In this document: positions 1 to 64,000 of the stretch, piece after piece
How positions within the stretch are numbered: the first letter of the stretch is position 1
Layout: each line of letters starts with the position of its first letter
Virus record (IMG/VR): IMGVR_UViG_3300005831_000057
Strand: one strand, 5' to 3'
Origin: a virus
Lineage: Duplodnaviria; Heunggongvirae; Uroviricota; Caudoviricetes
Length of the DNA stretch: 64,000 nucleotides
The notes under the pieces: model-generated
The model's input: only the letters and a program-made list of their open reading frames with translations
The model's database searches: none
What the model was told of the DNA's origin: nothing
Program-made: the position numbers and the translations under genes

Positions 1-12
1 TCGATAATTGAT

Positions 13-609
13 ATGATTAATATATTCATTCCTCATGTAGATAGTATACCACATTATATAGACACTAACTATTCCAATAAAGTAGATCTGAATGCTGTAA
101 AAAAACTTCTAGACAAAGGCACTAAAATAAAAGATATAGCTAACAGATTAGGTGTTAAAATACATAGAATTTACGACTGTATATATATTAATAGTTTAAG
201 TTATCCAGACGATTATGTTAAAATGGGAGAAATCGGTGTCGTGCAACTAAACTTAAATGGAGAGTATATTAATAGATTTGATTCTATTAAAGATGCCAGT
301 AGGTATAATAATATTAAGTACCACAATATATCTCATGCTATGAATAAAAAAAGAGTGTATTCATCTGGATACTTATGGGTAAAAGAATGTGAATACGATA
401 AAAATTTTAGTGATTATTATGTTAAGAATATAAACTATGATGTAAATGTGCATAAATACAGTTTAAAAAATGAATATATATGTTCGTACGATAGTATATT
501 GGAAGCAGAAGTTGACACTGGAATAAAAAAGAATATGATATATGCAGTAGCGTTTAAGAATAAAAGAAAAACTACAGGAGGATTTATATGGAAGAATACT
601 CTTGTATAA
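13..609 (+). CDS. Homing-endonuclease-like DNA-binding protein; the frame is open to the window edge, so it may be 5'-truncated
   Basis: Helix-turn-helix segment (DIANRLGVKIHRIY). The C-terminal FDSIKDASRYNNIKYHNISHAMNKKRVYSSGYLWV block resembles the DNA-binding tail modules of phage HNH/GIY-YIG endonucleases. There is no stop between nt 1 and the ATG at 13. Confidence 0.4.
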   Translation: MINIFIPHVDSIPHYIDTNYSNKVDLNAVKKLLDKGTKIKDIANRLGVKIHRIYDCIYINSLSYPDDYVKMGEIGVVQLNLNGEYINRFDSIKDASRYNNIKYHNISHAMNKKRVYSSGYLWVKECEYDKNFSDYYVKNINYDVNVHKYSLKNEYICSYDSILEAEVDTGIKKNMIYAVAFKNKRKTTGGFIWKNTLV

Positions 610-811
610 TATTATAAGAATCCTCAGAGACTGCGGGATGTATATGGTAACATATATATTGAAGTTGTTTTCCCTGTCGCAAGACGAGAATAATATACAG
701 TCCGAACCTCATGCAATAATCCGATATAAAAAAGAAACATGAGAATAAGCCAGAAATGACTTATCGCCATACTTAGTATGGTCAGTAGCCAGTCATGGCG
801 AAAGTAACAGA
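610..811 (+). ncRNA. Structured GC-richer non-coding segment; candidate group I intron core (P3-P9) between the endonuclease ORF and the tape measure reading frame
   Basis: Locally higher GC than the flanks. Short hairpins (ccatacttagtatgg; gccagtcatggc) and complementary GACTG/CAGTC segments. Lies directly between an endonuclease-like ORF and a structural gene whose N-terminus looks internal. Confidence 0.25.
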
Positions 812-3800
812 ATGATGAAAGGCGAACTAGATAAATTAGGCGAAGAATCTGCTGGAGTAGAGTCGATTAGTAAAATGCAGACTCAAATACTAAACCTTAC
901 CAAAGGACAAGTAAATATTTTTAAAGATAACGGAGATTTTAAAGACACTTACACTATAATGGAGGGTATATCAAAGGTATTCTCAGATTTAAGCCAAACA
1001 AACCAAGCAGAGTTATTAGAAACTGTATCTGGAAAACAAAGAGCAAATCAGATAGCAGCCATAATACAATCTTTTCAATCTGGTCAAGCACAAAAGGCGT
1101 ATCAAGCATCGTTAAATTCGACTGGTTCGGCTATGAAAGAAAACGAAGAGAGAGCCAAAGGTTTAGAATATAAAATGGCTCAATTAAAAGCTACCATAGA
1201 AAAACTGTCTTCTGTTGTGATAGATTCTGATTTCTTAAAAACTCTTATGGATTCTGGAATAGGAGCTTTAGATGTAATTACTAAATTAATTGATAAATTT
1301 GGACTTATGAATATCGCTCTAGTGACATTAACATCAGTACTTAGCGCTAAAGGAATTGGGGTTGCTCAATTATTTAGTGGATTAAGTGGTGGAACTAAAA
1401 TCGGCTCTGGTATGTTCGAAGATATTAACAAATCTATCAAAGAATATAATAATAGCTTATCAAAATCAATAGATATACAGAATAAAAGCATAGACTCGAT
1501 ATCGATAGAAAACGAATCTCTTGGAAACTACCTAAGAACTAAGAATGGTGCAACTGCTAGTACTGGTGAATATGTAAAAGGTATGGCAAAAGCTAGAATA
1601 GCTACAATAAAAATGGCGGCGGCTACAATGGCTATGAATGTTGCGATGACTGTGGCTGTGTCTGCGATAATTGGATTGGCAGTGTCTGAATTTCAAAAAC
1701 TTACAACAGCGACTACAGAATCTCTTGACAAGTTCACCGAAATGACTGATAAGCGTAAAGAAGAATCTGCTAGTTTAGACAAACAGATATCAAAATATAA
1801 AGAACTTAGATCTATAATCGAGAGCAATGCATCTACAACTGAACAAGTCAATACTGCCAAAAGTCAATTGTTGGAAATACAAGACAACTTATTAAGCAGT
1901 TATTATGACGAAGCAGATGGTATTGATTTAGTTAATGGCAAAATGGACGATCAAATAGCTAAGATGAAAAAGATATCGGTAGAAGCTTCAAGAAAATATA
2001 CTATATCTAATTTTGATAGTTATGAAAAGTCAAGAAAGTATTTGGAAGAAAACAAATGGTATAGTGCAATTCCTGCATTTTCAAAAACTGGAATAAAGAA
2101 AGATGCTGCCGACATAGGCGAAGACTTCTTTAAAAAGCAAGGATTTACAACTGAAAAATATACTGCTTGGGATAAGAGTAACCAAAGTTTAAAAAATCCT
2201 ATGGGAACAGCAGAGATGTTGAAAGTGTACCTTCCAGCTTCGACTAGAGAAGAGGCTATAAAGAAGTTTAACAACTTGTTCGACGCATTAAACAAAGAGT
2301 TCGGAAGTAATAATCCTAAGATAGCATCGCTTAAAAGTGCCATATCTAAACAGTTGGAAGATTATGGTCTTGACGAAGAGGCTATAGGAAAACAAAGAGC
2401 TAATATTGAAGAATATCTTAAGAATGTAGTAATATCTGATGATAGGCTCAGACCTATATACCAAAAGGCTCTTGACGCAAAAGATGCTTACGATACTGCT
2501 GTTAAAGCTGGTGACGCAGAAGCTATAAAATCAGCTCAGAATAATATAAAGGCTGTTAAAGAAGACGCTAAGATAGCAGAAGGTATTATAGAAGGATCTG
2601 GAAAAATATTTTCTAATTTATTTAGTGGCTTAGACTTATCAACTAAAGTTTTAGAAGAATTTAATGTAGTAGCAAAAGATACGTCGTTTAATATGTCAGA
2701 AGACGATGTTAAGCTATTAGAGACTTATAATACCAAGCTTAAAGATATTTATGACAAAATGCAATCAATGGACAAACTTAGTCAGTCTGATGCATTAGCT
2801 ATAATAACACAATATAGTGACTTTGATTGGAACTCTGTAGGAGCTATTAACAAAGACGGATCTATAAACGTCGAAAATATGGCTACTGGAATGAGTAAAT
2901 TATACAATTCCACTCTTAAGTTGGCACAAGAAGCATTTCCTAATTTATCAAGTGCTATGAACATATTTAAAAGCGAGGCTTCAAATCAAGACTCTATAAT
3001 AAAATCTTCACTTGACGACATAAAAGAACTTGAAGACGTAAGTAAGAAATTGGCATCAAAGCAATCATTATCTGGTGAAGAAATGGCTGCACTCATAAGC
3101 AAATATCCGACACTTAATAGTCTTATAAAGAAAACATCAAAAGGTTATTCATTGGAAGAAGATGCTTTAAACGAACTTATACGTGCTAGAGGTTCTGAGG
3201 GCAATACTGCTATCGCTTCAAGAGTTAAGGCTTCTAAGGCTATAATACTTACTGCCAAAGCCAATATAGATGCTATAAATAAAGAATTGAAAGCTATTCA
3301 TAATGCTACTGTGGGATTATGGAAATATGCCGAAACTGCTTACTCTGTATTTGCAATGTTAAATAATGGTAAATTCGTAGATTGGGATACTCTAGTTGAT
3401 AGAATTGGTAAGAGAATGATAGATACTAACCAAAAAGAAATATCTAAACAAAACAAAGAGTTAGATAAATTATATGGCGAAATGTCTGATATTGCTACAT
3501 CTACCGATAAAACTAAAAAAGACAAGACTAAGAACACAGCTACGCTATTTGATTGGATTGCTAAAAAGCTTGATATAATGGCTAAGGCTACAGAAAATGC
3601 TAAGAATAAAATCGAAGATTTCTATAGTTTAGTTAATAAGAATAAAGCTACAAAAGATGCCATATCTAGTATACGAAAAGAGATTGACGCAAATAAAAGA
3701 GCTATAACAGAATATGGTAAATTGGCTGGAAAGGTCAGTCTTAGCAAAGGATGGAAAGATAAAGTAAAAAATGGCGGATATTCTATTTCTAGTGTAAGTG

Positions 3801-5641
3801 ACGAAAATACTATAAAGAAAATTCAAGAATATCAAGAATATTATGACAAGATAAATCAATCAAAAGAAAAGATATCGCAATTAAAGAAAGAAGAGTTAGA
3901 ACTTTATAGACAAAGACTTGAAAATATAAAGACATTCTACAATCTTCAAAAGTCATATCGTTCGGCTAGCACAGATACTATTCAGTCGAGAATAGATTCA
4001 AGGTCTAATTTGGGAGCGTCTACTACTTCGGCTAGCTACAAGAAAGACTTAGAGAATCTAAGAAATTCACAACAAAAAGAGTTAAAGATTATAAAAGAAG
4101 AGCGTACTAAGTATAAAAAGGATTTGGACGTACTATATAAATCTGGAAATATTAGCGGAACTGCTTATGTAGAAGGATTGACATATGTAAAAGAATTAGA
4201 TTCTGCTATAATAAACATGAACTCTTCGATTGCTGATACGCAAAACTCAATAGATAACATTAATTATAATAAGCTAATAATTGCTAACGATTCTCTTGAC
4301 AATAGTATAAACAAGCTTAATAATAGTTTAGACGTGAAACTTAAAAAGGGAATGAAACTTAGTACATCTGATTATACTAGCATAATATCTCAATATGAAA
4401 AAGTAGGAAGCAATATAAAGTCTCAGATTTCCGAAGCTAAAAGGTTGCAATCTAAAGAAAATGTAAATTCAGATATATGGTTAAAGTATGCAAGTGATAT
4501 ATCTTCGCTAGAGAATGAACTTACCGATGTTCAGATATCCATAATTGATACAAAGACAGCGATGTTTGAATCATTAATATGGCAACCGATAGAACGTGCT
4601 AATCAAAGTGCTGAAACGTTAAGAGGTAATCTGTCCTCTTTGGCTAATCTTATAGACGATTCTGATATGTTTGATAAGAGTGGCAATATAACAGCTTTGG
4701 GTGTAGCTAAACAATCATTGTTACAACAAGAATTTGATAACTCTAAGAAGTCTGTTAATGAATATGTTAAAGAAATAGATAAGTTAAATACTGCATATAA
4801 AGGTGGCAAGACTGGACTTACTAAAGATCAATATACTGAAAAGTTGCAATCTTTAAGAAGTGGATTATTGTCTACTGCATCTGAAACCAAGTCTTTATAT
4901 GAACAACTTAATAAACTTGAAAAAGATAGAAGTACAAAAGAGATAGAAAGCTTAAAAGAGTCTATTGCTTTACGTGAAAAGGCTTTGCAGAAAAAGAAAG
5001 ATTATTATGACTACGACAAACAGATTTCAGAAAAGACAAAAGATATAAGGTCGTTGCAATCACAAATAATTTCTCTTGAAGGCGTTACTACGGCAGAAGG
5101 TAAAGCTAGAAGGGCTAGACTTAGATCTGAATCAGAAAGGTTAGGATCTGAACTTAAGGATATAGTAAAAGATCATCAAATACAAGTTATAACTGATGGA
5201 TTTAATAATCTTAGCGAAACATTAGATACTCAACTAGAAGAACTTAATAATTCATCGTCTATATCAGCAGAAATGCTTATGCAAATAAAAGATTCTATAC
5301 TTGGCGGAACTGGCAATTCTTTAGATATTAGTAGGAATAGCTTTCAACAAGTGGGCGATATAATAAATGACAGTTCTATGTCAAAACGAGATAAGACTTC
5401 TCAATTAAAAGGTATAAAGGGGACTTTTAGAAATTCACTTCCGTCTTCTTTAAGCAATTCAATAGACTCGTCTAAATTATCAAGTTCTGGAGCTTTGCAG
5501 AATATAAATATAGATAATAGTATTACTGTTCAAGGAAGTATGGATAGTGCAACAATGTCACAACTCAAAGGTCTTAAAGGACAAATAGTGAATGATACAA
5601 TTAAAGAAATTAAGAGAAATTTAGAAAGAGCTGGTTATTAA
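812..5641 (+). CDS. Tail tape measure protein
   Basis: 1609 aa, extensively coiled-coil, with an internal hydrophobic segment (AATMAMNVAMTVAVSAIIGLAV). Sits immediately upstream of the Dit/Tal genes. Confidence 0.8.
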   Translation: MMKGELDKLGEESAGVESISKMQTQILNLTKGQVNIFKDNGDFKDTYTIMEGISKVFSDLSQTNQAELLETVSGKQRANQIAAIIQSFQSGQAQKAYQASLNSTGSAMKENEERAKGLEYKMAQLKATIEKLSSVVIDSDFLKTLMDSGIGALDVITKLIDKFGLMNIALVTLTSVLSAKGIGVAQLFSGLSGGTKIGSGMFEDINKSIKEYNNSLSKSIDIQNKSIDSISIENESLGNYLRTKNGATASTGEYVKGMAKARIATIKMAAATMAMNVAMTVAVSAIIGLAVSEFQKLTTATTESLDKFTEMTDKRKEESASLDKQISKYKELRSIIESNASTTEQVNTAKSQLLEIQDNLLSSYYDEADGIDLVNGKMDDQIAKMKKISVEASRKYTISNFDSYEKSRKYLEENKWYSAIPAFSKTGIKKDAADIGEDFFKKQGFTTEKYTAWDKSNQSLKNPMGTAEMLKVYLPASTREEAIKKFNNLFDALNKEFGSNNPKIASLKSAISKQLEDYGLDEEAIGKQRANIEEYLKNVVISDDRLRPIYQKALDAKDAYDTAVKAGDAEAIKSAQNNIKAVKEDAKIAEGIIEGSGKIFSNLFSGLDLSTKVLEEFNVVAKDTSFNMSEDDVKLLETYNTKLKDIYDKMQSMDKLSQSDALAIITQYSDFDWNSVGAINKDGSINVENMATGMSKLYNSTLKLAQEAFPNLSSAMNIFKSEASNQDSIIKSSLDDIKELEDVSKKLASKQSLSGEEMAALISKYPTLNSLIKKTSKGYSLEEDALNELIRARGSEGNTAIASRVKASKAIILTAKANIDAINKELKAIHNATVGLWKYAETAYSVFAMLNNGKFVDWDTLVDRIGKRMIDTNQKEISKQNKELDKLYGEMSDIATSTDKTKKDKTKNTATLFDWIAKKLDIMAKATENAKNKIEDFYSLVNKNKATKDAISSIRKEIDANKRAITEYGKLAGKVSLSKGWKDKVKNGGYSISSVSDENTIKKIQEYQEYYDKINQSKEKISQLKKEELELYRQRLENIKTFYNLQKSYRSASTDTIQSRIDSRSNLGASTTSASYKKDLENLRNSQQKELKIIKEERTKYKKDLDVLYKSGNISGTAYVEGLTYVKELDSAIINMNSSIADTQNSIDNINYNKLIIANDSLDNSINKLNNSLDVKLKKGMKLSTSDYTSIISQYEKVGSNIKSQISEAKRLQSKENVNSDIWLKYASDISSLENELTDVQISIIDTKTAMFESLIWQPIERANQSAETLRGNLSSLANLIDDSDMFDKSGNITALGVAKQSLLQQEFDNSKKSVNEYVKEIDKLNTAYKGGKTGLTKDQYTEKLQSLRSGLLSTASETKSLYEQLNKLEKDRSTKEIESLKESIALREKALQKKKDYYDYDKQISEKTKDIRSLQSQIISLEGVTTAEGKARRARLRSESERLGSELKDIVKDHQIQVITDGFNNLSETLDTQLEELNNSSSISAEMLMQIKDSILGGTGNSLDISRNSFQQVGDIINDSSMSKRDKTSQLKGIKGTFRNSLPSSLSNSIDSSKLSSSGALQNINIDNSITVQGSMDSATMSQLKGLKGQIVNDTIKEIKRNLERAGY

Positions 5642-5703
5642 TTATTTTGGTACGTGTAGTAATATTATTATGCGTACCAATTTATTAGAAAGGGGGATTT
5701 ATT

Positions 5704-6513
5704 TTGGTAACTTTTACTTATAATAGCGTAAGTTTATCTTCTATGTTAACTGATAGTATGACAGTCTGTAGGCTCGATGCGTCACAAGATTATCCAAGTT
5801 TTCTAGGAAGAGAAATTATCAAAGGAGAGGTTAGAGCAAGCAGACCAGTTGCTAACTTTTACGGAACAAAAAATGCAAATGTAATCGAATTTTCTTTTAC
5901 AATTGTAAAGTCTAATAAGACAGCGTTTAGCGCAACAGATATAAGAACTTTAAACAGACAATTAACATCTACGAAATATCCAAGATTTATGGTGTGGACT
6001 GACACTCCAAATACAATAACGTATCGTGGATTAATAGATACAGAATCATACTTGGTGCTTGGAAAGAATGTGTATGGAATAACTTACAAGTTTACATCAA
6101 ATTCTCCATATGTATGGTCTGATATAACTACGTCAACTACAATAGTAACGACTACTAGTAACGTGTCTATAAGCTATCCTACTGACGAAATGTATAATTA
6201 TGGATATCCGTCAATAACATTAAATAATTCTAGCGTAACTGCTAAAACATATACGATAACAAATACAACAGACAATAACAGAAGTATGACAATAACCGTT
6301 CCTCCTAGCACTACATATTATATAGATACCGAATATAATCGAGTTTTAGATGATTATGGTTCTATATCGTTCGAGGATTTAGGATGGGAAAATTTGACAA
6401 ATCTACAATGGATAAGATTGGTATATGGGGCTAACGCATTTGTATTGACTGGAGCTGGAACTATAACATTTTCTTTTAGATATCCAATGAAAGATATAGG
6501 GGTGATTATTTAA
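5704..6513 (+). CDS. Distal tail protein (Dit-like)
   Basis: 269 aa ORF directly after the TMP and overlapping the start of the large tail protein, the canonical siphovirus Dit position. Confidence 0.55.
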   Translation: MVTFTYNSVSLSSMLTDSMTVCRLDASQDYPSFLGREIIKGEVRASRPVANFYGTKNANVIEFSFTIVKSNKTAFSATDIRTLNRQLTSTKYPRFMVWTDTPNTITYRGLIDTESYLVLGKNVYGITYKFTSNSPYVWSDITTSTTIVTTTSNVSISYPTDEMYNYGYPSITLNNSSVTAKTYTITNTTDNNRSMTITVPPSTTYYIDTEYNRVLDDYGSISFEDLGWENLTNLQWIRLVYGANAFVLTGAGTITFSFRYPMKDIGVII

Positions 6514-9500
6514 TGGCTATTTATAACTTTTTGGAAGGATTATTAATAAAGAAAAATGGAGCGTTCGGAAGGCTTAGACTTAGTCAAGAAGAAATACTAT
6601 TATCCAAGAATACATATCTATTAACTCCTAGTAAAATATATCTGTGTAAACCCAATAGAAAGCCTATATGCGTCTTAAATGGAGTTGATATAAATAGTGT
6701 ACAAACAAGCGTTAGACTACAAGATATATGCAAACTATCGTTTTCTGTTGATAAATATATAACAATAGGTGATTCTGAAATTGTAAGTGATGGATATGAT
6801 ATACTTCATGCTTATATGGAAGTTTATGTTGAGAATATTGGATATTTTAAAATACAAGAGCCGTCAATAATGATAGAAGATGGAAGAGAATATAAAACTG
6901 TAAGCGGAGAGTCTGTAGATAAAGAGCTTATAGACAAAGATTTGATTGGGCTATCTATAAATATGGGAACAGAAGATTCGCTAGAAATGTTAGTTGATGG
7001 CAACGTTAGTAATGCTGGATTTAGAATAGAGCCTATTACATTTTATAATGAATTCAGACCAGAGTTGTCGCTTCTTGATATAGTAATGGAAAAGATTTCT
7101 GGATGGAGTATAGCGTTCGTAGACGAAAGTTTAAAGAATAGAGTATTTAATTTTGAAATAGATTCTAAAAATATATATGCATTTTTAACACAAGATGTTT
7201 CTGGTTCTGCTGAATGTATATTCTTCTTTAACACAATAGACAAAACTATAAGTGTTTATGCCAAAGAAAATATAGGCGAAGATACTGGAATATTTATATC
7301 ACAAGAAAACCTAATGAATACTGTTGACATAAATTGCGACTCTGATAGCATATATACGAGACTTAATGTTAGAGGAGAAGGCGAATTAAATTTATCAGCT
7401 GTTAACTTTGGTGACTTAAGGATATTTAATAGAGATTATTTTATGACTACAGACTATGTGTCTCAAGATATAATAGATAAGCATACTTATTGGAAAAATT
7501 ACAGAGAACTACAAAGATCATTGTATATACAAAAATTCAAAGATTATACTACACAATCTGAAATAGTGGACGAAATAACATATCGTGTACCCAATGATGG
7601 ATGTAATACTTACCAGTGGAATCAGTTAACTCAACTTGAACTAAATGCTAATCTAGTATATTACCAAGCCGAACTTACTACAATGCAAATATCAGTAGAC
7701 ACTACGCCACAATATACCACAGATGGTAATTATATAGCATGGACTCTTAATGGAAGCATAAATCATCAAGCATATATGAATTTATTGTTATCTCAAAACA
7801 AAGGATATTACACATATTACGAAATACTTAATTATATAATGCCAAATATAGAATTAGCGATTGGTAATTATGGTTTATCAGAAGAAAACAAAACGCCTTA
7901 TGTGGAAGATTGGGATACTAACTTTGACTTATATGGAACTGTGGAATTATCGACAAAAAGGGAAGCTTACAAAGAACAACTAATGATACTTTCAAATGTG
8001 GTAATCTTAGATGTGAATAGATCTCCCATATATTTCGCATCATTAACGGCTTCACAGAAATCACAAAATGGTATTAACGAGTCTACGTATGACAACTATT
8101 GCAACACTTACGCTAGTACAAAATTGAATCTTGACAATTGTGAGATATCGCTAGAAGAAAGACAAATAGAACTTAATGATGCTACGGATTTGATGAATAC
8201 ATATATATCTGATTTAGAGAATATGCGAAATGACGTTGATATTTCTAATGTACAATTTGGATTTACTACTGACGAATTAAACACAATTAATATTTTAAAT
8301 ATAGATACAGATTACGCAAATGATAATATATTGGTAACAGAAACTAATACGAGTATTGAAGCTATAGATGTCGCAAATGATTTATATCTTGACGCTACTG
8401 AAAAGTTAATATCACTATCTCAGCCACAATATAATTTTTCTACCACAATAGATAATTTATACAACATGATAGAATTTTATGATTGGAAAATAGATTTCAA
8501 AGTTGGTAATTTTATAAGAGTAGCTATAAGAGATGGTTATGTAGTAAAGTTTAGGCTTTCAGACATTACATTTAATCCTTGTGATGCAGAAAGCGAATTA
8601 TCGGTAACATATACAAATATGGTAAGATCTAAAAATGGGCTTAATGATTTTACGACTTTATTTGATTCTACAATATCAGCACAGAAAAACAGTATATCTT
8701 ATGCGTCAACTAAAGCTACTGGACAAATAGAATTGACTGCTGAATTGCTACAGAAAATATCAAATTCAAGTCAGATATCAAGCAAGATTTCTAATAGTCA
8801 AAGCGCCACATCTACAGATACAGAGCTCAAAACTAGCACAGTTGTAGGCGACGTTATTGGAGCTAGAAAAGTGGACGCTGAAATAATGACTGTTACAAAA
8901 GCCAATGTTAATGAATTATTTTCTGGAGACATAACATTTACTGGAACTATAACTGGTGGATCTTATGATGGCGGAGTTGACAATGGAGTTATAAAAAGTT
9001 TGAATTATGTTCCTAATACAAGCGGAACTAGATTGGACTTGGTTAATGGAAGTTTCGAAACTAGTAGTGCATTACTTCGTGGAGATATTTATGCTGACAA
9101 TGGATACATTGGTGGAGTAGATGGATTTACAATAGATACTAACGCAATCAGAAATGGGAAAACGACGTTCGCTGACTACGTAAATCAAGGTGTGTATATT
9201 TCTACTTCTGGAATTAGTATAGGTGATGCATTGGGTGGATGGATAGGAATAGATATAGACGGAACTATGGAGTTAAGAAGATATAATGAACTAGGTGTGT
9301 TACTTTCTTCTAATCGAGTAGAACCAGATTTAATAAATATCTATACAGATGATACATATTTTACAACCATATCAGATGGGTTAGTTTTATGTAGCGGAGA
9401 TATTTTGGCTAATTACAATCCTACTACTACAAATGGTATATCATTAGCTACGATAGGTTACGATTCTGGGTGGATTGCTCCTACGATATTAGCATCATTT

Positions 9501-9809
9501 CAGAATTCCGATGTGGCAATATCTTACAGAAAACTAGGCAAACATATTGAATTAAGAGGATCATTTTCGTTAATCAGTGGGACATTATCTGGTTCGAGAA
9601 CAATATTTACACTTCCAGATGGATATAGACCGACTACAACTAGAAGATATGTAGCAAGAACAAGTACGCCAACGACAATGTTAGCAATAACAGTCAACAC
9701 AACTGGCGTGGTAACTATACAAGCACAATCAGTTACAACAACTCCTACGTACATTAATTTTACGACAGGTGTAGTGTATTATTTAGATCAAGTATCGTTT
9801 TTGATTTAA
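6513..9809 (+). CDS. Tail-associated lysin / tail endopeptidase-like protein (Tal) with a C-terminal receptor-binding-like region
   Basis: 1098 aa in the canonical position after Dit. The C-terminus is rich in G/T/S repeats typical of fibre or RBP modules. Confidence 0.55.
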   Translation: MAIYNFLEGLLIKKNGAFGRLRLSQEEILLSKNTYLLTPSKIYLCKPNRKPICVLNGVDINSVQTSVRLQDICKLSFSVDKYITIGDSEIVSDGYDILHAYMEVYVENIGYFKIQEPSIMIEDGREYKTVSGESVDKELIDKDLIGLSINMGTEDSLEMLVDGNVSNAGFRIEPITFYNEFRPELSLLDIVMEKISGWSIAFVDESLKNRVFNFEIDSKNIYAFLTQDVSGSAECIFFFNTIDKTISVYAKENIGEDTGIFISQENLMNTVDINCDSDSIYTRLNVRGEGELNLSAVNFGDLRIFNRDYFMTTDYVSQDIIDKHTYWKNYRELQRSLYIQKFKDYTTQSEIVDEITYRVPNDGCNTYQWNQLTQLELNANLVYYQAELTTMQISVDTTPQYTTDGNYIAWTLNGSINHQAYMNLLLSQNKGYYTYYEILNYIMPNIELAIGNYGLSEENKTPYVEDWDTNFDLYGTVELSTKREAYKEQLMILSNVVILDVNRSPIYFASLTASQKSQNGINESTYDNYCNTYASTKLNLDNCEISLEERQIELNDATDLMNTYISDLENMRNDVDISNVQFGFTTDELNTINILNIDTDYANDNILVTETNTSIEAIDVANDLYLDATEKLISLSQPQYNFSTTIDNLYNMIEFYDWKIDFKVGNFIRVAIRDGYVVKFRLSDITFNPCDAESELSVTYTNMVRSKNGLNDFTTLFDSTISAQKNSISYASTKATGQIELTAELLQKISNSSQISSKISNSQSATSTDTELKTSTVVGDVIGARKVDAEIMTVTKANVNELFSGDITFTGTITGGSYDGGVDNGVIKSLNYVPNTSGTRLDLVNGSFETSSALLRGDIYADNGYIGGVDGFTIDTNAIRNGKTTFADYVNQGVYISTSGISIGDALGGWIGIDIDGTMELRRYNELGVLLSSNRVEPDLINIYTDDTYFTTISDGLVLCSGDILANYNPTTTNGISLATIGYDSGWIAPTILASFQNSDVAISYRKLGKHIELRGSFSLISGTLSGSRTIFTLPDGYRPTTTRRYVARTSTPTTMLAITVNTTGVVTIQAQSVTTTPTYINFTTGVVYYLDQVSFLI

Positions 9810-9856
9810 TTAATTATAGATATAATAAATAGAGAAAGTACGAAGGAGGAAATGAG

Positions 9857-10291
9857 TTGAATCACGAGTGTATAAAACTAGATAAGATAGAAGCTATTGA
9901 TGACAAGGTAAATAAATTATCAGACAATTTAAAGAATTCAGAATACAGACTTGATAGATTGTTTGAAATTACTGGATGTATGCAAAAAATGGAATCATAT
10001 GTTATTATGCTTATCGACGCAGCTGACGTGCAGAACAAGTTTAATGATGGATTTGTAGATTCTGTCAACCAGATATCACACACATTAAGAGCTATATCTG
10101 ACACTAGCAATATCGCAATAATTGGGATGAACAAGTTAACAGAGAAGATTTTAAAAGTAGAGGAAGATTCTAAGATAACAATAGAAGCTACCAATATAAT
10201 ACCTTTTATCAAGAAACATGGTGGTAAAATTATTACTGGAATAATAGTAGGAATAACAGCTATAATTGCAAAGCTACAAGGTATTTTTTAA
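9857..10291 (+). CDS. XhlA-like lysis accessory protein (N-terminal coiled coil, C-terminal transmembrane helix)
   Basis: AAGGAGGA RBS then a TTG start. Coiled-coil N-terminus and C-terminal TM helix (IITGIIVGITAIIAKL). Immediately precedes the holin and endolysin. Confidence 0.4.
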   Translation: MNHECIKLDKIEAIDDKVNKLSDNLKNSEYRLDRLFEITGCMQKMESYVIMLIDAADVQNKFNDGFVDSVNQISHTLRAISDTSNIAIIGMNKLTEKILKVEEDSKITIEATNIIPFIKKHGGKIITGIIVGITAIIAKLQGIF

Positions 10292-10304
10292 GGAGGAGTT
10301 TAGG

Positions 10305-10502
10305 ATGAGGAGTAAAGTTATTAAGTTGCTAACAGTTAAATCTATTACTACATTAATGATGATGGCTGTATTTTGTTACTTATCAATAACGCAAGCAGTA
10401 AATACGCAGCAATTCTTAACAGTGTTTACAATGGTTATATCATTTTATTTTGGTACTCAGGCAAACAAAACAGATGGAAAAATAGTTAGAGAGGATGAAT
10501 AG
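10305..10502 (+). CDS. Holin
   Basis: 65 aa with two hydrophobic helices and a charged C-terminus. AGGAGGAG RBS. Directly upstream of the endolysin. Confidence 0.6.
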   Translation: MRSKVIKLLTVKSITTLMMMAVFCYLSITQAVNTQQFLTVFTMVISFYFGTQANKTDGKIVREDE

Positions 10503-10504
10503 TT

Positions 10505-11284
10505 ATGAATCAAAAAGGATTTGAATTATTAAAAGTTTTAGAAGGGTGTAGTCTTAAGGCTTATAAACTTGAAGGCGAGAAATACTTTACAATTGGATAC
10601 GGTTATAGCTTTGACGAGTCAATAACAGAAGACACAGTTTGGACACAAAAACATGCAGAAGAGATGTTAATGAAATCTGTTGGCAAATATGAAGATTATG
10701 TTCACATACACGCTGGAAGATATGGATTTAATTTCAACGAGAATCAAATATCAGCATTAACTTCATATTGTTACAATCGTGGCGAAGGTGGAATCATAGA
10801 ACTTTTGGGCGTAAGCAAAACAATCGAAGATGTATCAGAGAATATCGTTGAGTACTGGGGGCGTTCTTACAGATATAAAAATGCGCTAATCGAAAGACGT
10901 AAAAAGGAAAAGATTTTATTTGACACAAAAGTAAATAGTGATACCAAAGTAAATATAGTAAAACATACAACAAAAGTATCAAAAGGTGATATCGTTAAGT
11001 CTATGCAAAATGCTCTGAATTTAAGCTATGACAGTAAATTAGCGGTTGATGGTAAGATTGGAATGAAGACATTGAAAGTATTAAAATCTACATTTGTAAA
11101 AAATAGAACTGAAAACGAATATGCAAAATGGGTTCAATCAAGACTTAAAGAACGTGGGTATTGCATTAAAGTTGACGGAATTTTTGGCGATGAAAGCGAG
11201 AAGGTACTTAGGTCATTCCAAAGAAATAATAAAATTAAAGTAGATGGTATCTGCGGATATTATACAGTTACTAGATTAGTATAA
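10505..11284 (+). CDS. Endolysin: phage lysozyme (GH24-like) N-terminal domain plus two PG_binding_1-like repeats
   Basis: LEGCSLKAYKLEGEKYFTIGYGY matches the phage lysozyme catalytic region. C-terminal VDGKIGMKTLKVLK and VDGIFGDESEKVLRSFQ repeats match peptidoglycan-binding domains. Confidence 0.8.
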   Translation: MNQKGFELLKVLEGCSLKAYKLEGEKYFTIGYGYSFDESITEDTVWTQKHAEEMLMKSVGKYEDYVHIHAGRYGFNFNENQISALTSYCYNRGEGGIIELLGVSKTIEDVSENIVEYWGRSYRYKNALIERRKKEKILFDTKVNSDTKVNIVKHTTKVSKGDIVKSMQNALNLSYDSKLAVDGKIGMKTLKVLKSTFVKNRTENEYAKWVQSRLKERGYCIKVDGIFGDESEKVLRSFQRNNKIKVDGICGYYTVTRLV

Positions 11285-11358
11285 ATAAAAGTGCCATATC
11301 TTAATTGGTGTGGCACTATACTTATGATAAAAACAAACATTAAAAGGGAGGACATAAT

Positions 11359-13698
11359 ATGTACGCAGAAATCAATGATTTAGAAAATATATCTGGAAGT
11401 GTACAAACTACAGATTTAATAGTAATAGACAGAAATGATGGGCAAGACGCAAAAAATGCAAACATGTCACAAGTAAAAGAATATATGTGGAGAGATTTAG
11501 TACAAAGCGGAGGTGCTCCTACAAATCTTGCACTTGTATACGACACAGTTGACGACATGAAAGATTCCACAGCTACAGTTGGAACTAAGGTTAAGACTTA
11601 CGGTTATTATGTATTAGGCGACGGAGGTGGTGCTGATTATGTAATTTATGCATCTACATCAGAAGGGACTAGTTTCTATATAACACTTAATAATGGCAAT
11701 AAGGCTGTTTTGGCTGATAGAGAAGTACATCCATTACAGGTAGGATTTAGAACTAACTTAACAGATTTAGATACTATTGTAAAAGTTGATGCTAACTGGT
11801 TAATATTGAAAAATTTAATAGCAGACTTGAAAACAAACAAGACTAGAGATATGGTAAAATTTGACAGATTACTTAGCCTTAACAGAGTTTATACCGAGTG
11901 GATCAGTAACAGAAATTGTCCGATTGGCTTTTATAGTGACAGTACAACAGATGGAGCTACTACTACTGGTCATGTAAAAAACACTTATAGCGATGCTACA
12001 TTTAAAGTTACAATAAACGATTCTCCGAACGCATATCCTACAAAATTGGTAGACTATATAAAAATGGCAAGCAATAAGCCTTCGATTCCAGTATCATGTT
12101 ACAATGGTGGATTTGATGGTATGTCATTTGTTAGCGGATTCGGTCTTAGATATTGGTATAATACTTGGTTTAGAGGATTGTTAGGAAGTAACGTAGATTA
12201 TTCAGATGTAAGAATGATTGTGATAGGATTCGGAACTAATGATATTAAAAATGCTGGAAATACTGCCCCAGTTGTAGATTCGTTTTCAAGAGACTTAGAG
12301 TGTGCTATAATTGACAGTTTTCTGCGTGGAGTTCAGCCAGTAATTCAGTCTCCAGTTATTAATAGTAGACGTGTTGGATCTACGGTAAATTCTATCAACG
12401 GCGACGAAACAATTACTATAATAGAAAGTGTAGAAAAGGAGTTATGCTTGAAATATAATCTTGAGTATATAAGTATGAGAGATCCTCTTGATAATATACT
12501 AGATATGTATACAGTTCTTAATTTTGGAGATTTCATGTCTGCTACAGATATGCTACATCCGACAGATATGGGACATAGACTTCATGCTGGATATCTTTGC
12601 ACTTTGTTAAATCCTAATATTGCCAAGATAGACGAGAATAAATCACTTAAAACTTTATGGGCTGGACATCCCAACTTTGTAATGAATCCAACAGAAATAA
12701 TTGCACCTGTAGTATGGGATGGAACTGTACTTAAAGAGATTCCAGATCCATATAATGCACCAGAAACCTATTATTATGATTGGGCTGCGTCTGAAGGCAA
12801 TACTAAAGTTTATGGCGATTTATTAATGCAATTTCCATGTTGGTGCGATAGACCTACTGCTTTATATTATAACAAGATAGACAATGATGATACCACTGGC
12901 AGAAATATAGATGTATATTCAACAATAGTAAATACCACTGAGACGCTCACAGTCGTTCAAGAAAGCTATGTTCAGCCAGAGACTACTTACTATTCAGATA
13001 AGACATTTGTGTGCCTTCTACCAGCTGGATTAAGCCATATAAAGGTATATGCTAACCATAAAGCTTCTAATCAGAGAGTTGGATCGTTTTATTTAGCCGA
13101 AGTTAACGAACAGTTCTTATTCGAACTTGGACGTGGAAGTTCTACTTCTAACTACTATACAAAGCTTATAAACTTTCATCCAGTATTCAGCACATATACT
13201 AGCAAGATGACGAGACGTAAAAATTCTTTAATTGAATATTATAATGGAGCAGACGGAACTGCCGTTAACATAAGTTTTAAGTTGATAACTCCGCTAGACA
13301 CTGTTACTAGTTATGTAGTTTATAGTCATTTTAACGATGTTCAAGCATATAAGGATTGTTATAATAGTATTGTAATTCTTAATAATACAGTAACTCTTAG
13401 AACTAGGACATTGGCTGCGACAAATATTATAAACACACAAACAATAGCTGGATTAAATGCATTGTTAGTTTCTGGAGCGGAAGTTCTTATAACTTATATA
13501 TCAAACTTTTCTGGAGGCGGAGGAGTTTCTGTGAGAATGTATGTAGACGGAACTCTTAAGTATACGTACACATCAACAGTATTGGGACAGATATGGACAG
13601 AAGGATATGATTTGGCTATACCTTCAATACTAGCTAAAGATTTATGCATAGCTACCAAAGTTCCAGTTGATGGATTTGATTTGATTTATTTAATATAA
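11359..13698 (+). CDS. SGNH/GDSL-family hydrolase domain protein (779 aa), possibly an esterase-bearing fibre or depolymerase
   Basis: SGNH blocks readable: I FYSDSTTDG (Ser nucleophile), III IGFGTNDIKN, V DMLHPTDMGH (DxxH). Long flanking N- and C-terminal regions. Confidence 0.55.
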   Translation: MYAEINDLENISGSVQTTDLIVIDRNDGQDAKNANMSQVKEYMWRDLVQSGGAPTNLALVYDTVDDMKDSTATVGTKVKTYGYYVLGDGGGADYVIYASTSEGTSFYITLNNGNKAVLADREVHPLQVGFRTNLTDLDTIVKVDANWLILKNLIADLKTNKTRDMVKFDRLLSLNRVYTEWISNRNCPIGFYSDSTTDGATTTGHVKNTYSDATFKVTINDSPNAYPTKLVDYIKMASNKPSIPVSCYNGGFDGMSFVSGFGLRYWYNTWFRGLLGSNVDYSDVRMIVIGFGTNDIKNAGNTAPVVDSFSRDLECAIIDSFLRGVQPVIQSPVINSRRVGSTVNSINGDETITIIESVEKELCLKYNLEYISMRDPLDNILDMYTVLNFGDFMSATDMLHPTDMGHRLHAGYLCTLLNPNIAKIDENKSLKTLWAGHPNFVMNPTEIIAPVVWDGTVLKEIPDPYNAPETYYYDWAASEGNTKVYGDLLMQFPCWCDRPTALYYNKIDNDDTTGRNIDVYSTIVNTTETLTVVQESYVQPETTYYSDKTFVCLLPAGLSHIKVYANHKASNQRVGSFYLAEVNEQFLFELGRGSSTSNYYTKLINFHPVFSTYTSKMTRRKNSLIEYYNGADGTAVNISFKLITPLDTVTSYVVYSHFNDVQAYKDCYNSIVILNNTVTLRTRTLAATNIINTQTIAGLNALLVSGAEVLITYISNFSGGGGVSVRMYVDGTLKYTYTSTVLGQIWTEGYDLAIPSILAKDLCIATKVPVDGFDLIYLI

Positions 13699-13701
13699 CA
13701 A

Positions 13702-13746
13702 AATAGGATAGTTGAGATTGGTTTTCTCTTCTATCCTATTTTTTAC
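13702..13746. terminator. Bidirectional rho-independent terminator between convergent gene blocks
   Basis: AATAGGATAG ... CTATCCTATT inverted repeat followed by a T-run, at the plus/minus strand switch. Confidence 0.55.
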
Positions 13747-13749
13747 ATT

Positions 13750-14295
13750 TTATCCAATTATATAACTTTTGTTAAACATTGCTCTTCTTGGGCATTTTAT
13801 TTCGATATATTTCCCGTCTACGTATTGCCACCACTCTCTGTCTGATATCTTAGAGTACAATCCCTCTTCTATTTTTTCAACTACAACATACTTATATGCT
13901 TCGTCGTGAAGGTCGCTTACTATGTCATGTGCACATTCCGCTATGTCGTCAAAGAATCCAAAACATTTTCTTGTAGAATCATTTACGTCGTCAATATCTT
14001 TAAGCCCAATAACTAAATATATATATGGTATCGGTGGAGATTCTGGTTCTTCTGGTGGACAATACTCTTTAAAATCTCTGTCTATAGATCCTTTTATTAC
14101 TATTGATGTGTTACAATTAGTGCATTTATACACTCTACTTCCATTTCTAGTTACGCTTGATTTAGTTAACGGAGAATCACACATATAGCATTTTCCGCCA
14201 TTATACTTTAAATCTACCAACTTATTTATTCTAGTTCCAAATAAATATATTATTACACAAAATATAGTTAAATACATAATAGCTTCATATTGCAT
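13750..14295 (-). CDS. Membrane-anchored zinc-ribbon protein
   Basis: N-terminal TM helix, then CxxC...CxxC (CYMCDS...CTNCN), a proline-rich linker and an acidic C-terminal domain. Confidence 0.35.
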   Translation of the reverse strand: MQYEAIMYLTIFCVIIYLFGTRINKLVDLKYNGGKCYMCDSPLTKSSVTRNGSRVYKCTNCNTSIVIKGSIDRDFKEYCPPEEPESPPIPYIYLVIGLKDIDDVNDSTRKCFGFFDDIAECAHDIVSDLHDEAYKYVVVEKIEEGLYSKISDREWWQYVDGKYIEIKCPRRAMFNKSYIIG

Positions 14296-14321
14296 ATCAA
14301 ATCCTCCTAATTAAATCTTTC

Positions 14322-14636
14322 TCAGTCTTTATTTAAAAAATTTTCATGTATCTTTCTTGTACTTTCAATGCCACACTTGATAAAATCGGTAAATCTATTT
14401 ATCTTATCTAGTGCAATGTCTACTTGTTCAATATTCCTACTTAAATTCCATTTTTCAATTTCGATTAAATCCTTAAATCCGTCACTTAAATTTTCGACAC
14501 TTTGTTCCATTGTTATCTGTAGTTCTTTGCTTGCCTTCTTTAAGTCTGACAAAGTATTCAATGCAACATCTAAATCCTCGTCAATCATTTTTTGTATTCT
14601 CTTCCCAGTATCTACTATATCGTCTAACGTACGCAT
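14322..14636 (-). CDS. Hypothetical coiled-coil protein
   Basis: 104 aa ORF in an operon with the neighbouring minus-strand genes. Confidence 0.3.
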   Translation of the reverse strand: MRTLDDIVDTGKRIQKMIDEDLDVALNTLSDLKKASKELQITMEQSVENLSDGFKDLIEIEKWNLSRNIEQVDIALDKINRFTDFIKCGIESTRKIHENFLNKD

Positions 14637-14708
14637 TATAGCCTTTCTCCTTTTGTTTTTTTATTTTCACAAGCAGCCATATATAATCAACCACTTGTGA
14701 ATTTAGTA

Positions 14709-15494
14709 CTACTTATAAAACTTCTGTCCACTCGAATTTACATATGTACAGTTCAAACTATTCCACCATCTCATGTCTCCGACTAGACTTGGCTCACAAA
14801 AATATACTGCTCCATTCGTGAAGTCTTTTGAATATAAAGCTTTATTAACAGCATTCTTAGTAGATTCTGTAACTTTTACGCTATAATATCTACCATCTGA
14901 AATTGGAGAAAACTGACTTCGTTGAAACACAACACCTTTTATAGTGTCTGGAAATTGATTGCTTTTAATCCTATTCAATACAACAAAACATATTGACATT
15001 TTTGCATTAATATTGCCACCAGTTTCTTCGGCTTCAACTATCCTATATAGAATATTCAGATCGTTTTGTGAAAATTTCCAACCATTACTGTTACTCTCCT
15101 TTTTAACAACCCTCTTAGACTTTTTAATTACTTTTTTCTTAACTGGTTTAGCGGTAGCATGTACTTTATGACTTCTTACAATCTTTGGCTTTTTAACAAC
15201 CTTGCTCTTTCTTACTACTGGAGTATGGGTTTTAGTTACCACATTTTTAACTATTTTCTTTACCACTAAACTTTTTGTGGGGGCTGGCAATGAATCAGAA
15301 TCTTCGCTACCCTCCTTGTTGTCTTTTTTTTCGATACCTAAGCTTTTATGTTCTGCTGACATTAATACTTTATCAGTTTTTACGAACTTTGTATTAGAAC
15401 GAGTACTTGATTCAGAATAACAAATCATTGGTGTAGATAATACTCCAACTAAAACAGTTAACGCAAAGGTACGACTTAGTCTCCTCTTTTTCAT
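14709..15494 (-). CDS. Secreted SleB/CwlJ-like cell wall hydrolase (Hydrolase_2 domain) with a Lys-rich linker
   Basis: Signal peptide (MKKRRLSRTFALTVLVGVLS), a lysine/valine-rich low-complexity linker, and C-terminal IVEAEETGG...VVLNR...VVFQRSQFSP motifs of the SleB cortex-lytic family. Confidence 0.65.
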   Translation of the reverse strand: MKKRRLSRTFALTVLVGVLSTPMICYSESSTRSNTKFVKTDKVLMSAEHKSLGIEKKDNKEGSEDSDSLPAPTKSLVVKKIVKNVVTKTHTPVVRKSKVVKKPKIVRSHKVHATAKPVKKKVIKKSKRVVKKESNSNGWKFSQNDLNILYRIVEAEETGGNINAKMSICFVVLNRIKSNQFPDTIKGVVFQRSQFSPISDGRYYSVKVTESTKNAVNKALYSKDFTNGAVYFCEPSLVGDMRWWNSLNCTYVNSSGQKFYK

Positions 15495-15538
15495 ATACTA
15501 TCTCCTTTTGTTTTTATAGCATTTACACAAACACTATA

Positions 15539-15691
15539 TTATTCTTCCAATATAAGGTCTAGCGTACATAGATAGCATATCTGGGAGTCTTCTAACAACA
15601 CATATATATCTTTACCATTTAAACTAATTATACTTCTTACTTTCCCTTTACGCTTTGTTATAGTCTCTACGTAATCGCCAATTTCGACCAT
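15539..15691 (-). CDS. Small protein (50 aa), translationally coupled
   Basis: GAGGAGG RBS 6 nt before the ATG. The ORF (MVEIGDYVETITKRKGKV...) is not in the supplied track because it is under 60 aa. Confidence 0.3.
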   Translation of the reverse strand: MVEIGDYVETITKRKGKVRSIISLNGKDIYVLLEDSQICYLCTLDLILEE

Positions 15692-15695
15692 TGGA

Positions 15696-16019
15696 TTATT
15701 CCTCCTCGGTTACAATACTTATTTTGTTAGATATAATGTTGTCCATTATTTCCTTTCCGATTTCTTGTATTGTGAACCTTGTATTAATAATAACATAGAT
15801 ATTGCATAATGTCAATAGTATTTTTGAAATTTTTACAATATCTTCTATAAAAAATATAACATCGGTGTCATTAGCGTTGGAATTAAATGTTGCAATTTTA
15901 GTATCTGACGATATAATATCTTTAGACAAGTCTAATTCGTCTACATAAAATCCGTCTCTTAGGCTTAAAAATATAATATACTCTTTATTGGTTAGATAAA
16001 TACTTTTGGCAAACATCAC
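15696..16019 (-). CDS. Hypothetical protein
   Basis: 107 aa ORF whose start overlaps the stop of the upstream gene. Confidence 0.3.
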   Translation of the reverse strand: MMFAKSIYLTNKEYIIFLSLRDGFYVDELDLSKDIISSDTKIATFNSNANDTDVIFFIEDIVKISKILLTLCNIYVIINTRFTIQEIGKEIMDNIISNKISIVTEEE

Positions 16020-17137
16020 TTAATCCCTTTGATGGTAGTATATAAATCATCGTACGATTCACATCTTATCCCATCCCAATCGCTATTAAATGCATATTTC
16101 TTACCAAAACAAATATCAACATCTGCGTTAGAAGTCTTAAGATTAGAACCAAGATCGTCTATAAAAATACCATTCATCATATTTATAGAAGATTTATCCT
16201 TGTATTTGTTCTCGTCAAGTAAAATTAGATTTGCATATGGAAAAATTCTTCCTAGTAATTCCGACTTACCTTTTAGATTTTTGTCAGTACCAATAGTTAC
16301 AAAATTAATTTCATATCCATCGTCGTACAACTTGTTAATTACCTCTTCTGAATTTTCAAAGAAATGCATATTTTCTTTATTAAAAAACCTGTCATCGTTG
16401 AAATATCCTTTTATGGTTTCCATTTTACAATTTACTTCTTCAAAATCCCAACTCACAACAATATTAGGATCAATATCTGTATCAAAGTCTTTGTTGTACA
16501 TTCCAACTACAGTTTTAAATGTATCGTTTAATGTTCCGTCAAAGTCAAAGAATAGTCTTTTTAGATATCTTTTATCTGTAGACCACTTATCGATTATCTC
16601 GTCTAGCGTAACTGGAGCGTAATCATAAAACATGCATCCAACATTATAAGCATTACACTCATATCCGTTATTATTTAAATCCCTAATCATCTTAAGAGCT
16701 ACATCGTGCTCTGGGGTTTTGTGAAAATGTCCATATAGATGAATTCCACCATGATAATGACCGTCATAAAATGGCATTAAGTAATGTGAAAGCACAACTT
16801 TCTTTGTTTCTCCATTGTTTAACGTAACAGATATTTTGGAATAGTCTGAAATCCCATTGAAAGCTTTTTTGTTAGTTCCATTGCTTAGGAATTTATCATG
16901 ATTTCCAGTTACTATATTAATCTGTCCGTTAAGTTTCTTTAAAAGACTAGGGACATCGTCGTGTCTCCAAATCATATCGCCAAGAACATATACAACTCCA
17001 TCTTTTGGCACTTTTTCATTCCATCGTCTTATAAGCTCGTTTTCCATTTCTTCTGTGTCTCTGAATGGTCTGTCATCGAATCCTATACAGTTATAATGTC
17101 CTATGTGTAAATCTGATGTAAAAAAAACTTTGCTCAT
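16016..17137 (-). CDS. Calcineurin-like metallophosphoesterase fused to a HAD-superfamily (DxDGT) phosphatase/nucleotidase domain
   Basis: MPE motifs DLHIGH, GDM, GNHD, GHFH in the N-terminal half. C-terminal FFDFDGTLNDT (HAD motif I) and IFIDD (motif IV). Confidence 0.65.
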   Translation of the reverse strand: MSKVFFTSDLHIGHYNCIGFDDRPFRDTEEMENELIRRWNEKVPKDGVVYVLGDMIWRHDDVPSLLKKLNGQINIVTGNHDKFLSNGTNKKAFNGISDYSKISVTLNNGETKKVVLSHYLMPFYDGHYHGGIHLYGHFHKTPEHDVALKMIRDLNNNGYECNAYNVGCMFYDYAPVTLDEIIDKWSTDKRYLKRLFFDFDGTLNDTFKTVVGMYNKDFDTDIDPNIVVSWDFEEVNCKMETIKGYFNDDRFFNKENMHFFENSEEVINKLYDDGYEINFVTIGTDKNLKGKSELLGRIFPYANLILLDENKYKDKSSINMMNGIFIDDLGSNLKTSNADVDICFGKKYAFNSDWDGIRCESYDDLYTTIKGIK

Positions 17138-17140
17138 CTA

Positions 17141-18115
17141 CTAATCATCCTCCTCTTCTGGAAATGTTGCTATGTCATCCCAATTGCTTGTATCAAATGG
17201 TATATCGTCACATATGAAATTAGACATCCGTTCGCTAAGCGTTGTCGGTGTTATAGCACGATGAATAGCATCAATAGCACTATCGAGTCCAACGACGTGA
17301 GTCGGACTATTATATGTCGCACCTGCCAACGAATCTACTACATTGCCATTATTAAACATAATTGTACGAACATCATTAGTTGTAATATTAGAATCAACAT
17401 AACCACTGCCATAATTACTGCTGAAATAACTATTAAAACTACTAGGCATATTATATAGTATATACTCTTCAAACTTAGACATATTAGTGTATTCTTTTGG
17501 AGACCTAGGTAATGTAGGTATACAGTTATATATCTTATTACTTAAATTTGAAAGTCTTCCATTCATATATTCTGCACAGTCAACAACGTTATTAATAACA
17601 GTATCTATTAAAATATCTACATGGCATGAATTGATGTTATAAAAATCATAATTATCAGCTGTCATCCTTCTTTCAATTTCTTCTTGAGAATCTCCTCTTG
17701 ACAACAATCTAATTTTGGTCTCTTGGTCGGTACATTTAACTAATACAGACGCAAAATTTATACTAGTATTATTAGATACCGCACGAAGACCGTCTGGGTT
17801 AAGAATCAAAACATTATTCATTCCAGAAAGCATCTTGGTCAAAGGAGTTCCATAAAAGCATTTTCCAAACGAAGCATCATAACTTGTAGTTTCTAAAAAC
17901 ACACCTTTGTGATTCATATTATCAAATTCTTCTTCCGATACAAAATGATAATCAACTCCGTCAACCTCACCTTCTCGCATAGGTCTTGTCGTACAAGTAA
18001 CCACTTTGTTCCATCCAAACTTGACCAACTCATTGACGATGGTCGTCTTACCGCTTCCACTTCTGCCGATTATTACACAGTTAAAGTTATTATTTTCACT
18101 TAAATTTCTAGGCAT
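17141..18115 (-). CDS. Guanylate-kinase-like nucleoside monophosphate kinase with a C-terminal extension
   Basis: P-loop GRSGSGKTT and the guanylate kinase signature TTRPMREGEVDGVDYHFVSEEEF. Confidence 0.7.
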   Translation of the reverse strand: MPRNLSENNNFNCVIIGRSGSGKTTIVNELVKFGWNKVVTCTTRPMREGEVDGVDYHFVSEEEFDNMNHKGVFLETTSYDASFGKCFYGTPLTKMLSGMNNVLILNPDGLRAVSNNTSINFASVLVKCTDQETKIRLLSRGDSQEEIERRMTADNYDFYNINSCHVDILIDTVINNVVDCAEYMNGRLSNLSNKIYNCIPTLPRSPKEYTNMSKFEEYILYNMPSSFNSYFSSNYGSGYVDSNITTNDVRTIMFNNGNVVDSLAGATYNSPTHVVGLDSAIDAIHRAITPTTLSERMSNFICDDIPFDTSNWDDIATFPEEEDD

Positions 18116-18380
18116 TAAAACCCTCCTTTCTATTTTTTATTTTTTCTTATCATACTTATAAATACAAGCAATATTCCAGTTGCAATAATTACTTGCGAAA
18201 ATACAAGTGTAGAGTTAAAAAATCCTGCAAAATCCATACTATCTTCTCCTATTCTTTTTATTTTCCTTAATACACTCTTGAATCGTTTCTATTATTACAA
18301 CTACAGCTCCTAGCGAAACTGCTACAGATAAAGCTACTACTATGCTTAAGAATAATTCTGTAAAAGTAGCTTTGTTTATC

Positions 18381-18409
18381 ATTGTAGCGTAATTAAATAT
18401 ATTTGTCAA
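18381..18409 (-). promoter_or_regulatory. Sigma-A-type promoter (minus strand): TTGACA-N17-TACAAT
   Basis: Reverse complement reads TTGACAaatatatttaattacgcTACAAT, upstream of a small hydrophobic peptide ORF. Confidence 0.45.
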
Positions 18410-18575
18410 ATTTAGTTCCCTTGCCTTTCTCTGTGTCTTTATATTTCTTTTCTTTTTCTTTCATTCCTCTTAAAGCCATCGTTAGTATAGTAGCTGGAAT
18501 AATCATTGCGAATATTACAACTACCAATCTTGACGACATTTCTAATAAATATTCTTGCATAAACCCTCCTTTTAA

Positions 18576-18809
18576 TTATCTTTCTAGTTCTACGATATTT
18601 GAAACTACTATCGTTATGTCGTCTTCGCAATTTTCAAAACAGCTTTTCTTTATTTCTTTAGGCAGCATCTTTACATATTCAATATTTATTGGAACATACA
18701 TATTTCTTAGGAATATATTTCCGTCGCCGTTAATCATTTTTGTATTATTTTTAAATGTGTAGTGTACAAGAAAATTTCTTCCTTTGTCCTGTTTACTCGT
18801 ATCGTTCAT
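18576..18809 (-). CDS. Hypothetical protein
   Basis: 77 aa ORF downstream of a consensus promoter. Confidence 0.3.
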   Translation of the reverse strand: MNDTSKQDKGRNFLVHYTFKNNTKMINGDGNIFLRNMYVPINIEYVKMLPKEIKKSCFENCEDDITIVVSNIVELER

Positions 18810-18843
18810 TTTTTCTATCTCCTTTTTGTTTATTTATAATACT

Positions 18844-18872
18844 ATTATACATACTCTTCTTAGTATTGTCAA
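18844..18872 (-). promoter_or_regulatory. Consensus sigma-A promoter (minus strand): TTGACA-N17-TATAAT
   Basis: Reverse complement reads TTGACAatactaagaagagtatgTATAAT. Confidence 0.55.
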
Positions 18873-18881
18873 TACCTAATT

Positions 18882-19244
18882 TTATAAAAATACACTTTTA
18901 TCTGGTAGCGCCAAAGGGTTGTATTTGTTTAGTTTATTTATTGATGTAACTTCGTAAAAAGTGCTGCCATCAATCGAAAACGTAATATTGATTATATCAT
19001 CTGCACCATTTTCAAAAACGCTATATATTGATATTTTACCACTTTTCATTTTACCTATTGTCGCACTATCCACTTTCTTAACTATCCATTCTTGGGATTT
19101 TCTATATTCATAACATAAGCATATATACTCTACGTTATTGGCATTTCTACATATAAACAATATAGGATGGTTGTCGTATTCCATAAGTGTTTCTGCGATA
19201 TACAAATCTCCTATGTTATGAATACTTTCGAAATATTTCTTCAT
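18882..19244 (-). CDS. Hypothetical protein
   Basis: 120 aa ORF. Confidence 0.3.
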   Translation of the reverse strand: MKKYFESIHNIGDLYIAETLMEYDNHPILFICRNANNVEYICLCYEYRKSQEWIVKKVDSATIGKMKSGKISIYSVFENGADDIINITFSIDGSTFYEVTSINKLNKYNPLALPDKSVFL

Positions 19245-19250
19245 TTACTA

Positions 19251-19892
19251 TTAATCCCTTTCGTCTTTATTTTTGTATTCAAATCTTATACTCGAAATTT
19301 CGTTATCGTCCATAATAATAGCACATAATCTACCACCAAATACACATCCGTTATCAATACATATACAATTGTACTTAATATTAACTAAATTGTCTTCTAC
19401 TGTAGTATGCCCATGCATGGTAAGACATTTGCGCTTAGAATCTACATTTCTACTCCATAAAATATCATCTTTTGTATTTTCTTCTATATCTGGTTTTGAT
19501 AGTGACGAGTGACACCAAACAATATCGCCATCTTTGAAATATAAAGGTAGACTTTTAATCGTGTGATACATCGCTTTATAACTCTGTCCGTTTTTATAAA
19601 AACTTCTCTTCGTTTTGTTACCGCCATTTGAAATCCAAGACTTATCCACTTCGTTTACATAATCCAAAAACATCTGTTCGTGATTTCCTAACAGCCATAT
19701 AAATTTGTCACTTTTGGCAATAATTCTAGTATTTATGATAAAATTAAAAAGTTCATAACTATTACGTCCTCTGTCTATTACATCTCCAGTAATTATAAGT
19801 CTATCTTGTTGTGGATCATAATTTATTTTATCTAACAATGTCATAAGTGTATAATAACATCCATGTATATCTCCGACTGTTATAGTTCTCAT
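19251..19892 (-). CDS. PPP-family (lambda-phosphatase-like) metallophosphoesterase
   Basis: GDIHGCYY, GDVIDRG and GNHE motifs. This is the same fold as the phosphoesterase module of bacterial Pnkp. Confidence 0.75.
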   Translation of the reverse strand: MRTITVGDIHGCYYTLMTLLDKINYDPQQDRLIITGDVIDRGRNSYELFNFIINTRIIAKSDKFIWLLGNHEQMFLDYVNEVDKSWISNGGNKTKRSFYKNGQSYKAMYHTIKSLPLYFKDGDIVWCHSSLSKPDIEENTKDDILWSRNVDSKRKCLTMHGHTTVEDNLVNIKYNCICIDNGCVFGGRLCAIIMDDNEISSIRFEYKNKDERD

Positions 19893-19908
19893 ATTCTCTC
19901 CTTTTATT

Positions 19909-20835
19909 TTAATGCGAATTTACATCAGCGTCGTGTAATGTCATAAGTTGTCTATATAAATCATAGCCTAACATATCTTGATACTTTTTATACGTTTTTT
20001 TATACTTCCAAGAATAAGGCATCATGTGTAAATTTACCAATGTAGATATATTAATTATTTCGCTATCAGAATATCCATCACGCAATTGCAAAATATCATA
20101 AGCTCCTACATTTTCATGGTTGTAATAGTGAGCATCACTGTCAACTTCTCCTAAATGATTCAAAAATGTCTTAGTAAATGGTTTTCCGATATCATGCAAC
20201 TTCGCAGCAACCACGACTAAATCTGAATCTTTTAGTAAATCACGATTAGCGTACTTATTAATTACTTGCCATGACGTGTTGTACATATGCTTTCCAAGCG
20301 TGTCTTTGTGGTGTGAGTTTTCTTGGTCAAATCTGCATATCTCTTCTGTAAGAAAGTCTTTAATAGTTTTAGGCTTAAACGATATAGGCGTATGTATTTT
20401 AATATCATTCCACCCTTCATACATAGATGGAGTATTCCAATTAGTATACATCTTTTTTATTACATATTCTGGTACAATTCTATCTCTATTATTGTTATTT
20501 TTGATGCATTCTTCATAAGTATTATAGGCGATATGACATTCTTTGAATACCTCTAAATTATTTTTTCTAGCAAAAGAATCTAACTCTAACAAGAAAGCCA
20601 TTCTCTTTTTTCTACAAATATTAGTTGCGTCATATACCACGTCTTTGCCATCTAATAATGTATTAAAAGTTCTTTCTTTCATAATCCTGAACACTTCTGT
20701 AGCATCTTTCTGCACCCTTTCGTCGCCATATAATTCTTCTCTTATACTATCTGACGAATGAACGATTCCAGTAGCAGATTTAGCCAATGTAGACTTTCCA
20801 CTAGCTGGCAATCCTACTAACATAGCAAATTTCAT
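19909..20835 (-). CDS. Polynucleotide-kinase-like P-loop kinase fused to an HD phosphohydrolase domain
   Basis: AAGGAGG RBS before MKFAMLVGLPASGKST (Walker A, T4 Pnkp-like N-terminus). C-terminal H...LHDIGK HD motif. Confidence 0.6.
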   Translation of the reverse strand: MKFAMLVGLPASGKSTLAKSATGIVHSSDSIREELYGDERVQKDATEVFRIMKERTFNTLLDGKDVVYDATNICRKKRMAFLLELDSFARKNNLEVFKECHIAYNTYEECIKNNNNRDRIVPEYVIKKMYTNWNTPSMYEGWNDIKIHTPISFKPKTIKDFLTEEICRFDQENSHHKDTLGKHMYNTSWQVINKYANRDLLKDSDLVVVAAKLHDIGKPFTKTFLNHLGEVDSDAHYYNHENVGAYDILQLRDGYSDSEIINISTLVNLHMMPYSWKYKKTYKKYQDMLGYDLYRQLMTLHDADVNSH

Positions 20836-20837
20836 AA

Positions 20838-21821
20838 TCAATCCTCCTTTAAACATCTTTTTATTTCAATAGCTATCCCTTTTATTACAGGTACGCATAC
20901 AGAGTTTCCTGCTTGTTTATACAATCTAGCATCACTCATATCATCTGGTAAAACATAATATTCAGGAAATCCTTGTGCATTAAAACATTCTCTTGGTGTC
21001 ATTTTTCTAATACCATGCTTAGTCTTTATTAAGCAAACGTTATGTCCGCCTTCCCCTTGATTTGCCGTAAGAGTTGGCACAACTCCTGATCGATTTTTTC
21101 TTACATACTTCCTTCTCCACTGATATATTGCTGGATTTTCTGGTTCATCATTTTTCATCCCATCCACTAAAGCATCGTATATTTCGCCTTTATACTTACC
21201 TAATGTATAATAATACTTTTCGTCAACCTTGTTATTAAAATCGATAATATCTTTTACTGTAGTTGTCAAATGGGTAGCAAGCGGCCAATGAAATTTTTCA
21301 TAATCTTCTTCATCTCTAAATGCCACAATGTAAATTCTTTCTCTGTTCTGTGCTATGTTTCCATAATTCATCGCATTTAATACTTGATAAGTGTATTTAT
21401 ATCCAAGTATATCTAGTTGTTCACAAATCACTCTGAATGTATTTCCGTTATCATGTCCAACAAGATTTTTTACATTTTCAAAAAAAGCAAATCTTGGTTT
21501 CTTATCCTCTAGTATGCGTGTTAATTCAAAAAACAGCTCTCCACGCCCTTTTTCATCTTCAAATCCTTTTCTGTATCCCGCAATAGAAAAAGACTGACAT
21601 GGAAATCCAGCTAGCATAATATCAAAATCAGGTATTTCTTCACTTTTTACATCGCATATATCTCTCATGTCTACTTTTATATCAAAATTAAGTTCAAATG
21701 TCTTTGTTGGGTATAGATCGATTTCATTTGCATAAATAGTTTTAAAAATTTCTGCGCTTTCAAATCCACAGTCGATACCTCCTACGCCAGCAAAAAAAGA
21801 TGCACACCTTAACATAATCAA
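20838..21821 (-). CDS. DNA (cytosine-5)-methyltransferase
   Basis: FAGVGG (motif I), GFPCQ (IV), ENV (VI), GNSV (X). Confidence 0.85.
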   Translation of the reverse strand: MIMLRCASFFAGVGGIDCGFESAEIFKTIYANEIDLYPTKTFELNFDIKVDMRDICDVKSEEIPDFDIMLAGFPCQSFSIAGYRKGFEDEKGRGELFFELTRILEDKKPRFAFFENVKNLVGHDNGNTFRVICEQLDILGYKYTYQVLNAMNYGNIAQNRERIYIVAFRDEEDYEKFHWPLATHLTTTVKDIIDFNNKVDEKYYYTLGKYKGEIYDALVDGMKNDEPENPAIYQWRRKYVRKNRSGVVPTLTANQGEGGHNVCLIKTKHGIRKMTPRECFNAQGFPEYYVLPDDMSDARLYKQAGNSVCVPVIKGIAIEIKRCLKED

Positions 21822-23095
21822 TCCTCCTTTAAATACTTTTTTATTTCAGACATCTTTATGTATTTTGGTGACTTGGTGTTTTCGTTTTGCTTTATATAAT
21901 TAACGCTCTTCCCAAGATGTCTTCTTATTACATATTTTGCAATGCTTTTATCTACATTATTTCTTACATAAATCATAAAATCTTTAGTGTTGTCAGTGCT
22001 GCGAATTGCATCGGTGATACTTCTATCCACATCTTCGTTTATTGTATAAAGATATCTAAACACAATGTCTGATATATATCCAACTCTATGCTTATACGCC
22101 GCTGGTACTTTACTTATAAAATCGTCAAAATTGCCATCTCCTATACATTTAATTATAAGATTTACCGAAGATGACTTGTCTAGTATCTTGTGGATATTAA
22201 CATAATCGTCATACTTTATCTTAACCTTAAATCCATCAATGTCTAGCACGAATCCTTCTGCTTCATTTGATCTTACATCTTTTAATGAATTAAAGACTTT
22301 ATCTAATGTAGTATCAAAGAGTCTAGTAGACTTAACACTATATTGAGTTGCGAAACCTATTACGTCTTCATAAGAAAATTCTATTCCATTATTATTGTCT
22401 CTTATTCCGATTAAATACATTCCTTCGTATTCTTTCTTATAAACAACTACATGTTGATCTTTTAATGATATATATTCAAATATAAACGTAAGACCAATGT
22501 TGCTTTTAATCATCTTCAAATAATTGTTGTCATTTTCAATCATACTGTAAGCGTCTTCAAGTCGCCAAGAAGTCTTCCTATTTATGCTCATACTGCTTGC
22601 CATAACTAAATTATCATTATACCAAGTTGCAGTCATCATAGATCCGTCAAGCTTATCCGAGAATTCTACACTGTTAGCGTTTTCTATCATAGCTGAAATA
22701 TTCTCATAACTAGTTTCGTCGCTCTCGTTGAGATTCCTAAATTTTCTAAATGGACAAAGTACAATTTCGTCAGATATTAAGTTTATAACTACTCCTCTAC
22801 ACTCTTTGTAAAATCCTCCATAAGAATCCCAGAATTTATCATACTTATTTACTTCTTCTGAATTATTGAATACACTTGAATAATTTCCGTATCTTATAAT
22901 CGCCAAATTATGATGATATGAAATTTGCAAATCTCTAAACAAGCAACGATATTCTTCTAAACCAAGTCTCTCTATCCAGTTCTCTATTATGGTATTACCT
23001 TCTAATGCTTTAAAATCAAAAGCATAGCCAAACCTTTTTACATATTCATCTTTTATTTCTACTACTTTATTTAAAACTGCGTTCCAAGACTTCAT
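21818..23095 (-). CDS. RNA ligase (Rnl1-like covalent nucleotidyltransferase)
   Basis: Motif I SDKLDGS (KxDG), motif III FEYIS, motif IV EGFVL, motif V KVKIK. Embedded with the kinase and phosphatase genes. Confidence 0.6.
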   Translation of the reverse strand: MKSWNAVLNKVVEIKDEYVKRFGYAFDFKALEGNTIIENWIERLGLEEYRCLFRDLQISYHHNLAIIRYGNYSSVFNNSEEVNKYDKFWDSYGGFYKECRGVVINLISDEIVLCPFRKFRNLNESDETSYENISAMIENANSVEFSDKLDGSMMTATWYNDNLVMASSMSINRKTSWRLEDAYSMIENDNNYLKMIKSNIGLTFIFEYISLKDQHVVVYKKEYEGMYLIGIRDNNNGIEFSYEDVIGFATQYSVKSTRLFDTTLDKVFNSLKDVRSNEAEGFVLDIDGFKVKIKYDDYVNIHKILDKSSSVNLIIKCIGDGNFDDFISKVPAAYKHRVGYISDIVFRYLYTINEDVDRSITDAIRSTDNTKDFMIYVRNNVDKSIAKYVIRRHLGKSVNYIKQNENTKSPKYIKMSEIKKYLKED

Positions 23096-23123
23096 AATTA
23101 ACCTCCTTAATTATCATAAACAT

Positions 23124-23152
23124 ATTGTATCACATCACCGATGGTATGTCAA
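23124..23152 (-). promoter_or_regulatory. Sigma-A promoter with extended -10 (minus strand), driving the ligase-Dcm-kinase-phosphatase block
   Basis: Reverse complement reads AAAAAAAA..GTGTTGACAtaccatcggtgatgTGaTACAAT. Confidence 0.5.
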
Positions 23153-23217
23153 CACTTTATTCAAAAAAAAGATAAGAAAGCCAATTAAAACTTCCTCATC
23201 TTCTATTTATACACTTA

Positions 23218-23712
23218 TTAGTAGCGATTAACATAATCTAATCTTGTAACTTCAAATACTTTCTTATCGTGAAATTCTCCATCGAGTAAGATATCTTCGT
23301 TTTTATAAACTCCAACAACTCTACCTCCAAAATTATTAACAATTCTTTCATATTTTTCTATAGCTGGATTTCTAGTGTAACATCCAAAATTAAGCTTATT
23401 AAACTTGAACTTCATAAATATATCATCAAATAATTTTAGTAGATCTAGTCCAAACATAGGGTTGTCTGAAAAGTTTATAATAGACAATCCACTTGCATTA
23501 TTTGTAGTTCTATCAATTTCATACGAAAAATATCCTATTACATTACTATCTTTATCTATGCTTACAAATTCATGAGAACTCCATGTGTTTTCGCTGCATG
23601 TATATGACTTTCTGTAATTGCCACAAAACGCAAACATATATTTCAAATCTAGTCCAATATTTGTAAATAAATCTTTTAATTCTGATTCATATTTAGCAGC
23701 TATGTCAATCAT
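23218..23712 (-). CDS. Hypothetical protein, possibly GNAT-like acetyltransferase
   Basis: 164 aa. NPAIEKYERIVNNFGG is reminiscent of the GNAT motif A region. Weak call. Confidence 0.3.
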   Translation of the reverse strand: MIDIAAKYESELKDLFTNIGLDLKYMFAFCGNYRKSYTCSENTWSSHEFVSIDKDSNVIGYFSYEIDRTTNNASGLSIINFSDNPMFGLDLLKLFDDIFMKFKFNKLNFGCYTRNPAIEKYERIVNNFGGRVVGVYKNEDILLDGEFHDKKVFEVTRLDYVNRY

Positions 23713-23917
23713 TATTGTCTCCCAATTCTATTTTATTTCTTTGTGCGATATTATAATCGTTAGCATGTTGAGAAAACACTTCTTTCCCACAACTATTACA
23801 CAAGCAGATTTTACCATGATAATTATACTTTTCGCCATCGACCACTGTATACATAAGTTTCCATATAGTAACATGCGTAACATCTTTTTTGCAATTACCA
23901 CAAAATACTTTTCTCAT
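23705..23917 (-). CDS. Small zinc-ribbon protein
   Basis: CGNC...CNSC cysteine pairs. Confidence 0.3.
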   Translation of the reverse strand: MRKVFCGNCKKDVTHVTIWKLMYTVVDGEKYNYHGKICLCNSCGKEVFSQHANDYNIAQRNKIELGDNND

Positions 23918-23930
23918 AAAAGTCTCCTTG

Positions 23931-24161
23931 CTATTTTATTTCATTGAGTAATTTTAGTTTAATATGGCGCAACGCAAGGTCATATATTCCAAGATTCTTA
24001 CATTCTTCAATTGGTATAGTTTTATATCTATCTCGCATTATGTTAACTCCAAGCCTAGTATTCCAGTTTTTATGACCGCCAGAAACTTTATCTTCTACAT
24101 ATATTTCGTATGCAACATCATATTCAACTCCATCGTGAAGTATTTTAATTTTCATATACAT
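23931..24161 (-). CDS. Hypothetical protein
   Basis: 76 aa ORF directly downstream of nrdD. Confidence 0.3.
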   Translation of the reverse strand: MYMKIKILHDGVEYDVAYEIYVEDKVSGGHKNWNTRLGVNIMRDRYKTIPIEECKNLGIYDLALRHIKLKLLNEIK

Positions 24162-24165
24162 CCTC

Positions 24166-26304
24166 CTATAAATGCAACTTTCTTTCTTTTATCTCTTTTG
24201 TCTTGCCTAGATTCCAGAAATTAGTTCCGAGATATCCACAAGTTCTTCTAGTTATAGTCAGCTTAGATTCGTCACGATTATTACAATTAGGGCAATACCA
24301 TTTTATATTTTCATCTATCAACATTTCGCCTTCAAATCCACATACTTGACAGTAATCACATTTTGTATTAAATTCTGCATACTGAATTGTATCGTATATA
24401 AATTTTATTCCAGATTCTACAGCCTCGATATTATGCATCATATATGGGATTTCTGCGTAACTTATACATCCTCCGTTAGATATTGGCTGAAACTGCGACT
24501 CAAACATGAACTTACTAAACATGTCTATTTTCTCTCTTACGTCAACATGATAAGAATTGGTGTAATAACCTTTATCAGTTACGTTTTCTATAATTCCAAA
24601 TTGCTCTGTGTCTATTTTGGCAAATCTGTAACATAAAGACTCAGCTGGAGATCCATACAATCCAAATCCTATAGTGGTATCGTTCTTCCATCTTTCAGTA
24701 GTTTCCCTTAGTTTATTCATAACTCTTAAAGAGAACTTAAGTCCGTCTGTTTCTGTGTGGCTTTTACCAGTCATAAGTATTGATAGTTCGTATAAACCAA
24801 TATACCCAAGCGAAATTGTGGAATATCCATTATATAAATACTTATCTATAACCTCTCCTTTGTCTAGCCTTGCTATAGCGCCGTCTTGCCAATGTATAGG
24901 ACTTGCGTCTGAAATAGTTCCTTTTAATAGTTTATGCTTACACATCAACACTTCGTAACACATTTCTAGTCTTTCTTCCAATATTTTCCAAAACGTATCT
25001 TCGTCGCCATTACTTACAATTCCTATTTGTGGTAGATTAATACTGACAACTCCTTGATTAAACCTTCCTTCCCACTTATAATTACCATCTTCATCTTTGA
25101 AATTAGACAAGAAACTTCTACATCCCATACTCGAAAATACTTCTCCGTCATAAGCCTCTCGCATCTTTTTGGCAGAAATATAGTCTGGGTACATTCTTTT
25201 AGCACTGCATTTAGCACACAACTTTGTTATGTAATCGAACTTACCACCGCTAAGATTGTTATTCTCATCAAGTACATATATCAACTTTGGGAAAGCTGGA
25301 GTTATATTAGCATCTTGCTTATTCGTGATTCCTTCATATCTTTGTTTGATGATTTCGTATACAATCATTTGAATCTCGTCTATATATTCGTCTGACTCAT
25401 CGAGGTGTAAAAATATTGTAACAAAAGGGGATTGTCCATTAGTCGTCATAAGTGTATTAATCTGGTACTGAATCGTCTGTACACCAGACTTTAAATCATC
25501 CATCATCCTATCTATCGCCAAAGTGTTTGATAAACTCTCGCCAAATCCTAAATCGTTATGATAGTGGCAAAATGCTTTAATGCGTGTCTTTCTAAGATAT
25601 TTTCCAAGATGTTTTATGTTTACAGATTGTCCACCAAACTGACTACTTGCTACTGCTGCCATAATTTGCGTCATTACTGTACATGCCACTTGAAAACTTT
25701 TTGGACTTTCAATTTTAATCCCATTTATAGATGTCCCATTGTCTAACATATCTTTTATGTCGATTAAACAACAATTAAACATTCCTTTTTGCATAGAATA
25801 GTCTAAGTCGTGAACATGGTAAATTCCTTTGTCATGAGCATCAATCACATGTTGTGGAAATAAAATTCTTCTTGCTATATCTTTAGACGTTTCGCCAGCA
25901 ATCAAATCTCTTTGTGTAGAATTTAGAATAGAGTTTTTATTTGAGTTATCATAAGACACTTCATTTTTTTCTCTGTTGATTAGTTGCATAATGCTATCGT
26001 CGGTAGTATTTGATTCTCGTATCATACTTCTTTTATATCTATATAGCATATAATTCTTAGCTAAATCTTTATTTGGCAAATTCATCAATGCATTTTCTAT
26101 TTCGTTTTGGATATCCTCTACGGTTATTAATCCATCTTCTAAGCATATATAGTTGGCAACTTGACTTGTAATGTCTTCTGCCAATTCTAAGTCTTCGTCG
26201 TCTAAATCTGTCTTATATAATCCCTTCATGGAACTGCATATTGCGTTAAAAATCTTGCGACTATCAAACTTTACCTCTTCGCCATTTCTTTTAATTATAA
26301 TCAT
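24166..26304 (-). CDS. nrdD: Anaerobic ribonucleoside-triphosphate reductase (class III RNR)
   Basis: N-terminal ATP-cone. C-terminal zinc ribbon CDYCQVCG...CPNC and the glycyl-radical motif RRTCGYLG. Confidence 0.9.
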   Translation of the reverse strand: MIIIKRNGEEVKFDSRKIFNAICSSMKGLYKTDLDDEDLELAEDITSQVANYICLEDGLITVEDIQNEIENALMNLPNKDLAKNYMLYRYKRSMIRESNTTDDSIMQLINREKNEVSYDNSNKNSILNSTQRDLIAGETSKDIARRILFPQHVIDAHDKGIYHVHDLDYSMQKGMFNCCLIDIKDMLDNGTSINGIKIESPKSFQVACTVMTQIMAAVASSQFGGQSVNIKHLGKYLRKTRIKAFCHYHNDLGFGESLSNTLAIDRMMDDLKSGVQTIQYQINTLMTTNGQSPFVTIFLHLDESDEYIDEIQMIVYEIIKQRYEGITNKQDANITPAFPKLIYVLDENNNLSGGKFDYITKLCAKCSAKRMYPDYISAKKMREAYDGEVFSSMGCRSFLSNFKDEDGNYKWEGRFNQGVVSINLPQIGIVSNGDEDTFWKILEERLEMCYEVLMCKHKLLKGTISDASPIHWQDGAIARLDKGEVIDKYLYNGYSTISLGYIGLYELSILMTGKSHTETDGLKFSLRVMNKLRETTERWKNDTTIGFGLYGSPAESLCYRFAKIDTEQFGIIENVTDKGYYTNSYHVDVREKIDMFSKFMFESQFQPISNGGCISYAEIPYMMHNIEAVESGIKFIYDTIQYAEFNTKCDYCQVCGFEGEMLIDENIKWYCPNCNNRDESKLTITRRTCGYLGTNFWNLGKTKEIKERKLHL

Positions 26305-26322
26305 TTACTCTCCTTGTCGATA

Positions 26323-26508
26323 TTATTTATTTTCATTACTATTTCCGAACTCTTTCAGATTATCAAACATAAGACCATCTTCAATGTAAAAAATATCATA
26401 TCCATATGAACATATTGATACAATTTGTCCTAGCCTTAAATCTGGGTTGTCTTTCCAAATATCTCTAAGCTTATCAACTATAACATCTATTCTTGATTCG
26501 TCTCTCAT
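26323..26508 (-). CDS. Hypothetical small protein
   Basis: 61 aa ORF coupled to nrdD. Confidence 0.3.
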   Translation of the reverse strand: MRDESRIDVIVDKLRDIWKDNPDLRLGQIVSICSYGYDIFYIEDGLMFDNLKEFGNSNENK

Positions 26509-26786
26509 GCACAGTCTCCCATAACTTTAATAGATTCTATTTTACTAGCCATAATAATTATAGAACTATTATTGTCTTCCCAATCTCTAAATTCTATCAA
26601 CTTATCAGATCTAAGTATAAATGTTTTAATCTCTTGCGTAGTAGATACTGCCGATAAATACATGCAGTTTAATACGTCACCAGAACTCATTACGATTCTT
26701 AGCTTGTACTTATAAAATACTCTGTCGTCTGTGACACTTTCTGTTTTTGTCATATTTAATCCTTTCGTATACCTAAAACTCCACAC
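26505..26786 (-). CDS. Hypothetical protein
   Basis: 93 aa ORF. Confidence 0.3.
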   Translation of the reverse strand: MWSFRYTKGLNMTKTESVTDDRVFYKYKLRIVMSSGDVLNCMYLSAVSTTQEIKTFILRSDKLIEFRDWEDNNSSIIIMASKIESIKVMGDCA

Positions 26787-26819
26787 AAGATATACTCATA
26801 TGGAGTTTATTAAGGTATG

Positions 26820-27038
26820 TTATTTTATTCTTTCTATCTTTAAAATCTCGGAACTTCTAATAGCTATTGACGTGCTGTTTAGATTCACCACTCCGTCACT
26901 AATCTTAGATATTACTCCAATAAACGGATTGTGTTTAATCGTTGTGTATAATGCCACTTTGTCATCTTTTATAAATATTGTTTTCGCTTCGTTATATAAT
27001 ACATGCTGATTTGTACCAAGTTTCAAAGTTGAAATCAT
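26820..27038 (-). CDS. Hypothetical protein
   Basis: 72 aa ORF. Confidence 0.3.
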   Translation of the reverse strand: MISTLKLGTNQHVLYNEAKTIFIKDDKVALYTTIKHNPFIGVISKISDGVVNLNSTSIAIRSSEILKIERIK

Positions 27039-27195
27039 ATTTATGTCTCCTTATATTCTGCACATTTTATATCTTCGTGCATGTTATTTTGTATTTTTGA
27101 CGCAGAGTGCTCGTCCTTTTGATATTTACACTTACAATCATTATTCTTGAAATCGATATCATGATTTTTACAATTCCTGCAATTACTCATTAATG

Positions 27196-27636
27196 TTACC
27201 ATACGAAAGATATCGAAACGCTGTGTGTTTTAGGAGTTTCTCTTTCCCATAATAAATCTCTTGTATCTGCGTTAAATTTTAATTGATCAATTCCTACTTC
27301 TTTTGACAATCCATAAACTTTCATGATGTCGTATTTTTCATTTTTAGTATTGGTAAAATCTGACTTATATCTTCCAGCTCTAATAATTTCATTACCTTTT
27401 TGGTCTACTAGATTGTTATACTCGCTGCATGAAGAAACCATTAAAATTCTTCCATCTCTGATTTCTACCATCATAAATGGCTTTAAAGCTACTGGAGTAT
27501 CTTGTCTGTAAGAGCCATTGAATAATTCACTATAATTAATATATCTTTCATTCGTACTATCAACCACATAATCATTATGAACTCCAAATGGAGCATCTAA
27601 CACTACAACGTCGCCAATTCTTAATCCTTTAATCAT
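27196..27636 (-). CDS. Hypothetical protein
   Basis: 146 aa ORF. Confidence 0.35.
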   Translation of the reverse strand: MIKGLRIGDVVVLDAPFGVHNDYVVDSTNERYINYSELFNGSYRQDTPVALKPFMMVEIRDGRILMVSSCSEYNNLVDQKGNEIIRAGRYKSDFTNTKNEKYDIMKVYGLSKEVGIDQLKFNADTRDLLWERETPKTHSVSISFVW

Positions 27637-27906
27637 AATATTCTCCTTTATTTTGTCTTATTTTATTTTTTTAACACACTTATTAACTACTATCTTAGAT
27701 CATTAATGTAACATTCCTTGTTATTTAGCTTGTCACATAATTCTTCCATGTCATTTTCTTTCTTAGATCTGATTCCAGTATAAGACTTAAGTCCATGCTC
27801 GCTTTCTGCTTCGAAAATGCAAAAATTACCATCTACTAACTTTGTACTATAGAATTTGTTCATTAATTTTCTCCTTTCTAGTTATTTTATTTATACTCCC
27901 CGTATA

Positions 27907-28065
27907 CTAACCGAATTTCTTCATTAATTTTTCTGCTTCACTTATTGAAAGAGCTGGTATGCCTTTTTTTGGACAGTCATCATATAAAACGCATGATTTT
28001 TTTTCACATACTACTCTTTTACAGTAATTTTGTAAGCTAAGGATATTCTTTTGGTGCTTTGTCAT
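27907..28065 (-). CDS. Small Cys-containing protein (52 aa)
   Basis: GGAGGAAGG RBS. Lies downstream of a consensus promoter. Not in the ORF track because it is under 60 aa. Confidence 0.3.
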   Translation of the reverse strand: MTKHQKNILSLQNYCKRVVCEKKSCVLYDDCPKKGIPALSISEAEKLMKKFG

Positions 28066-28096
28066 TTTTCCTTCCTCCTTTCTTTATCATATACTT

Positions 28097-28125
28097 ATTA
28101 TATCATATATCTTTTTGGTTGTCAA
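28097..28125 (-). promoter_or_regulatory. Consensus sigma-A promoter (minus strand): TTGACA-N17-TATAAT with an upstream A-tract
   Basis: Reverse complement reads AAAAAAAAGTATTGACAaccaaaaagatatatgaTATAAT. Overlaps the last codons of the 2TM gene. Confidence 0.55.
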
Positions 28126-28366
28126 TACTTTTTTTTACATTATTTAAATTATTTTTCTTTATTACTTTAGCTATAAATAAATCTATAAAGTATCTTGGAA
28201 TGTAGTTTATAGAAAAACATGTAAATAAGCATATTGCAAATCTATCAAGGGCTGAATCTACACATATTTCAAGCTTTATAGTTATTAAGAAAATCAATAC
28301 TATAGACGACATAGATAGTATCATTGTTGATATAAATTCTGATAGGAACTTATCTAATTTATTCAT
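28103..28366 (-). CDS. Small two-helix membrane protein (last gene of the MTase-NTase cassette)
   Basis: 87 aa, two hydrophobic helices. Its start overlaps the upstream stop (ATGA). Confidence 0.4.
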   Translation of the reverse strand: MNKLDKFLSEFISTMILSMSSIVLIFLITIKLEICVDSALDRFAICLFTCFSINYIPRYFIDLFIAKVIKKNNLNNVKKSIDNQKDI

Positions 28367-28806
28367 AAGTTATCTGTTTTAATCATATATATAACTGCGT
28401 CAACACGATTGTCTTCGAGTTCTTTACGTATAATATCTATAAGGAAATTATATTTATCCTTATCTTCTAAGTAAAACGCAATAGAACATATGTTTCTGCG
28501 TGCCCAATCCTTAATATTACTTATATTTTTGCGAATAAATTCAATATTTCCGTCATAATCATCATGTCCAATATATGTCAAGGCAGAACTTACAAAAACT
28601 CTGTCTGAAAATGTCCAATCATTACGCATTGATAAGAAATTTATACTAGATAGAAATCTTGCATAATCAGACTTGGCTGTCTTGTTAATACTAAAACACT
28701 CTTCTACTATTTTGTTATTCATTCCTTCTCCATCACGTCCGCTTATAAAAAAATCCACACGTCTTTCTTCTTTCTTGTATTCTTCAATATCTAATACTTC
28801 TATCAT
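28363..28806 (-). CDS. Hypothetical soluble protein of the NTase cassette
   Basis: 147 aa. ATGA overlaps with both neighbours. Confidence 0.35.
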   Translation of the reverse strand: MIEVLDIEEYKKEERRVDFFISGRDGEGMNNKIVEECFSINKTAKSDYARFLSSINFLSMRNDWTFSDRVFVSSALTYIGHDDYDGNIEFIRKNISNIKDWARRNICSIAFYLEDKDKYNFLIDIIRKELEDNRVDAVIYMIKTDNL

Positions 28807-29888
28807 ACTTTCACTCCTTTGTTATTTTTTATATTTCCAACTACAATTCTTTCGTTTACCGACATTGTAAAATCTCTTATTTTCTTATAGTCGGGCTTAT
28901 CTGACAACTCTGTGTTTTTCTTTGCGTATTCTAACTTTTGTTCGTAATCTGCTATTATGTCGAAGAATTCTGTCACAACTTGCTTATTATCGTCTAAATA
29001 TTTACCATTTCTTATATCCATTAATAGATCATGCTCAGCGTCTCTATAAGTTACTATCTTTTGTTTCTCAAGTATATCTAAGCACATAATATATAATCTT
29101 AATAGGTGGCACATATGCTTTCCAAGTTTATCATGTTTCGCAGCGTTTTCGTTACGCTTACCTAAAACTCCATATTCTTTTACAATCGACTGCATTTCTG
29201 ACATCATCGACTTATAATCTCTTAATGGATAATTCTTAAAGTTTACATCCATAAAAATTTCAGTATCATATTCTTCTTGTGCTGACTCGCCAATATACAA
29301 ATTGATATTATCATCATCGTTGCTAAAATACCTATCTTTAAAATAATATTTGGCATTATTCAGTGTATTTAATATATGCTGCTCTCTTTCAGAATGAGAT
29401 ACGTCACGTTTAGATTTGTTAGTAAGTCGTCTAAGCTGTTGATTGGCATATCCTCCAAATGAATGAATTGCTAGTTTTGATAAGAATAAATCGCTATTAT
29501 CTAAAAGTTCTTGTCCAATATCGCTAACATGTAAATAATGTTCTTTGTTACATCCTAGAATTTCAATAGTGTTTGGATTGCAATTGGTTAAAAGTGTGAT
29601 TATTTTGTTAAATGAATAAATTGTAGTGTCAGTTTCGTTGTTAATAAATTGGTTAAAGTTACTATTTGTCAAGATATCTTCTTTTGAGTTTAAAGCAATT
29701 CCTCTTACATCTAGGTCACTGTCTTCGTTGTTAGTGCCATAAGCATAACTTCCACCAAGTGTTAGTAATATTATATTATCTTTTAATCTTGGTTCATCTC
29801 TAAGAAAGCTATATTTATCCGAATTTACTAACTGTTTGATTTCTTCTAAATTCATGACTCGCTCCTTTCTAAAACACATATTAACCAT
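28803..29888 (-). CDS. Pol-beta-superfamily nucleotidyltransferase (GS...DxD) with a helical C-terminal domain
   Basis: LGGSYAYGTNNEDSDLDVRG matches the minimal NTase G[GS]x(9-13)DxD signature. The true start may be the internal MNLEEI. Confidence 0.55.
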   Translation of the reverse strand: MVNMCFRKERVMNLEEIKQLVNSDKYSFLRDEPRLKDNIILLTLGGSYAYGTNNEDSDLDVRGIALNSKEDILTNSNFNQFINNETDTTIYSFNKIITLLTNCNPNTIEILGCNKEHYLHVSDIGQELLDNSDLFLSKLAIHSFGGYANQQLRRLTNKSKRDVSHSEREQHILNTLNNAKYYFKDRYFSNDDDNINLYIGESAQEEYDTEIFMDVNFKNYPLRDYKSMMSEMQSIVKEYGVLGKRNENAAKHDKLGKHMCHLLRLYIMCLDILEKQKIVTYRDAEHDLLMDIRNGKYLDDNKQVVTEFFDIIADYEQKLEYAKKNTELSDKPDYKKIRDFTMSVNERIVVGNIKNNKGVKV

Positions 29889-30636
29889 TATTCCAAACTT
29901 CTATTTTAGTGTCTATACACGCAATGTGATTATTAATTCTTTTATTTGATATGTTGTAATAATTCCTATCTAGTTCGAATCCTATGTATTGTCTATTAGT
30001 ATTTATACATGCTATAGCGGTACTCCCGCCCCCTATGCAATTATCCATCACAACTTCGCCGTCGTTTGTATACGTTTTAATTAGGTATTCTAATAGAGCT
30101 ACTGGTTTTTGTGTTGGATGTACCGTATTTTTATCACGCTTAAATTCTATAACCGACAAAGGATATCTTTCACCTTCACTTTTTGAAATATGTCCACCGC
30201 AGCTTTTATCGTAATTATAACTCTCGCTTCCGCTTCCTTGTTTGCAAATATACGGTTTAAATCCCAATCTCATTTGTGGGTTATATGTAGGAGTTTTCTT
30301 GTAAAATACTAATATATTCTCATGATTTTTTAGTGGCATCTTTTTAGCGTTAAGAAATCCAGTTCCATTCTCTTTTTGCCATATCCATTCATACTTTAGG
30401 TTTTTTATGTTGCTACATCCCAATACTTTGTCAAATGGAGATTGTGCAAATAGTACGATAGCTCCATCGTCTTTTATTACTCTATTATAAGCGTTCCACA
30501 ACTCTTGTAAATCGATAACAGTATCCCACTTGTTTCTAGTAGTTCCATATGGCAAATCACATAAAATCATATCAATTGATTTGTCATTTAATTTTTTCAT
30601 TCCTTCTATGCAATCTTCATTATATATTTCATTCAT
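29881..30636 (-). CDS. Beta-class DNA methyltransferase (N6-adenine or N4-cytosine)
   Basis: Motif IV ILCDLPYG near the N-terminus and motif I DNCIGGGSTAIAC near the C-terminus, the permuted beta-class order. Confidence 0.8.
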   Translation of the reverse strand: MNEIYNEDCIEGMKKLNDKSIDMILCDLPYGTTRNKWDTVIDLQELWNAYNRVIKDDGAIVLFAQSPFDKVLGCSNIKNLKYEWIWQKENGTGFLNAKKMPLKNHENILVFYKKTPTYNPQMRLGFKPYICKQGSGSESYNYDKSCGGHISKSEGERYPLSVIEFKRDKNTVHPTQKPVALLEYLIKTYTNDGEVVMDNCIGGGSTAIACINTNRQYIGFELDRNYYNISNKRINNHIACIDTKIEVWNNG

Positions 30637-30654
30637 ACAATAGCATTCTCCTTT

Positions 30655-30690
30655 TAATATATTGTATCACATATTTTGTCAAAAGTAAAT
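30655..30690 (-). promoter_or_regulatory. Putative promoter for the MTase-NTase cassette
   Basis: Reverse complement contains TTGACAaaatatgTGaTACAAT-like elements. The exact hexamer assignment is ambiguous. Confidence 0.3.
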
Positions 30691-30712
30691 AAAGATTAAT
30701 AATGTAATTGCT

Positions 30713-31177
30713 TTATAAGGTTGCAAAATATGGTATATCTCTATTCTTCCACGAAAATATATGACTTTTACACTTATTGTAGTAATTGATATACGAATTT
30801 TCTACATCTAACAACTTTACTTCTTCTGGCATACATTTTGGAGGAGTTGTAAATCCTATGTCTGCTATATTCGGCTCTGTCATATCTTCCATTATCTGTT
30901 GGCATTTATGAACTTTGCCATATCTGTAAGTATATTCTTTTGATATCGCAATTCCCAACTCTCTAAGATATTTCCAATTAGATAACGATTCTCTTGCCCA
31001 TATACAACTAGGATGATTTTTATGAGTAAGTTTATAATTAGCTAATTCTGATTGTTCACATACGTGATAAGTGGAACATAATATTTGAGCTGTTTCTGTT
31101 GGCATTTTAACTACATGTTTGTCTACATACATTTTTACATTGTTTTCTATATCATAGTCTAGTATAAAAATATTCAT
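30713..31177 (-). CDS. Hypothetical protein
   Basis: Start placed at MNIFILDYD, which follows an AGGAGGA RBS. The longer ORF in the track begins upstream without an RBS. Confidence 0.35.
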   Translation of the reverse strand: MNIFILDYDIENNVKMYVDKHVVKMPTETAQILCSTYHVCEQSELANYKLTHKNHPSCIWARESLSNWKYLRELGIAISKEYTYRYGKVHKCQQIMEDMTEPNIADIGFTTPPKCMPEEVKLLDVENSYINYYNKCKSHIFSWKNRDIPYFATL

Positions 31178-31199
31178 AAAAATCATCCTCCTATTTGTA

Positions 31200-32108
31200 T
31201 TATTTACTATTATACACCTTTTTAAACATTGTGTCAATACTATCTTCTAAATTATATCTAATTTCTGACGTGGAGTTATTTGCATACTTGCCGTCTACTA
31301 GATCGATATAAAATGTAAAGTTTCCATCATCTCCCATATAGAAAGACTTCCAATCTTTTTCGTCCATCTTGTTTTTTAAGTCTAATTGCTTCAATGCTAA
31401 ATTGTCAAAACTTACAACTTTAAAGTGCGTAAATATATCTATTATATTGTCACTCATAAACTTCTTTCTTGCTTCAATCAATTCTTCGTTATTTTTAAAA
31501 TTATCAACACCACGTCTAAATTGCTTATATCCCAATACTAAAATCTTTAAATCATTATTAGCTAAAGCTTCTATATCTCTTTGACTTACGATTCCATTAA
31601 TTATATGTATAACCGCATTGTCGAACTTCTTGATATCGGCTATAAACTTACTAGTCGGATTGCTTAATGACACTCCTAGCCCATTAATAAGTTTTTGTTC
31701 GTATAAGTATCTTATCTTGTCAAAATATCTATCGAAATGAACTTGGTTTACTGTCATGCTTACGATTATACTTTTACTCTTCATAAGCTCTAAAAATTCT
31801 ACGATGTCTGGATGCGAAATTGGATTGCCTCCACCAATAGCAAGTTCTGTATATGGATGCAGCGAATTATAAAAAGTTGGATTCAATATATCTCCGTGCA
31901 ACCCTTCGATACTGCTATTTTCATGACACATAGGACAGCTTAGATCGCAGTAGTTGGTAATTTTGACATCGCAACATTCACTAAACTCTGGAATAAACTC
32001 GTCATCTTTTGTTTGTCTTATTTTTGTTCCATTATCTAAATCTAATAGCACATTAAAGTTTCCATTTTTATAAGTAACAAATTTCATATTATTAGTCATC
32101 CCTTCCAT
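31200..32108 (-). CDS. Radical SAM protein (candidate glycyl-radical activase, NrdG-like, or another radical SAM enzyme)
   Basis: CDLSCPMCHE is a CxxxCxxC cluster motif of the activase type. AIGGGNPISHPD is a glycine-rich SAM-binding-like motif. Confidence 0.5.
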   Translation of the reverse strand: MEGMTNNMKFVTYKNGNFNVLLDLDNGTKIRQTKDDEFIPEFSECCDVKITNYCDLSCPMCHENSSIEGLHGDILNPTFYNSLHPYTELAIGGGNPISHPDIVEFLELMKSKSIIVSMTVNQVHFDRYFDKIRYLYEQKLINGLGVSLSNPTSKFIADIKKFDNAVIHIINGIVSQRDIEALANNDLKILVLGYKQFRRGVDNFKNNEELIEARKKFMSDNIIDIFTHFKVVSFDNLALKQLDLKNKMDEKDWKSFYMGDDGNFTFYIDLVDGKYANNSTSEIRYNLEDSIDTMFKKVYNSK

Positions 32109-32493
32109 ATACTCCGAATATATGAATTACTTCTCCAGATTTTGTAGTATAGGTATCTTCGTAGCCTTCTACACTGTAATTATCTTCGCTTTCAAGGAAA
32201 TCTTCGAGTGTGTATATGCACAACTCTTTTAACGCTTCGTCTAAACTCATTTCGTGTACTTTATACTTTTTAATAAGATCTGCAACTTCTTGTTTTTCGT
32301 ATATATTACCACCACTATCGACAAACGCCTCTTTGTTTAATAATCTTTGATACACGTCGTCCTCGCATACTGTAAGAGAGTGTGTGCTGCTTGAGTTTGT
32401 TTCGAATACATTTCTTCTAATTTGAATTTTCATAATTAATCTCCTTTTTTTATTTAATATAATAATACCACAACATTTTATATACGTCAACAA
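32092..32493 (-). CDS. Hypothetical protein sharing a conserved C-terminus with the ORF at 42746-43120
   Basis: 133 aa. C-terminal YTTKSGEVIHIFGVYG. Confidence 0.3.
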   Translation of the reverse strand: MLTYIKCCGIIILNKKRRLIMKIQIRRNVFETNSSSTHSLTVCEDDVYQRLLNKEAFVDSGGNIYEKQEVADLIKKYKVHEMSLDEALKELCIYTLEDFLESEDNYSVEGYEDTYTTKSGEVIHIFGVYGRDD

Positions 32494-32976
32494 CTATTTT
32501 AAAATAGATTCGTCTAAGCAATTTTTGCATATTTCGAATATCAATCTTCCAATATTTGCCTTTTTTATAAAGTACACATACATACCATTCCTTTTCTGCC
32601 ATGTAAGTATAGTTCTAAGAAACGCAATTTCGTTAAGTTTAGACTTGTATTTATGTGCGAATATATCGTCTAGCGAATCCTCTTCTATTAACAAGTAAAC
32701 ATTTGGTATATTTATAAATCTGTTAAACTCCATAAATATTCTTCCGCTATCATCTACGATATTGCCAGAAATCTCACTTAGACTATTTTTGCGTTCTATA
32801 CATAGTTCGTCGGTAAAATATGTATCTATTGGAAACCCTAGTTCTGGACAAGCGTTTATCCTGAACGAGTAATCACCAGTTTTCATAAGTCTATTTTCAT
32901 ATACTATTCCGCAGCTATCAAAATAATTAGTTATATGACCATTTACATTTTCACGAGTGTCTAAAAGTATAACCAT
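32494..32976 (-). CDS. Hypothetical protein
   Basis: 160 aa ORF. Confidence 0.3.
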   Translation of the reverse strand: MVILLDTRENVNGHITNYFDSCGIVYENRLMKTGDYSFRINACPELGFPIDTYFTDELCIERKNSLSEISGNIVDDSGRIFMEFNRFINIPNVYLLIEEDSLDDIFAHKYKSKLNEIAFLRTILTWQKRNGMYVYFIKKANIGRLIFEICKNCLDESILK

Positions 32977-33024
32977 ATTGCTTAGTAACTTTTCATAATT
33001 CTTTTTGGTGTAATAATATTTGAT

Positions 33025-36000
33025 CTAAATCGCCACCTTTCTATATTTTGTAATCCACATTTCTTTAGTGCCTACGACCGAAACATAACTATTGGTAGCT
33101 TCATCAAACGTACTCTGTGGCTTAGTTTCATATCCGTCAACATATATAACATCGCCTATTTCTAGTTTGCTTCTGCTAAAGCTTCTCTTATTTATTTTAA
33201 CCATCATAGATTTTCCGTTGGATAAAGAATATATGCTTAGTTTTGGTGAATATTTTGTGTCTACACCAGTTATTAATATCATTTTAGCATACTTCAAGTC
33301 TTTAATATCCACATATCCCATAAACTCCATCTGATAGTCTATTAGCTCTCTTAAAGTAATAGATTTTATAGCTGGTATCTTGGATATAATTTTTTTTATC
33401 AACTTACCCACATCTACATTACTATAAGTCTTTTCAGAAACTTTGTTGCACAATTTAGCCATCTCTGATTCCGAAATTCCTAATTTATCAAGTTCGCTTT
33501 TCTTAAATTGAGATCTGTCACATACGCTATTAAATATGTCAACTATTTTTAACAATCTATTAACATCTCCAAACTCGTCGAAGAAGTTTATCTTTATAAG
33601 TATCGATAATTGTTTGCTGTTTAGCGACGTGCTATTTTTTATACTCCATAACAAATCCACAAAATCATCAAATTTGCAATCTCTTAAATTATAAAGTTCG
33701 GTACAAGATAGTTCATTCATATACTTTACCGATCCAATTCCCCTATATACAACCTTATTGCTTATCATATATTTGTAGTTGGAATGTCTGAACTTTATTC
33801 CATTTATAGAAATTTCTTTCTGTTTAGCCAATAATTCTCCACTCACAATATCTTCTTCTGTATCGGAATTGTTAAGATATGCCATTACAAATAATTCTGG
33901 ATGGTAAAATCTTAGCATAGCACATAAATATCCAATCATGGAATATCCTACTGTATGGTTATATCCGAACTGATAAGCACTAGAACTTTCTATTATGTCT
34001 AAAAATTCCTTAGCTTCCTTTTCAGCAATATGTCTTGGTTGAGTAGATTTTGAACAATATCCTTCTAGTATAGACGGCAGTGCATCGTTAAGTCTATCTA
34101 CTTGTTTTCTTCCTATCGCACGTCTTATATTGTCAGCTTCACTTCCAGATAGTCCACATATCTCTATTAGAAATCTACTCGTATCTTCTTGGAAAGCTAA
34201 ATATCCTCTACTTCCTTTAAGCAATTCGTCTATTAATGGCGATGGATTTTTGTTTATTATTCCACTAGCAAGCCGATCTCTGTATATTTTCCCAGACGGT
34301 CTTATCGCAGCGTTAGTAAGTGAAATATGAGATATCTCTGTAGGTTTTATTCTTTGAAGCATATCAAAAGCAAATTTACTTTCGAACTGAAAAATTCCAA
34401 CAGCATATTTTATCATATCATCCCATACTTTCATATCGCTCCAGTCTATCTCATAAGATTTAGGATATTTCTTGCCAAGACATCTATATACATCTTTTAT
34501 TATCTCGATATTTTTAAGCCCAAGAATATCATACTTTACCAAACTAATCTCGTGTATTTCGTCCATATTTATAGACATACATCTTTTATTATCTTCCCAA
34601 AAAGTGCCATAGTTGTCATTCAACGTCGTCGGAGAAACAACTATTCCAGCTGGATGTATTCCTTTAGAAACAACTACGTTTACCATTCCTTTATAGTAGT
34701 AAAATATGTCGCTATATTTTTCAATACATTTATCCTTGTCGGTAGAAAACTCTTCTTTCACCTTTTTGGCAAAATCTAAACTTAAATTGTATGGAATTTT
34801 AACATTTTTGTCTTTAAGGCTATATCCATTATCTAACATCCACTTATTTCTAAATCCTCTTACAATCCCATCTATAGCAGCTTTATCTCCCATTGTGCCA
34901 GTAACAAGTATGTATGACGTATATTCAATTCCGAATCTATCTATTATATATTCATAAACTTTACATCTATCTGATGGAGCAAAATCTAAATCAATATCTC
35001 CGATCTCTTTTCTGTCTTTATTGGCAAATCTTGAGAAAACAGTATTCCATCTTATAGGATCTACGTCTGTGATATCTGTAATAAATGCTATAATAGAACC
35101 TCCTACAGAACCTCTGCAAAATCCAATTGGTATATCGTTTTCCCAACACCAACAACATAACTCAGACATAAATAATATAAATCCAATCATTCCAATTTCT
35201 TTAAATACTGCCAACTCTTCTTTAATGCCATTTATATAATCTTCATATTTTTCACTAACCAAATGTCCGTTATTATACTTGGTTTTTAGCATATCATTTA
35301 TTCTAGTTTCCAATATACAATATTCATCTTCGTACAACTTGGGATATTTAAAGCTTAAATCTAACTCGAAACCATCAACGCTATCAGCCATAACATTTGT
35401 ATTTTCTACAGCCAATTCATAAACTTCTTTATCTAATGAACCTTGAAGCCTAAACATATCTAAGACTTCTTCGTAGGATTTACATGTCAGATCAAAATCG
35501 TCTTCGTTGGAAAATAACATCCCTTTAGAATATTGAAGCATAGTTCTACACTCTGCTTTATAACCATCTAATGAATGAGTGTCAGTTCCAGCTATCAACG
35601 GTTTATTTGTTATCTTGGATAGTTCGTACAGATGACTATTATATTCAATCTGTTCCTTGCAATTAGTGTGAGGTTGAATTTCGTAGTAATCATATGCATA
35701 AATAAGTCTGCTATAATAATTATTAATTCTGTTAACTCTCGACGCTGCTTCTTCGTTTAAATTTTCATTTTTTGCAAGTTCTTCTTTTAATTTTATAAGT
35801 TTATTAAGAGGAGATGCCAAGCAGGCTGAAATTTTTATTACGTTGTCAGATATATTCAAGAACTCGTCAAATGTGAGTCTAGGTTTGTAGTGTACATGAT
35901 CCTTTTGTGTAGACAGATCTATTAGCGAATTAACCTCTTTAAAGCCTTCTGGATATGTCTTAGCTATCAATATACTATGATAATTATCTCTTATATTTTC

Positions 36001-36336
36001 ATCTAAAGTTTCAGTAAGATATATTTCAACTCCATGAATATATTTTATTGGTTTGAGCTCCAAAACTGAAACATCGCTAATTCCAGAAAGTATTTTATCC
36101 AGTCCATTCTTCTCTACATATATTGGACTTTTTAAACTTCCGCCATAAACTTTATATTGTGTCGATTCGCAGTACATTTTTTTATCAACCCAATCGTAGG
36201 TATTACCATGTTCGGTGAAGCATATTGACGTATGTCCTAGCTCTTTGGCTCTATGAATATAATCTTTGTAATTAGTAGTACTATCAAGTAAACTTAATTC
36301 GGTATGCACATGAAACCATGTAATATTTTTGTCCAT
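33025..36336 (-). CDS. DNA polymerase III alpha subunit (PHP-domain C-family polymerase, DnaE-like)
   Basis: N-terminal PHP HVHTELSLLD...HGN. Catalytic-region GFCRGSVGGS...IGDIDLDFAPSDR motif. 1103 aa. Confidence 0.85.
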   Translation of the reverse strand: MDKNITWFHVHTELSLLDSTTNYKDYIHRAKELGHTSICFTEHGNTYDWVDKKMYCESTQYKVYGGSLKSPIYVEKNGLDKILSGISDVSVLELKPIKYIHGVEIYLTETLDENIRDNYHSILIAKTYPEGFKEVNSLIDLSTQKDHVHYKPRLTFDEFLNISDNVIKISACLASPLNKLIKLKEELAKNENLNEEAASRVNRINNYYSRLIYAYDYYEIQPHTNCKEQIEYNSHLYELSKITNKPLIAGTDTHSLDGYKAECRTMLQYSKGMLFSNEDDFDLTCKSYEEVLDMFRLQGSLDKEVYELAVENTNVMADSVDGFELDLSFKYPKLYEDEYCILETRINDMLKTKYNNGHLVSEKYEDYINGIKEELAVFKEIGMIGFILFMSELCCWCWENDIPIGFCRGSVGGSIIAFITDITDVDPIRWNTVFSRFANKDRKEIGDIDLDFAPSDRCKVYEYIIDRFGIEYTSYILVTGTMGDKAAIDGIVRGFRNKWMLDNGYSLKDKNVKIPYNLSLDFAKKVKEEFSTDKDKCIEKYSDIFYYYKGMVNVVVSKGIHPAGIVVSPTTLNDNYGTFWEDNKRCMSINMDEIHEISLVKYDILGLKNIEIIKDVYRCLGKKYPKSYEIDWSDMKVWDDMIKYAVGIFQFESKFAFDMLQRIKPTEISHISLTNAAIRPSGKIYRDRLASGIINKNPSPLIDELLKGSRGYLAFQEDTSRFLIEICGLSGSEADNIRRAIGRKQVDRLNDALPSILEGYCSKSTQPRHIAEKEAKEFLDIIESSSAYQFGYNHTVGYSMIGYLCAMLRFYHPELFVMAYLNNSDTEEDIVSGELLAKQKEISINGIKFRHSNYKYMISNKVVYRGIGSVKYMNELSCTELYNLRDCKFDDFVDLLWSIKNSTSLNSKQLSILIKINFFDEFGDVNRLLKIVDIFNSVCDRSQFKKSELDKLGISESEMAKLCNKVSEKTYSNVDVGKLIKKIISKIPAIKSITLRELIDYQMEFMGYVDIKDLKYAKMILITGVDTKYSPKLSIYSLSNGKSMMVKINKRSFSRSKLEIGDVIYVDGYETKPQSTFDEATNSYVSVVGTKEMWITKYRKVAI

Positions 36337-36349
36337 ACGTCAACCTCCA

Positions 36350-37135
36350 TTATTCTTCTATATTATATTCGCATGTATATCTGAAATCGCATAATCTTTG
36401 GCATTGTATAAAATCTTTATTTGCAACAAAAGTCTTGTCTTTATATATTTTCTTTATAGTATCTTCTGCCCATAAAATACTGTTATTATATTCCTCTTGG
36501 TTGAATGGTATTGTGTAAAACTTACTATCCCTAAAATGCAACCATGTTATTTCGCTAGGATATGATCCATATTTGGTATATATATCTTTGCAGTATAAAT
36601 ACATTTGCTTTTTATACGATTCAAAGTTGTTCATGCAACTCTTTAATATTCCACCTTTTACCTTTTCTGGGAATTGAGAACTTTTAAAGTCTAACACAGT
36701 AATCTTGTCTTCGTTTTTATCCTTAATTACTAAGTCGATAAATCCTCTAAATTTATACTTATCAACCATAAAATCGCACTTATCTTCAATTCCTATAATT
36801 TCGTAGTTGTCAAACCAATCAAAATCGAACTCGGAAAGGAATTTGCAGCAATCGTAATAACCTTTGTCCATAGTCGAAGATTTCGTTACGTATTCTATAC
36901 TTTTGTAATTTTTAATGTAGTATTCAGTAATTTCTTCTATAGTTAGTTCTTTTTTGAAATACATCTCCAACGTCTTATGGATTAACTTACCATTTTCAGC
37001 CCACCAATTTCCAGAACCGCATCTCTCTTCTATATATTTTAAATAAAATGAGTATGGGCATTGCTCGTAAGAATGTATTCTACTATAAGAAAACGTCATC
37101 TTATCTAATTCTTTTTTATAAGACATATGCTCCAA
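36350..37135 (-). CDS. PD-(D/E)XK nuclease, Cas4/RecB-like exonuclease
   Basis: One N-terminal Cys, D and LDFK (ExK) motifs, QMYLY (QhxxY), and a C-terminal Cx3Cx5C cluster. Confidence 0.6.
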   Translation of the reverse strand: MEHMSYKKELDKMTFSYSRIHSYEQCPYSFYLKYIEERCGSGNWWAENGKLIHKTLEMYFKKELTIEEITEYYIKNYKSIEYVTKSSTMDKGYYDCCKFLSEFDFDWFDNYEIIGIEDKCDFMVDKYKFRGFIDLVIKDKNEDKITVLDFKSSQFPEKVKGGILKSCMNNFESYKKQMYLYCKDIYTKYGSYPSEITWLHFRDSKFYTIPFNQEEYNNSILWAEDTIKKIYKDKTFVANKDFIQCQRLCDFRYTCEYNIEE

Positions 37136-37273
37136 CTTCCTATTCTTATTTTTTGTAAAACATAAACGATATTACCATCCTTAATTTTTGATACCATTTA
37201 ATTTTAATTCCATGATGTAGCTCCATCTTATTTATCATTTTTAGCATATTAATCATCTTGCTATACATCCTCC

Positions 37274-37597
37274 TTATTTTAACTTTTTCTCTGCTCTTCT
37301 TTTTCTCTGCATCTCCATCTGTCTTTCTTTATTTTCAGCATACCAGTTAGATGCTTTGGTTATATTTTTATTTCTAAACTCTTCGTCATTATGATATCTT
37401 TCTCTTTGATAGTTAGCATAGTACTCTTTATTCTCTTCTCTATGCTTTGCACTTCTTTCTAGTTGCTTCTTGTCAGTCTTAAGTCCAGAAAACTCCTTGT
37501 CTCTTGCATTAGCCTTTATCTTTTCTTCTGTAGATATAGAATCGTTGATACAGTCTGAAAACTTACACGCAAAACATTTCATATCACATATAGCCAT
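37274..37597 (-). CDS. Hypothetical basic protein
   Basis: 107 aa, N-terminal Cys cluster and a K/R/E-rich C-terminus. Confidence 0.3.
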   Translation of the reverse strand: MAICDMKCFACKFSDCINDSISTEEKIKANARDKEFSGLKTDKKQLERSAKHREENKEYYANYQRERYHNDEEFRNKNITKASNWYAENKERQMEMQRKRRAEKKLK

Positions 37598-37613
37598 TTC
37601 AAAATCCTCCTAG

Positions 37614-38624
37614 TTATATAATTTTTGTTTTATTTTTATATAGTGAATTCCAAATATCTATCCCTTTGTCTATTGGAGAACATTTAGAATCTTTACCACC
37701 TAATAATTTATTACGGTCTTCTATTATATATACATCTAAAAATCTCTTTAATGTATCGATATCTTTTCTTACTCTTCTTTCGTTGTAATCAACATCAGAA
37801 TCATAACAGAATACAACTTTGCATCCTAGTTTTATCAATATTACAATCTGCTCATGAGTAAGCGTATGTTTCTCTGCTGCTACCGAATCTTTTACATCAT
37901 TCCCATAAAGTTTCATTACGCTCTTTATACTTTCAAATATTTTAATCTCTCCACTTTCTTTTATAAATGGAAGAGTATGATTTATTCCTTGAAAGTAGTC
38001 TAATGTTCCTATCGGATAGTAATTGGTATATTTTGACAATCCTATCTGTTTATAATTAGGAATTCTAGTTCTAGCCTTTATGTTTATAAAGTTCCCATTA
38101 TTATCATAAACTGGATAAACTATCTGATTAGATCTTTTGTCTACTCTTATCTCGAATAAATCTATTTCTTCTTGTCTTATTCCTTCTGATAGCCATTCAT
38201 CTATCCTATCAATAGTATAGCAATTATATATCGACTTGTCAAGTATTTTTCTTTCATTTACACAATCAATTTTTCTGCTATCCATTATCTTTTTTATATC
38301 ACGATTCACCTTTACTGTTTCTGATTGGCACATTGTACTCAAATCAATCTCTGCAAGCAACGAAGCTTTTTTTACCGATTCATCATATGGAAGCTTCTCT
38401 ACATTATTCAGCCACGAGATTATACCTCCTCCGATACCACAAGAAAAACAATAAAACCTATTCTTAATTGGAGTAACCGATAGCGAAGGAGTTAAATCTG
38501 TATGTAAAGGGCAAGTAATGAAATAGTCATTATTTTTCTGCTTCATTTCGTTGCTTCTGGATATATATTCTAGCAAATCTACAGATTCGTTTATTGACTG
38601 CAAAAATTCATAATCGTATTTCAT
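37614..38624 (-). CDS. DNA primase (CHC2 zinc finger + TOPRIM, DnaG-like)
   Basis: CPLHTDLTPSLSV...FYCFSCGIGG zinc-finger signature. Confidence 0.7.
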   Translation of the reverse strand: MKYDYEFLQSINESVDLLEYISRSNEMKQKNNDYFITCPLHTDLTPSLSVTPIKNRFYCFSCGIGGGIISWLNNVEKLPYDESVKKASLLAEIDLSTMCQSETVKVNRDIKKIMDSRKIDCVNERKILDKSIYNCYTIDRIDEWLSEGIRQEEIDLFEIRVDKRSNQIVYPVYDNNGNFINIKARTRIPNYKQIGLSKYTNYYPIGTLDYFQGINHTLPFIKESGEIKIFESIKSVMKLYGNDVKDSVAAEKHTLTHEQIVILIKLGCKVVFCYDSDVDYNERRVRKDIDTLKRFLDVYIIEDRNKLLGGKDSKCSPIDKGIDIWNSLYKNKTKII

Positions 38625-38636
38625 TTTGCCTCCTAC

Positions 38637-39998
38637 TTATATAAATGGATTTTCTTCTAAAATATGTTTCTTGGCTTCTACGATTCTTATGCTAGTTCCA
38701 AGAAATTTCATGTCAATATAATCATTTTGGTTTCTATGATTTTTACCAAGTCTGTTAAGTTTTACCGTAAATTTATGAGTGCCACACTCAGCTCCGTCAC
38801 GTATGATTTCTTCTGGTGTTTTTTCTTCAAACTTACATGCAACAGTACAATATCTCTCTATTCCGTCAGACTCGGCTACAACTCCAGTTCTTGATAACTG
38901 ACAAAATGCTAACACTGGAATTTTTAACTCGCCAGCAACTCTGTTTTTTAAAAAGTTGGTTAACGATCCCATTTCTAATGATCGGCTTGCACTATCAATT
39001 ATCGAATCAGCACCTTTAATATAGTCATATATAACCATTTTTAGCCCAACTTCTATCTTTTTTTGCGCCACAATCGAGAACATTTGTTCTTTTGTCATGC
39101 TCGGAGCGTAATGATGGTATATTGGCAACTTTGAAATATTTTCTATAGCTCTTTCTATCTTTATATTTTCTTCATTTGTAAGACTTTCATGCTTTATTTT
39201 TTCTCCAGACAATCCACTAAAATAAGATATTAATCGCAAAGAGAATTGATCTGATGGCATTTCTGTATCAAATATCAATACTGGAATTCCTTGAAGTGCC
39301 AAATTTACCGCAGTAGCTAACGATAACAAAGATTTGCCCACCTTCATTCTTGCCTCGATAATGTATAATTCTCCGTCCTCGAAATGAAAAAAGTTATTAA
39401 TGCTTTCGTACGGAGTTGGAAATCCATAAGTTCCGCATCTTTCTTTTATAGACTTTATACTATTCCATGTTGACATAACATTACCTCCTATGGTTGAAAT
39501 TTCGCCATCGGTCACAAATTTTGTAGTGAGTGAATTAAAGTCATTATATATGTTACCACTCATCTCCTCAAGAGTTACATCTTTTTTTGTACACATTTGC
39601 TGCCAATTCATTGACTGCTTTAGAAATTCTCTTTTGAAGGCAAGAGTCATAACTATTTTTACCAACATCAAATATTCTTCCACCGTATCTCGCTTGCTGT
39701 TAAAACAAAGGTCTATATATTCTTGTATCTTGGGAAGATTATACTCTTCCGTCTTTCTCTTTACGGCTGGATGCGAAGATATTATTTGCTCAATATTCAA
39801 TGCAGTAATATTTGTTATTTTACTATTAAGAAGTTCTTTTACAGCCCAATAAATACATGCATTGTCTGTATGATAGAAAAACTTTTCATGAAAGTATACC
39901 GAGTGCGTAATAAATTCTGGATGATAAATTAAAGTAGAAACAATTCCAGCTTCGGCTTTACTATCAACCATCTCTGATAATTGTTCGGTTAATCCCAA
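38637..39998 (-). CDS. Replicative DNA helicase (DnaB-like)
   Basis: 453 aa. DnaB-like N-terminal domain followed by a RecA-fold with Walker A EARMKVGKS. Confidence 0.65.
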   Translation of the reverse strand: MGLTEQLSEMVDSKAEAGIVSTLIYHPEFITHSVYFHEKFFYHTDNACIYWAVKELLNSKITNITALNIEQIISSHPAVKRKTEEYNLPKIQEYIDLCFNSKRDTVEEYLMLVKIVMTLAFKREFLKQSMNWQQMCTKKDVTLEEMSGNIYNDFNSLTTKFVTDGEISTIGGNVMSTWNSIKSIKERCGTYGFPTPYESINNFFHFEDGELYIIEARMKVGKSLLSLATAVNLALQGIPVLIFDTEMPSDQFSLRLISYFSGLSGEKIKHESLTNEENIKIERAIENISKLPIYHHYAPSMTKEQMFSIVAQKKIEVGLKMVIYDYIKGADSIIDSASRSLEMGSLTNFLKNRVAGELKIPVLAFCQLSRTGVVAESDGIERYCTVACKFEEKTPEEIIRDGAECGTHKFTVKLNRLGKNHRNQNDYIDMKFLGTSIRIVEAKKHILEENPFI

Positions 39999-40038
39999 TA
40001 AGCATACCTCCTCTTTGAGTTACATTTTATTAATTAAA

Positions 40039-41238
40039 TTATTCATTGTCAAAAATACATTCTAGCACTTTAGCCATTCTTGTAATCATCGGAACTACTA
40101 ATGCATTCCCCATGCAAAAATATCTCATTCTCTCCGTCATTCCAGTATTTGTCCAGTTATCGTCAAATCCATTTAGACGTTCAGATTCTAACGGCGTAAT
40201 TACTCTTAGTTTATTAGTGCTATTACACATTACTACGTGCGAACTTCTGTTGCAAGTACTTTCGCTAGTTAGCATAGTCCTACTAGGTCTGTCTAAGAAA
40301 TCTGGAAATGGCACTGCTCCTTCGGAATATATGTATTCATGACCAGTCTTCGAAATTCTATTTATCTTTTTAGAATTTTTAAGATATTCCCACTTAGATA
40401 TATTCTGTCCTAAGTAATACTTTTCGTCAACAACTTTTTCTAATACATCGCAAAGATTTATAGTGGTTTCTCTTTTTTCTAATACTTTAACTGTGTATAT
40501 TTCCCCGTCGCTCATATATCCCGCATTCTCAAATTCAAACATATAGTTGTCAGATACATTTTGTATATAATTATATTCTACAGTTGAATATTTTAATACC
40601 TCGCATTCACTTATTGGAAATGCTTTGCAAAAAAAACCATCCTTTGTAATTATATCTAACTTATCATCAATGTTCATCCTTTGTTTAAATTTAGTACTTG
40701 TTTTGTATGCAAATATAAATACTCTTCTCCTTCTTTGCGCTGCCCCATACGACGCTGCGTTTACAACTCGCCATTCTACGTCATATCCGAGTTTGGCAAA
40801 GCACGATAGTATTATTCCAAAATCCCTACCTCTTTGCGTTGAAGGTGATTTTAAAAGCCTATCTACATTTTCAAGCAATACAAACGGAGGACTTTTAGCT
40901 AATAATACATCCATTATAGACCACCATAGTACTCCTTTTTTACCTTTAATTCCTTCTTGACCATTCAAGCATCTGGCAACTGAATAATCTTGACATGGAA
41001 ATCCTCCTACTAATAAATTATGATTTGGAATATTTTCTTTATTTACTTCGTTTATATCTATATTTGTAAATTGATCAATATACCCATAATGTTTTAGATA
41101 ACAGTCGTGCGCCCACTGATTTTTTTTATTAGGTTCGTATTGATTAAACCACACAGTATCCCAGTCTTTATTTTGTCTTTCTAGTCCCAATCGAAATCCA
41201 CCCACACCAGCAAACAACTCGCAAACGGTCTTTTCCAT
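40039..41238 (-). CDS. DNA (cytosine-5)-methyltransferase (second copy)
   Basis: FAGVGG, GGFPCQDYS, ENV and QRRRRVF motifs. Confidence 0.85.
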   Translation of the reverse strand: MEKTVCELFAGVGGFRLGLERQNKDWDTVWFNQYEPNKKNQWAHDCYLKHYGYIDQFTNIDINEVNKENIPNHNLLVGGFPCQDYSVARCLNGQEGIKGKKGVLWWSIMDVLLAKSPPFVLLENVDRLLKSPSTQRGRDFGIILSCFAKLGYDVEWRVVNAASYGAAQRRRRVFIFAYKTSTKFKQRMNIDDKLDIITKDGFFCKAFPISECEVLKYSTVEYNYIQNVSDNYMFEFENAGYMSDGEIYTVKVLEKRETTINLCDVLEKVVDEKYYLGQNISKWEYLKNSKKINRISKTGHEYIYSEGAVPFPDFLDRPSRTMLTSESTCNRSSHVVMCNSTNKLRVITPLESERLNGFDDNWTNTGMTERMRYFCMGNALVVPMITRMAKVLECIFDNE

Positions 41239-41271
41239 TGCCCACCTCTTTTCGTTGTATTTTGTTAATTG

Positions 41272-41742
41272 CTAGAATATATCACCAAATAGACTAGTAG
41301 GTTTCTGACGCTTTACTTCGCTTTGAACAGGAATAAACTCGTTGTCACATTCGTCTTCAATATTATCTATAATTTTGCTAGATTTAAATATATTCCAAGC
41401 CTTCAAAACATCGTCTCGGTCTATTAAATAATATATGCTCTGTGGGTATGAAACTTTTATATTGTTAGACACCGAATATTTTAACGCAAAAAGAAGATAG
41501 TCGGAATCAATTCTTTTTGCAAATATTATATTGTTTATAACTTTCATTAGATTGCTAAAGACAACAGTCTTACTTATATTTTCTGCGAAGTAATCTCTTA
41601 TCTTTATTACGTTTTCTTTGTTTTTGGCACAGTCTTTGTGATATTTACGCCTATTAACTATAACAACATCCTCCCCTAAAATATCTGGGGAGTCATGCTG
41701 ACATTTAATATATGTACACTTATATATATTATCTTCTGCCAT
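41272..41742 (-). CDS. Hypothetical protein with N-terminal Cys/His cluster
   Basis: 156 aa ORF. Confidence 0.3.
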   Translation of the reverse strand: MAEDNIYKCTYIKCQHDSPDILGEDVVIVNRRKYHKDCAKNKENVIKIRDYFAENISKTVVFSNLMKVINNIIFAKRIDSDYLLFALKYSVSNNIKVSYPQSIYYLIDRDDVLKAWNIFKSSKIIDNIEDECDNEFIPVQSEVKRQKPTSLFGDIF

Positions 41743-41752
41743 AATCTACCTC

Positions 41753-42124
41753 CTAATTAAAAGGAAGTTCTTCGTCTAAATCTGTAGGGATATTCATAAA
41801 TCCATCAGATTGTGGTTTTGTTGGCAAAGGATTTGTGCTATCTAGCATTTCGAAGTCGAATACTAAAAAGTTAGTGTAGTATTTTTCATCTTGTTTTGAA
41901 GTAGTAACGTCGCAAGATTCGATCTTTACTCTTCCGTTAAATCCTACAGTTGAATTAATCTTTGTGTGTGCGTCTCCAATAAATCTTACAAACTTGGAAG
42001 AAAAGTCTGTCTCGTATTTATCGGTACTCTTATCCTTTCTACTTGTGCTAAGTTCCACAATTGAATACTTACCTTTGTTGTCTACGTTCCAAATCTTTGC
42101 ATATGCTCCAGTTCTAAATCCCAT
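41753..42124 (-). CDS. Single-stranded DNA-binding protein-like
   Basis: 123 aa with an acidic C-terminal tail ending DLDEELPF, similar to the SSB DD(I/L)PF tail. Confidence 0.45.
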   Translation of the reverse strand: MGFRTGAYAKIWNVDNKGKYSIVELSTSRKDKSTDKYETDFSSKFVRFIGDAHTKINSTVGFNGRVKIESCDVTTSKQDEKYYTNFLVFDFEMLDSTNPLPTKPQSDGFMNIPTDLDEELPFN

Positions 42125-42142
42125 AATCTATACCTCCGTTTT

Positions 42143-42724
42143 TTATTTTCTTACTTTACATAATTCGTCGTATAATCCTTTTAGTATATCTACATCTTTA
42201 ATATTTCTAGGATCTCCATCTTCAATAGCAGCTTTACATAAATCGCCTACTTTTTCTTTTGCTTTATCTGACAACTTACATTTAGCTACCATCGTATCGA
42301 AACACATCTGTCTGTATTTGGTTAAATCAATGGCAAGTTCAGTATCTTCCATTTTTTCGTAAATATAAATACCTAATCCCATTAATGCCAAACATTTAAC
42401 TAAACATCTTTGATTTGACTTGTTAGCATCCATTGACGTAATCATATCTGCTGGGATTGACTTATTTTTAAAGTCCATAATTGGCAAATAAGAAGTTTGT
42501 TTTGCGTCTTGGCTAGGAATTGTAACTGTAACATTAACCCATCCAGTCCTTCCGTCGTCAAACCACGGTCTTCCATCGGCATTAGTTCCAGTTTCAAACG
42601 TAGTGTCTGGATATTTACCTTTGATTGTAGCCCAAGCTGATGCCCAATCTAAATAAGTCAGTCCATTTTTGGTGCTTGTCCTGTCGTTTACAGAAATTTC
42701 TGATAAGTTTTTAAAATAATCCAT
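42143..42724 (-). CDS. Rad52/Sak-like single-strand annealing protein (DUF1071-like)
   Basis: GLTYLDWASAW...YPD resembles the Sak/Rad52-like SSAP signature. Adjacent to the SSB. Confidence 0.4.
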   Translation of the reverse strand: MDYFKNLSEISVNDRTSTKNGLTYLDWASAWATIKGKYPDTTFETGTNADGRPWFDDGRTGWVNVTVTIPSQDAKQTSYLPIMDFKNKSIPADMITSMDANKSNQRCLVKCLALMGLGIYIYEKMEDTELAIDLTKYRQMCFDTMVAKCKLSDKAKEKVGDLCKAAIEDGDPRNIKDVDILKGLYDELCKVRK

Positions 42725-42745
42725 GTAAATCCTCCTTTATTTTTA

Positions 42746-43120
42746 TTAAGACTCGTTAAGTCCATAAAACCCGAAAACAACAATACTTTCTCCTTTTGGA
42801 GTTGTGAAATAATCTTCAAAATATTCAATTCCTTGCTCTACACATGCATCAATATATTGCTCTTGTGTAAGAAACCCTGCATCTTTGATGCACCATTCTT
42901 TATCCTCTTCTGACATTTCATTAAAACCTTTATATATAGGCTTTCCATAAGGATCTTTCATATTTCTAACAGCTTTTTCTACTTGTGTAATTATAACAAG
43001 CTCTTCACTTACTACGTCAAATAGTCTGTGTTTTCTTTGCCAAAATATAAATGCTTCGTTAGTGCATATATTTCTGTCGCACCTAACTATTTCTTCGCCA
43101 TCTTCATTATTAAAAATCAC
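42746..43120 (-). CDS. Hypothetical protein sharing a conserved C-terminus with the ORF at 32092-32493
   Basis: 124 aa. C-terminal FTTPKGESIVVFGFYG. Confidence 0.3.
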   Translation of the reverse strand: MIFNNEDGEEIVRCDRNICTNEAFIFWQRKHRLFDVVSEELVIITQVEKAVRNMKDPYGKPIYKGFNEMSEEDKEWCIKDAGFLTQEQYIDACVEQGIEYFEDYFTTPKGESIVVFGFYGLNES

Positions 43121-43380
43121 TCTACCACTCCAATCTCTTCGATTTTTTCAACCTTTTCAGTTTCTTCAAACTCTTTTACTCCGTCTATTATAAAAAATTC
43201 TGTATGCGAACCAACATCTACAAATATTCTTCCATTTTCTTCCCAACTTCTTGAGTAATAACTCTTGTAATTCTTTGATTCAAGGAACATATTTATAGTA
43301 ATATAAGCCTCTTCCATCGATTCTACATTATTACATATCGTCACTTCTTCTCCGTTAGCTCGCATAAATATAACTTTCAT
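43117..43380 (-). CDS. Hypothetical protein
   Basis: 87 aa ORF. Confidence 0.3.
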   Translation of the reverse strand: MKVIFMRANGEEVTICNNVESMEEAYITINMFLESKNYKSYYSRSWEENGRIFVDVGSHTEFFIIDGVKEFEETEKVEKIEEIGVVE

Positions 43381-43393
43381 GTTACACCTCCAT

Positions 43394-44347
43394 TTATTTG
43401 TCTTTAATTATTGCACTTACGCCTTGAACAGTAACTTTGCTACCGTTCCATTTTTCTATTTCTTTATATTTAACAAGATTATCATTAATTGATGCTGAAA
43501 TCTTCTTGTTGGCAGTAGCTTCTGCACTAGATTTAATAATTACTGCATCTGCATCGGCTTTTGCTTTTGATAAAATCTGTTTATTCTTGTTTTGCTGCGT
43601 AATAATATTCTGTTCGGATGAAAACTTTTGGTTAATTGACTTCTGAATAGACGCATCTTGATAAGTTAATCCATTTTTCATACCTAAAACTGTAATGGTA
43701 ATTCCACGTCCACTAAAATAATCCACTACATCTTTTCTTACACTGTCCATAATAACACTTTTGTTTGCTAGCACATTATTTAACGTGTATTTTGCACACT
43801 CTTCGACAAATTTAGACTCTACTCTTGCCCTAATTTCAGTATCCATAATATTTGCTAACGTCTTATTATTGTATCTATATAAGAATTTTGTAGCATTAAA
43901 CTCGTCAATTTGAGCAGAACAGTTCATTCCGACACTGAAACCGATTGATTCTTTTGATTCAGCCATAATTACTTGATTTTTTGGGGTAGTTCCAGTCTTG
44001 CTATCGGATGTCCACTCTCTTGTTTCTGGCTTTCTTTCCACGATAACTAATTTTACTGTTGCACGATAATACCCAGAGTCTTCAAATCTTCCAGTTTGAA
44101 CCCATCTTTTAGAAATCGTGATCTCTTTTGATGCGACTTTTGCACTATTTAACGCTTCTTCTGACTTAAAAACTTCTTGATCAACTACATCTCCAGTCAA
44201 TGGAATCAAAAATGCCGTCTGCGAAGCCTCTATTGTTTTAATTTCTGGCTTATTATATGGTCTGCATCCCATAAACGAGCATGATACTAATACAAATAAT
44301 ACAACTAAAATACTTCTTCTAATTCTTACGCTTGGTTTAATTTTCAT
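43394..44347 (-). CDS. SPFH/band-7 (prohibitin-like) domain lipoprotein
   Basis: Lipobox LVSCSF. The central region resembles a band-7 domain and is followed by an Ala/Lys-rich coiled coil. Confidence 0.45.
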   Translation of the reverse strand: MKIKPSVRIRRSILVVLFVLVSCSFMGCRPYNKPEIKTIEASQTAFLIPLTGDVVDQEVFKSEEALNSAKVASKEITISKRWVQTGRFEDSGYYRATVKLVIVERKPETREWTSDSKTGTTPKNQVIMAESKESIGFSVGMNCSAQIDEFNATKFLYRYNNKTLANIMDTEIRARVESKFVEECAKYTLNNVLANKSVIMDSVRKDVVDYFSGRGITITVLGMKNGLTYQDASIQKSINQKFSSEQNIITQQNKNKQILSKAKADADAVIIKSSAEATANKKISASINDNLVKYKEIEKWNGSKVTVQGVSAIIKDK

Positions 44348-44615
44348 CTTTCTCTCCTTTTACTAAATAAATAAGTTTACGAGTTGCATATTTTATATCA
44401 TTTCCAAAAACTATTGCTGCCAAAACTAAATAGCTTGCAAAACTAACATTTTTAATATTATTATATAGCCTAAACGCACCAGATTCGATTTCTCCGCCAT
44501 TCAACTGCTTAAGGCACATACTTGTAGATACTGATGGCTCAAACGCTTCTATAAGGCAAATAGATGTAATAACCACTAATGCATATATTATAATTTTAAT
44601 AACCATATTCTTCAT
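44337..44615 (-). CDS. Small membrane protein
   Basis: 92 aa with two hydrophobic helices. Overlaps the SPFH gene start. Confidence 0.35.
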   Translation of the reverse strand: MKNMVIKIIIYALVVITSICLIEAFEPSVSTSMCLKQLNGGEIESGAFRLYNNIKNVSFASYLVLAAIVFGNDIKYATRKLIYLVKGEKDEN

Positions 44616-44814
44616 ATCTTATCGCCCTTTCTTTCTTATCAATAGTTTCGTCTACATCAGTCAAGGCTGCTCTTGCTTTTATGTAATCTTGATTATCTGT
44701 AGTATCAAATCTTCCTACTTGTGTGTATTTGTCAAGCAAAACTAATATGTCTGATCTTTGCCTTCTCAATTCAACTACTTCTTTCCTAGTTCTTGTAATA
44801 TCTTCTTTCGTCAT
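44596..44814 (-). CDS. Hypothetical protein
   Basis: 72 aa ORF. Confidence 0.3.
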   Translation of the reverse strand: MTKEDITRTRKEVVELRRQRSDILVLLDKYTQVGRFDTTDNQDYIKARAALTDVDETIDKKERAIRYEEYGY

Positions 44815-44967
44815 AATTCCTCCTATTTAATTAATTTGTTGGCATAAAATTAAGACCATCCAAAATATATCAATATATAACTCTTTGGTCTTATTGTGCC
44901 TAAACACAGAGTTTTCATCATATGGGTTTTGTTTGCTGTTAGAATCCTATACAAGATTCGTAATATA

Positions 44968-46473
44968 TTACATAATCTCTTTTAAAATATCTTCTAATGG
45001 CTGATATCTTTCAGAGTTAAGTACGTCTAACAATACTTCATATGGATCCATTTTGTCAGATAACACCATCTTGAAAGTGTTTACTGAAAATCCACTTACT
45101 AAGGCAACTCCAAGTTCATTTTGAATTACTGGAATAGTACTGCTTCTTGAACATACATTCCAAAATACCAACCTTGGCATATTATATCCATGATCTTTGA
45201 AATCTTGTGTTAGCTTGTCAAAGATTCTTACTTCTGCATTTTCTTTGCATTCGTCAAATTCCATATCGGATATAACCAAAATATTACTTGGCAAATCCTC
45301 TTGTTTCATATTGCCATTAATCGCAGTGTCGAGAATAAGCTTAAACACAGCCTCGATGTCGGTGTTACTTACTTCCCATTCATCATTAGCTCTGTGAAGT
45401 TTTGCCAATAATGAATCGCGTCCGCTTAAATCGACAAGCTGAGGTTTACTTGAAAACGTAATAAACTTATCCTTAAACTCTCCACTACACCTTTCTGAAA
45501 AATATATAGAAAGTGAAGTAGCTACATCGTGTGCAGTTACAGTGGTATTTCCTACACTTGTACCCATACTACCCGAACCATCTCTTACGACAATTGTATT
45601 CGAATTTCCATCAACAATATCTTTCTGATTAGCCCACAACATTTCAAGATTACTGTCTAAGTCTGTGCGATACTCACTTTTATACCTAGAAACTATCTCG
45701 TATGGCATAAGAACTCCAGCGTTAACAGTCTCTTCTCCACTTTTAACCTTCTCTATAAACTCTGAACGCCTTGCTTCGTCATGCTTATAGAACGCTGCGT
45801 TGTAAAGAAGATTATTCTTTGATGTAATTGTCTTGTAGTTAATTTCATCCCATCTTCCACTACACATTTTAACTTCTACCACGTCGATATATCTTCTAAG
45901 ACTTGATAATGCTTTTCTATATTCCTTTTCAGTAAGTCCAAGATATCCGCTTACAATTTTTCCAAGTCTCTTAGTATTCTTAGAGCTTGCATTAATAGAT
46001 GGTAGCCACTTACCAAGCAATGAAACTTCTTGATCATTGTCTAAAGCATTAAGATCTTGATCAAGAGTACGTTTGATCATTGATAATACTAATTCTGACA
46101 ACTTTGTGTCTAGTAAGCATAAAATGTCGTCGAATCTTCCATAGAAAGGAATAAACTTAATTAAATCCTTTACCACTTCTTTGTTGTTTTCAGCCAAATA
46201 GCAAATAATAATCTTGAACAAATTTCTTTCTCCTAGTCCTTCTCTTATATCTCTGGCGTAAAATAACCACTTGATTGAATTCTTTGCATCTTCGTCATAA
46301 GCCTTAACAAAAGATTTGATAATTTCTTCACTCGTAGAATTTCTAAATGAAGAAACTTTAAAATTTAAATCCAATAAATATTTTCCAGTAGTCTTATATC
46401 CTAAACCACCATTCTCTGTGATACTAAAATTGTTATCTAAATCTAACTGTTTTTCTAATTTTGTAATAAACAT
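44968..46473 (-). CDS. TROVE-like + vWA protein related to Ro60/Rsr (DUF2828-like)
   Basis: C-terminal vWA MIDAS VVRDGSGSMGT...T...D. The ~290-aa helical N-terminal region is compatible with TROVE. AGAGGA RBS. Confidence 0.55.
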   Translation of the reverse strand: MFITKLEKQLDLDNNFSITENGGLGYKTTGKYLLDLNFKVSSFRNSTSEEIIKSFVKAYDEDAKNSIKWLFYARDIREGLGERNLFKIIICYLAENNKEVVKDLIKFIPFYGRFDDILCLLDTKLSELVLSMIKRTLDQDLNALDNDQEVSLLGKWLPSINASSKNTKRLGKIVSGYLGLTEKEYRKALSSLRRYIDVVEVKMCSGRWDEINYKTITSKNNLLYNAAFYKHDEARRSEFIEKVKSGEETVNAGVLMPYEIVSRYKSEYRTDLDSNLEMLWANQKDIVDGNSNTIVVRDGSGSMGTSVGNTTVTAHDVATSLSIYFSERCSGEFKDKFITFSSKPQLVDLSGRDSLLAKLHRANDEWEVSNTDIEAVFKLILDTAINGNMKQEDLPSNILVISDMEFDECKENAEVRIFDKLTQDFKDHGYNMPRLVFWNVCSRSSTIPVIQNELGVALVSGFSVNTFKMVLSDKMDPYEVLLDVLNSERYQPLEDILKEIM

Positions 46474-46512
46474 AATCTTCCTCTTTTCTTTTCATTTTTT
46501 TATTTAATCACT

Positions 46513-46562
46513 AGATACCATATTCATCGCATATGATTTTTTTAATTTGCTGCGTGTACCTA
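46513..46562. repeat. Direct repeat copy R1 (core TTCATCGCATATGATTTTTTTAATTTGCTGCGTGTACC)
   Basis: Near-identical to R4. Read directly from the sequence. Confidence 0.8.
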
Positions 46563-46586
46563 TGATTATGTTTTATTTTTTACTTA

Positions 46587-46627
46587 CAAGATGCCATATT
46601 TCATCGCATATGATTTTTAATTTGCTG
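46587..46627. repeat. Direct repeat copy R2 (CAAGATGCCATATTTCATCGCATATGATTTTTAATTTGCTG)
   Basis: Shares the core with R1 and R4. Directly flanks the tRNA-like element. Confidence 0.8.
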
Positions 46628-46639
46628 TTAACATCTTAA

Positions 46640-46752
46640 TCGACACAGTAGGGCTCGAACCTACGACATATAGTTTTCTTTTTTATTGCTGTATAAATAT
46701 TTTACAATATTTTAAATTTTGCTATCGCTCTCCCAGCTGAGCTATGTGTCGA
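46640..46752 (-). ncRNA. tRNA-like ncRNA with a ~50-nt expansion replacing the anticodon arm; candidate Y-RNA-like (YrlA-type) RNA
   Basis: On the minus strand: a perfect 7-bp acceptor stem (CGACACA/TGTGTCG), a D-arm GCTCAGCTGGGAGAGC and a T-arm GTAGGTTCGAGCCCTAC. ~50 nt of AT-rich insert with an AAATATT-GTAA-AATATTT hairpin lies between the D- and T-arms. No CCA is encoded. Confidence 0.5.
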
Positions 46753-46782
46753 ATCTACTAGATGCGCTTTAACTTTAAAATA

Positions 46783-46807
46783 GTTTTTTTAATTTGCTGC
46801 TTACATC
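46783..46807. repeat. Partial direct repeat copy R3 (TTTTTTTAATTTGCTGCTTACATC)
   Basis: Matches the 3' half of R1/R2/R4. Flanks the tRNA-like element on the other side. Confidence 0.6.
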
Positions 46808-46817
46808 TATTTTTTTA

Positions 46818-46870
46818 CAAGATACGTTATTTTCATCGCATATGATTTTTTTAATTTGCTGCGTGTACCT
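46818..46870. repeat. Direct repeat copy R4 (CAAGATACG...TTCATCGCATATGATTTTTTTAATTTGCTGCGTGTACCT)
   Basis: 38/38 identity with the R1 core. Located at the predicted 5' end of the transcript from the 46881-46909 promoter. Confidence 0.8.
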
Positions 46871-46880
46871 TACTTTAATC

Positions 46881-46909
46881 ATTATATCATACTTATTTTT
46901 GCTTGTCAA
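46881..46909 (-). promoter_or_regulatory. Perfect-consensus sigma-A promoter (minus strand): TTGACA-N17-TATAAT with an A-tract UP element
   Basis: Reverse complement reads AAAAAAAGTGTTGACAagcaaaaataagtatgaTATAAT. Confidence 0.6.
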
Positions 46910-46960
46910 CACTTTTTTTATTTATTTTTTTATTTAATTTGCATCAACTACTATAAAAAT

Positions 46961-46989
46961 ATTATATCATGTATATTTCAAGATGTCAA
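46961..46989 (-). promoter_or_regulatory. Second perfect-consensus sigma-A promoter in tandem (minus strand)
   Basis: Reverse complement reads AAAAAAAGTATTGACAtcttgaaatatacatgaTATAAT. Confidence 0.6.
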
Positions 46990-46997
46990 TACTTTTT

Positions 46998-47720
46998 TTA
47001 AATTATTACTAAGTTATTTATATAATCTCTATTCTTTGTGAATATTGGTATTTCGTTATCGATCACCCATTCGCCAAGTCCGTTTCTTATGGCGCAAGAT
47101 CCTCTTTTGAAACTAGTCTCGACATTATTCCAATTAATATCCTTCTCCATCAACATATCTTGTACCTCCGACGTATTCTTAAATTGTAAAGACTTGTGAG
47201 AAAATACCGACTGAGCCAATCCATTTATACTATTCCTTGTGGCATCTTGCTGTCGCCAAACTAAGCAGTTAGCAGCGTCTCCTTTTGGTATGTTGAAAAC
47301 TCTTGAGTCAAATGTAGCACTCTTAAGTTTTTCATATTTATCTATATTGCAACCGTCTATTCTACTACATATACTCTTATTAAATTCCAAAGTAGCAATA
47401 GAAGCTGAAACGCTTACCATCTTTTGGATATTATTACTAAACCAAGGCTGAGTTTCAAGTCTAAAATAATCCACTATCAATAGCGTTATTTCGTCAGACT
47501 GTGTATACCCAAGCACGCAACCTTGTATTTTCTTGCACAATTGTAGCATCGTATCTTGCATCGCACCAGATAAAACTGTGTCGTATGGACGATCTATTCC
47601 TTTGGCTAAAGTGTGAAACGCACAGCCGTCAAGTCTTATAATGACTGGAGTTCGTCTCATTAATTCTCCATTACTAACTCTTTCATAAGCCTTCATTCTA
47701 TCTCCTAGCGAATCTACCAT
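46998..47720 (-). CDS. Thg1-like protein (tRNA-His guanylyltransferase family 3'-5' polymerase, TLP)
   Basis: KAYERV, VIIRLDGCAFHTL, GYTQSDEITLL, VWRQQDATRNSINGL and the C-terminal block align with the Thg1/TLP hallmarks (KFEYVR, VVVRLDGRNFHRF, AYGQSDEYSF, SWRQADCHINNL). Confidence 0.85.
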   Translation of the reverse strand: MVDSLGDRMKAYERVSNGELMRRTPVIIRLDGCAFHTLAKGIDRPYDTVLSGAMQDTMLQLCKKIQGCVLGYTQSDEITLLIVDYFRLETQPWFSNNIQKMVSVSASIATLEFNKSICSRIDGCNIDKYEKLKSATFDSRVFNIPKGDAANCLVWRQQDATRNSINGLAQSVFSHKSLQFKNTSEVQDMLMEKDINWNNVETSFKRGSCAIRNGLGEWVIDNEIPIFTKNRDYINNLVII

Positions 47721-47731
47721 AAACTCACCTC

Positions 47732-48511
47732 CTATAATATTATTGCGTCAAGTCCTATATTTACACTGTCGAACGCATTTCTCTTCTCTTCTTTAGTTAT
47801 TCCAATATATTCAAGCGTAATAGAGCTAGAACTGTGCCCTAAAATACTCTGCAATACAGATAACATTTTTCCTTTATCTTCTGACGTATCATATCTAAAT
47901 CTGCAAAAACTACGTCTTAGGCTATGTGTGCCAACATCGTACCTTACACATGCGAAGTCTGATGCATCCTTTATGCTCTTGTAAAAAGCAGGATAATTCA
48001 TATGTCCGCCTCTAGCACCTTCAAATACATAATCTTCATGATTTACATATTTTATATTCTTGCCAACAGACTTAAGATAATTACTTATTGCCATTCTAAA
48101 TCCTTCATTAAAAGACAAAAAAACATGCTTGTCATATCTACTTGTTTTTTCTGGCTTAATCGTTTTGCCATCTTTGAAATTATTATTATCGTCTAGTATA
48201 TCGCCAAACTTAATAGACAATAAGTCATTTATTCTAAGCCCGAGATTTATATTGCATAAGAATATTGCCTTTTGGCATCTATAAGAATCTCTATATCTAT
48301 ACTGCGATTCAGTTATCATTTTGTCATAATATGCTACAAACTTATTTACATCTTCTAGCCTAATATATTCGCCTTTATCTTCACGATTACTTTTGGCGTT
48401 AGACTTCGTTTGTTTTGGAAGTCCATCTTTTCTTAATTTTGCTACTTTACCGCCGTCTATAACTTCTAACGGCTTACTTGTTTCAAAAGAATAAATTCTT
48501 GCAGTATTCAT
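47732..48511 (-). CDS. Tyrosine recombinase / integrase family protein
   Basis: R (GLRINDLL), HSLRRSF (HxxR) and LGHSSSSITLEYIG (catalytic Tyr) motifs. Confidence 0.7.
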   Translation of the reverse strand: MNTARIYSFETSKPLEVIDGGKVAKLRKDGLPKQTKSNAKSNREDKGEYIRLEDVNKFVAYYDKMITESQYRYRDSYRCQKAIFLCNINLGLRINDLLSIKFGDILDDNNNFKDGKTIKPEKTSRYDKHVFLSFNEGFRMAISNYLKSVGKNIKYVNHEDYVFEGARGGHMNYPAFYKSIKDASDFACVRYDVGTHSLRRSFCRFRYDTSEDKGKMLSVLQSILGHSSSSITLEYIGITKEEKRNAFDSVNIGLDAIIL

Positions 48512-48683
48512 ATCGATTCCTCCTATCCAATATAATAATTTACTTTCTCTTTAACTAATATAATCCCTACTACTACTAAACATATTAAAAACATATTATT
48601 CCTCCTATGGTAGCTAATATTAACTTGCTTGCTTACCTTGAATATAGTATACCAAAGATAAACAAGAAAGTCAATAGTAAAAT

Positions 48684-49787
48684 TTAATTTATTTCAGTTA
48701 TCCACAGAAAATCTTCGCCGTCTTCATTTCGTCCGATTACTTCAAAGTCTATCTGTACTGTCTGCTCTGTAACAGAACTCGTAAAAACTATGCATCCTTC
48801 TTCTGGTTTAAAATCAATGTCGCACATTCCGTAAAATCCTAAATCCATCATGTCTGTGTTAATATCGTCAAATGTAAGCGTACGTCCTAAAATATTATCT
48901 TCTACAGAACTCTTTTCGTTGGCAGTTTGAGCTTCTTCTATCTCTTCTAATACACCAGACGGTTTGTATTTATTTCCGCTATAATAATATCCATTATAGT
49001 AATATTCGTCAGTATCATACTCGTCGTCTTCGTCAATTTCTTCGGCATTGTAATAACTGTGCTTTGGAATATAATTATAGTTGTATTTAAATACATACTT
49101 TTCATATGCGAACGCTTTAGGATTCTCGGCTGCGTCATCTAGCATATTTTCTACTTTCTTAGCAGTATTCATCATTGCGTTTATAGAAATATATTCAGAC
49201 GTGCTATGTTCGTTAAGATACCCAATACTAAGATTTACACTTGCTACATCCCATGCGTCAGATAATTTACAGATGTCAGAAAAACTTCCAGTCTGCTTAG
49301 TAAATCCAAAATTGGTAACGTATTCTTGGAATTCTTTATTTTCACAGCTATAAAATACTGCGTCATTAACCCCACGTCTATCCAATTCGATCATATAGTT
49401 TATCTTAGGACAATTCATTAGTCTAACTGCTTGCGACGCTCCTATAGCACCAATCTCTTCGTCATGTGTAAATAGAATATGCGGTCTATATCCATCATTT
49501 AAAATTTCTTTGATGGCATAAACTCCACATCTATCATCGCCGCCAATTCCTTGAGGAGACCACATAAATTTTTCCCAAGGATCATGAACGATATTTGTTG
49601 GCAAGTTTTTATGAACAGTATCTAAATGAGCGACTAATAAAACTGGAATACTTCCTTCTGCGTAAATGAATTTATCACTTTCAAATACGTAGTCGTAGCA
49701 ACCATTCAAGAATCCCATAACGCTGTCGTGCAATTCATCTTGTGTCATTCTTAATATTTTCTTAAACTTCTTTGCTTTAAATTCCAT
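48684..49787 (-). CDS. M20/M28/M42-type dinuclear metallohydrolase-like protein
   Basis: VAHLDTVH, GGDDRCGV and THDEEIGAIG motifs. Start set at MEFKAK, which follows an AGAGGG RBS. Confidence 0.45.
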   Translation of the reverse strand: MEFKAKKFKKILRMTQDELHDSVMGFLNGCYDYVFESDKFIYAEGSIPVLLVAHLDTVHKNLPTNIVHDPWEKFMWSPQGIGGDDRCGVYAIKEILNDGYRPHILFTHDEEIGAIGASQAVRLMNCPKINYMIELDRRGVNDAVFYSCENKEFQEYVTNFGFTKQTGSFSDICKLSDAWDVASVNLSIGYLNEHSTSEYISINAMMNTAKKVENMLDDAAENPKAFAYEKYVFKYNYNYIPKHSYYNAEEIDEDDEYDTDEYYYNGYYYSGNKYKPSGVLEEIEEAQTANEKSSVEDNILGRTLTFDDINTDMMDLGFYGMCDIDFKPEEGCIVFTSSVTEQTVQIDFEVIGRNEDGEDFLWITEIN

Positions 49788-49788
49788 A

Positions 49789-51234
49789 TTAATCCCTCTT
49801 CTCTGATTTTTCATTTTGTGAATCGAAACACTCTTGACATATCACTCTCTCCGTATATGAGCCTACATCATTCATTGTTTTTCCGCAATAAACACATTTT
49901 GCATCAACTCCTATATCAAATACTGCGTCTTTATCTATGTCGACAGATTCTGAATGAGCTATTGACACATGCTCATCTCTTACGGCATCCCTATAAATTG
50001 TTGTCGCATAGTTAATTTTACCACCATAACTATTTCTGGTAATCCTCCACTTGTTTATAATGCCTAATTTGTCGGACATTATCTTTTCTAGCATTTGTCT
50101 GACACATTTAGAAATTGATTCATTCTTGCTTGTGAATTGCTTTGAGAATATAGTGCAGCAAGTATTCTTATCTAGGTGTATAAATTGTACCCAAGACTTA
50201 AATGCTCCGTCAACTGCAAATCCATATTTCTTCTGAGTAGTAATCTCGTTGCCACATGCAAATCCCACCAAAGTACATTCATCTAACATTCTTCCGATTC
50301 CACTAGACACATATCCGTCTATGCCGTGAATAAATCCGTCTAAATCTCCATCACGACACATAATATAATCGTATGGATCAATAGAAATTGTAACATTTGA
50401 TTTTACCACTTTTGACTTCATGATATCGTCGAAATCTTTAATGAAGTCTTTATTTTTTACAATATGCCTAATAATATCTGAAACCTTGTTAGATTTAACG
50501 TATAAGTTTGAAGCTATAAGCCTAATCACATGTCTATCCGTATATCTTATCGAATCTCGTAAAACTTCATCTGTCTGAAAATTCATCATAAGCGTAGCAT
50601 ATCTAGGATGTTTCATACATAAAGAACTAATCATATTTGCCATTAACGGCTCGTTGATATCGACTTCAACTTCCTCTGTGACAGATAAATTATTCCCCAT
50701 CATTACATAAAAATCATATTTAGCCACAGCCCAATCTTTAAGATATTCGTTAACCACATCTTTATTTGGCATCTTTTTATTATAACTATTGCTGCCAGCG
50801 ATTGCAAGTAATTTTTTAAATCTTTTCAAATCAACTTTACTAATCATTTCCTTTATTATCTCTTCATTTTTTTCGTTTACAATGCTATATTTAGTTGTCG
50901 CCAATTTATCACCTTCCTCTTCTTTATTTAAACTATCTTTATACTCGTTAAGAAATTTTAACATTATAATACGAGTTGACTCGGTTACAGAATACTCATC
51001 TATATTATTTATTGCAAAATCTATCTCTTCTTCTGTAGGAAAATATCTCTCAAAGCTATTAATTCGAACTATACTCCACCATTCTAAACCTACTTCATTA
51101 TTCCTAGAGCTTATAGTTACCATTCCTCCTATATCGGTACATAATCCTATGAATTTATTAAATAATGATGTTTCAGTATAACTATTGTCTATAGCTCTCC
51201 AGAACTTTCCTATGTATCTATCCCACTTATCCAT
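49789..51234 (-). CDS. Hypothetical 481-aa protein, paralog of the upstream gene; C-terminal Cys4 cluster
   Basis: Collinear similarity with the 492-aa neighbour (MLKFLNEYKD vs MLKDYLNNEE; ISIDPYDY in both; C-terminal CVYCGK...CQEC). Confidence 0.5.
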   Translation of the reverse strand: MDKWDRYIGKFWRAIDNSYTETSLFNKFIGLCTDIGGMVTISSRNNEVGLEWWSIVRINSFERYFPTEEEIDFAINNIDEYSVTESTRIIMLKFLNEYKDSLNKEEEGDKLATTKYSIVNEKNEEIIKEMISKVDLKRFKKLLAIAGSNSYNKKMPNKDVVNEYLKDWAVAKYDFYVMMGNNLSVTEEVEVDINEPLMANMISSLCMKHPRYATLMMNFQTDEVLRDSIRYTDRHVIRLIASNLYVKSNKVSDIIRHIVKNKDFIKDFDDIMKSKVVKSNVTISIDPYDYIMCRDGDLDGFIHGIDGYVSSGIGRMLDECTLVGFACGNEITTQKKYGFAVDGAFKSWVQFIHLDKNTCCTIFSKQFTSKNESISKCVRQMLEKIMSDKLGIINKWRITRNSYGGKINYATTIYRDAVRDEHVSIAHSESVDIDKDAVFDIGVDAKCVYCGKTMNDVGSYTERVICQECFDSQNEKSEKRD

Positions 51235-51243
51235 TATCTCCTC

Positions 51244-52722
51244 CTAATAATCATCATCGTCATCGTCATCGTCTCCGTTACAAGAACGACATGACACTCT
51301 ACTGCTGCTATTCTTCATTATTTTGCCACAATACACACAAGGAGCATCTTTGCCTACATTTACACATCCAAGCGATTCGGAATTTTCAGGATGCGAAGAT
51401 ATATGGTCATATCCATGCAATACGTCATGATATCCTAGGTTGCTTATATCATTGTATTCAAATGGCAACTCACTATTATAGCTTTGGTAGTATGCGTCAA
51501 CTCCAAAATAATCATTTATACTTTTAAACATCAACTTCCTTACTTCTGACGACAATTCTTCTGACTTATTCGGGTATTGTCTGCTAAAAATAACAGAACA
51601 TGATTTTTTATCCATATACACACATTGTCTCCAATATTTTGAATTTCCAATAAACTCAAACCCTAAAATATTATATCTGTAATTTTCGCCATTTTCTCGA
51701 TAGGCTATCAATGTACTTTCGTCGGTCATATAACTCACCATTCCAGTTGAATAACATCCATCAATAATATTATGGCATGAATCCCAATTATGTTTGTTGG
51801 TAGACATTGTAAGATAATCGTATGGATCAATAGAAATTACAATTTTACCTTTTACTTTCTTGTTTTGCATTGATACAGATAAATCGCTATTAAACTTACC
51901 ATCTTCGTGCAGTCTTGCCATAAATGACGATACTCTTCCGCCAATCTTAAATAGCTTTGGCATATATCTTGAAAATAAATCGTGAAATTCCATTTTATTG
52001 TTTATTAATTCTTTGCTTTTGAACGCATCTAAGTTACATGCCATTTCTGGATATCTCATCTGCAACTTTTCAATCTCTTTTTTCATTTCACTTTCGTCCA
52101 TGGAGATATCTACTTCTGCTTCAATAGATAATTTATTTCCAAACAAAACATAGAACTCAGCTTTATTTTCAGCCCAAACATCCAAATACTTACGAACAAT
52201 ATCAGCACTAGCTGCTTTCGATGTGCTTTTAGTACTCCCAGCAATTGACATCATATTGAAAAATCTTTCGTCGTCAATTTTGCCAATCATTTCTTTTTTT
52301 ATAGCCGCTTTGTCTTCTAGCGTTATATTATAGCTAAACTTTTCAACTTCTTTTATATCTTCCGCTTTAAAGTTTTCTTCATTATTTAGATAGTCTTTCA
52401 ACATATTAATAACGACTGGATATCTTTCAAAATTATTATTCCCTTTGACGAAATCAACATAACTATTCACCTCGTCTTTTGTCGGATTATAAATATCAAA
52501 GCAATTTGAATCTTTATTTCTTACGTCATAACCAACTACATAAGGACTAATATCTAAGCAACTACATACAAAAATCTTTAAGTCGTAATATATACCTATA
52601 AACTTATTCTTCTTATTAGTAACTATAAACTCGCCATTAGAATTTTCATTTGCGATAACTATATTGCCATTTGTAAACACCTTTCTTTTTAGCGCATCTA
52701 ACTTTTTAAAAGTTTCTACCAT
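51244..52722 (-). CDS. Hypothetical 492-aa protein, paralog of the downstream gene; C-terminal Cys cluster and poly-Asp tail
   Basis: Same conserved blocks as its neighbour. Ends CVYCGK...CRSCNGDDDDDDDDY. Confidence 0.5.
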   Translation of the reverse strand: MVETFKKLDALKRKVFTNGNIVIANENSNGEFIVTNKKNKFIGIYYDLKIFVCSCLDISPYVVGYDVRNKDSNCFDIYNPTKDEVNSYVDFVKGNNNFERYPVVINMLKDYLNNEENFKAEDIKEVEKFSYNITLEDKAAIKKEMIGKIDDERFFNMMSIAGSTKSTSKAASADIVRKYLDVWAENKAEFYVLFGNKLSIEAEVDISMDESEMKKEIEKLQMRYPEMACNLDAFKSKELINNKMEFHDLFSRYMPKLFKIGGRVSSFMARLHEDGKFNSDLSVSMQNKKVKGKIVISIDPYDYLTMSTNKHNWDSCHNIIDGCYSTGMVSYMTDESTLIAYRENGENYRYNILGFEFIGNSKYWRQCVYMDKKSCSVIFSRQYPNKSEELSSEVRKLMFKSINDYFGVDAYYQSYNSELPFEYNDISNLGYHDVLHGYDHISSHPENSESLGCVNVGKDAPCVYCGKIMKNSSSRVSCRSCNGDDDDDDDDY

Positions 52723-52748
52723 TTCGCTCCTCCTTAAACTATTTTATA

Positions 52749-53009
52749 TTATCTTCCTTCGTAAATTCTTTTTATTCTATTCCAATCTACGCACTTATGT
52801 TTCTTTATTATTTCTTCGATTCCATATCTATATCCAGCCTCTAGCGTAAATATAGAGTCTGTGTGCGTCTTTATGAATTTAACTGGCAACTTATGAATAC
52901 GAGACCAAGTTCTTATAATTTCTGTGCGGTTCATATTTTTTCTTACAGTCTCTTTTTCTCCAACCAAAATCCCAAACCCTTGCATTACTACTTTCTTTTT
53001 GAATGACAT
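52749..53009 (-). CDS. Hypothetical protein
   Basis: 86 aa ORF. Confidence 0.3.
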   Translation of the reverse strand: MSFKKKVVMQGFGILVGEKETVRKNMNRTEIIRTWSRIHKLPVKFIKTHTDSIFTLEAGYRYGIEEIIKKHKCVDWNRIKRIYEGR

Positions 53010-53010
53010 A

Positions 53011-53250
53011 TTAGATTCCTACCTTAACTAATTTATAGTTGGTAATAGCTGGAAGATAAAAATACTTAAATCTTGCCTTAATATTTTCTGCGACAACCAC
53101 TAAATCCATCTGCCCAGTAATTCTTTTACTTGTAGTAATTTCTGTGCTTGCAGTGTGCTCAACTCTTTTAGTCACGCCAGTTTCATATGTATAAAAAATG
53201 ATATATTTATAAGTAGCCATTAGATTTCCTCCTTTTCTAGTAATTCCCAA
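53011..53250 (-). CDS. Hypothetical protein
   Basis: 79 aa ORF. Confidence 0.3.
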   Translation of the reverse strand: MGITRKGGNLMATYKYIIFYTYETGVTKRVEHTASTEITTSKRITGQMDLVVVAENIKARFKYFYLPAITNYKLVKVGI

Positions 53251-53489
53251 GTTATGTGTATTGCGAATTCGCCATCTTTACACACTGCCTCGGTGATGTA
53301 AATAAACGCTTGTAATTTATTTACTATTGGTACATTTGTTTCTACTTCGGTACTTCTTGGCGAATCAGAAGCTCTCTTATACACGTCTGACGTTTTTACA
53401 AGACAATTTATCCTATATTTGTATCTATATTTTTTCATACTTCTATTTCCTTTACTTTTTTTTGCTTTATTTATAATTACTTGTGACAT
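53220..53489 (-). CDS. Hypothetical basic protein
   Basis: 89 aa ORF. Confidence 0.3.
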   Translation of the reverse strand: MSQVIINKAKKSKGNRSMKKYRYKYRINCLVKTSDVYKRASDSPRSTEVETNVPIVNKLQAFIYITEAVCKDGEFAIHITWELLEKEEI

Positions 53490-54109
53490 TTACAAGCTAA
53501 ACATTATAACCAAACTAAATATATAGCTATAACGCCTAGCCTATACAATTTACTTCTTTAACATTCTATCCATATACATCTTAGCATTTCCGACTCTAAT
53601 TTCACGAGCAGAATCTTTTTGTTTGCTATCCATATACGTTACACATGTACGATTTGGACATTCTATAGACTTCCATCTACACTTTTTACAACATGCTGCT
53701 TGCTCCATTCTATCTCTCCTTTGCTATTCTATTTTTTATTTATTATCATCTATATTTTCAATTTCTTTCATCATTCTCTTGATTTTTATTCTGCTAATCT
53801 GAAAGCATGATACAAAAGAAACAAAAATTAATATTGCCATAATTTCTAACATACTCATATTACTTACCATTCTTTCCGTTTATCATATTATAATATCTCT
53901 TAAATTTTTCGTCGTCCATTCTGTAAATATCTTTCATTGCTATTCTGGTCTTAATACTATCAACTAGAACGCATAATGCAAAAATTACCACTAATATAAT
54001 TTCAAATATTCCCATAATTATCTCTTTCCTTTCCCATTTTTTATATTGTCACAGATAGAAACTATCCACAACATGATTAATGTAACCGACATCACTAATA
54101 ATACATCCA

Positions 54110-54313
54110 TTAATTCCCACTCCTTCTTTCCATTACTTTCTTAATTATCTCTTCCTTATTCTTTGGGTAATAAACTCCATTATAATACTTCTTATGATTT
54201 TCATTCGCAGCAATAGCACTGCATTTTTCGCTACAATTCTTAGCATCACTTCTGTTAGAAATAAACTTGTCGCCACATATTTGACAAACTTTATCATACT
54301 TTTGACCTCTCAT
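54110..54313 (-). CDS. Small zinc-ribbon protein
   Basis: CQIC...C..KC cysteine pairs. Confidence 0.3.
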   Translation of the reverse strand: MRGQKYDKVCQICGDKFISNRSDAKNCSEKCSAIAANENHKKYYNGVYYPKNKEEIIKKVMERRSGN

Positions 54314-54356
54314 TACAATTCTCCTATTCTTTTCTCGTATTTTTTTAATTCACTCA

Positions 54357-54638
54357 TTATGAAACCCTTTCGATTGACTCGATGCACTTTTTTGTACATA
54401 GATAAACTGAATACACTTCGTTTATACTAACAAGTGAAACGTATGTCGAAAACAGGCATTTAATTGGCGTAGCAACTCCGTCAGTAGCTACTTTTTCTAT
54501 GTTGCAATCTCCCCAATCTACTAATTTTCTCACATTTGACATTACGACACTTTCCCCATCTATAGAATCTAGCGTTCCAAAAAATACTCCAGCTCTATCT
54601 GATCTAACAATAACTCTTTTCCCGATAAATTGTTTCAT
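54357..54638 (-). CDS. Hypothetical protein
   Basis: 93 aa ORF. Confidence 0.3.
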   Translation of the reverse strand: MKQFIGKRVIVRSDRAGVFFGTLDSIDGESVVMSNVRKLVDWGDCNIEKVATDGVATPIKCLFSTYVSLVSINEVYSVYLCTKKCIESIERVS

Positions 54639-54685
54639 ACTATCTCCTTCGCTATTTAGGTAGCTGCCTATTTATTTTTTTATTC

Positions 54686-55030
54686 TTAAAATAGTCCTTC
54701 TACATAGTTAGTACTTCTACCAAATATGAAATAATTTTCTGCGTCATACCATTCTTTTCTTGGCATAAACAGCCCCTTCATATGTTCTAATTCCATCTTT
54801 GCTTTGTTAGACTCTCTTTCAGCCCAGTCGTTCGCTGCGTTATGATCGTCGGCGGCTATAGTAAACATGTCTTCGCCTCGATATAAATCTGATATCTGAT
54901 TGCTTTTATAAGTGTCATAAAGCTTTCTTTCAATTGCTTCATGCAACTCTTTCATTACAGAATATCTTTCTCTACTAGAAAGTTCATCCCATTTTCCCAA
55001 CTTTAATTCTATATATTTTATTATTCTCAT
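54686..55030 (-). CDS. Hypothetical protein
   Basis: 114 aa ORF. Confidence 0.3.
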   Translation of the reverse strand: MRIIKYIELKLGKWDELSSRERYSVMKELHEAIERKLYDTYKSNQISDLYRGEDMFTIAADDHNAANDWAERESNKAKMELEHMKGLFMPRKEWYDAENYFIFGRSTNYVEGLF

Positions 55031-55082
55031 TTCGTCACCTCTAATTTTATTTTTTTGTAGCTGATTCCAATTGCAGTATTTG

Positions 55083-55313
55083 TTATTTTTCTAGGAAGTC
55101 TTCGGCTTCTTTCAAAGTTTTACTCTGAAACTCGACTTCTCTAAGCTTTGTACATATGTTAAATTCTGACACATGCATAATCACATACTTGTTATAAATT
55201 CCAAGTTTTTTCATATCGTTTCTATTTAATTCCACAATACAATTTCCCTTAACTGTTTTCAGCTTTCTCATGTTAATCCTCCTTAATAATTTTGTATTCA
55301 ATTGGATGATCAT
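55083..55313 (-). CDS. Hypothetical small protein
   Basis: 76 aa ORF. Confidence 0.3.
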   Translation of the reverse strand: MIIQLNTKLLRRINMRKLKTVKGNCIVELNRNDMKKLGIYNKYVIMHVSEFNICTKLREVEFQSKTLKEAEDFLEK

Positions 55314-55593
55314 CTGTTACATATTTTGTGCCATTTGTTTTAAACTTGACACTAATTAAACTTCCGTTTTTGATATTGTAATCCACCAAGAATTTACTAC
55401 CATCTTGAGTAATTACACATCCATTCTGGTAAACACACTCTCTCGTAACCACATATTTTGGTACTTGCTTTTGTTCTAAAACTTTAACACCCCCGTCGAT
55501 AAGTATGGTGGCTAACATGACTAAAATTCCTATTCCTAAAATCCTAAGCGAATCCATTCTATTTCCTTTCACTAAAACCCTCCTTTTATACAC
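55273..55593 (-). CDS. Membrane-anchored hypothetical protein
   Basis: 106 aa with an N-terminal TM helix. Confidence 0.3.
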   Translation of the reverse strand: MYKRRVLVKGNRMDSLRILGIGILVMLATILIDGGVKVLEQKQVPKYVVTRECVYQNGCVITQDGSKFLVDYNIKNGSLISVKFKTNGTKYVTDDHPIEYKIIKED

Positions 55594-55847
55594 TTATTTA
55601 TTTCTGTTCGAACATCCACGCTCCACAAAAACTGCATAGCTTGTTCTACAGTTATTTTTCCACTTAATAACGCGATCTGCTTCTCTACAAATAACTCCGA
55701 TAGCCAATGTGGGTTGAAAGTTTTAAGTCTATTCTTTCCACGTTTTCTACTGACGCTCAATTGCTCATTATATTCCATGCTATTAAGCCTTGTATTCCAT
55801 TTAAACAATACTCTGTTAATCTTTGATGGTAAATTTTTCTGTTCCAT
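55572..55847 (-). CDS. Hypothetical protein
   Basis: 91 aa ORF, first gene after the promoter. Confidence 0.3.
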   Translation of the reverse strand: MEQKNLPSKINRVLFKWNTRLNSMEYNEQLSVSRKRGKNRLKTFNPHWLSELFVEKQIALLSGKITVEQAMQFLWSVDVRTEINKCIKGGF

Positions 55848-55875
55848 AACTACCTCCTATGTATGTTCTATTATT

Positions 55876-55904
55876 AATATACCATATATGATTTTACTTG
55901 TCAA
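55876..55904 (-). promoter_or_regulatory. Sigma-A promoter (minus strand): TTGACA-N17-TATATT
   Basis: Reverse complement reads TTGACAagtaaaatcatatatggTATATT. Confidence 0.45.
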
Positions 55905-55913
55905 CTATTATTT

Positions 55914-56222
55914 TTATTCTGTATCTTTTAAATCTTTAATGTCTTGTACGTAATCAGATATTTTTCTACGTATCACTCTTATCAGACACTTAAATTCCAA
56001 TACTGCGCTACATACTATTGCAGCTTTTCTACTTATAAAAGTATATTTTAGATATTTATTCCATGTTGGTATGTCCAGTTCTGTTATTCGTTCCGTATTC
56101 ATGTTGTAGACATTGTTCTCGTCTGATCCATGAAACTTATTCTTGCAAATAACAAAGCTAAAAGGATTAACCATGTAATAATAATCACCAGATTTTAAAT
56201 TGTCAGCTTTTTTCTTAGTCAT
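55914..56222 (-). CDS. Hypothetical protein
   Basis: 102 aa ORF. Confidence 0.3.
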   Translation of the reverse strand: MTKKKADNLKSGDYYYMVNPFSFVICKNKFHGSDENNVYNMNTERITELDIPTWNKYLKYTFISRKAAIVCSAVLEFKCLIRVIRRKISDYVQDIKDLKDTE

Positions 56223-56235
56223 AATACACCTACTT

Positions 56236-56457
56236 TCATACTAAATTCATTGATATCCATCTTTTAGCGCTTGTCAAGGTCTTGCATACTACCAATACCG
56301 ATAACTCCTCGCTACACTCCTCTACGTTATAGACATCATTCTCTTTTGATATCCATACGTATTTTCCATATTTCTTGTGGTTAATTTCTCTAGCCCAACA
56401 TGTAGGACTCCCGTCATCATCGTCACTTTCGTGTATTACACTATATGTAGTCTTCAT
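56236..56457 (-). CDS. Hypothetical protein
   Basis: 73 aa ORF, first gene after the promoter. Confidence 0.3.
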   Translation of the reverse strand: MKTTYSVIHESDDDDGSPTCWAREINHKKYGKYVWISKENDVYNVEECSEELSVLVVCKTLTSAKRWISMNLV

Positions 56458-56503
56458 CTGTTCTCCTCTGCTTTACGAAGCATAACTTTTTTTGTTATAA
56501 CTA

Positions 56504-56532
56504 ACTATACAATAAATAATTATATCTGTCAA
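56504..56532 (-). promoter_or_regulatory. Sigma-A promoter (minus strand): TTGACA-N17-TATAGT with an A-tract UP element
   Basis: Reverse complement reads AAAAAAAGTGTTGACAgatataattatttattgTATAGT. Confidence 0.5.
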
Positions 56533-56568
56533 CACTTTTTTTAAAAATGTTATAAAGAATTTAATATG

Positions 56569-57279
56569 TTATTTTATTCCATATCTTTCCAATTCTTCTT
56601 TTAACTCTTCTCTTAGTATTGAATCATTCCTTAATTCATTTCCGTAGTATCTTAGAACTGCCATAGCCTCTAAATATCCATTACTTAATTCGCCATACAA
56701 TTCTTCTAGTGTTTTACGATTTATAAAATCCTCATCTGTCCTCATGATAGTTTCATAAATCTGTGGGTATTTTTCATGTACACCACTAATGTGAATAAGT
56801 TGATAATATCCTCCACCTAAATATTTTATCCAATGGGAATCGTTAGCATCTCTAATATTAACGTAAGATCCATTCACCATATAACTGCTTTTATATTCAA
56901 GAAATGCTTTTCTATCAGCGTCGTTCTTAAATGTAATACCATCATTATGTTCTATGTATGTTCTCATGGTTGAATGTTCTCCTTTACTTGTAATTGCCAA
57001 AGCTTCGTTGTAATAGATATCTACTTCGAAACTATAATATCCATCTTGTTCTGAATAACAAGGAATAAAATACATCTTCCCTTCGTTTCCGAACCTAAAT
57101 CCAAAATCTAATCCATTTTCAAATGTGAGTTCTTCGTCAAAATCCTCGTCATACGCAGCGCACTCCAACTCTTCAAACGCAGCGTAATTAATCTCGTTAC
57201 AATCTGGTAAGAATACATATGTGATACTATTCCCGTTATCGAAAAATATTCCATCTTCGTTTACTTCTCTTATTTTCAT
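56569..57279 (-). CDS. Hypothetical protein
   Basis: 236 aa ORF. Confidence 0.35.
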   Translation of the reverse strand: MKIREVNEDGIFFDNGNSITYVFLPDCNEINYAAFEELECAAYDEDFDEELTFENGLDFGFRFGNEGKMYFIPCYSEQDGYYSFEVDIYYNEALAITSKGEHSTMRTYIEHNDGITFKNDADRKAFLEYKSSYMVNGSYVNIRDANDSHWIKYLGGGYYQLIHISGVHEKYPQIYETIMRTDEDFINRKTLEELYGELSNGYLEAMAVLRYYGNELRNDSILREELKEELERYGIK

Positions 57280-57352
57280 ATCGTTCTCCTTTTTATTTTA
57301 ATACTTATTACAACACCTCAGATTAAGGTGCTGAGTAAATACTAAAATATGT

Positions 57353-57703
57353 TTATTCTGTATATTCAGAGTATAGTAAATGTAATATTTCGTCACTAGA
57401 CATACCGTCGTCAATCAAATCCATTCCAAGACTCGCGAACTTCTGTTCTAAATATTCTTTGTTTCGTTCTCTAAGTTCCTCTTCTGACATTTTAGCCAAA
57501 TTATTTTTTAATCTTTCTTCGGCTCTGTTATATGACTCTTGCGATATTTCTTGCTCGTACACGCATTCCCTTCTTATAGTAAGTGCAGTTTGTCCGCACA
57601 TATCACACTTATAATATATGAAACGTCTACTAGCACTTCGGAACTGTTCTATATAGTCATGAAAACATGTATTTCTTTTGGTAAATATATTAAACATTCC
57701 CAT
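57353..57703 (-). CDS. Hypothetical protein
   Basis: 116 aa ORF. Confidence 0.3.
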   Translation of the reverse strand: MGMFNIFTKRNTCFHDYIEQFRSASRRFIYYKCDMCGQTALTIRRECVYEQEISQESYNRAEERLKNNLAKMSEEELRERNKEYLEQKFASLGMDLIDDGMSSDEILHLLYSEYTE

Positions 57704-57735
57704 TATATCTCCTCACTTTTTTTATTTTTGTTCTA

Positions 57736-58242
57736 TTAAATACTGTATTTAGCTTTAATACTTTTATATGCTTCAAGCGCTGCAATGCAGTCATATAATG
57801 GATTGTGACAATTTCCAACTACCACTATATTATTGTTTTTGTTATACGTATCCACCGAAGTTCCAATTTCTGGAAATGCGCTAATATCGATCAATGGGTA
57901 TGGTGCGTCAAAGTCGCCGATAAACCCAAACTCTCTCGCATCTATAAACAGTTTAGCTTCCACTGGAACTCCCATATGAACTATAATTTCAGCGTCATTT
58001 TTGTTCTCCATATAGAAGTCTATGAAGTCGTTTAGCATCCATTTATAGCTTCCATGAGTCATAGGAATATCTTCCATTACTGGCAATACATTATCCCTAA
58101 CAAACTCATTCGTAACTCCTTCAATTGGGCATCGAAAAGTTACACTTGTTATAATTCCATTTTCTTCTAATACCGCAGAGATACTAAATGCCTTGCCATA
58201 TAATCCATTTGTTTCTGCGTCTATACTGATTATTTTTTTCAT
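57736..58242 (-). CDS. DEDDh-family 3'-5' exonuclease (DnaQ-like)
   Basis: Exo I ISIDAETNGL and Exo III CHNPLYDCIA (HxxxxD) motifs. Confidence 0.65.
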   Translation of the reverse strand: MKKIISIDAETNGLYGKAFSISAVLEENGIITSVTFRCPIEGVTNEFVRDNVLPVMEDIPMTHGSYKWMLNDFIDFYMENKNDAEIIVHMGVPVEAKLFIDAREFGFIGDFDAPYPLIDISAFPEIGTSVDTYNKNNNIVVVGNCHNPLYDCIAALEAYKSIKAKYSI

Positions 58243-58382
58243 TATACTTCCTTTCTTTAGATTATTTTATTTTTATTAATCGTTCCATGATTTTATAAGA
58301 CAAATTACAACAAATATCAACGCTAGTACTGTAATAATTAATACCGCTGCGTTAGCATCTCCGTGCATCATAGTATAATATT

Positions 58383-58583
58383 TTATTTTGTCACCTCCTT
58401 CTGTTCTATTTGTTCTATACTGTCAACCAACTCTACTTCGAAGTAATTTTCTTCCGCCTCCTCGAACTTGTCGAATGTTTCTTTAAATCTGATATCGTAA
58501 ATACGCTCTTCCTCATATGTCGCTTGTCTATTAATTGCATAGTAAGCACCAGTTGGATGATATTTGTATACATGAATTCCCAT
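58383..58583 (-). CDS. Hypothetical small acidic protein
   Basis: 66 aa ORF. Confidence 0.3.
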   Translation of the reverse strand: MGIHVYKYHPTGAYYAINRQATYEEERIYDIRFKETFDKFEEAEENYFEVELVDSIEQIEQKEVTK

Positions 58584-58613
58584 CTTTATTTCCTCCTATT
58601 TTTTGTTATACGT

Positions 58614-58940
58614 TTATTGTAAAAATTCAAAATCATACCCATTTACTTTTATATTGATATATAGCCCTTCTTGTTCTATTCCTTGGTCATCACCATTAAC
58701 GAAATAATCATAGTCAAAATGTCCTATTTCGTCACGTAATTTTCGAATACCTTCTACGACTTTATTATATCTATCTTCTGCAATCTTTTTTGACACATTG
58801 AAATGTTCTGTAGCCTCCTCTTTTGTAGCGAAGCAATTTGTCCAATATCGGTTTACTTCCTTTAGTATAAAATCGTTTACACCGTCTTGCTGATTCTGGT
58901 ATGTATAATATATTCTCTTTTCCATTTTTGTTTCCTCCAT
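58614..58940 (-). CDS. Hypothetical protein
   Basis: 108 aa ORF. Confidence 0.3.
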   Translation of the reverse strand: MEETKMEKRIYYTYQNQQDGVNDFILKEVNRYWTNCFATKEEATEHFNVSKKIAEDRYNKVVEGIRKLRDEIGHFDYDYFVNGDDQGIEQEGLYINIKVNGYDFEFLQ

Positions 58941-59121
58941 TCCTCCTATTTATATTTTTCTTTAGCTTCTTTCACAGTCCCACAAAATCCGACTGTTATA
59001 ATAGACGTTCTGCCATTTATTACAATCTTTTCTTTCACCTCTACAGTCTTAAAATGACCATTCTCATGTTCTACAAATTCATACTTATTTACCATCAATT
59101 TTCCTCTTTTCATTTATTTTA

Positions 59122-59670
59122 TTAGTCAATTATAATTCCATCTTTTTTCAAATATTTTCTTAGGGCGTTATAGCTTAATGTTACGCTATATTCTTGCTGA
59201 GTTCCATAATACCTTATGATATTACAAGCGAGTCTAAAATTCGCCCCAGTTTCTCCATATGTAGGAATTTCTTCTATATCAATCCATCTGTCTGTTATAT
59301 TAACAATGTCTTCTGTTATAACAAACTGCCCATGATTATTGTTCCTTACATTTACAACTTTGTATATATCTTCTCTTTCCTCGTAACAGTCTACCCACGT
59401 TTTGCCGTGAATGAATCCATTTAAAGCTCCGAACTCTATCCACCCATTACACGCTCTATTATCCAAGTGTGCTATTGTATATTCTTCTGCATGTTCTGTG
59501 CTTTTAAACGACATTGAGAAAGATAAATTTTCTATCTCCTCTTGTACATTTGTGCCATTTGCTACCAGAAAATAATCTAAGTTACTTAAGTCTACAGATA
59601 TAATTCCGTCGCTAAGTACTTCGCATCCTATTATTTTAACCATGTTATACCTTCTTTCAATTTTTGTCAT
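59122..59670 (-). CDS. Hypothetical protein
   Basis: 182 aa ORF coupled to ardA. Confidence 0.3.
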   Translation of the reverse strand: MTKIERRYNMVKIIGCEVLSDGIISVDLSNLDYFLVANGTNVQEEIENLSFSMSFKSTEHAEEYTIAHLDNRACNGWIEFGALNGFIHGKTWVDCYEEREDIYKVVNVRNNNHGQFVITEDIVNITDRWIDIEEIPTYGETGANFRLACNIIRYYGTQQEYSVTLSYNALRKYLKKDGIIID

Positions 59671-60182
59671 ATTACCTTTATAGCTCCATTGCTCGTAAAG
59701 CTATATCCAGCGTCTCGCCCATATGCTTCATAGTCGAAATATTTTGTAATACAATTGTCTATTCTTAGCATTTCGCCATCTTCTAATAACTTCATTCCTA
59801 AATCTTTATAGTTTGTTATATCATGAAGATAATAATAATTTTTCTGTCCTACCATTTGTAAATAATGTCCTATACATTGAGTATATTCGTCATATTCTGC
59901 TAATGCTTGCAGTTCTTCCATTTCTATTTCGCATAAGCTTTCATACGATTTGTAAACCTTGTTAATGTCGGAATAATTAGTATATGTATATCTTTCAATC
60001 TTTATATCTATATCGCAATCAATATCAAAAGTGGAAAACATTCTATCTCTGTCGCTTATTACATTATTCTTATAGAGTAATGTCTCAAATGCTTGCTCTG
60101 TTATAGGAAACTCAACCCATATCCCTATAACCTCAAAATTATTAATATACTTATTTGTATTTACTACATATACGCTAAACAT
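59667..60182 (-). CDS. ardA: ArdA-like anti-restriction protein
   Basis: N-terminal VVNTNKYINNFEVIGIWVEFP and C-terminal YFDYEAYGRD...SNGAI resemble the ArdA family. Acidic composition. Confidence 0.55.
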   Translation of the reverse strand: MFSVYVVNTNKYINNFEVIGIWVEFPITEQAFETLLYKNNVISDRDRMFSTFDIDCDIDIKIERYTYTNYSDINKVYKSYESLCEIEMEELQALAEYDEYTQCIGHYLQMVGQKNYYYLHDITNYKDLGMKLLEDGEMLRIDNCITKYFDYEAYGRDAGYSFTSNGAIKVI

Positions 60183-60197
60183 CTTATTTTCCTCTTT

Positions 60198-61325
60198 TCA
60201 TTTTATTTTACATCTTGTGAGTATAGTCTGCTTTATTCCATTATACTCATTGAATTCTTTAATAGTTCCTAGCACTGTTATACATCTATCTAGTATTTCA
60301 TTTTGTGTCTTCCATATAAAGATTATTCCATCATTTGACGTTAATCTATACATGTAAGTCAATATAGTTTTGTAATAACTATAACTCGTCGGATAACTAG
60401 TGACAAGTTCTACTTTTAAATTCTCAATAGTGTATCTCTTACCTATTTCGCCATTAAAATGTTTTGTTTCATTATTCTTATTGTTTTGTTCTACGCTTTT
60501 CTTATACTGTACATAAGCATAGGCTATAAAACCATTAGGCTGTTCTATATAATCCCTTGATAAGCTTGATACAATGTTATCAGAGAAATTATTATATGTC
60601 AAGCCCAGATTTTTGAAGTAACTTATTACCTTTTGTGCTACCTCAACGGCTTTCTGTTCTACGTTATTTATACACACGACATCATTGAACGATTTATTTT
60701 TTGTCTCGTCCTTTTGATATCCATATTTATCTATGTTTTCAATACACCTACACAAATAGCTAAATGTTTTGAACATAGGCTTAAATGCACTGCTTTCTAT
60801 GTCTTCTAGTTTGCTTTCTTCGTAACAGAATACATCTAAATCAACATATCCTTTTACGATATCTAAGCAACTGATTCCAGTAAATTCATTGAGACATGTA
60901 CTTCCGACTTGAACAAAATTACCACTAGAATCCACTAGTATGATAGTTTTATTCCTATTTCTTATAGTATTACAGTGGTCACAATTGCCCTTACTTGTTA
61001 TATATTTGTAAGGTACTGTATAGCTATAATCAACCATGTTAACCACGTTTATATTATTTGATTGACTCTGGTTTTTATGGTCTATTACGGCGACGATTTT
61101 ATAATCACCGATTTTTAACTCTCCCATACTAAACTCATAATTGCATATAGTCGTATATGATTTACTATATGTTCTATCAGTTTCGTTGTAGTATGCTACC
61201 TCCTCTATGGTATTTTCAAGTCGTTCAAACGTGTAATTGATACCTAGTTTGTCCAACTTTTTTATAACATGTTCTATCTTTTTTTTGACTTGATAAAACC
61301 GACTTTCCAAGCACTTGTATTCCAT
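60198..61325 (-). CDS. Hypothetical 375-aa protein
   Basis: Start placed at MEYKCLE, which follows an AGGAGG RBS. The longer track ORF overlaps the upstream gene. Confidence 0.4.
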   Translation of the reverse strand: MEYKCLESRFYQVKKKIEHVIKKLDKLGINYTFERLENTIEEVAYYNETDRTYSKSYTTICNYEFSMGELKIGDYKIVAVIDHKNQSQSNNINVVNMVDYSYTVPYKYITSKGNCDHCNTIRNRNKTIILVDSSGNFVQVGSTCLNEFTGISCLDIVKGYVDLDVFCYEESKLEDIESSAFKPMFKTFSYLCRCIENIDKYGYQKDETKNKSFNDVVCINNVEQKAVEVAQKVISYFKNLGLTYNNFSDNIVSSLSRDYIEQPNGFIAYAYVQYKKSVEQNNKNNETKHFNGEIGKRYTIENLKVELVTSYPTSYSYYKTILTYMYRLTSNDGIIFIWKTQNEILDRCITVLGTIKEFNEYNGIKQTILTRCKIK

Positions 61326-61390
61326 GACGTACCTCCTTTTGATTAATACGCAAGCACGCAATAGACTTGTATGCTTGCATGTAACCAAAA

Positions 61391-61711
61391 TTATTTTATA
61401 AATTGTGAAATAAAACAACAATTCTCTGTTTTGCAATATTCAAATGCGCCGTTCAAGACGTTATAAAACCATCTTTCGTCAGAGTTAGCCATTTCTATCT
61501 GTTTTTCTGGTAGCTTTTCAGCTAACCTTTCGCAAACGTCCATAACTAAATTTTCTGGCAACATTAAGTTAACTTTTGCCATATCCCAAATATTCGCTGG
61601 CTCTTCTGTGAAGGTAGTATTATTTACAATGCTATCTACCACCTTTTTATAGTTTTCGTAACCTCTTACTAGTTCTAAATATTCGCTTGACTCCATACTT
61701 ACTTTTGCCAT
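61391..61711 (-). CDS. Hypothetical protein
   Basis: 106 aa ORF downstream of the palindromic operator-like site. Confidence 0.3.
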   Translation of the reverse strand: MAKVSMESSEYLELVRGYENYKKVVDSIVNNTTFTEEPANIWDMAKVNLMLPENLVMDVCERLAEKLPEKQIEMANSDERWFYNVLNGAFEYCKTENCCFISQFIK

Positions 61712-61756
61712 AATTATTATACCTCTTTCGATTTTTTATTTTTGTTATATATTAAT

Positions 61757-61770
61757 GTTTCACGTGAAAC
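61757..61770. promoter_or_regulatory. Perfect 14-bp palindrome GTTTCACGTGAAAC (putative operator)
   Basis: Identical copy at 62544-62557. Both sit in the 5' regions of consecutive small minus-strand genes. Confidence 0.5.
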
Positions 61771-61774
61771 GTTC

Positions 61775-62227
61775 CTATTCATTGATGTTAATCGGTAATA
61801 CTAAACCTATCATATTTTCACTTAAGTCATATATAAATATCGGACTTAATTTTTTACTATTCTTAAATACAATATCTTTTCCGAACATATCTATGTATCT
61901 TTTGTCGGCGTAAACTTTGTACTCTTTATCATTTTCTTTTTCGAACTCTATAGCAGTATACTTATTAAAAACTTTACAATTTGCAGTAGGTTTTACAGTT
62001 TCTGTTGTGTCGCAATTTATAACCTTGTCAAGCGATTCTAATACTCTGATTTTTTTTAATTTTAGCTTATCAATGTCTAAAATCCACTCTTGTTTTTCTA
62101 CAAGAATGATATAATGTCCATTGCTAACTCCAAAATATTTTTCATTCGTAAAGATTGTAAAATCAACTCCACTATTTTTCTTTATAGCCTTTAATATGTC
62201 CATTTGAATTTTTATTGTATCTGTCAT
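61775..62227 (-). CDS. Hypothetical protein
   Basis: 150 aa ORF. Confidence 0.3.
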   Translation of the reverse strand: MTDTIKIQMDILKAIKKNSGVDFTIFTNEKYFGVSNGHYIILVEKQEWILDIDKLKLKKIRVLESLDKVINCDTTETVKPTANCKVFNKYTAIEFEKENDKEYKVYADKRYIDMFGKDIVFKNSKKLSPIFIYDLSENMIGLVLPININE

Positions 62228-62264
62228 TATTTTTTACCTCTTTCAATTTTTATTTTTTGTTATA

Positions 62265-62531
62265 TTAATATATTACCAATACCGACATATTTAATACGCA
62301 AGTACATTGCATGTTTAGCGTATACGCCTTGCCTCTTTTGTATATGAAGGTGTTTAGCGATACTTTTTTGTATAGCTCGCATACCTTTATTTTATCATTC
62401 AATCTGTTATCGGCTATTTCGTCAGCACCAATAAACATAAAATTTTCTAGATGCGCAACATTCTTTAATTCTGTCGCACACATTCTTAAACTTTGAGACT
62501 TTATTATTTTCTTTTGCAATCTTTTATTCAT
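62265..62531 (-). CDS. Hypothetical protein
   Basis: 88 aa ORF. Its 3' end overlaps a repeated TTAATACGCAAG block, so the boundaries are uncertain. Confidence 0.25.
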   Translation of the reverse strand: MNKRLQKKIIKSQSLRMCATELKNVAHLENFMFIGADEIADNRLNDKIKVCELYKKVSLNTFIYKRGKAYTLNMQCTCVLNMSVLVIY

Positions 62532-62543
62532 TTTCCTCCTTAT

Positions 62544-62557
62544 GTTTCACGTGAAAC
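62544..62557. promoter_or_regulatory. Second copy of the GTTTCACGTGAAAC palindrome, immediately 5' of an AGGAGG RBS
   Basis: Read directly from the sequence. Confidence 0.5.
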
Positions 62558-62560
62558 AAT

Positions 62561-63037
62561 TTAATACAAATATATGCACCCACTAGACACGAAATTATAA
62601 CCAGCGTGTATGATGCTTGCGCCATAACTTTTGTAGAAAAAGAAGTTATCAAAATTCAATTCATTTAGCATATCTATGCAGTTGTTTTGTTCTAACATAT
62701 TTTTAACAACTGCTCTACCCAGTTCCTCCTCATTGTTTACATTCCAATAGTACTCATATCTTTTACTAAGTACTATTTCAAGTGCGTCCTGTAGACAACA
62801 CCCTTTTACTTCTATTATAGCGTTAATTATATCAATGTCCACGTTTTCATTATTGGCACGTTCCACCAATAAATTTAATGCATAGATATCATCATAACTA
62901 TTAATCATACCATTAATTACATTTGTTTCCATGTCATCAATGATACATTCCTTCTCTTGCGTTATATTTTTAAGTTCTGTTGCGTCCATAGGCAACGTTA
63001 TCCAATCGCCATTAATTAAAACTTTTATCTCTAACAT
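62561..63037 (-). CDS. Hypothetical protein
   Basis: 158 aa ORF. Confidence 0.3.
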   Translation of the reverse strand: MLEIKVLINGDWITLPMDATELKNITQEKECIIDDMETNVINGMINSYDDIYALNLLVERANNENVDIDIINAIIEVKGCCLQDALEIVLSKRYEYYWNVNNEEELGRAVVKNMLEQNNCIDMLNELNFDNFFFYKSYGASIIHAGYNFVSSGCIYLY

Positions 63038-63064
63038 TTTTTGTTCCTCCTTGTTATATTTTTT

Positions 63065-63619
63065 TTAAAACATTAATCTTAATCTATCCTTTTCATCAAC
63101 CATATGAGGGATATAGTCAATAAAATTTTCAATATACCTCATTTCGCAAGTTTTTGGGTTTGTTATATAAACCCCCTTTTCGTCCATTTCTAGTTTTGAC
63201 GTATACTCTAAGCCTAACATATACGTTTTACCTATTATGTAATACTGATTAATGAAACTTTTTAACTCCTCTCGTATTTTTTCAGGAGAGTAATTGTCTC
63301 TCTTTGACAGTCTAGCGTATTCATGTATAGGGATTATTTTAAACTCCCTTACACTTTTGTAGCTTCCATCTCCCCAACTATAGCAAGAAAATTTAGTGGG
63401 AATATACCCAGCGGGAGTATATGAGTACACAAGTCTGTCATTGAACATAGGAATTGAGTCAACTATTCTTTGATAGTAGTCAACCTCTACGAATTTCGAG
63501 TTTTGTTCTAATGGTTTTGCTGAAAATCCACCACTAGGATTTCTTTTGTATTTTGAAACTGTTACCATTATCACACAATTATTTAGTTCTGATGTATTCA
63601 CATATATACTTTTTTTCAT
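63065..63619 (-). CDS. Hypothetical protein
   Basis: 184 aa ORF. Confidence 0.3.
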   Translation of the reverse strand: MKKSIYVNTSELNNCVIMVTVSKYKRNPSGGFSAKPLEQNSKFVEVDYYQRIVDSIPMFNDRLVYSYTPAGYIPTKFSCYSWGDGSYKSVREFKIIPIHEYARLSKRDNYSPEKIREELKSFINQYYIIGKTYMLGLEYTSKLEMDEKGVYITNPKTCEMRYIENFIDYIPHMVDEKDRLRLMF

Positions 63620-63696
63620 TTTTTGTTCCTCTTTTCATTTTTAATATAGATATCCAAATATACAAAATAGTTAATGTTGCATACTTGGTAAAAATA

Positions 63697-63972
63697 TTAA
63701 AGCATATAGACGTTAGTGATACGTACCTCTATATCTTCAAGTGCTGGGCGAGGTCTTGGAGTTTGACACACGCCGAACCCGTCCGCATTACCGCAATCGA
63801 AACAACATGGCTGTTGGTCTTTTGTTATGCCTAGGTGACAAATTGTATACGTGTTCTCAAATTCATAATTTATCCATAGACTCTCGCCTATTTTGTAACT
63901 ATATGAGTCTTTATTTTTTAGATATAAAGGACGCTCTCCCTCTCCGTCCCAAATTTCTAATAACTTTACCAC
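63697..63972 (-). CDS. Hypothetical protein with a Cys-rich segment
   Basis: 91 aa ORF with CCFDCGNADGFGVC. Confidence 0.3.
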   Translation of the reverse strand: MVKLLEIWDGEGERPLYLKNKDSYSYKIGESLWINYEFENTYTICHLGITKDQQPCCFDCGNADGFGVCQTPRPRPALEDIEVRITNVYML

Positions 63973-64000
63973 GTCGCCAATTTGGACATTTGGTAAATTA

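Follow-up and report, generated by a model that had tools for sequence, protein, structure and literature searches.

The DNA analysed here (the window) is a stretch of 64,000 nucleotides from a Caudoviricetes virus (IMG/VR record IMGVR_UViG_3300005831_000057). It opens with the C-terminal part of an endonuclease-like gene, which is followed by a short segment without any credible ORF (nt 610-814) and then by a long ORF for a tail tape-measure protein (TMP). The features of the region, as assigned in the sections below, are

1-609 (+): putative endonuclease, C-terminal part; 202 codons and a stop (607-609), with an HTH-like stretch and two NUMOD1 repeats
606-618 (+): P6a 3′ strand AUAAUAUUAUAAG, overlapping the ORF stop; predicted partner CUUAUAAUAUUAU upstream of the window
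621-623 (+): P6 3′ strand UCC; predicted partner GGA upstream of the window
626-633 (+): R-like core element AGAGACUG, with the P7 5′ strand GACUG at 629-633
637-660 (+): P7.1-type hairpin between P7 and P3′; 10 bp stem, GUAA (GNRA) loop at 647-650
664-673 (+): P3 3′ strand GUUGUUUUCC; predicted partner GGAAAACAAC, then UAUA, upstream of the window
674-688 (+): P8 hairpin, UGUC-GCAA-GACG plus an outer C-G pair with a bulged A
689-707 (+): J8/7 and S-like element AAUAAUAUACAGUCCGAAC, with the P7 3′ strand CAGUC at 698-702
708-743 (+): P9, CUCAUG (708-713) paired with CAUGAG (738-743), enclosing a conserved loop AUAAUC…GAAA
745-764 (+): P9.1 hairpin with a GAAA tetraloop (753-756)
766-799 (+): P9.2 (766-782), conserved CAGUA (783-787) and P9.3 (788-799), also predicted by RNAfold
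800-814 (+): conserved tail GAAAGUAACAGAAUG of the putative intron; its terminal G (ωG) at 814 marks the proposed 3′ splice site
815-5641 (+): proposed exon 2 of the TMP gene; 1608 codons and a stop, beginning MKGELDKLGEE…

Frame 1 is open from nt 1 through the TAA at 607-609, and its translation gives a product of 202 aa. Pfam matches to this product comprise two NUMOD1 stretches (E = 1.6e-11), an I-HmuI NUMOD-like domain and weak HTH matches, and the PHROG families that it matches are annotated as HNH endonuclease or HTH DNA-binding protein; the preliminary description of an endonuclease-like ORF open to the window edge is thereby borne out. DNA-binding modules of this kind are typical of homing endonucleases, and in its NUMOD1 repeats and I-HmuI NUMOD-like match the ORF resembles modular enzymes of the I-HmuI/I-TevI type that carry NUMOD modules. 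The window endonuclease had no match by tblastn against phages or in a set of 5.8 billion proteins. Homologous ORFs are found in two members of the RNA family described below, L008 (42% identity to aa 228-357, E = 6e-30) and L054 (39% identity, all 202 aa aligned with aa 362-560, E = 3e-39). From the positions of these alignments, some 230-360 N-terminal residues, including the nuclease domain, are expected beyond the 5′ edge of the window.

Sequence searches of Pfam, NCBIfam and the PDB did not recognize the nuclease domain in the homologs (L008, L054 and L065), and the sole match for this part of the homologs was PHROG 559, annotated as 'HNH endonuclease'. By eye, their motif …PTDIVNHRLKIAIEIQSWFHD… looks PD-(D/E)xK/EDxHD-like. 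A weak Vsr match (E = 0.008) was seen in L004, a family member with a different type of ORF. The window ORF is probably part of an intron-encoded modular homing endonuclease, with a presumed cleavage activity and target.

The second ORF encodes 1609 aa (812-5641, starting MMKGEL), and its frame is open back to nt 749, as noted previously, with a TAA at 746-748. The stretch 749-814 in this frame is occupied by P9.1-P9.3 and the tail and is not coding. The match of the product to the PHROG tail length tape-measure family (3.7e-37) does not begin until profile position 781 of 2625. A tblastn search of GenBank phages with the first 500 aa of exon 2 returned TMPs of Clostridium, Enterocloster, Thomasclavelia and Brevibacillus phages. 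The TMP of Brevibacillus phage Sundance is encoded by one uninterrupted gene of 2528 aa, in which the window match begins at about residue 940. These matches indicate that the 1609-aa ORF is an internal piece of a TMP and not a complete gene, which agrees with the earlier reading that it starts internally.

A structurally covarying RNA family

The segment between the two ORFs had been described as about 200 nt of GC-richer, hairpin-rich non-coding sequence. This characterization holds: the GC content is 0.37-0.38 in nt 610-814 compared with 0.23-0.30 in the endonuclease ORF, and RNAfold predicts a row of hairpins for 610-814 (MFE z-score -2.4). Two stretches, nt 623-633 (UCAGAGACUG) and nt 695-707 (AUACAGUCCGAAC), look by eye like the R and S core elements of group I introns. 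A distant blastn match (78% identity, E = 4e-10) links nt 614-707 to the spacer that follows the second endonuclease gene of Thomasclavelia phage TR-TP1.

Related sequences were retrieved from IMG/VR with the pattern AGAGACTG-N45-75-ATACAGTCCGAAC, which returned 103 stretches that reduce to 72 unique sequences. The retrieved stretches have a 3′ tail of the form GAAAGUAACAG-N-UG, and 65 of the 72 unique sequences share the whole downstream architecture together with the tail (G)AAAGUAACAG-N-UG. We aligned 49 unique 3′ halves, including that of the window, with MAFFT (alignment A1) and imposed the helices P7, P7.1, P9, P9.1, P9.2 and P9.3. In this alignment 95.2% of helix cells are paired, compared with 24-35% in controls that slide the 3′ partners by 1-3 columns, and 429 cells are changed on both sides. 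The covariation score of 0.595 compares with at most 0.116 in the slid controls, and none of 500 shuffles matched the observed values.

The individual helices behave in the same way. P7.1, which RNAfold predicts independently, is paired in 94% of cells with compensatory changes in nine of its ten pairs; the corresponding values are 98.6% and five of six pairs for P9, and 93.9% and seven of seven for P9.1. P9.2 and P9.3 are paired in 90-95% of cells, again with compensatory changes. The R-like element, which is similar to the Rfam consensus UUCAaAGACUA, does not vary among the 49 aligned members and complements nt 698-702, so that GACUG (629-633) can pair with CAGUC (698-702) as P7 in the window, with P3′ and P8 lying between the two strands. 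The element AUACAGUCCGAAC is likewise invariant across the family and similar to the Rfam consensus AAGAUAUAGUC. Since P7 is invariant in alignment A1, it is uninformative by covariation. When the 49 members are folded one by one, 44 show a hairpin at the position of P8, with unrelated sequences; the MAFFT alignments have P8 out of register, and it was therefore left out of the covariance model.

That model (R1; 191 model positions) was built from 47 relatives with the window excluded and was given a shortened calibration, so that its E-values are rough. Against the window it gave a single match in the 64 kb, at 618-814 on the + strand, which covers all 191 positions with 168 bits (E = 1.8e-45, rough). 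Nucleotides 618-814 of the window thus belong to a structurally covarying RNA family.

The same match bears on whether the element has decayed into a splicing-dead intron remnant or pseudogene region, with a non-functional TMP or a defective phage. Only half of the ribozyme is visible in the window, which leaves some room for this reading. Every modelled pair in 618-814 is nevertheless canonical and all family-invariant positions are kept, the endonuclease frame is unbroken up to its stop and can be aligned along its entire length with the L054 ORF, and exon 2 is an intact ORF of 1608 codons. On these grounds we regard decay as extremely improbable.

Group I architecture and the insertion site

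Relatives whose sequence is available on both sides have a conserved 5′ half of the form …P3-UAUA-P4-AAA-P5-P4′-GGAAAGAY-P6a…, which lies a short way 5′ of the R element in some and 0.5-2 kb 5′ of it in others. For 21 non-redundant relatives the 5′ and 3′ cores were joined in silico with the ORF deleted (alignment A3). Across P3, P4, P5, P6, P6a, P7 and P7.1, 94.8% of cells are paired, compared with 33-39% when slid, and compensatory changes occur in 35 of 46 pairs (P3 six of seven, P4 three of six, P5 five of five and P6a ten of ten). In P6, GGA/UCC alternates with GCA/UGC, GGG/CCC and GGU/ACC. The P3 homologous segment pairs in the 21 relatives with bases just 5′ of the conserved UAUA-P4 motif, and P3 crosses P7 to form the canonical pseudoknot. 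P1 hairpins with a U·G at the splice site, together with P10, are also seen in relatives; in L083 and L008 the P1 strands are GAGGU|…GCCUC and P10 is AUGAA/UUUAU, the P1 of L083 reading GAGGU|AAAUUUUUAU-GCCUC. The architecture of the RNA family is that of a group I intron.

The ORF of a relative, where there is one, is flanked by the two P6a strands (for example in L008, L054 and L065), and in most members its stop is no more than about 40 nt from the R element. The layout of the window fits this pattern: the ORF stop at 607-609 falls inside the P6a 3′ strand, UCC corresponds to P6′ and GUUGUUUUCC to P3′. Nucleotides 606-618 are homologous to the P6a 3′ strand of L008 and L083 (UCAUAAUUAUAAG, directly 5′ of AAUCC). 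The window therefore carries the 3′ strands P3′, P6′ and P6a′, and the non-coding segment consists of P6a′/P6′/P7/P7.1/P3′/P8/P7′/P9-P9.3. With the ORF placed in the P6a loop, the approximately 200 nt that follow it do not make up a complete P3-P9 core, and the preliminary description went too far in taking them to be about the size of one. A parse in which AAUCCUCAG (619-627) serves as Q/P4′ and GCAAGACGAG as R was considered and dropped, since no matching P7′ or J8/7 follows and AAUCC is the P6 3′ strand in the full-length relatives.

The extra hairpin of the P7 domain is single, namely the long covarying hairpin at 637-660, and a second, P7.2 hairpin is not evident after P7 in the window; P9, P9.1, P9.2 and P9.3 are all present. 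The subgroup is provisionally IA-like, with a single long P7.1.

The 3′ end of the element was placed from the tail shared by 65 unique family members, which ends …GUAACAG-A(A/U)UG, or more generally …GUAACAG-N(2-6)-UG across the family. Three relatives have an identical exon (AACGCUUUAAAAAC…) after unequal spacers (AUAUUG, AAUUUG and AAAAAAUG). As the length of the spacer varies before an identical exon, the final G is the terminal G of the intron. In L083, the terminal-G site alone preserves the frame, given an exon 1 whose end is …GGU (its U being that of the U·G), and P10 is then 5-7 bp. An ωG at 810 (…AACAG|A) was rejected because it breaks the frame in L083, weakens P10 and leaves unexplained the variable spacer before the final UG ahead of identical exons. 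The non-coding element therefore runs to 814 rather than to 811, where it had previously been ended; with the intron ending at G814, exon 2 would start at 815 (AUG AAA GGC…) and the first ATG (812-814) would belong to the intron.

Three relatives with similar exon 2 starts are inserted at the same site in the TMP gene as the window element. L083 has an ORF-less intron of 358 nt between …NALKIVSMRLRG and MKGDLQEL…, and L008 and L054 have ORFs of 374 and 567 aa, respectively, in P6a. The preliminary description had proposed aligning an exon-joined TMP with intron-less homologs. When L083 is spliced in silico, its TMP aligns to that of Sundance, which lacks an intron, with no interruption at the junction (E = 4e-66; …ALKIVSMRLRG|MKGDLQEL… in L083 with …ALKTVSMRLRGVDEEG… in Sundance), the joined residues DPDKAGNALKIVSMRLRG|MKGDLQELGEDVDE corresponding to DPKIVGTALKTVSMRLRGVDEEGK. 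The joined exons are thus continuous in this same-site relative.

These comparisons also bear on a different arrangement, in which a free-standing endonuclease gene splits the TMP into two genes that are translated separately, the 1609-aa ORF being expressed from its own ATG without splicing. Such an arrangement is in keeping with the in-frame ATGs at 812 and 815, that is at the exon 2 boundary, and with the GenBank entry of TR-TP1, which lists the TMP pieces and endonucleases as separate CDSs. It does not account for the 205 nt of heavily covarying RNA structure between the ORF and exon 2, which a plain spacer would not keep, for the complementary 5′ ribozyme half that precedes the ORF in relatives, or for the ORF-less copy at the same codon in L083. 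Neither ATG is preceded by a ribosome-binding site of the GGAGG type, and the GAAAG before 812 is part of the family-invariant tail, whatever the site of the downstream gene. Moreover, in L026, a further relative inserted at the same site, exon 2 starts ATAELED without a Met. Homologs that begin at the same Met, cited earlier as a point against an intron, carry no such weight, since exon 2 is picked up by gene callers as a gene of its own. We consider the split-gene arrangement highly improbable.

The covariance-model match, the covariation, the full-length relatives and the same-site copies together support the original suggestion of a group I intron with a homing-endonuclease ORF in the tape-measure region. 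A mobile group I intron very probably interrupts the TMP gene of this large, AT-rich phage, with the homing-endonuclease gene carried in the P6a loop and exon 2 running from 815.

Comparison with known introns

The Rfam 15 model Intron_gpI (RF00028), a search of which had been suggested as a check, gave no match at E ≤ 10 in nt 1-2000, 560-860 or 612-830 of the window, the last of these scans starting just after the ORF and allowing truncated matches. Scans of the complete ORF-less L083 intron, and of L001 and L003 together, also gave no group I match. Since the model misses a complete relative, the negative result for the window reflects the limit of its sensitivity and is no counterevidence. 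The only match came from Clostridium phage phiCD211, scanned alone, with 41.7 bits (E = 3e-9), which is below the gathering threshold of 50.

In phiCD211 / phiCDIF1296T the TMP consists of two CDSs split by an annotated Intron_gpI, and the window TMP match begins some 26 codons inside the second phiCD211 CDS. Both phiCD211 and, very probably, the window have a group I intron splitting a homologous TMP in the same conserved block, with the phiCD211 insertion lying, on a by-eye alignment, roughly 15 codons upstream. Unlike the window element, the phiCD211 intron has no ORF, has a different core sequence and is detectable by Rfam.

The closest GenBank relative of the ribozyme (78% over 614-707) is the second TMP insertion of phages TR-TP1 and TR-TP2 (PQ571309 and PQ571310), which is annotated only as an 'HNH endonuclease' CDS; in TR-TP1 the TMP is in three pieces split by two such CDSs. 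This insertion has the same 3′ architecture, a tail …AACAGAUUG and an ORF between the P6a strands. It differs from the window element in its site in the TMP (…VYEEG|VGWTW…) and in its endonuclease, which has NUMOD4 and CapR-like zinc modules and an IEFQGEQH motif.

The td intron of phage T4 is a subgroup IA2 intron in the thymidylate synthase gene, with the ORF for the GIY-YIG enzyme I-TevI looped out of P6a, as in the family described here; its P9 domain is extended, and P7 is followed by additional pairing(s). The single long P7.1 hairpin found here differs from the P7.1 plus P7.2 of td. P7.1/P7.2 and an extended P9 are features of subgroup IA2 (PMC4227781), and the ORFs of group I introns, which draw on six endonuclease families, are looped out of peripheral helices (PMC3984707).

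Group I introns in TMP genes have been described from Bacillus cereus-group prophages, in which TMP-IVS1, -IVS2 and -IVS3 (IA1/IA2) occupy three sites in the gene (Tourasse & Kolstø, 2008; PMC2504315). Related copies occur there at different sites with P1 adapted, and some are without a complete endonuclease gene (PMC2504315). The family described here resembles these introns, compared by description, in being group I, in interrupting a conserved part of a phage TMP gene and in occupying several insertion positions. It differs in its host clade, in its occurrence at no fewer than five TMP sites in uncultured IMG/VR phages and in having the ORF in the P6a loop.

Proposed splicing and homing

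The 5′ half of the window ribozyme, and the splicing itself, are inferred from the relatives. Megablast against phages and TMP-based locus searches of viral, genome and metagenome collections returned no close relative of the phage, and exact-protein look-ups for three window genes and an exact 34-mer search of IMG/VR returned no upstream sequence. The sequence upstream of the window would be expected to contain GGAAAACAAC-UAUA-P4/P5-GGAAAGAY-CUUAUAAUAUUAU and an exon 1 that ends …RGGU. The TMP pre-mRNA would fold and, following the known group I reaction, a P7-bound guanosine would attack the 5′ splice site, which as in relatives at the same site would come after the U of …AGA GGU. Exon 1, once free, would then attack after G814, giving a spliced RNA with the junction …GGU|AUGAAAGGC and a protein in which …(S)MR(L/I)RG is joined to MKGELDKLGEE…. 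The restored TMP would have about 2100 aa if exon 1, as in L083, encodes about 500 aa. The presumed role of the endonuclease is to cut the TMP alleles of co-infecting relatives that lack the intron, close to the junction (an intron-less junction being of the type …ATGCGTTTAAGAGGT|ATGAAAGGCGAA…), and repair of the cut alleles would then copy the intron and its ORF into them.

The window intron may form part of a large, uncurated IA-like lineage that is invisible to Rfam and spread over at least five to six sites in the TMP core of uncultured, mostly large phages, a generalization that we regard as about evenly balanced. In such a lineage, the clearly resolved sites would all follow a Gly codon (GGU), some genes would hold two or more copies with micro-exons of about 8-19 codons between them, and the P6a cargo would be varied, including several endonuclease types, HTH-only proteins and a lipoprotein-like ORF.

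For annotation, the true TMP would be the upstream exon 1 joined to 815-5641. Where the exons are treated as separate genes the length of the TMP, and hence the predicted length of the tail, is underestimated, and deposited genomes such as TR-TP1 contain the same error. The standard Rfam group I model would miss a whole lineage of phage introns that either the two-element core pattern or the R1 model retrieves. As group I introns at several TMP sites have been published (PMC2504315), the window element adds one to a known kind, and the case adds to, and leaves unchanged, the picture of the conserved TMP core as a hotspot for mobile group I introns.

Insertion sites and intron ends in the tape-measure gene

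The exon starts at IMG/VR loci L003-L106 show that the intron family of the window occupies at least five different positions in the conserved core of the tail tape-measure protein (TMP). Where the junction is clearly resolved in these loci, the last codon of exon 1 is GGU (Gly).

TMP insertion junctions of the intron family (^, junction)
…NEVG^NN(Y/F)AISS…
…D..VG^(N/T/S)AL(K/R)T.S…
…SMRLRG^MKGEL…, the site used in the window
…AAG^LRTISL…
…YEEG^VGWTW…
Additional sites: exon 2 starting …(F/Y)R.G.GWV.ES… or WE.D.D.IKDA…

In the window (812-814), as at the corresponding place in 65 relatives, the intron nearly always closes with the four bases A(U/A)UG, so that exon 2 is immediately preceded by an AUG or UUG in frame. 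The extra Met in the 'MMKGEL' of the window therefore results from the in-frame AUG (812-814) with which the intron ends.

Cargo of the P6a loop

The P6a loop, which holds the endonuclease ORF in the intron of the window, also holds at least two other types of endonuclease in relatives.

Endonuclease types in the P6a loop
Type 1 (L004, L010, L012, L098): motif IEV(Q/M)GDYWH; weak Vsr match (E 0.008)
Type 2 (L003, L028, L069, L104, L105): zinc-ribbon/CapR-like repeats, then IE(F/Y)(D/Q)G..H

The nuclease domain of neither type was recognized by Pfam; by eye, both look Vsr/EDxHD-like. In two other loci (L047 and L058) the ORF is made up of HTH repeats only. The ORF in L025, L039 and L050 (153-175 residues) is not endonuclease-like and has a signal-peptide/lipobox-like start (MRNMKRKRHLILLAIITTLSFCGCGK…); such a cargo is unusual among group I introns.

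Annotation and Rfam detection

The deposited annotation of Thomasclavelia phage TR-TP1 (L003; PQ571309) shows no introns: three CDSs are labelled TMP or hypothetical, and two are labelled 'HNH endonuclease'. The gene carries two insertions.

Insertions in TR-TP1 (L003)
4553-6030: by eye, ORF preceded by another group I core, with P9 and the Q, R and S elements
8368-9876: member of the intron family of the window

Neither was found in an Rfam scan of L003 at E <= 0.1. The annotated TMP intron of Clostridium phage phiCD211 (L001 5633-5897) scored 41.7 with the Rfam group I model RF00028, below the gathering threshold of 50, and the same model gave no match at all to the lineage typified by the ORF-less relative L083 (1434-1791). 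Scans at the gathering threshold therefore under-call group I introns in phage genomes.

Several introns in one TMP gene

A second intron tail of the same family (…AAGUAACAG…) lies ~22-27 nt ahead of the 5' splice site in L025, L039 and L050 and 57 nt ahead of it in L026; L033 likewise has such a tail upstream of the 5' splice site of the next intron. The spacing between tail and splice site in these five loci is only ~8-19 codons, and some TMP genes thus contain at least two introns of the same family, separated by micro-exons.

What the first reader, a model, noticed from the sequence alone, without database searches (positions are those of the whole stretch)
16016..48511. Synthesis: an unusually complete, dispersed RNA end-healing/tRNA-mimic toolkit in one phage
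Across ~32 kb the phage encodes a 5'-kinase-HD protein, two distinct phosphoesterases (lambda-type PPP and an MPE-HAD fusion with a T4-Pnkp-like DxDGT motif), an Rnl1-like ligase, a Thg1-like 5'-end repair polymerase, a Ro60-like protein and a highly expressed tRNA-like RNA. Each element is known individually. Having them together in one phage points to a coordinated counter-defense or RNA quality-control strategy that has not been characterised as a unit.
Basis: inference. Interest (0 to 1): 0.8.

Follow-up and report, generated by a model that had tools for sequence, protein, structure and literature searches.

The report
Phage tRNA-repair kit plus Ro-like RNP
This gut-Clostridia-type phage carries an ordinary (already catalogued) set of RNA-repair enzymes, but its Ro60-like protein sits behind a strongly promoted array of small RNAs (four hairpins and a tRNA look-alike) that share a conserved helix-plus-ACAGCAA module found next to this protein family in very different phages and matching no Rfam family.

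Summary
One call is overstated: the MPE-HAD fusion is NT5C-type (nucleotidase), not Pnkp-type. The idea that this combination is uncharacterised is wrong: phage RNA-repair kits with ligase, Pnk, phosphoesterases, RlaP, Thg1 and TROVE/Ro plus a tRNA-like partner are described in comparative-genomics papers. What is more interesting is the RNA locus. Two consensus promoters drive four ~57-nt hairpins flanking a 112-nt tRNA-like RNA, and a sixth element follows the Ro-like stop codon. All share a 7-bp helix followed by single-stranded (A/G)CAGCAA. The module lies on the sense strand within 600 nt upstream of 79 of 83 related viral genes. A covariance model finds it beside DUF2828 genes in 34 of 80 independent bacterial-genome loci (58/58 hits on the gene strand) and in Listeria, Staphylococcus, Campylobacter, Escherichia, Mycobacterium and Fusobacterium phages. 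I read it as the Y-RNA analogue of a divergent Ro family, often fused to tRNAs or anticodon-arm mimics. Function is inferred, not shown.

The parts
21818..23095 (-). Rnl1-type RNA ligase (425 aa), first gene of the healing-and-sealing operon
   Evidence: Pfam RNA_lig_T4_1 E 2e-24; T4 Rnl1 structures 2c5u/5tt6 E 4e-10 with KLDG aligned to the KEDG adenylylation motif; phrog_562 E 8e-43
19909..20856 (-). Pnk-HD: N-terminal P-loop 5'-OH polynucleotide kinase (GLPASGKS) fused to a C-terminal HD phosphohydrolase (KLHDIGK)
   Evidence: AAA_33 E 7e-11 and HD E 3e-6; C. thermocellum Pnkp kinase domain 4gp7 E 1e-5; NCBIfam bacter_Pnkp kinase part and the HD region of a CCA-adding enzyme model; homologues in Bacillus Tsamsa-like phages abut an RnlA ligase
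19251..19892 (-). lambda-type PPP metallophosphoesterase (213 aa), 17 nt downstream of Pnk-HD
   Evidence: Metallophos E 1e-18; ApaH/PrpA and bacter_Pnkp phosphatase segment; phrog_246 NinI-like E 2e-53; motifs GDIHG, GDVIDRG, GNHE read from the sequence
28803..29888 (-).
   Evidence: Pfam RlaP 63.4 bits, cut-off 23, E 3.5e-17; phrog_388 E 9e-54; homologues within 10 kb of DUF2828 genes in 19 loci and in L207
46998..47720 (-). Thg1-like protein (TLP), 3'-5' polymerase; its stop codon abuts the first RNA promoter
   Evidence: Pfam Thg1 E 3e-29; 4kgk B. thuringiensis TLP E 3e-59, with the DG and SDE metal-binding motifs identical in the alignment; phrog_4717 E 1e-85
46881..46989 (-). two tandem consensus sigma-70 promoters (TTGACA-17-TATAAT, each with TG extension)
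   Evidence: 12/12 matches at 46989-46961 and 46909-46881; no terminator-like site between them and the Ro-like gene
46816..46874 (-). hairpin R1: helix H (AAGGUAC/GUAUCUU) plus GCAGCAA
   Evidence: sequence; fold; covariance model R1 41.5 bits E 2e-7 (this copy was in the training set)
46756..46812 (-). hairpin R2: helix H (AGAUGU/GCAUCU) plus GCAGCAA. Its distal stem-loop AACU-AUUUUAA-AGUU resembles a tRNA-Lys(UUU) anticodon arm
   Evidence: model R1 39.5 bits E 7e-7 (this copy was in the training set)
46640..46751 (-). tRNA-like RNA with a 7-bp acceptor stem, D arm, T arm (GUAGG-UUCGAGC-CCUAC) and discriminator A. The anticodon loop is replaced by 48 nt holding helix H as a capped hairpin (AAAUAUU-GUAA-AAUAUUU, 46712-46695), then AU, then ACAGCAA (46692-46686)
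   Evidence: Rfam tRNA 46.4 bits E 6e-8 with a 48-nt insert; ARAGORN calls it only when introns are allowed; the same architecture recurs in 142 unique tRNA-like genes of related loci
46585..46640 (-). hairpin R3: helix H (AAGAUGU/GCAUCUU) plus ACAGCAA
   Evidence: model R1 42.6 bits E 1e-7 (this copy was in the training set)
46509..46565 (-). hairpin R4: helix H (AGGUAC/GUAUCU) plus GCAGCAA, ending about 35 nt before the Ro-like start codon
   Evidence: model R1 34.8 bits E 9e-6 (this copy was in the training set)
44968..46473 (-). Ro60-fold protein (501 aa): helical-repeat ring domain plus vWA domain with MIDAS motif DGSGSM
   Evidence: Pfam DUF2828 E 2e-33 and DUF7788 E 1.5e-45; AF2 model pLDDT 78, pTM 0.71; Foldseek PDB ranks 1-13 all Ro60/TROVE, E 1e-8 to 9e-5, TM 0.40-0.58; D298, S300, S302 invariant in 29 homologues; phrog_850 'RNA-binding protein' E 6.5e-128
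44933..44959 (-). sixth module just after the Ro-like stop codon: capped helix H (GAAUCUU-GUAU-AGGAUUC), then UA, then ACAGCAA
   Evidence: a module in the same position occurs in 11 of 59 distinct related loci
43394..44347 (-). SPFH/Band_7 membrane protein, a conserved downstream neighbour of the Ro-like gene; role unknown
   Evidence: Band_7 E 1.5e-5; Band_7 follows DUF2828 in L002, L207, L209 and lies beside the Ro-like gene in mycobacteriophage AvadaKedavra
16016..17137 (-). metallophosphoesterase-HAD fusion; doubtful member of the kit (NT5C-type nucleotidase, next to a guanylate-kinase-like gene)
   Evidence: NT5C E 3e-13, HAD_2 E 4e-5; N-terminal phrog_547 phosphoesterase E 3e-38, Metallophos_2 E 1e-3; no match to a Pnkp-type phosphatase family and no PDB sequence match

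Best explanation
The phage encodes two linked sets of genes for coping with damage to tRNA and other stable RNAs.

(1) A healing-and-sealing operon (Rnl1 ligase, an overlapping C5 DNA methylase, Pnk-HD, lambda-type phosphatase), helped by RlaP elsewhere. Inferred steps: the kinase phosphorylates 5'-OH ends; the HD and/or PPP domain removes 2',3'-cyclic or 3' phosphates; RlaP restores a lost nucleotide; Rnl1 reseals the break. This is the T4 Pnkp/Rnl1 logic with the domain content of bacterial Pnkp spread over separate proteins.

(2) A Ro-like ribonucleoprotein locus. Two strong promoters transcribe four hairpins and one tRNA-like RNA, probably reading through into the Ro-like gene. Each RNA carries the same module, a 7-bp helix followed by single-stranded (A/G)CAGCAA. 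I propose this module is the binding site of the Ro-like (DUF2828) ring, making these RNAs the Y-RNA analogues of this divergent Ro family. Their variable parts are a tRNA body or an anticodon-arm look-alike. These would tether the ring to tRNA-handling enzymes, or present or decoy anticodon arms. The adjacent Thg1-like enzyme would rebuild damaged tRNA 5' ends.

Shown here: gene identities, RNA structures and their conservation, and linkage of the RNA module to the gene family. Inferred: every biochemical step, protein-RNA binding, and the counter-defence purpose.
For: Enzyme identities:
- Pfam, NCBIfam, PHROGs and PDB sequence matches.
- Rnl1, the methylase and Pnk-HD overlap by 4 and 19 nt, and the PPP gene follows after 17 nt, so they look like one operon.
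- Pnk-HD homologues abut RnlA ligases in Bacillus phages.
- The lambda phosphatase family is the phosphatase module of C. thermocellum Pnkp and has 2',3'-cyclic phosphodiesterase activity (PMC2190708).

Ro fold:
- Foldseek ranks 1-13 are all Ro60/TROVE proteins.
- HHpred gave the same answer for the Listeria phage homologue (PMC12282133).

RNA module:
- 79 of 83 related viral loci have a sense-strand ACAGCAA within 600 nt upstream of the gene. Sense versus antisense copies in the upstream 2.6 kb are 442 to 6. Density is 2.06 per kb there against 0.17 per kb elsewhere.
- A perfect 7-bp partner for the helix occurs in 117 of 250 contexts, against 29±5 in shuffles and 37±5 with swapped partners.
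- The capped-hairpin form occurs in 80 of 257 contexts against 9±3 in shuffles. It is followed by a T loop in 64 of 67 cases.
- The distal helix, which was not used to select sequences, is 70% paired with double changes in all 5 pairs, against 35-52% for slid controls.
- Covariance model R1 gives 58 hits in 80 independent bacterial-genome loci, all on the gene strand and nearly all upstream of the gene.
- It also hits beside DUF2828 genes in Staphylococcus SEP9, Campylobacter Los1, Felixounavirus, mycobacteriophage AvadaKedavra and Fusobacterium FNU2 (and Listeria LMSP-25, two of whose modules were in the training set).

Precedent:
- Thermus phage phiLo Ro60 binds two Y-like RNAs encoded just upstream of its gene (PMC12135203).
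- Bacterial YrlA Y RNAs mimic tRNA (PMC4201824).
- The rsr-yrlBA-rtcBA RNA-repair operon responds to damaged tRNA (PMC7790460).
- In Listeria phage CKA15 the most transcribed non-coding regions lie within 2 kb upstream of the homologous gene (PMC12282133).
Against: - There are no expression, binding or activity data for this phage.
- Sequence profiles do not link DUF2828 to TROVE (E 1.9). The Ro relation rests on a predicted fold with TM 0.40-0.58.
- The module lacks the GNCGAA-type motif of known bacterial Y RNAs.
- The module was also found in about 12 viral stretches with no DUF2828 gene in the DNA held, so linkage is strong but not shown to be obligatory.
- Co-location of repair genes with the Ro-like gene in close relatives is no more frequent than co-location with PolIII-alpha: 8 clusters each for Pnk-HD and PolIII-alpha, 3 for RlaP, 2 for Thg1, 1 for Rnl1. 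Part of it is therefore inherited gene order.
- The window's own hairpins R1, R3 and R4 do not carry a canonical anticodon-type loop.
- T4 Rnl1 also has a tail-fibre attachment role, and NinI-type phosphatases can act on proteins.
Confidence: 0.6

Rival explanations
1. The genes are unrelated accessories that merely share the early/replication region of a large phage. On this view Rnl1 acts in tail-fibre attachment or DNA/RNA metabolism, the NinI-type phosphatase acts on host proteins, Pnk-HD and MPE-NT5C act in nucleotide or DNA-end metabolism, Thg1-like services tRNAs on its own, and there is no coordinated pathway.
For: The parts are spread over 32 kb among replication and nucleotide-metabolism genes such as NrdD, PolIII-alpha, primase and helicase. 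PolIII-alpha is as frequent a neighbour of DUF2828 as Pnk-HD. The PHROG for Rnl1 carries the T4 'tail fiber attachment catalyst' label. MPE-HAD is NT5C-type and sits beside a guanylate-kinase-like gene.
Against: Rnl1, Pnk-HD and PPP are translationally coupled or nearly so, and the Pnk-HD/RnlA pair recurs in Bacillus phages. Thg1-like lies next to the Ro-like locus here (upstream) and in two other lineages (downstream), so the order differs while the linkage persists. Kinase, RlaP and Band_7 flank DUF2828 in 170-kb gut phages. RtcB lies 1.3 kb from DUF2828 in Listeria phages.
Confidence: 0.2
2. The helix-ACAGCAA elements are not trans-acting partner RNAs. They would be cis signals of the operon: processing sites that cut a long tRNA/Ro-like precursor, or a leader through which the Ro-like protein or another factor controls its own mRNA.
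For: The last module usually ends less than 100 nt before the start codon of the DUF2828 gene. No terminator separates the array from the gene. Modules sit between tRNAs and tRNA-like genes in arrays.
Against: Copies also lie downstream of the gene: SEP9, Felixounavirus, AvadaKedavra, and the window's sixth module. The module is built into the anticodon arm of more than 100 distinct tRNA-like genes. 40 of 77 hairpins carry an anticodon-arm-like stem-loop, against 10±3 in shuffles. There are up to nine copies per locus. Autoregulation and a trans role are not mutually exclusive.
Confidence: 0.15
3. The tRNA-like RNA and its relatives are real tRNA precursors. The 30-70-nt insertion would be a new kind of intron that is cut out, with the ends rejoined by the phage Pnk-HD/Rnl1 (or RtcB) enzymes, as in yeast tRNA splicing.
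For: The insertions lie in or beside the anticodon arm. 25 of 108 embedded elements retain a complete anticodon stem-loop after ACAGCAA. The phage encodes all the healing and sealing activities a Trl1-type splicing pathway needs.
Against: No endonuclease candidate was identified. In the window's RNA, and in examples such as L018, no choice of excision restores a 7-nt loop with U33 (my own inspection). The stand-alone hairpins, which have the same module and no tRNA body, are not explained. ARAGORN's intron positions are scattered (31-41) rather than at 37/38.
Confidence: 0.05

Closest known systems
Phage RNA-repair repertoires catalogued by comparative genomics (Burroughs & Aravind 2016, as summarised in Iyer et al. 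2021, PMC7824862)
   Same: The same parts list: ATP-grasp RNA ligases (Rnl1/Rnl2), polynucleotide kinase, calcineurin-like and HD phosphoesterases, RlaP, Thg1, and a ROT/TROVE protein with a tRNA-like partner. All are interpreted as a counter to host tRNA-cleaving defences.
   Different: Those surveys cover mostly jumbo phages and canonical TROVE proteins. This is a roughly 113-kb phage or prophage of Clostridia type. Its Ro-like protein is of the DUF2828 family, and its RNA partner candidates have a different conserved module. I could not read the 2016 paper, so I do not know whether DUF2828 is treated there.
T4 Pnkp + Rnl1 repair of PrrC-cleaved tRNA-Lys, and bacterial Pnkp (C. thermocellum; PMC2190708, PMC1920235)
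   Same: The same logic: 5'-OH kinase, 2',3'-cyclic/3'-phosphate removal and Rnl1-type sealing. The kinase domain matches the CthPnkp kinase, and the PPP protein matches the CthPnkp/lambda phosphatase module.
   Different: The phosphatase is not the T4 HAD type. The kinase is fused to an HD domain. This is the reverse order of Runella HD-Pnk, which I recall from the literature and which is cited in PMC6097658. The PPP enzyme is a separate protein. No activity has been tested.
Ro60/Rsr with Y RNAs: Salmonella rsr-yrlBA-rtcBA, M. smegmatis YrlA (PMC4201824, PMC7790460) and Thermus phage phiLo Ro60 with Yrl1/Yrl2 (PMC12135203)
   Same: A ring-plus-vWA protein encoded next to, and on the same strand as, small structured RNAs. 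At least one RNA mimics tRNA. The locus is associated with RNA-repair genes.
   Different: There is no significant sequence similarity to TROVE. The module is helix + ACAGCAA instead of the GNCGAA/CGAA motif. There are up to nine RNAs per locus. In the tRNA-like form the termini are at the acceptor stem and the candidate Ro-binding helix is an internal capped arm, which is the reverse topology of YrlA. Both topologies coexist in one locus.
Listeria phage CKA15 (P100-like) CKA15_055 and upstream abundant non-coding transcripts (PMC12282133)
   Same: A homologous protein (the DUF2828 family in Pecentumvirus) lies downstream of the tRNA region. The authors proposed, from HHpred and RNA-seq, that nearby highly transcribed non-coding regions could be Y RNAs.
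   Different: No RNA motif or structure was defined there. The array of three ACAGCAA modules maps to cka15 25,197-25,647. That is not the region the paper names (26,236-26,727). Whether it is one of the other two regions is unknown.
Bacterial Thg1-like proteins (B. thuringiensis TLP, PDB 4kgk)
   Same: E 3e-59 over the full length, with the metal-binding motifs conserved. TLPs repair 5'-truncated tRNAs by templated 3'-5' addition (established biochemistry, from my own knowledge).
   Different: This one is phage-encoded and placed beside a Ro-like RNA locus. Its substrate here is unknown.

Membership tests
Ro60/TROVE proteins | Ring of helical (HEAT-like) repeats followed by a vWA domain | tested here: met
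   AF2 model (pLDDT 78, pTM 0.71). Foldseek PDB ranks 1-13 are all Ro60/TROVE over 500-570 aligned columns, E 1e-8 to 9e-5, TM 0.40-0.58.
Ro60/TROVE proteins | MIDAS motif (DxSxS) in the vWA domain | tested here: met
   DGSGSM at residues 298-303. D298, S300 and S302 are invariant in 29 homologues.
Ro60/TROVE proteins | Significant sequence match to the TROVE family | tested here: not met
   Pfam gives DUF2828, DUF7788 and VWA_2 only at E<=0.01. phmmer against PDB finds nothing. The profile of 29 homologues against PDB gives TROVE chains only at E 1.9.
Ro60/TROVE proteins | Binds Y RNA and misfolded RNA ends | not testable with these tools
   Needs RIP/CLIP or EMSA.
Bacterial Y RNA (YrlA/YrlB type) | Encoded within a few kb of the Ro gene, on the same strand | tested here: met
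   Window: five elements 35-400 nt upstream and one directly downstream. 79 of 83 viral loci. 58 of 58 model hits on the gene strand in genome loci.
Bacterial Y RNA (YrlA/YrlB type) | Conserved GNCGAA(N)G motif in the Ro-binding stem | tested here: not met
   The conserved element is (A/G)CAGCAA, 1-3 nt 3' of a 7-bp helix. No Rfam family other than tRNA matches the locus at E<=1.
Bacterial Y RNA (YrlA/YrlB type) | tRNA-like domain (D and T arms) | tested here: inconclusive
   One of the six window elements has it (Rfam tRNA 46.4 bits), but with open acceptor termini, the reverse of YrlA. The four hairpins have no D or T arm.
tRNA (decoding) | Cloverleaf with a 7-nt anticodon loop | tested here: not met
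   The acceptor, D and T arms fit, but the loop is replaced by 48 nt. ARAGORN in default mode finds none.
T4-type healing and sealing (Pnkp + Rnl1) | P-loop 5'-OH polynucleotide kinase | tested here: met
   GLPASGKS motif; AAA_33 E 7e-11; CthPnkp kinase 4gp7 E 1e-5; phrog_505. This is domain-level evidence only.
T4-type healing and sealing (Pnkp + Rnl1) | HAD-type 3'-phosphatase of T4 Pnkp | tested here: not met
   The only HAD domain (16016-17137) is NT5C-type, E 3e-13, with no Pnkp-phosphatase family hit. The candidates for end healing are instead the HD and PPP domains.
T4-type healing and sealing (Pnkp + Rnl1) | Rnl1 ligase with the KxDG adenylylation motif | tested here: met
   RNA_lig_T4_1 E 2e-24; KLDG aligned to the T4 KEDG.
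T4-type healing and sealing (Pnkp + Rnl1) | Repairs anticodon-nuclease-cleaved tRNA during infection | not testable with these tools
   Needs biochemistry and infection assays.
Thg1-like proteins (TLP) | Thg1 palm domain with conserved metal-binding carboxylates | tested here: met
   Pfam Thg1 101.9 bits, cut-off 29.2. 4kgk E 3e-59, with LDG and SDE motifs identical in the alignment.
RlaP nucleotidyltransferases | Match to the RlaP family above the curated cut-off, in a genome with an RNA ligase | tested here: met
   63.4 bits against a cut-off of 23. The Rnl1 gene is 5.7 kb away in the same orientation.

The most novel reading that the evidence does not exclude
The helix-ACAGCAA RNAs are a large class of phage non-coding RNA that has no Rfam family and that I did not find defined in the papers I could search. 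They would be the Y-RNA equivalents of the DUF2828 branch of Ro proteins, a family with more than 7,900 database homologues and 711 cultured-phage records. They load tRNA bodies or bare anticodon arms (often Lys-UUU-like) onto a Ro-like ring. The resulting particle would work as a decoy, sensor or repair platform against host anticodon nucleases, acting together with Thg1-like, Pnk-HD, RlaP and RNA ligases. Some members would be working tRNAs that carry an extra Ro-binding arm.
Probability: 0.3. Interest if true: 0.85.

Novelty: new variant of a known kind. Interest (0 to 1): 0.6.

Why it matters
The gene kit itself only adds a further example to a known list. The RNA side could matter more. 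A protein family present in Felix O1-like, P100/A511-like, Campylobacter, Staphylococcus, mycobacterial and many gut phages is mostly annotated 'hypothetical' or 'RNA-binding protein'. It now has a concrete, searchable candidate RNA partner with a defined module.

That makes an open question testable: what do Ro-type rings do in bacteria and phages, and why are their RNAs tRNA-like? Well-studied, culturable phages such as P100 and Felix O1 relatives could be used. It also bears on phage-therapy strains and on how phages escape tRNA-targeting immunity.

Tried and rejected
- Megablast of 24 kb of the window against cultured phages found no match, so there is no close isolate.
- An exact-sequence look-up of the window's Ro-like protein found nothing on record.
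- A single-protein scan of viral contigs gave one locus. The alignment-based scan was needed.
- I first read a Tyr(GUA) anticodon arm inside the window's tRNA-like insert (note). Comparison with related genes showed that stem is helix H with a GUAA cap, so I withdrew that reading.
- I considered the intron model for the insert and rejected it as the main explanation. No excision restores a canonical loop, and ARAGORN's intron positions are inconsistent.
- Rfam gave no family for the hairpins at E<=1, nor in four cultured-phage loci at gathering threshold.
- Sequence and profile searches against PDB did not connect DUF2828 to TROVE. Only the fold search did.
- A 14-base pattern scan of IMG/VR returned mostly chance hits. 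92 of 125 matches had no helix partner and no DUF2828 gene. 31 were structured, and 16 of those lay beside a DUF2828 gene. This is useful but not a clean specificity test.
- I tried to equate the module array with the most transcribed region of Listeria phage CKA15. The coordinates differ by about 600 nt.
- Burroughs & Aravind 2016 is not in the held library, so I cite it through PMC7824862.
- tblastn with single window proteins undercounts neighbours. Band_7, for example, is seen by Pfam in L002, L207 and L209 but is rarely seen by tblastn.

Full report
**What the window is.** All genes from 13.7 kb to 64 kb are on the minus strand. The window is phage DNA. It holds a tape-measure protein, minor tail protein, endolysin, DnaB-type helicase, primase, PolIII-alpha, NrdD and a tyrosine integrase. 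GC is an even 30-33% throughout. No cultured phage is close at the DNA level. The Ro-like protein's relatives lie mostly in Lachnospiraceae, Oscillospiraceae and other Clostridia genomes and MAGs, and in 60-190-kb gut viral contigs. The host is therefore probably a gut Clostridium-class bacterium, and the element may be temperate.

**Checking the listed genes.** Each call was tested with Pfam, NCBIfam, PHROGs and PDB sequence searches.
- 21818-23095 is an Rnl1-type ligase: RNA_lig_T4_1 E 2e-24, T4 Rnl1 structures E 4e-10, KxDG motif aligned.
- 19909-20856 is a P-loop kinase of the Pnkp type fused to an HD domain: AAA_33 and HD, C. thermocellum Pnkp kinase 4gp7 E 1e-5, NCBIfam bacter_Pnkp, and the HD region of CCA-adding enzymes.
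- 19251-19892 is a lambda/NinI-type PPP phosphatase with the three signature motifs. It also matches the phosphatase segment of bacterial Pnkp.
- 46998-47720 is a bacterial-type Thg1-like protein: 4kgk E 3e-59, catalytic motifs identical.
- 16016-17137 is a phosphoesterase-HAD fusion, but the HAD half belongs to the NT5C deoxynucleotidase family (E 3e-13). DxDGT is common to all HAD phosphatases. With a guanylate-kinase-like gene next door (17141-18115), it fits nucleotide metabolism better than RNA end healing.

**Operon structure.** Rnl1, a C5 DNA methylase and Pnk-HD overlap by 4 and 19 nt. The PPP gene follows after 17 nt. Together they carry the domain content of bacterial Pnkp (kinase, lambda-type phosphatase, ligase) as separate proteins. 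The lambda phosphatase family is known to have 2',3'-cyclic phosphodiesterase activity (PMC2190708).

**The Ro60-like call.** The 501-aa protein hits Pfam DUF2828 and DUF7788, not TROVE. Sequence or profile searches against PDB do not reach Ro60. An AlphaFold model built on 29 homologues (pLDDT 78, pTM 0.71) has Ro60/TROVE structures as its 13 best PDB matches over the whole length. These include Thermus phage phiLo Ro60, Xenopus and human Ro60 and Deinococcus Rsr, with E 1e-8 to 9e-5 and TM 0.40-0.58. Plain vWA domains follow. The MIDAS motif DGSGSM is invariant.

The family is very large: more than 7,900 hits, 404 in IMG/VR, and 711 cultured-phage records. The records include Felixounavirus, Listeria Pecentumvirus, Campylobacter, Staphylococcus, Vibrio and mycobacteriophages. 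In some of these it is annotated 'Ro-like RNA binding protein'.

**The RNA locus.** Rfam finds one tRNA-like RNA at 46640-46751, at 46.4 bits, with 48 nt in place of the anticodon loop. The 524-nt gap between the Thg1-like and Ro-like genes holds much more than that:
- two tandem 12/12 sigma-70 promoters with TG extensions, and no terminator-like site;
- four hairpins of about 57 nt, two on each side of the tRNA-like RNA.

Each hairpin is closed by a 7-bp helix whose sequence differs between copies while pairing is kept. The helix is followed after 1-3 nt by single-stranded (A/G)CAGCAA. The same heptamer sits in the tRNA-like insert, preceded by a 7-bp helix closed by a GUAA loop. A sixth copy of the capped form lies just after the Ro-like stop codon.

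**Conservation of the module.**
- In 83 related viral loci, 79 have a sense-strand ACAGCAA within 600 nt upstream of the gene. In the upstream 2.6 kb there are 442 sense copies and 6 antisense copies. Density is 12 times that of the rest of the loci.
- Among 250 unique contexts, 117 have a perfect 7-bp partner downstream. Shuffled sequence gives 29±5, and swapping partners between copies gives 37±5.
- 80 of 257 contexts have the capped-hairpin form, against 9±3 in shuffles. 64 of 67 of these are followed by a T loop, so they sit inside tRNA-like genes. Only 16 of 107 of the open form are. The same helix therefore occurs in two circularly permuted topologies.
- ARAGORN with introns allowed finds 142 distinct tRNA-like genes of 105-167 nt in these regions, 108 of them with ACAGCAA.
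- On a 46-sequence alignment, the distal helix of the hairpins was not used for selection. It is 70% paired with double changes at all five pairs, against 35-52% for slid controls.
- 40 of 77 hairpins carry a 5-bp/7-nt-loop stem-loop with U33 and R37, like an anticodon arm, against 10±3 in shuffles. Loops such as CUUUUAA, CUUGAAA and CUGUUAA recur.
- 25 of 108 embedded elements keep such an arm after ACAGCAA, against 8±2.5 in shuffles. Some may therefore be complete tRNAs with an extra arm.

**Independent test with a covariance model.** A model built from the hairpins finds only R1-R4 in the 64-kb window. It also finds elements that were not in the training set, always on the gene strand and right beside DUF2828 genes:
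- Staphylococcus phage SEP9: three in tandem, E 5e-9 to 9e-6;
- Campylobacter phage Los1: two;
- a Felixounavirus: two;
- mycobacteriophage AvadaKedavra: one;
- Fusobacterium phage FNU2: one.

Listeria phage LMSP-25 is also hit, but two of its modules were in the training alignment. In 80 loci fetched independently from bacterial genomes, the model gives 58 hits at E<=0.01 in 34 loci. All are on the gene strand and nearly all lie within 2 kb upstream. No Rfam family matches these elements. A 14-base pattern scan of viral contigs gave 31 structured matches, 16 of them beside a DUF2828 gene. About 12 stretches had the module but no such gene in the DNA held. Linkage is therefore strong but not proven obligatory.

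**Co-occurrence of the kit.** Within 10 kb of DUF2828 in the 83 viral loci, tblastn finds Thg1-like in 19, RlaP in 19, Pnk-HD in 15 and Rnl1 in 1. Collapsed to 24 protein clusters, this becomes Pnk-HD 8, RlaP 3, Thg1 2, Rnl1 1, and any of them 11. PolIII-alpha also scores 8, so shared gene order explains part of it.

Better evidence comes from rearranged and distant cases:
- Thg1-like lies upstream of the locus here and downstream in two other lineages.
- 170-kb gut phages have kinase, RNA gap, DUF2828, Band_7 and RlaP in a row.
- Listeria phages place DUF2828 between the tRNA array and an RtcB ligase.
- Bacillus phages pair Pnk-HD with RnlA.
- LeBron has Ro-like, Pnk and RNA ligase genes (PMC13148394).

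**What is already known.** Iyer et al. 2021 (PMC7824862), citing Burroughs & Aravind 2016, describe phage RNA-repair systems made of exactly these components. [quoted passage not shown] The kit is therefore not uncharacterised as a concept, although no such combined set has been tested experimentally as far as I could find.

Other precedents:
- Phage Ro60 with upstream Y-like RNAs has been shown biochemically for Thermus phage phiLo (PMC12135203).
- tRNA-like bacterial Y RNAs are known (PMC4201824).
- For a P100-like Listeria phage, the authors noted that the homologous protein resembles Rsr, is found in virions, and lies within 2 kb downstream of the most transcribed non-coding regions. They suggested these could be Y RNAs (PMC12282133).
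- The ACAGCAA array maps inside that 2-kb interval, but not onto the one region whose coordinates the paper gives.

**Interpretation.** The best-supported reading has two parts:
- a tRNA/RNA repair kit of known type;
- a Ro-like ribonucleoprotein locus whose RNAs are a new variant of the Y-RNA idea. They share a common helix-ACAGCAA handle, probably the protein's binding site, attached to tRNA bodies or anticodon-arm mimics.

Whether the particle decoys anticodon nucleases, recruits tRNA enzymes or checks RNA quality cannot be decided from sequence. The rivals are independent accessory genes, cis-acting processing or leader elements, and intron-bearing tRNAs. They are listed with their evidence in the rival-explanations section. 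The first two remain possible in part.

Noticed in passing
window 43394-44615 (-); L002 11588-12478; L207 14662-15708; L209 11586-12476; L210 1998-2894: An SPFH/Band_7 membrane protein (here preceded by a 92-aa hydrophobic protein) accompanies the Ro-like gene in this phage, in 110-170-kb gut phages and in mycobacteriophage AvadaKedavra. A membrane scaffold conserved next to an RNA-binding ring is unexplained.
   Followed up: partly
window 20838-21821 (-): A C5 cytosine DNA methyltransferase (E 2e-83) is wedged between Rnl1 and Pnk-HD and overlaps both reading frames, so it is probably co-translated with RNA-repair genes. A second C5 methylase (40039-41238) and an N6/N4 methylase (29881-30636, overlapping RlaP) are also present.
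   Followed up: no
L084 3410-4000 (Listeria phage LMSP-25; equals cka15 about 26,236-26,727): A roughly 550-nt unannotated stretch behind a TTGACA-17-TATAGT promoter corresponds to the most highly transcribed region of Listeria phage CKA15 (7-34% of all transcripts, per PMC12282133). It has no Rfam match and no ACAGCAA module, so it may be a separate large phage non-coding RNA.
   Followed up: partly
L002 8324-9358: In a 170-kb gut phage the position held by Thg1-like in the window, directly upstream of the RNA array, is taken by a 344-aa reverse transcriptase (RVT_1). The same locus carries DUF3800-XI and abiF motif RNAs at 14790-14861.
   Followed up: no
related loci, e.g. L020 about 7888 (2113 nt upstream of the gene): One tRNA-like element with the module carries an anticodon-type loop CUCUAAA (CUA, which would read the UAG stop codon). 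ARAGORN calls others 'Stop' or 'Pyl'. This could hint at suppressor tRNAs in some of these phages.
   Followed up: no
window 1-64000: No ordinary tRNA gene is found in the 64-kb window (ARAGORN 0; Rfam finds only the tRNA-like RNA), whereas relatives have arrays of normal tRNAs next to the Ro-like gene.
   Followed up: partly
window 49789-51234 and 51244-52722 (-): Two adjacent paralogous proteins of 481 and 492 aa of unknown function (phrog_18912) carry C-terminal CxxC pairs. The second ends in a run of nine aspartates.
   Followed up: no
window 44620-44814 (-): A 65-aa ORF with a good ribosome-binding site, between the sixth RNA module and the membrane proteins, weakly resembles the N-terminal coiled coil of GreA/GreB (E 1e-3).
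   Followed up: no
PMC12282133 (Listeria phage CKA15): The DUF2828 homologue CKA15_055 was detected in purified virions with 57% sequence coverage. This suggests the Ro-like protein may be packaged and delivered with the genome.
   Followed up: no
L084 974-1072: A 'drum' RNA (Rfam RF02958, 50 bits) lies inside the tRNA array of Listeria phage LMSP-25.
   Followed up: no

Follow-up and report, generated by a model that had tools for sequence, protein, structure and literature searches.

A guanylate-type kinase gene followed by a metallophosphoesterase–NT5C fusion gene in a large phage contig: a probable nucleotide-metabolism operon

Phages of the T4 and T5 type carry their own dNMP kinase (T4 gp1 and the T5 enzyme, PF21448), and T5 also encodes the 5′-deoxyribonucleotidase Dmp; these enzymes redirect the nucleotides released in the infected cell, although the T5 dNMP kinase and Dmp are encoded by unlinked genes that are expressed at different times. 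Among phosphatases of the NT5C family (PF06941), one phage enzyme, Dtm of PBS1, acts on dTMP in preference to dUMP, and PBS-type infection moreover induces a dedicated dUMP kinase (PMC12697855). In Firmicutes, (p)ppGpp targets the cellular guanylate kinase Gmk (PMC11953324), and mutation of the host gmk gene leads to phage resistance after adsorption (PMC6532042). Phosphoesterases of the COG4186 type are strongly enriched on human gut mobile elements (PMC2822762), and beyond this enrichment our literature search found nothing on the function of the aq_1665/COG4186 proteins.

Here, we describe two adjoining genes, ORF2 and ORF1, in a window of ~64 kb (i.e., the whole stretch of DNA that was analysed) taken from a ~113-kb contig, whose features are collected in Table 1. 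The window DNA gave no megablast match among 50,697 phage records, and its source is best explained as a novel low-GC phage with a large genome. All three domains of the two proteins belong to known enzyme families, and the kinds of phage proteins are left unchanged. We consider that ORF2 and ORF1 probably constitute a translationally coupled auxiliary nucleotide-metabolism operon acting at the dNMP branch point.

Table 1. Location of the two genes, their domains and associated features in the window
Feature	Position	Strand	Extent	Basis
Candidate promoter	18844..18872	(-)		TTGACA-17-TATAAT, 12/12 sigma-70 consensus, intergenic gap
ORF2	17141..18115	(-)	324 aa
Guanylate-kinase domain of ORF2	17525..18088	(-)	residues 10-197	PF00625, phrog_1815, PDB guanylate kinases
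C-terminal extension of ORF2	17144..17524	(-)	residues 198-324, about 127-130 aa
ORF2/ORF1 junction	17135..17160	(-)		read directly from sequence
ORF1	16016..17137	(-)	373 aa
Metallophosphoesterase domain of ORF1, aq_1665/COG4186 type	16580..17137	(-)	residues 1-186	phrog_547, 1XM7
Inter-domain linker of ORF1	16559..16579	(-)	residues 187-193, STDKRYL	DNA read directly
NT5C-type HAD phosphatase domain of ORF1	16025..16558	(-)	residues 194-371	PF06941, 3BWV

Domain identities and gene coupling

ORF2 is a guanylate-kinase-family protein. Its residues 13–160 match Pfam Guanylate_kin (PF00625; E 1.9e-17, 63.9 bits against a cutoff of 25.2), its kinase domain matches phrog_1815 (E 1.2e-38) and solved PDB guanylate kinases (E 1e-14 to 1e-13), and residues 10–197 are modelled by AF2 with pLDDT >90. 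The P-loop (G17RSGSGKTT25) fits GxxGxGK[ST], and residue-by-residue comparison with yeast GK, for which we take the GMP contacts in 1GKY to be S34, R38, R41, E44, Y50, E69, Y78 and S80, identified the GMP-site residues T40, R44, R47, E50, Y56, E75, Y88 and T90 as well as the lid arginines R136, R140 and R150; yeast D100 aligns ambiguously, with either N106 or D108. The intact P-loop and GMP site rule out that ORF2 is an inactive paralog. It should be noticed that ORF2 scores 87.4 bits with the NCBIfam equivalog of cellular Gmk (TIGR03263), below the cutoff of 160.45; judged by sequence, it is a member of the family and not an ortholog-level match to the housekeeping enzyme. Guanylate kinase (GK) homologs in isolate phages, almost all from Firmicutes phages, share 34–42% identity with ORF2, and other fusion partners in its GK clade are dCMP deaminase, dUTPase, thymidylate kinase and nucleoside deoxyribosyltransferase/SLOG domains. 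The neighbourhood of the guanylate kinase of Staphylococcus phage SEP9 was uninformative.

The C-terminal extension of ORF2 is rich in N, S, D and T, ends with an acidic tail (FPEEEDD), matches no family and none of the 228 phage loci fetched, and has no predictable fold (AF2 pLDDT ~40–50). Its sole homolog, P0125 (331 aa), aligns over the full length with 77% identity; Ka/Ks reaches 0.43 in the extension versus 0.12 in the kinase domain, and the extension is under purifying selection. The motif ‘DDIPF’ (residues 303–307) was considered as a mimic of the SSB C-terminal tip and rejected, being internal and replaced by NDISI in the only homolog.

ORF1 consists of an N-terminal metallophosphoesterase (MPE) and a C-terminal NT5C-type HAD phosphatase. 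For the MPE half, phrog_547 (‘phosphoesterase’) matches residues 1–191 (E 2.8e-38), profile comparison with the PDB retrieves 1XM7 (E 2.8e-15), and Foldseek finds 1xm7_A (E 2e-7, TM 0.67). All five metal-binding motifs tested (DxH, GD, GNH[DE], H and GHxH) are present (D9xH11, GD54, GN79H80D, H118 and GH137xH139), and the metal-binding residues D9/H11, D54, N79/H80, H118 and H137/H139 are invariant across 17 sequences. Note that Pfam Metallophos (PF00149), a precomputed match on most close MPE homologs, is not reported for ORF1 at E<=0.01, and the MPE assignment is made from the PHROG, profile-to-PDB and fold matches. MPE relatives are either stand-alone (~205 aa, with 50–58% identity to the ORF1 half) or fused to RelB-like or HTH domains. 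The neighbourhood of the MPE homolog in Eggerthella phage LE2-3 was uninformative.

For the second half, Pfam NT5C (PF06941) matches residues 195–369 (E 3.2e-13, 50.4 bits against a cutoff of 24.8), with HAD motif I (D198-F-D200-G-T), K291, K315, motif IV (D327-D328) and the aromatic xFF motif of a helical cap (R250FF), all invariant or near-invariant in 43 members of the NT5C clade. Against the PDB, the clade profile finds 3BWV (E 3e-15) and mouse cdN (2JAO; E 2.8e-4), and Foldseek on the AF2 model (pLDDT 94–98) gives TM 0.80–0.83 to 3BWV and 0.67 to human mitochondrial deoxyribonucleotidase. A T4 Pnkp-type HAD was rejected, with no such Pfam family at E<=0.01 and no Pnkp chain among the PDB profile matches at E<=1; a phosphoserine-type HAD was likewise rejected, since 1F5S reaches only E 0.29 versus 3e-15 for 3BWV, and SerB structures stand far below NT5C structures. 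This NT5C clade has one match among 50,697 GenBank phage records and is confined almost only to uncultivated phages.

The initial annotation had thus placed both reading frames correctly and had recognized the calcineurin-type MPE fused to a DxDGT HAD phosphatase, as well as the exact guanylate kinase signature of ORF2 (TTRPMREGEVDGVDYHF, residues 42–58). The E-values behind these domain assignments lie well outside chance expectation. For the HAD half, it had left a choice between a 5′-deoxynucleotidase-like enzyme, which sequence and fold support, and a T4 Pnkp phosphatase, which they do not; an extension of ORF2 does exist, although it covers about 127 aa (residues ~198–324) and not the ~140 aa first given.

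The linker DNA of ORF1 shows neither an internal start codon, a stop remnant nor a ribosome-binding site, and the junction is in frame; the NT5C half must therefore be made only as a fusion. AF2 predicts two well-folded domains (pLDDT 88.6), with values <50 only at residues 187–190. At the upstream gene border, the last codons of ORF2 (GAAGAGGAGGATGAT) contain the GAGGAGG ribosome-binding site of ORF1, and the ORF2 stop TAG is followed by three bases and then by the ORF1 ATG, an arrangement that indicates translational coupling of the two genes. In a relative (L009), they overlap as ATGAGTAA, and the downstream peptide begins with MSKVFFTSDL, as in ORF1. Among 5.8 billion clustered proteins and 1.84 billion representatives, the MPE–NT5C architecture was found in this one protein only, MPE and NT5C being separate genes in all relatives.

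Kinase–NT5C partnership across phages

Single-protein scans of IMG/VR retrieved no close relatives of ORF1 or ORF2, and the loci of relatives in IMG/VR were obtained through alignment-based scans. A GK-like gene lies immediately upstream of NT5C, often overlapping it, at 76 of the 80 NT5C-anchored loci (which represent 14–16 lineages at 70–90% identity), and at one further locus (L029) a T4-type DNMK kinase takes the place of GK. The association extends to fusions: in at least 10 representatives of 50%-identity clusters, GK and NT5C form a single protein, and three clusters join NT5C to a T4-type dNMP kinase (PF21448), two of them with the full N-terminal kinase domain and the third with only a C-terminal fragment of it. 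Moreover, five loci show reversed gene order with adjacency kept. Since the kinase can be swapped for one of another family, we argue that the role of this partner is dNMP phosphorylation. Some NT5C-linked kinases in relatives are devoid of the guanine-reading residues (Y50H, E69A).

Many uncultivated phages, the majority of them from gut-type samples, show this pairing of kinase and nucleotidase, of which we found no description in the searchable literature. What is new is an NT5C clade nearly absent from cultured phages and paired with a (d)NMP kinase by adjacency, fusion and kinase replacement. The seemingly antagonistic kinase and phosphatase at the dNMP node point to a selective gate on the nucleotides entering phage DNA, and the pairing bears on how phages of anaerobic, gut-type communities supply or edit their dNTPs.

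Possible roles of the operon

The sequence data establish which domains are present, that their catalytic residues are intact, that the genes are coupled and that the kinase–NT5C partnership is conserved; the substrates, the direction of flux and the roles of the MPE and of the ORF2 extension are what we infer. As a nucleotide-pool operon, its residues suggest that ORF2 would be a catalytically competent guanylate-type (d)NMP kinase converting (d)GMP to (d)GDP, which would give the phage an activity independent of the host enzyme that (p)ppGpp shuts down in Firmicutes. The NT5C half would be a Mg2+-dependent 5′(3′)-deoxyribonucleotidase stripping the phosphate from particular (d)NMPs. The kinase would pass desired nucleotides on towards the triphosphates, and unwanted ones would be drained to nucleosides by the nucleotidase; if human cdN/mdN and PBS1 Dtm are a guide, the drained nucleotides are most likely pyrimidine dNMPs (e.g., dUMP or dTMP). 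Kinase and nucleotidase working on the same monophosphate would be futile, and the pool model therefore needs distinct specificities. The MPE may be a lineage-specific addition that most plausibly supplies substrates or widens their range, for example by converting cyclic or diester phosphates into monoesters, which would then be hydrolysed by the HAD domain.

The candidate promoter would drive three small ORFs, ORF2, ORF1 and a 107-aa ORF (15696–16019); its sole basis is agreement with the consensus, and promoter-like sites are in total no more numerous in this region than in shuffles. NrdD is located 6 kb from the operon and not adjacent to it, and ThyX and dUTPase, the usual companions of the cassette, are missing from the 64-kb window. 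At the 68 GK-anchored loci, the genes found nearby are NrdD (37 loci), NT5C (24), dUTPase (21), PolIII-alpha (18) and ThyX (16). The kinase and the HAD half, with the NrdD, ThyX and dUTPase neighbours of their relatives, accordingly bear out the nucleotide-pool module of the initial annotation. The MPE half departs from this pattern: the nearest MPE relatives follow Pnk-HD genes and not nucleotide-pool cassettes, so that the reading as a bifunctional nucleotide phosphatase is half established.

These MPE relatives (55–56% identity), located directly downstream of full-length Pnk-HD homologs at 7 loci, raise the alternative, unlikely in our view, that the operon is the distal part of a nucleic-acid end-repair island ordered as Rnl1 ligase, Pnk-HD, ApaH-like MPE, then GK and MPE–NT5C. 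Here, MPE–NT5C would heal RNA or DNA ends and not act on free nucleotides, working as a 2′,3′-cyclic phosphodiesterase and 3′-phosphatase comparable to the phosphatase modules of T4 and bacterial Pnkp. NT5C enzymes accept 3′-phosphates, and a kinase together with a HAD domain is the architecture of T4 Pnkp, both of which count for end repair. Pnk-HD occurs within 8 kb at 9 of the 80 MPE-anchored loci and an ApaH-like MPE at 12, NT5C is beside the MPE at none of them, and one locus (L146) reads DNA ligase - GK - [ApaH-MPE::Rnl1 fusion] - MPE. In the window itself, Rnl1, Pnk-HD and an ApaH-like MPE lie 1–6 kb upstream of the operon on the same strand, with RlaP and a Thg1-like protein elsewhere. 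However, the real Pnkp-like parts of the window are Pnk-HD and the ApaH-like MPE, as separate genes at 19251–20856; the HAD half is of NT5C type with no detectable Pnkp-type match; and ORF2 keeps the complete GMP pocket, including phosphate-binding arginines that a 5′-OH polynucleotide kinase would not need. In addition, the perfect consensus promoter and the three small ORFs lie between the repair genes and the operon, and GK and NT5C neighbourhoods contain mostly NrdD, ThyX and dUTPase, RNA-repair genes being found at 2 of the 68 GK loci (Pnk-HD in one, Rnl1 in one) and at none of the 80 NT5C-anchored loci.

A role in counter-defence or in rescue of the nucleotide pool appears quite unlikely. 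The MPE would open immune signalling nucleotides (cyclic di-/oligonucleotides, 2′,3′-cNMPs), NT5C would destroy the products, and the kinase would restore guanine nucleotides depleted or blocked by the host via (p)ppGpp or dGTPase-type defences. In temperate elements, close MPE homologs are indeed found in the first lytic operon beside cI/Cro-like repressors, where as many as three MPE paralogs occur, as do RelB-like or HTH fusions, a position typical of host-takeover genes, and the enrichment of COG4186 on human gut mobile elements (PMC2822762), the targeting of Gmk by (p)ppGpp (PMC11953324) and the post-adsorption arrest of phage by host gmk mutation (PMC6532042) are in line with it. Nevertheless, no substrate is known for any member of this MPE family (1XM7 is labelled ‘unknown function’), and the NT5C and GK partners lie in replication and nucleotide modules and not in early anti-defence regions. 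A PADLOC scan returned no defence or anti-defence family and only a weak generic P-loop match, on which a role as a defence system was also rejected.

The kinase and NT5C pair might also be a widespread, undescribed device by which phages edit their deoxynucleotide pool at the level of the monophosphates, which we regard as very unlikely. The nucleotidase would remove one canonical dNMP and the kinase would advance another or a replacement, comparable to PBS1 Dtm and the dUMP kinase. The support cited for it is adjacency at ~77 of the 80 NT5C-anchored loci and fusions in at least 13 clusters with two unrelated kinase families. If true, uncultivated phages of a large clade, to which this one might belong, would have partly non-canonical DNA or a re-balanced base composition, and the added MPE would extend the action to cyclic or diester substrates.

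For this phage, it is highly improbable that the nucleotidase keeps a canonical nucleotide out, in the manner of PBS1 Dtm and dTMP, while the kinase serves its replacement in non-canonical DNA. Dtm, from a dU-DNA phage, is also a PF06941 enzyme, and a dUMP kinase is induced in PBS-type infection (PMC12697855); the absence of thymidylate synthase and dUTPase from the 64-kb window and the loss of guanine-reading residues in some relatives are consistent with such a scheme. By contrast, ORF2 keeps the canonical guanine pocket, and most relatives have ThyX and dUTPase beside the cassette, i.e., normal dTTP synthesis. Compared with PBS1-type dU-DNA phages, the window has the PF06941 domain, and ThyX, ThyA, dUTPase and a dCTP/dCMP deaminase were not found in its 64 kb. 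The search for hydroxymethylase, PurZ and deazaguanine genes was also negative over the 64 kb, in agreement with what the initial annotation had noticed for deazaguanine and hydroxymethylation genes, and a link to the modified-base pathways that it had mentioned is not supported. The only base-modification genes of the window are three DNA methyltransferases, which together with two ArdA proteins suggest ordinary methylation and anti-restriction as DNA protection.

Finally, it is hardly credible that errors of assembly or sequencing united two neighbouring genes into MPE–NT5C, even though the architecture is known from one protein and its domains are separate in relatives, because the 373-aa product appears in identical form on two contigs, the in-frame junction has a short ordinary linker with no remnant signals, both domains fold well in AF2, and the upstream GK-extension-to-MPE junction recurs in an independent relative diverged to Ks ~0.5.

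Comparison with described systems

Cellular Gmk (yeast Guk1, PDB 1GKY/1EX6) has its fold and its P-loop, GMP-binding and lid residues in common with ORF2, and the same fold and residues occur in the stand-alone annotated ‘guanylate kinases’ of Staphylococcus phages SEP9 and 6ec. Unlike these kinases, ORF2 bears a ~127-aa C-terminal extension seen in one other sequence only, and, in contrast to the SEP9 copy, its gene is coupled to that of a nucleotidase. Human cdN/mdN, S. epidermidis 3BWV and PBS1 Dtm share the Pfam family, the HAD motifs and the cap motif with the NT5C half of ORF1; they differ from it by the MPE fused to its N-terminus, and from its clade by the systematic partnership with a (d)NMP kinase. 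The aq_1665/COG4186 MPEs (PDB 1XM7, PHROG 547) resemble the MPE half in motifs, size and fold, whereas they are stand-alone or joined to RelB-like or HTH domains and not to NT5C. In this respect, the fusion ties a common family to a nucleotide phosphatase and provides a hypothesis for the substrate class of this family.

T4 Pnkp (a kinase with a DxDxT HAD) and bacterial Pnkp (a kinase with an MPE) recall ORF2 plus ORF1, and the operon adjoins an Rnl1-type ligase, as a further likeness to Pnkp systems; however, neither the ORF2 kinase nor the ORF1 HAD falls within the Pnkp families. As in the case of T4 gp1, the T5 dNMP kinase and T5 Dmp, a predicted dNMP kinase is here encoded by a phage together with a predicted dNMP phosphatase, and DNMK–NT5C fusions occur among relatives, whereas the kinase of this operon is of GK type and belongs to a different family from the T4 and T5 enzymes.

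The kinase gene and the fusion gene

Both open reading frames were found on the minus strand exactly where the initial annotation had placed them. As had been proposed, the upstream one, ORF2, encodes a guanylate kinase (GK)-family protein, since residues 13-160 match Pfam Guanylate_kin (E 1.9e-17, 63.9 bits for a cutoff of 25.2), ORF2 matches PHROG 1815 'guanylate kinase' (E 1.2e-38) and solved guanylate kinases match its kinase domain (E ~1e-14). Alignment with yeast Guk1 revealed that the P-loop (G17RSGSGKTT25), all GMP-contact positions (T40, R44, R47, E50, Y56, E75, Y88 and T90, located through the yeast residue numbering of 1GKY) and the lid arginines R136, R140 and R150 are retained, therefore ORF2 is not a dead paralog with a mutated P-loop, an outcome that the initial annotation had considered. 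The C-terminal extension (residues ~198-324) is shared with a sole other sequence, P0125 (77% identity over the full length, on a 1.2-kb ENA contig). Comparison of the two proteins (Ks ~0.5) gave a Ka/Ks of 0.12 in the kinase part and of 0.43 in the extension, which is thus coding and constrained, though loosely; AlphaFold pLDDT is >90 for the kinase and ~40-50 for the extension. The 'DDIPF' string of the extension looks like an SSB tail, a resemblance that was rejected because the string is not conserved.

ORF1 joins a metallophosphoesterase (MPE) to a 5'(3')-deoxyribonucleotidase-type HAD domain (NT5C, PF06941). Its N-terminal half (residues 1-186) matches PHROG 547 'phosphoesterase' (E 2.8e-38) and shares 50-58% identity with hundreds of stand-alone ~205-aa proteins, whose profile matches PDB 1XM7 (Aquifex aq_1665, E 2.8e-15); five of five metallophosphoesterase motifs are invariant in this half and its homologs. 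The C-terminal half (residues 194-371) matches Pfam NT5C (E 3.2e-13) and carries the HAD catalytic residues (nucleophile and acid D198 and D200, lysines and DD) along with the aromatic cap motif. While the NT5C clade profile matched PDB 3BWV (deoxyribonucleotidase-like) at E 3e-15 and the cytosolic/mitochondrial 5'(3')-deoxyribonucleotidases more weakly, it reached phosphoserine phosphatase only at E 0.29; a phosphoserine-type enzyme is thus set aside, and the suggested T4 Pnkp-phosphatase is unsupported. The AlphaFold model (pLDDT 88.6, disorder confined to residues 187-190) gave Foldseek TM values of 0.80-0.83 with 3BWV and 0.67 with both 1XM7 and human mdN.

The two genes are translationally coupled: a GAGGAGG ribosome-binding site at the end of ORF2 is followed by TAG, 3 nt and the ATG of ORF1. 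In L009, a diverged relative, the stop codon of the kinase gene overlaps the beginning of the next gene, whose peptide opens with MSKVFFTSDL just as ORF1 does.

Features of the window and of related phage loci (L-numbers)
Feature	Position	Strand	Remark
ORF1, MPE–NT5C fusion	16016-17137	-	373 aa
ORF2, guanylate-kinase-family protein	17141-18115	-	324 aa
Candidate promoter TTGACA-17-TATAAT	18844-18872	-	Perfect consensus; upstream of small ORFs before kinase
ApaH/bacterial-Pnkp-type metallophosphatase	19251-19892	-	
Pnk-HD	19909-20856	-	P-loop polynucleotide-kinase domain and CCA-enzyme-like HD domain
Rnl1-type RNA ligase	21818-23095	-	T4 Rnl1-type
11/12 extended -10 site	23124-23204	-	After terminator-like hairpin; upstream of RNA ligase
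RlaP nucleotidyltransferase; Thg1-like tRNA 3'-5' polymerase; DUF2828/DUF7788 protein	28803-29888; 44968-46473; 46998-47720	-	
Two C5-cytosine and one N6/N4 DNA methyltransferases, two ArdA	20838-21821, 29881-30636, 40039-41238, 59667-60182, 62561-63037	-	20838-21821 (C5) lies between ligase and Pnk-HD and overlaps both
Tyrosine integrase; PolIII-alpha; SleB-like hydrolase region	47732-48511; 33025-36336; 14709-15494	-	
Altered kinase, examples	L001 6750-7999; L010-L089		e.g. L012, L065
Split/interrupted NrdD	L010, L011, L033, L045, L051, L071, L073 and others		Downstream of NT5C
Pnk-HD and COG4186-type MPE pair	L098-L102, L116, L117		MPE at ~8000, Pnk-HD directly upstream
Closest stand-alone MPE homologs	L091-L096, e.g. 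L093 1063-6618		Gut-bacterial temperate elements

Pairing of the kinase and NT5C in other phages

In a sensitive search, the NT5C half matched 490 representative clusters (E<=0.001), and architectures were taken from the best 150 of them. At least 10 of these 150 have a GK-like domain at the N-terminus of a ~370-aa protein, and in three others NT5C is preceded by T4-type dNMP-kinase (DNMK, PF21448) sequence, i.e., the full kinase domain in P0284 and P0302 and solely its C-terminal fragment in P0250 (283 aa); within the best 150 of 490, MPE occurred only in the window's own protein. NT5C is also joined to a phage YunG-like domain (P0270), preceded by an HNH endonuclease segment (P0269) or, in a relative adjoining a split NrdD, joined to DUF1599 (PF07659; P0123, L008 3147-4064). 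As separate genes, NT5C directly follows and overlaps a GK-like gene in two of the three closest word-index matches (L006 and L007) and in MT835469.1, the sole GenBank phage record with an NT5C homolog. An alignment-based IMG/VR scan gave 80 NT5C loci (14-16 lineages at 70-90% identity), with a GK-like gene immediately upstream in 76 and a DNMK-type kinase filling this position in one (L029); ThyX-like genes precede NT5C in 30 of the loci, and NrdD follows it in 61. Around the kinase itself (68 anchored loci), we found NrdD (37), NT5C (24, five of them adjoining in reversed order), dUTPase (21), PolIII-alpha (18), ThyX (16), DNA ligase (14), and Pnk-HD and Rnl1 in one locus each. Further fusions of the GK clade involve dCMP deaminase, dUTPase, thymidylate kinase and deoxyribosyltransferase/SLOG domains, the SLOG fusion having already been noted (PMC9503650).

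Because of this recurrent adjacency and fusion, the kinase–nucleotidase partnership is, on comparative genomic grounds, a conserved phage nucleotide-metabolism cassette, and it appears undescribed in the searchable literature. The swapping of the GK-type enzyme for a dNMP kinase of another family argues that the partner's job would be dNMP phosphorylation. Two kinase subtypes stand beside NT5C: a canonical, window-like one (22/76 loci) and an altered one (54/76) which has lost guanine-reading residues (Y50H, E69A, Y78S/N, S80A, R146N), directly follows the ThyX-like gene in 26 of 54 loci, and may represent a GK-fold enzyme whose target has shifted to a different dNMP. Note that the ThyX-like RHR motif is RHV in L001. 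In many relatives, NrdD lies 3' of NT5C in two or three ORFs or with ~350-aa insertions, a pattern that introns, inteins or homing endonucleases could explain.

The metallophosphoesterase half and RNA-repair genes

NT5C was absent within 8 kb of MPE in all 80 MPE-anchored IMG/VR loci. The closest MPE relatives (55-56% identity) come right after a gene whose product matches the window's Pnk-HD over its full length; Pnk-HD occurs in 9 of the 80 loci and directly adjoins MPE in 7; this order is conserved in several IMG/VR phages. An ApaH-like MPE is nearby in 12/80, one locus reads ligase - GK - [ApaH-MPE::Rnl1] - MPE, and in L221 an ATP-dependent DNA ligase stands directly behind the Pnk-HD gene. 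This linkage points to a putative module for healing and sealing ends that differs from the Pnkp of T4 and of bacteria. Temperate elements house other close MPE homologs in their first lytic operon, next to cI/Cro-like repressors and with up to three MPE paralogs; COG4186 phosphoesterases are enriched on gut mobile elements (PMC2822762). In L091-L096, this first operon lies behind a large serine recombinase and a divergent pair of cI/Cro-like HTH genes, and it carries two or three metallophosphoesterase paralogs, some fused to RelB-like or HTH domains. From these neighbourhoods, the fusion unites an end-repair-affine MPE with a dNMP-kinase-affine NT5C.

The window, without a megablast match among 50,697 phage records, is a novel phage region of ~32% G+C. 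Plus-strand genes for tail, tape measure and lysin extend to ~13.7 kb, beyond which replication and accessory genes form a long block on the minus strand. A tyrosine integrase lies within this early/replication block, in a phage whose own genes include those for PolIII-alpha, a DnaB-type helicase and a primase. One cell-wall hydrolase is SleB-like and has a signal-like segment at its N-terminus, which hints at a spore-forming Firmicutes host.

Proposed role of the operon

The best-supported account, and probably the correct one, is a nucleotide-pool operon, in which ORF2 would supply (d)GMP kinase activity independently of the host enzyme and the NT5C half would be a deoxynucleotidase draining selected (d)NMPs. 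Host Gmk is inhibited by (p)ppGpp in Firmicutes (PMC11953324), and its mutation can block a phage post-adsorption (PMC6532042). The nucleotide-pool reading of the initial annotation thus holds for the kinase as well as the HAD half through the cassette, but the MPE half is ambiguous given its Pnk-HD neighbours, and we only infer that it would contribute. A role of the operon in end repair is unlikely: the same strand carries the Rnl1-type ligase, Pnk-HD and ApaH/Pnkp-type MPE a short way upstream, but a perfect candidate promoter and three small ORFs stand between these RNA-repair genes and the kinase, and both promoter-like sites suggest two separate transcription units. Counter-defence or pool rescue is quite unlikely, as no defence-system family matched in the window. 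Base replacement is very unlikely; thymidylate synthase, dUTPase, dCTP/dCMP deaminase, PurZ and deazaguanine genes were not found within the 64-kb window, a part of a ~113-kb contig, leaving the proposed modified-base link unsupported, and the methyltransferases and ArdA indicate a heavy investment in restriction evasion through ordinary methylation. Finally, an artefactual fusion is extremely improbable: at the DNA level, neither a stop or start codon nor a ribosome-binding site occurs at the MPE/NT5C junction, the model is folded and the identical 373-aa product occurs on two contigs, thus the annotated fusion looks real.

Altogether, every part belongs to an ordinary enzyme family, and the MPE–NT5C architecture is unique so far. 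The nearest characterised phage PF06941 member is Dtm of PBS1, a phosphatase preferring dTMP over dUMP (PMC12697855). In contrast to housekeeping Gmk, whose NCBIfam equivalog model gives ORF2 87 bits, under the threshold of 160, ORF2 is by its sequence a diverged phage branch of the guanylate kinase family.
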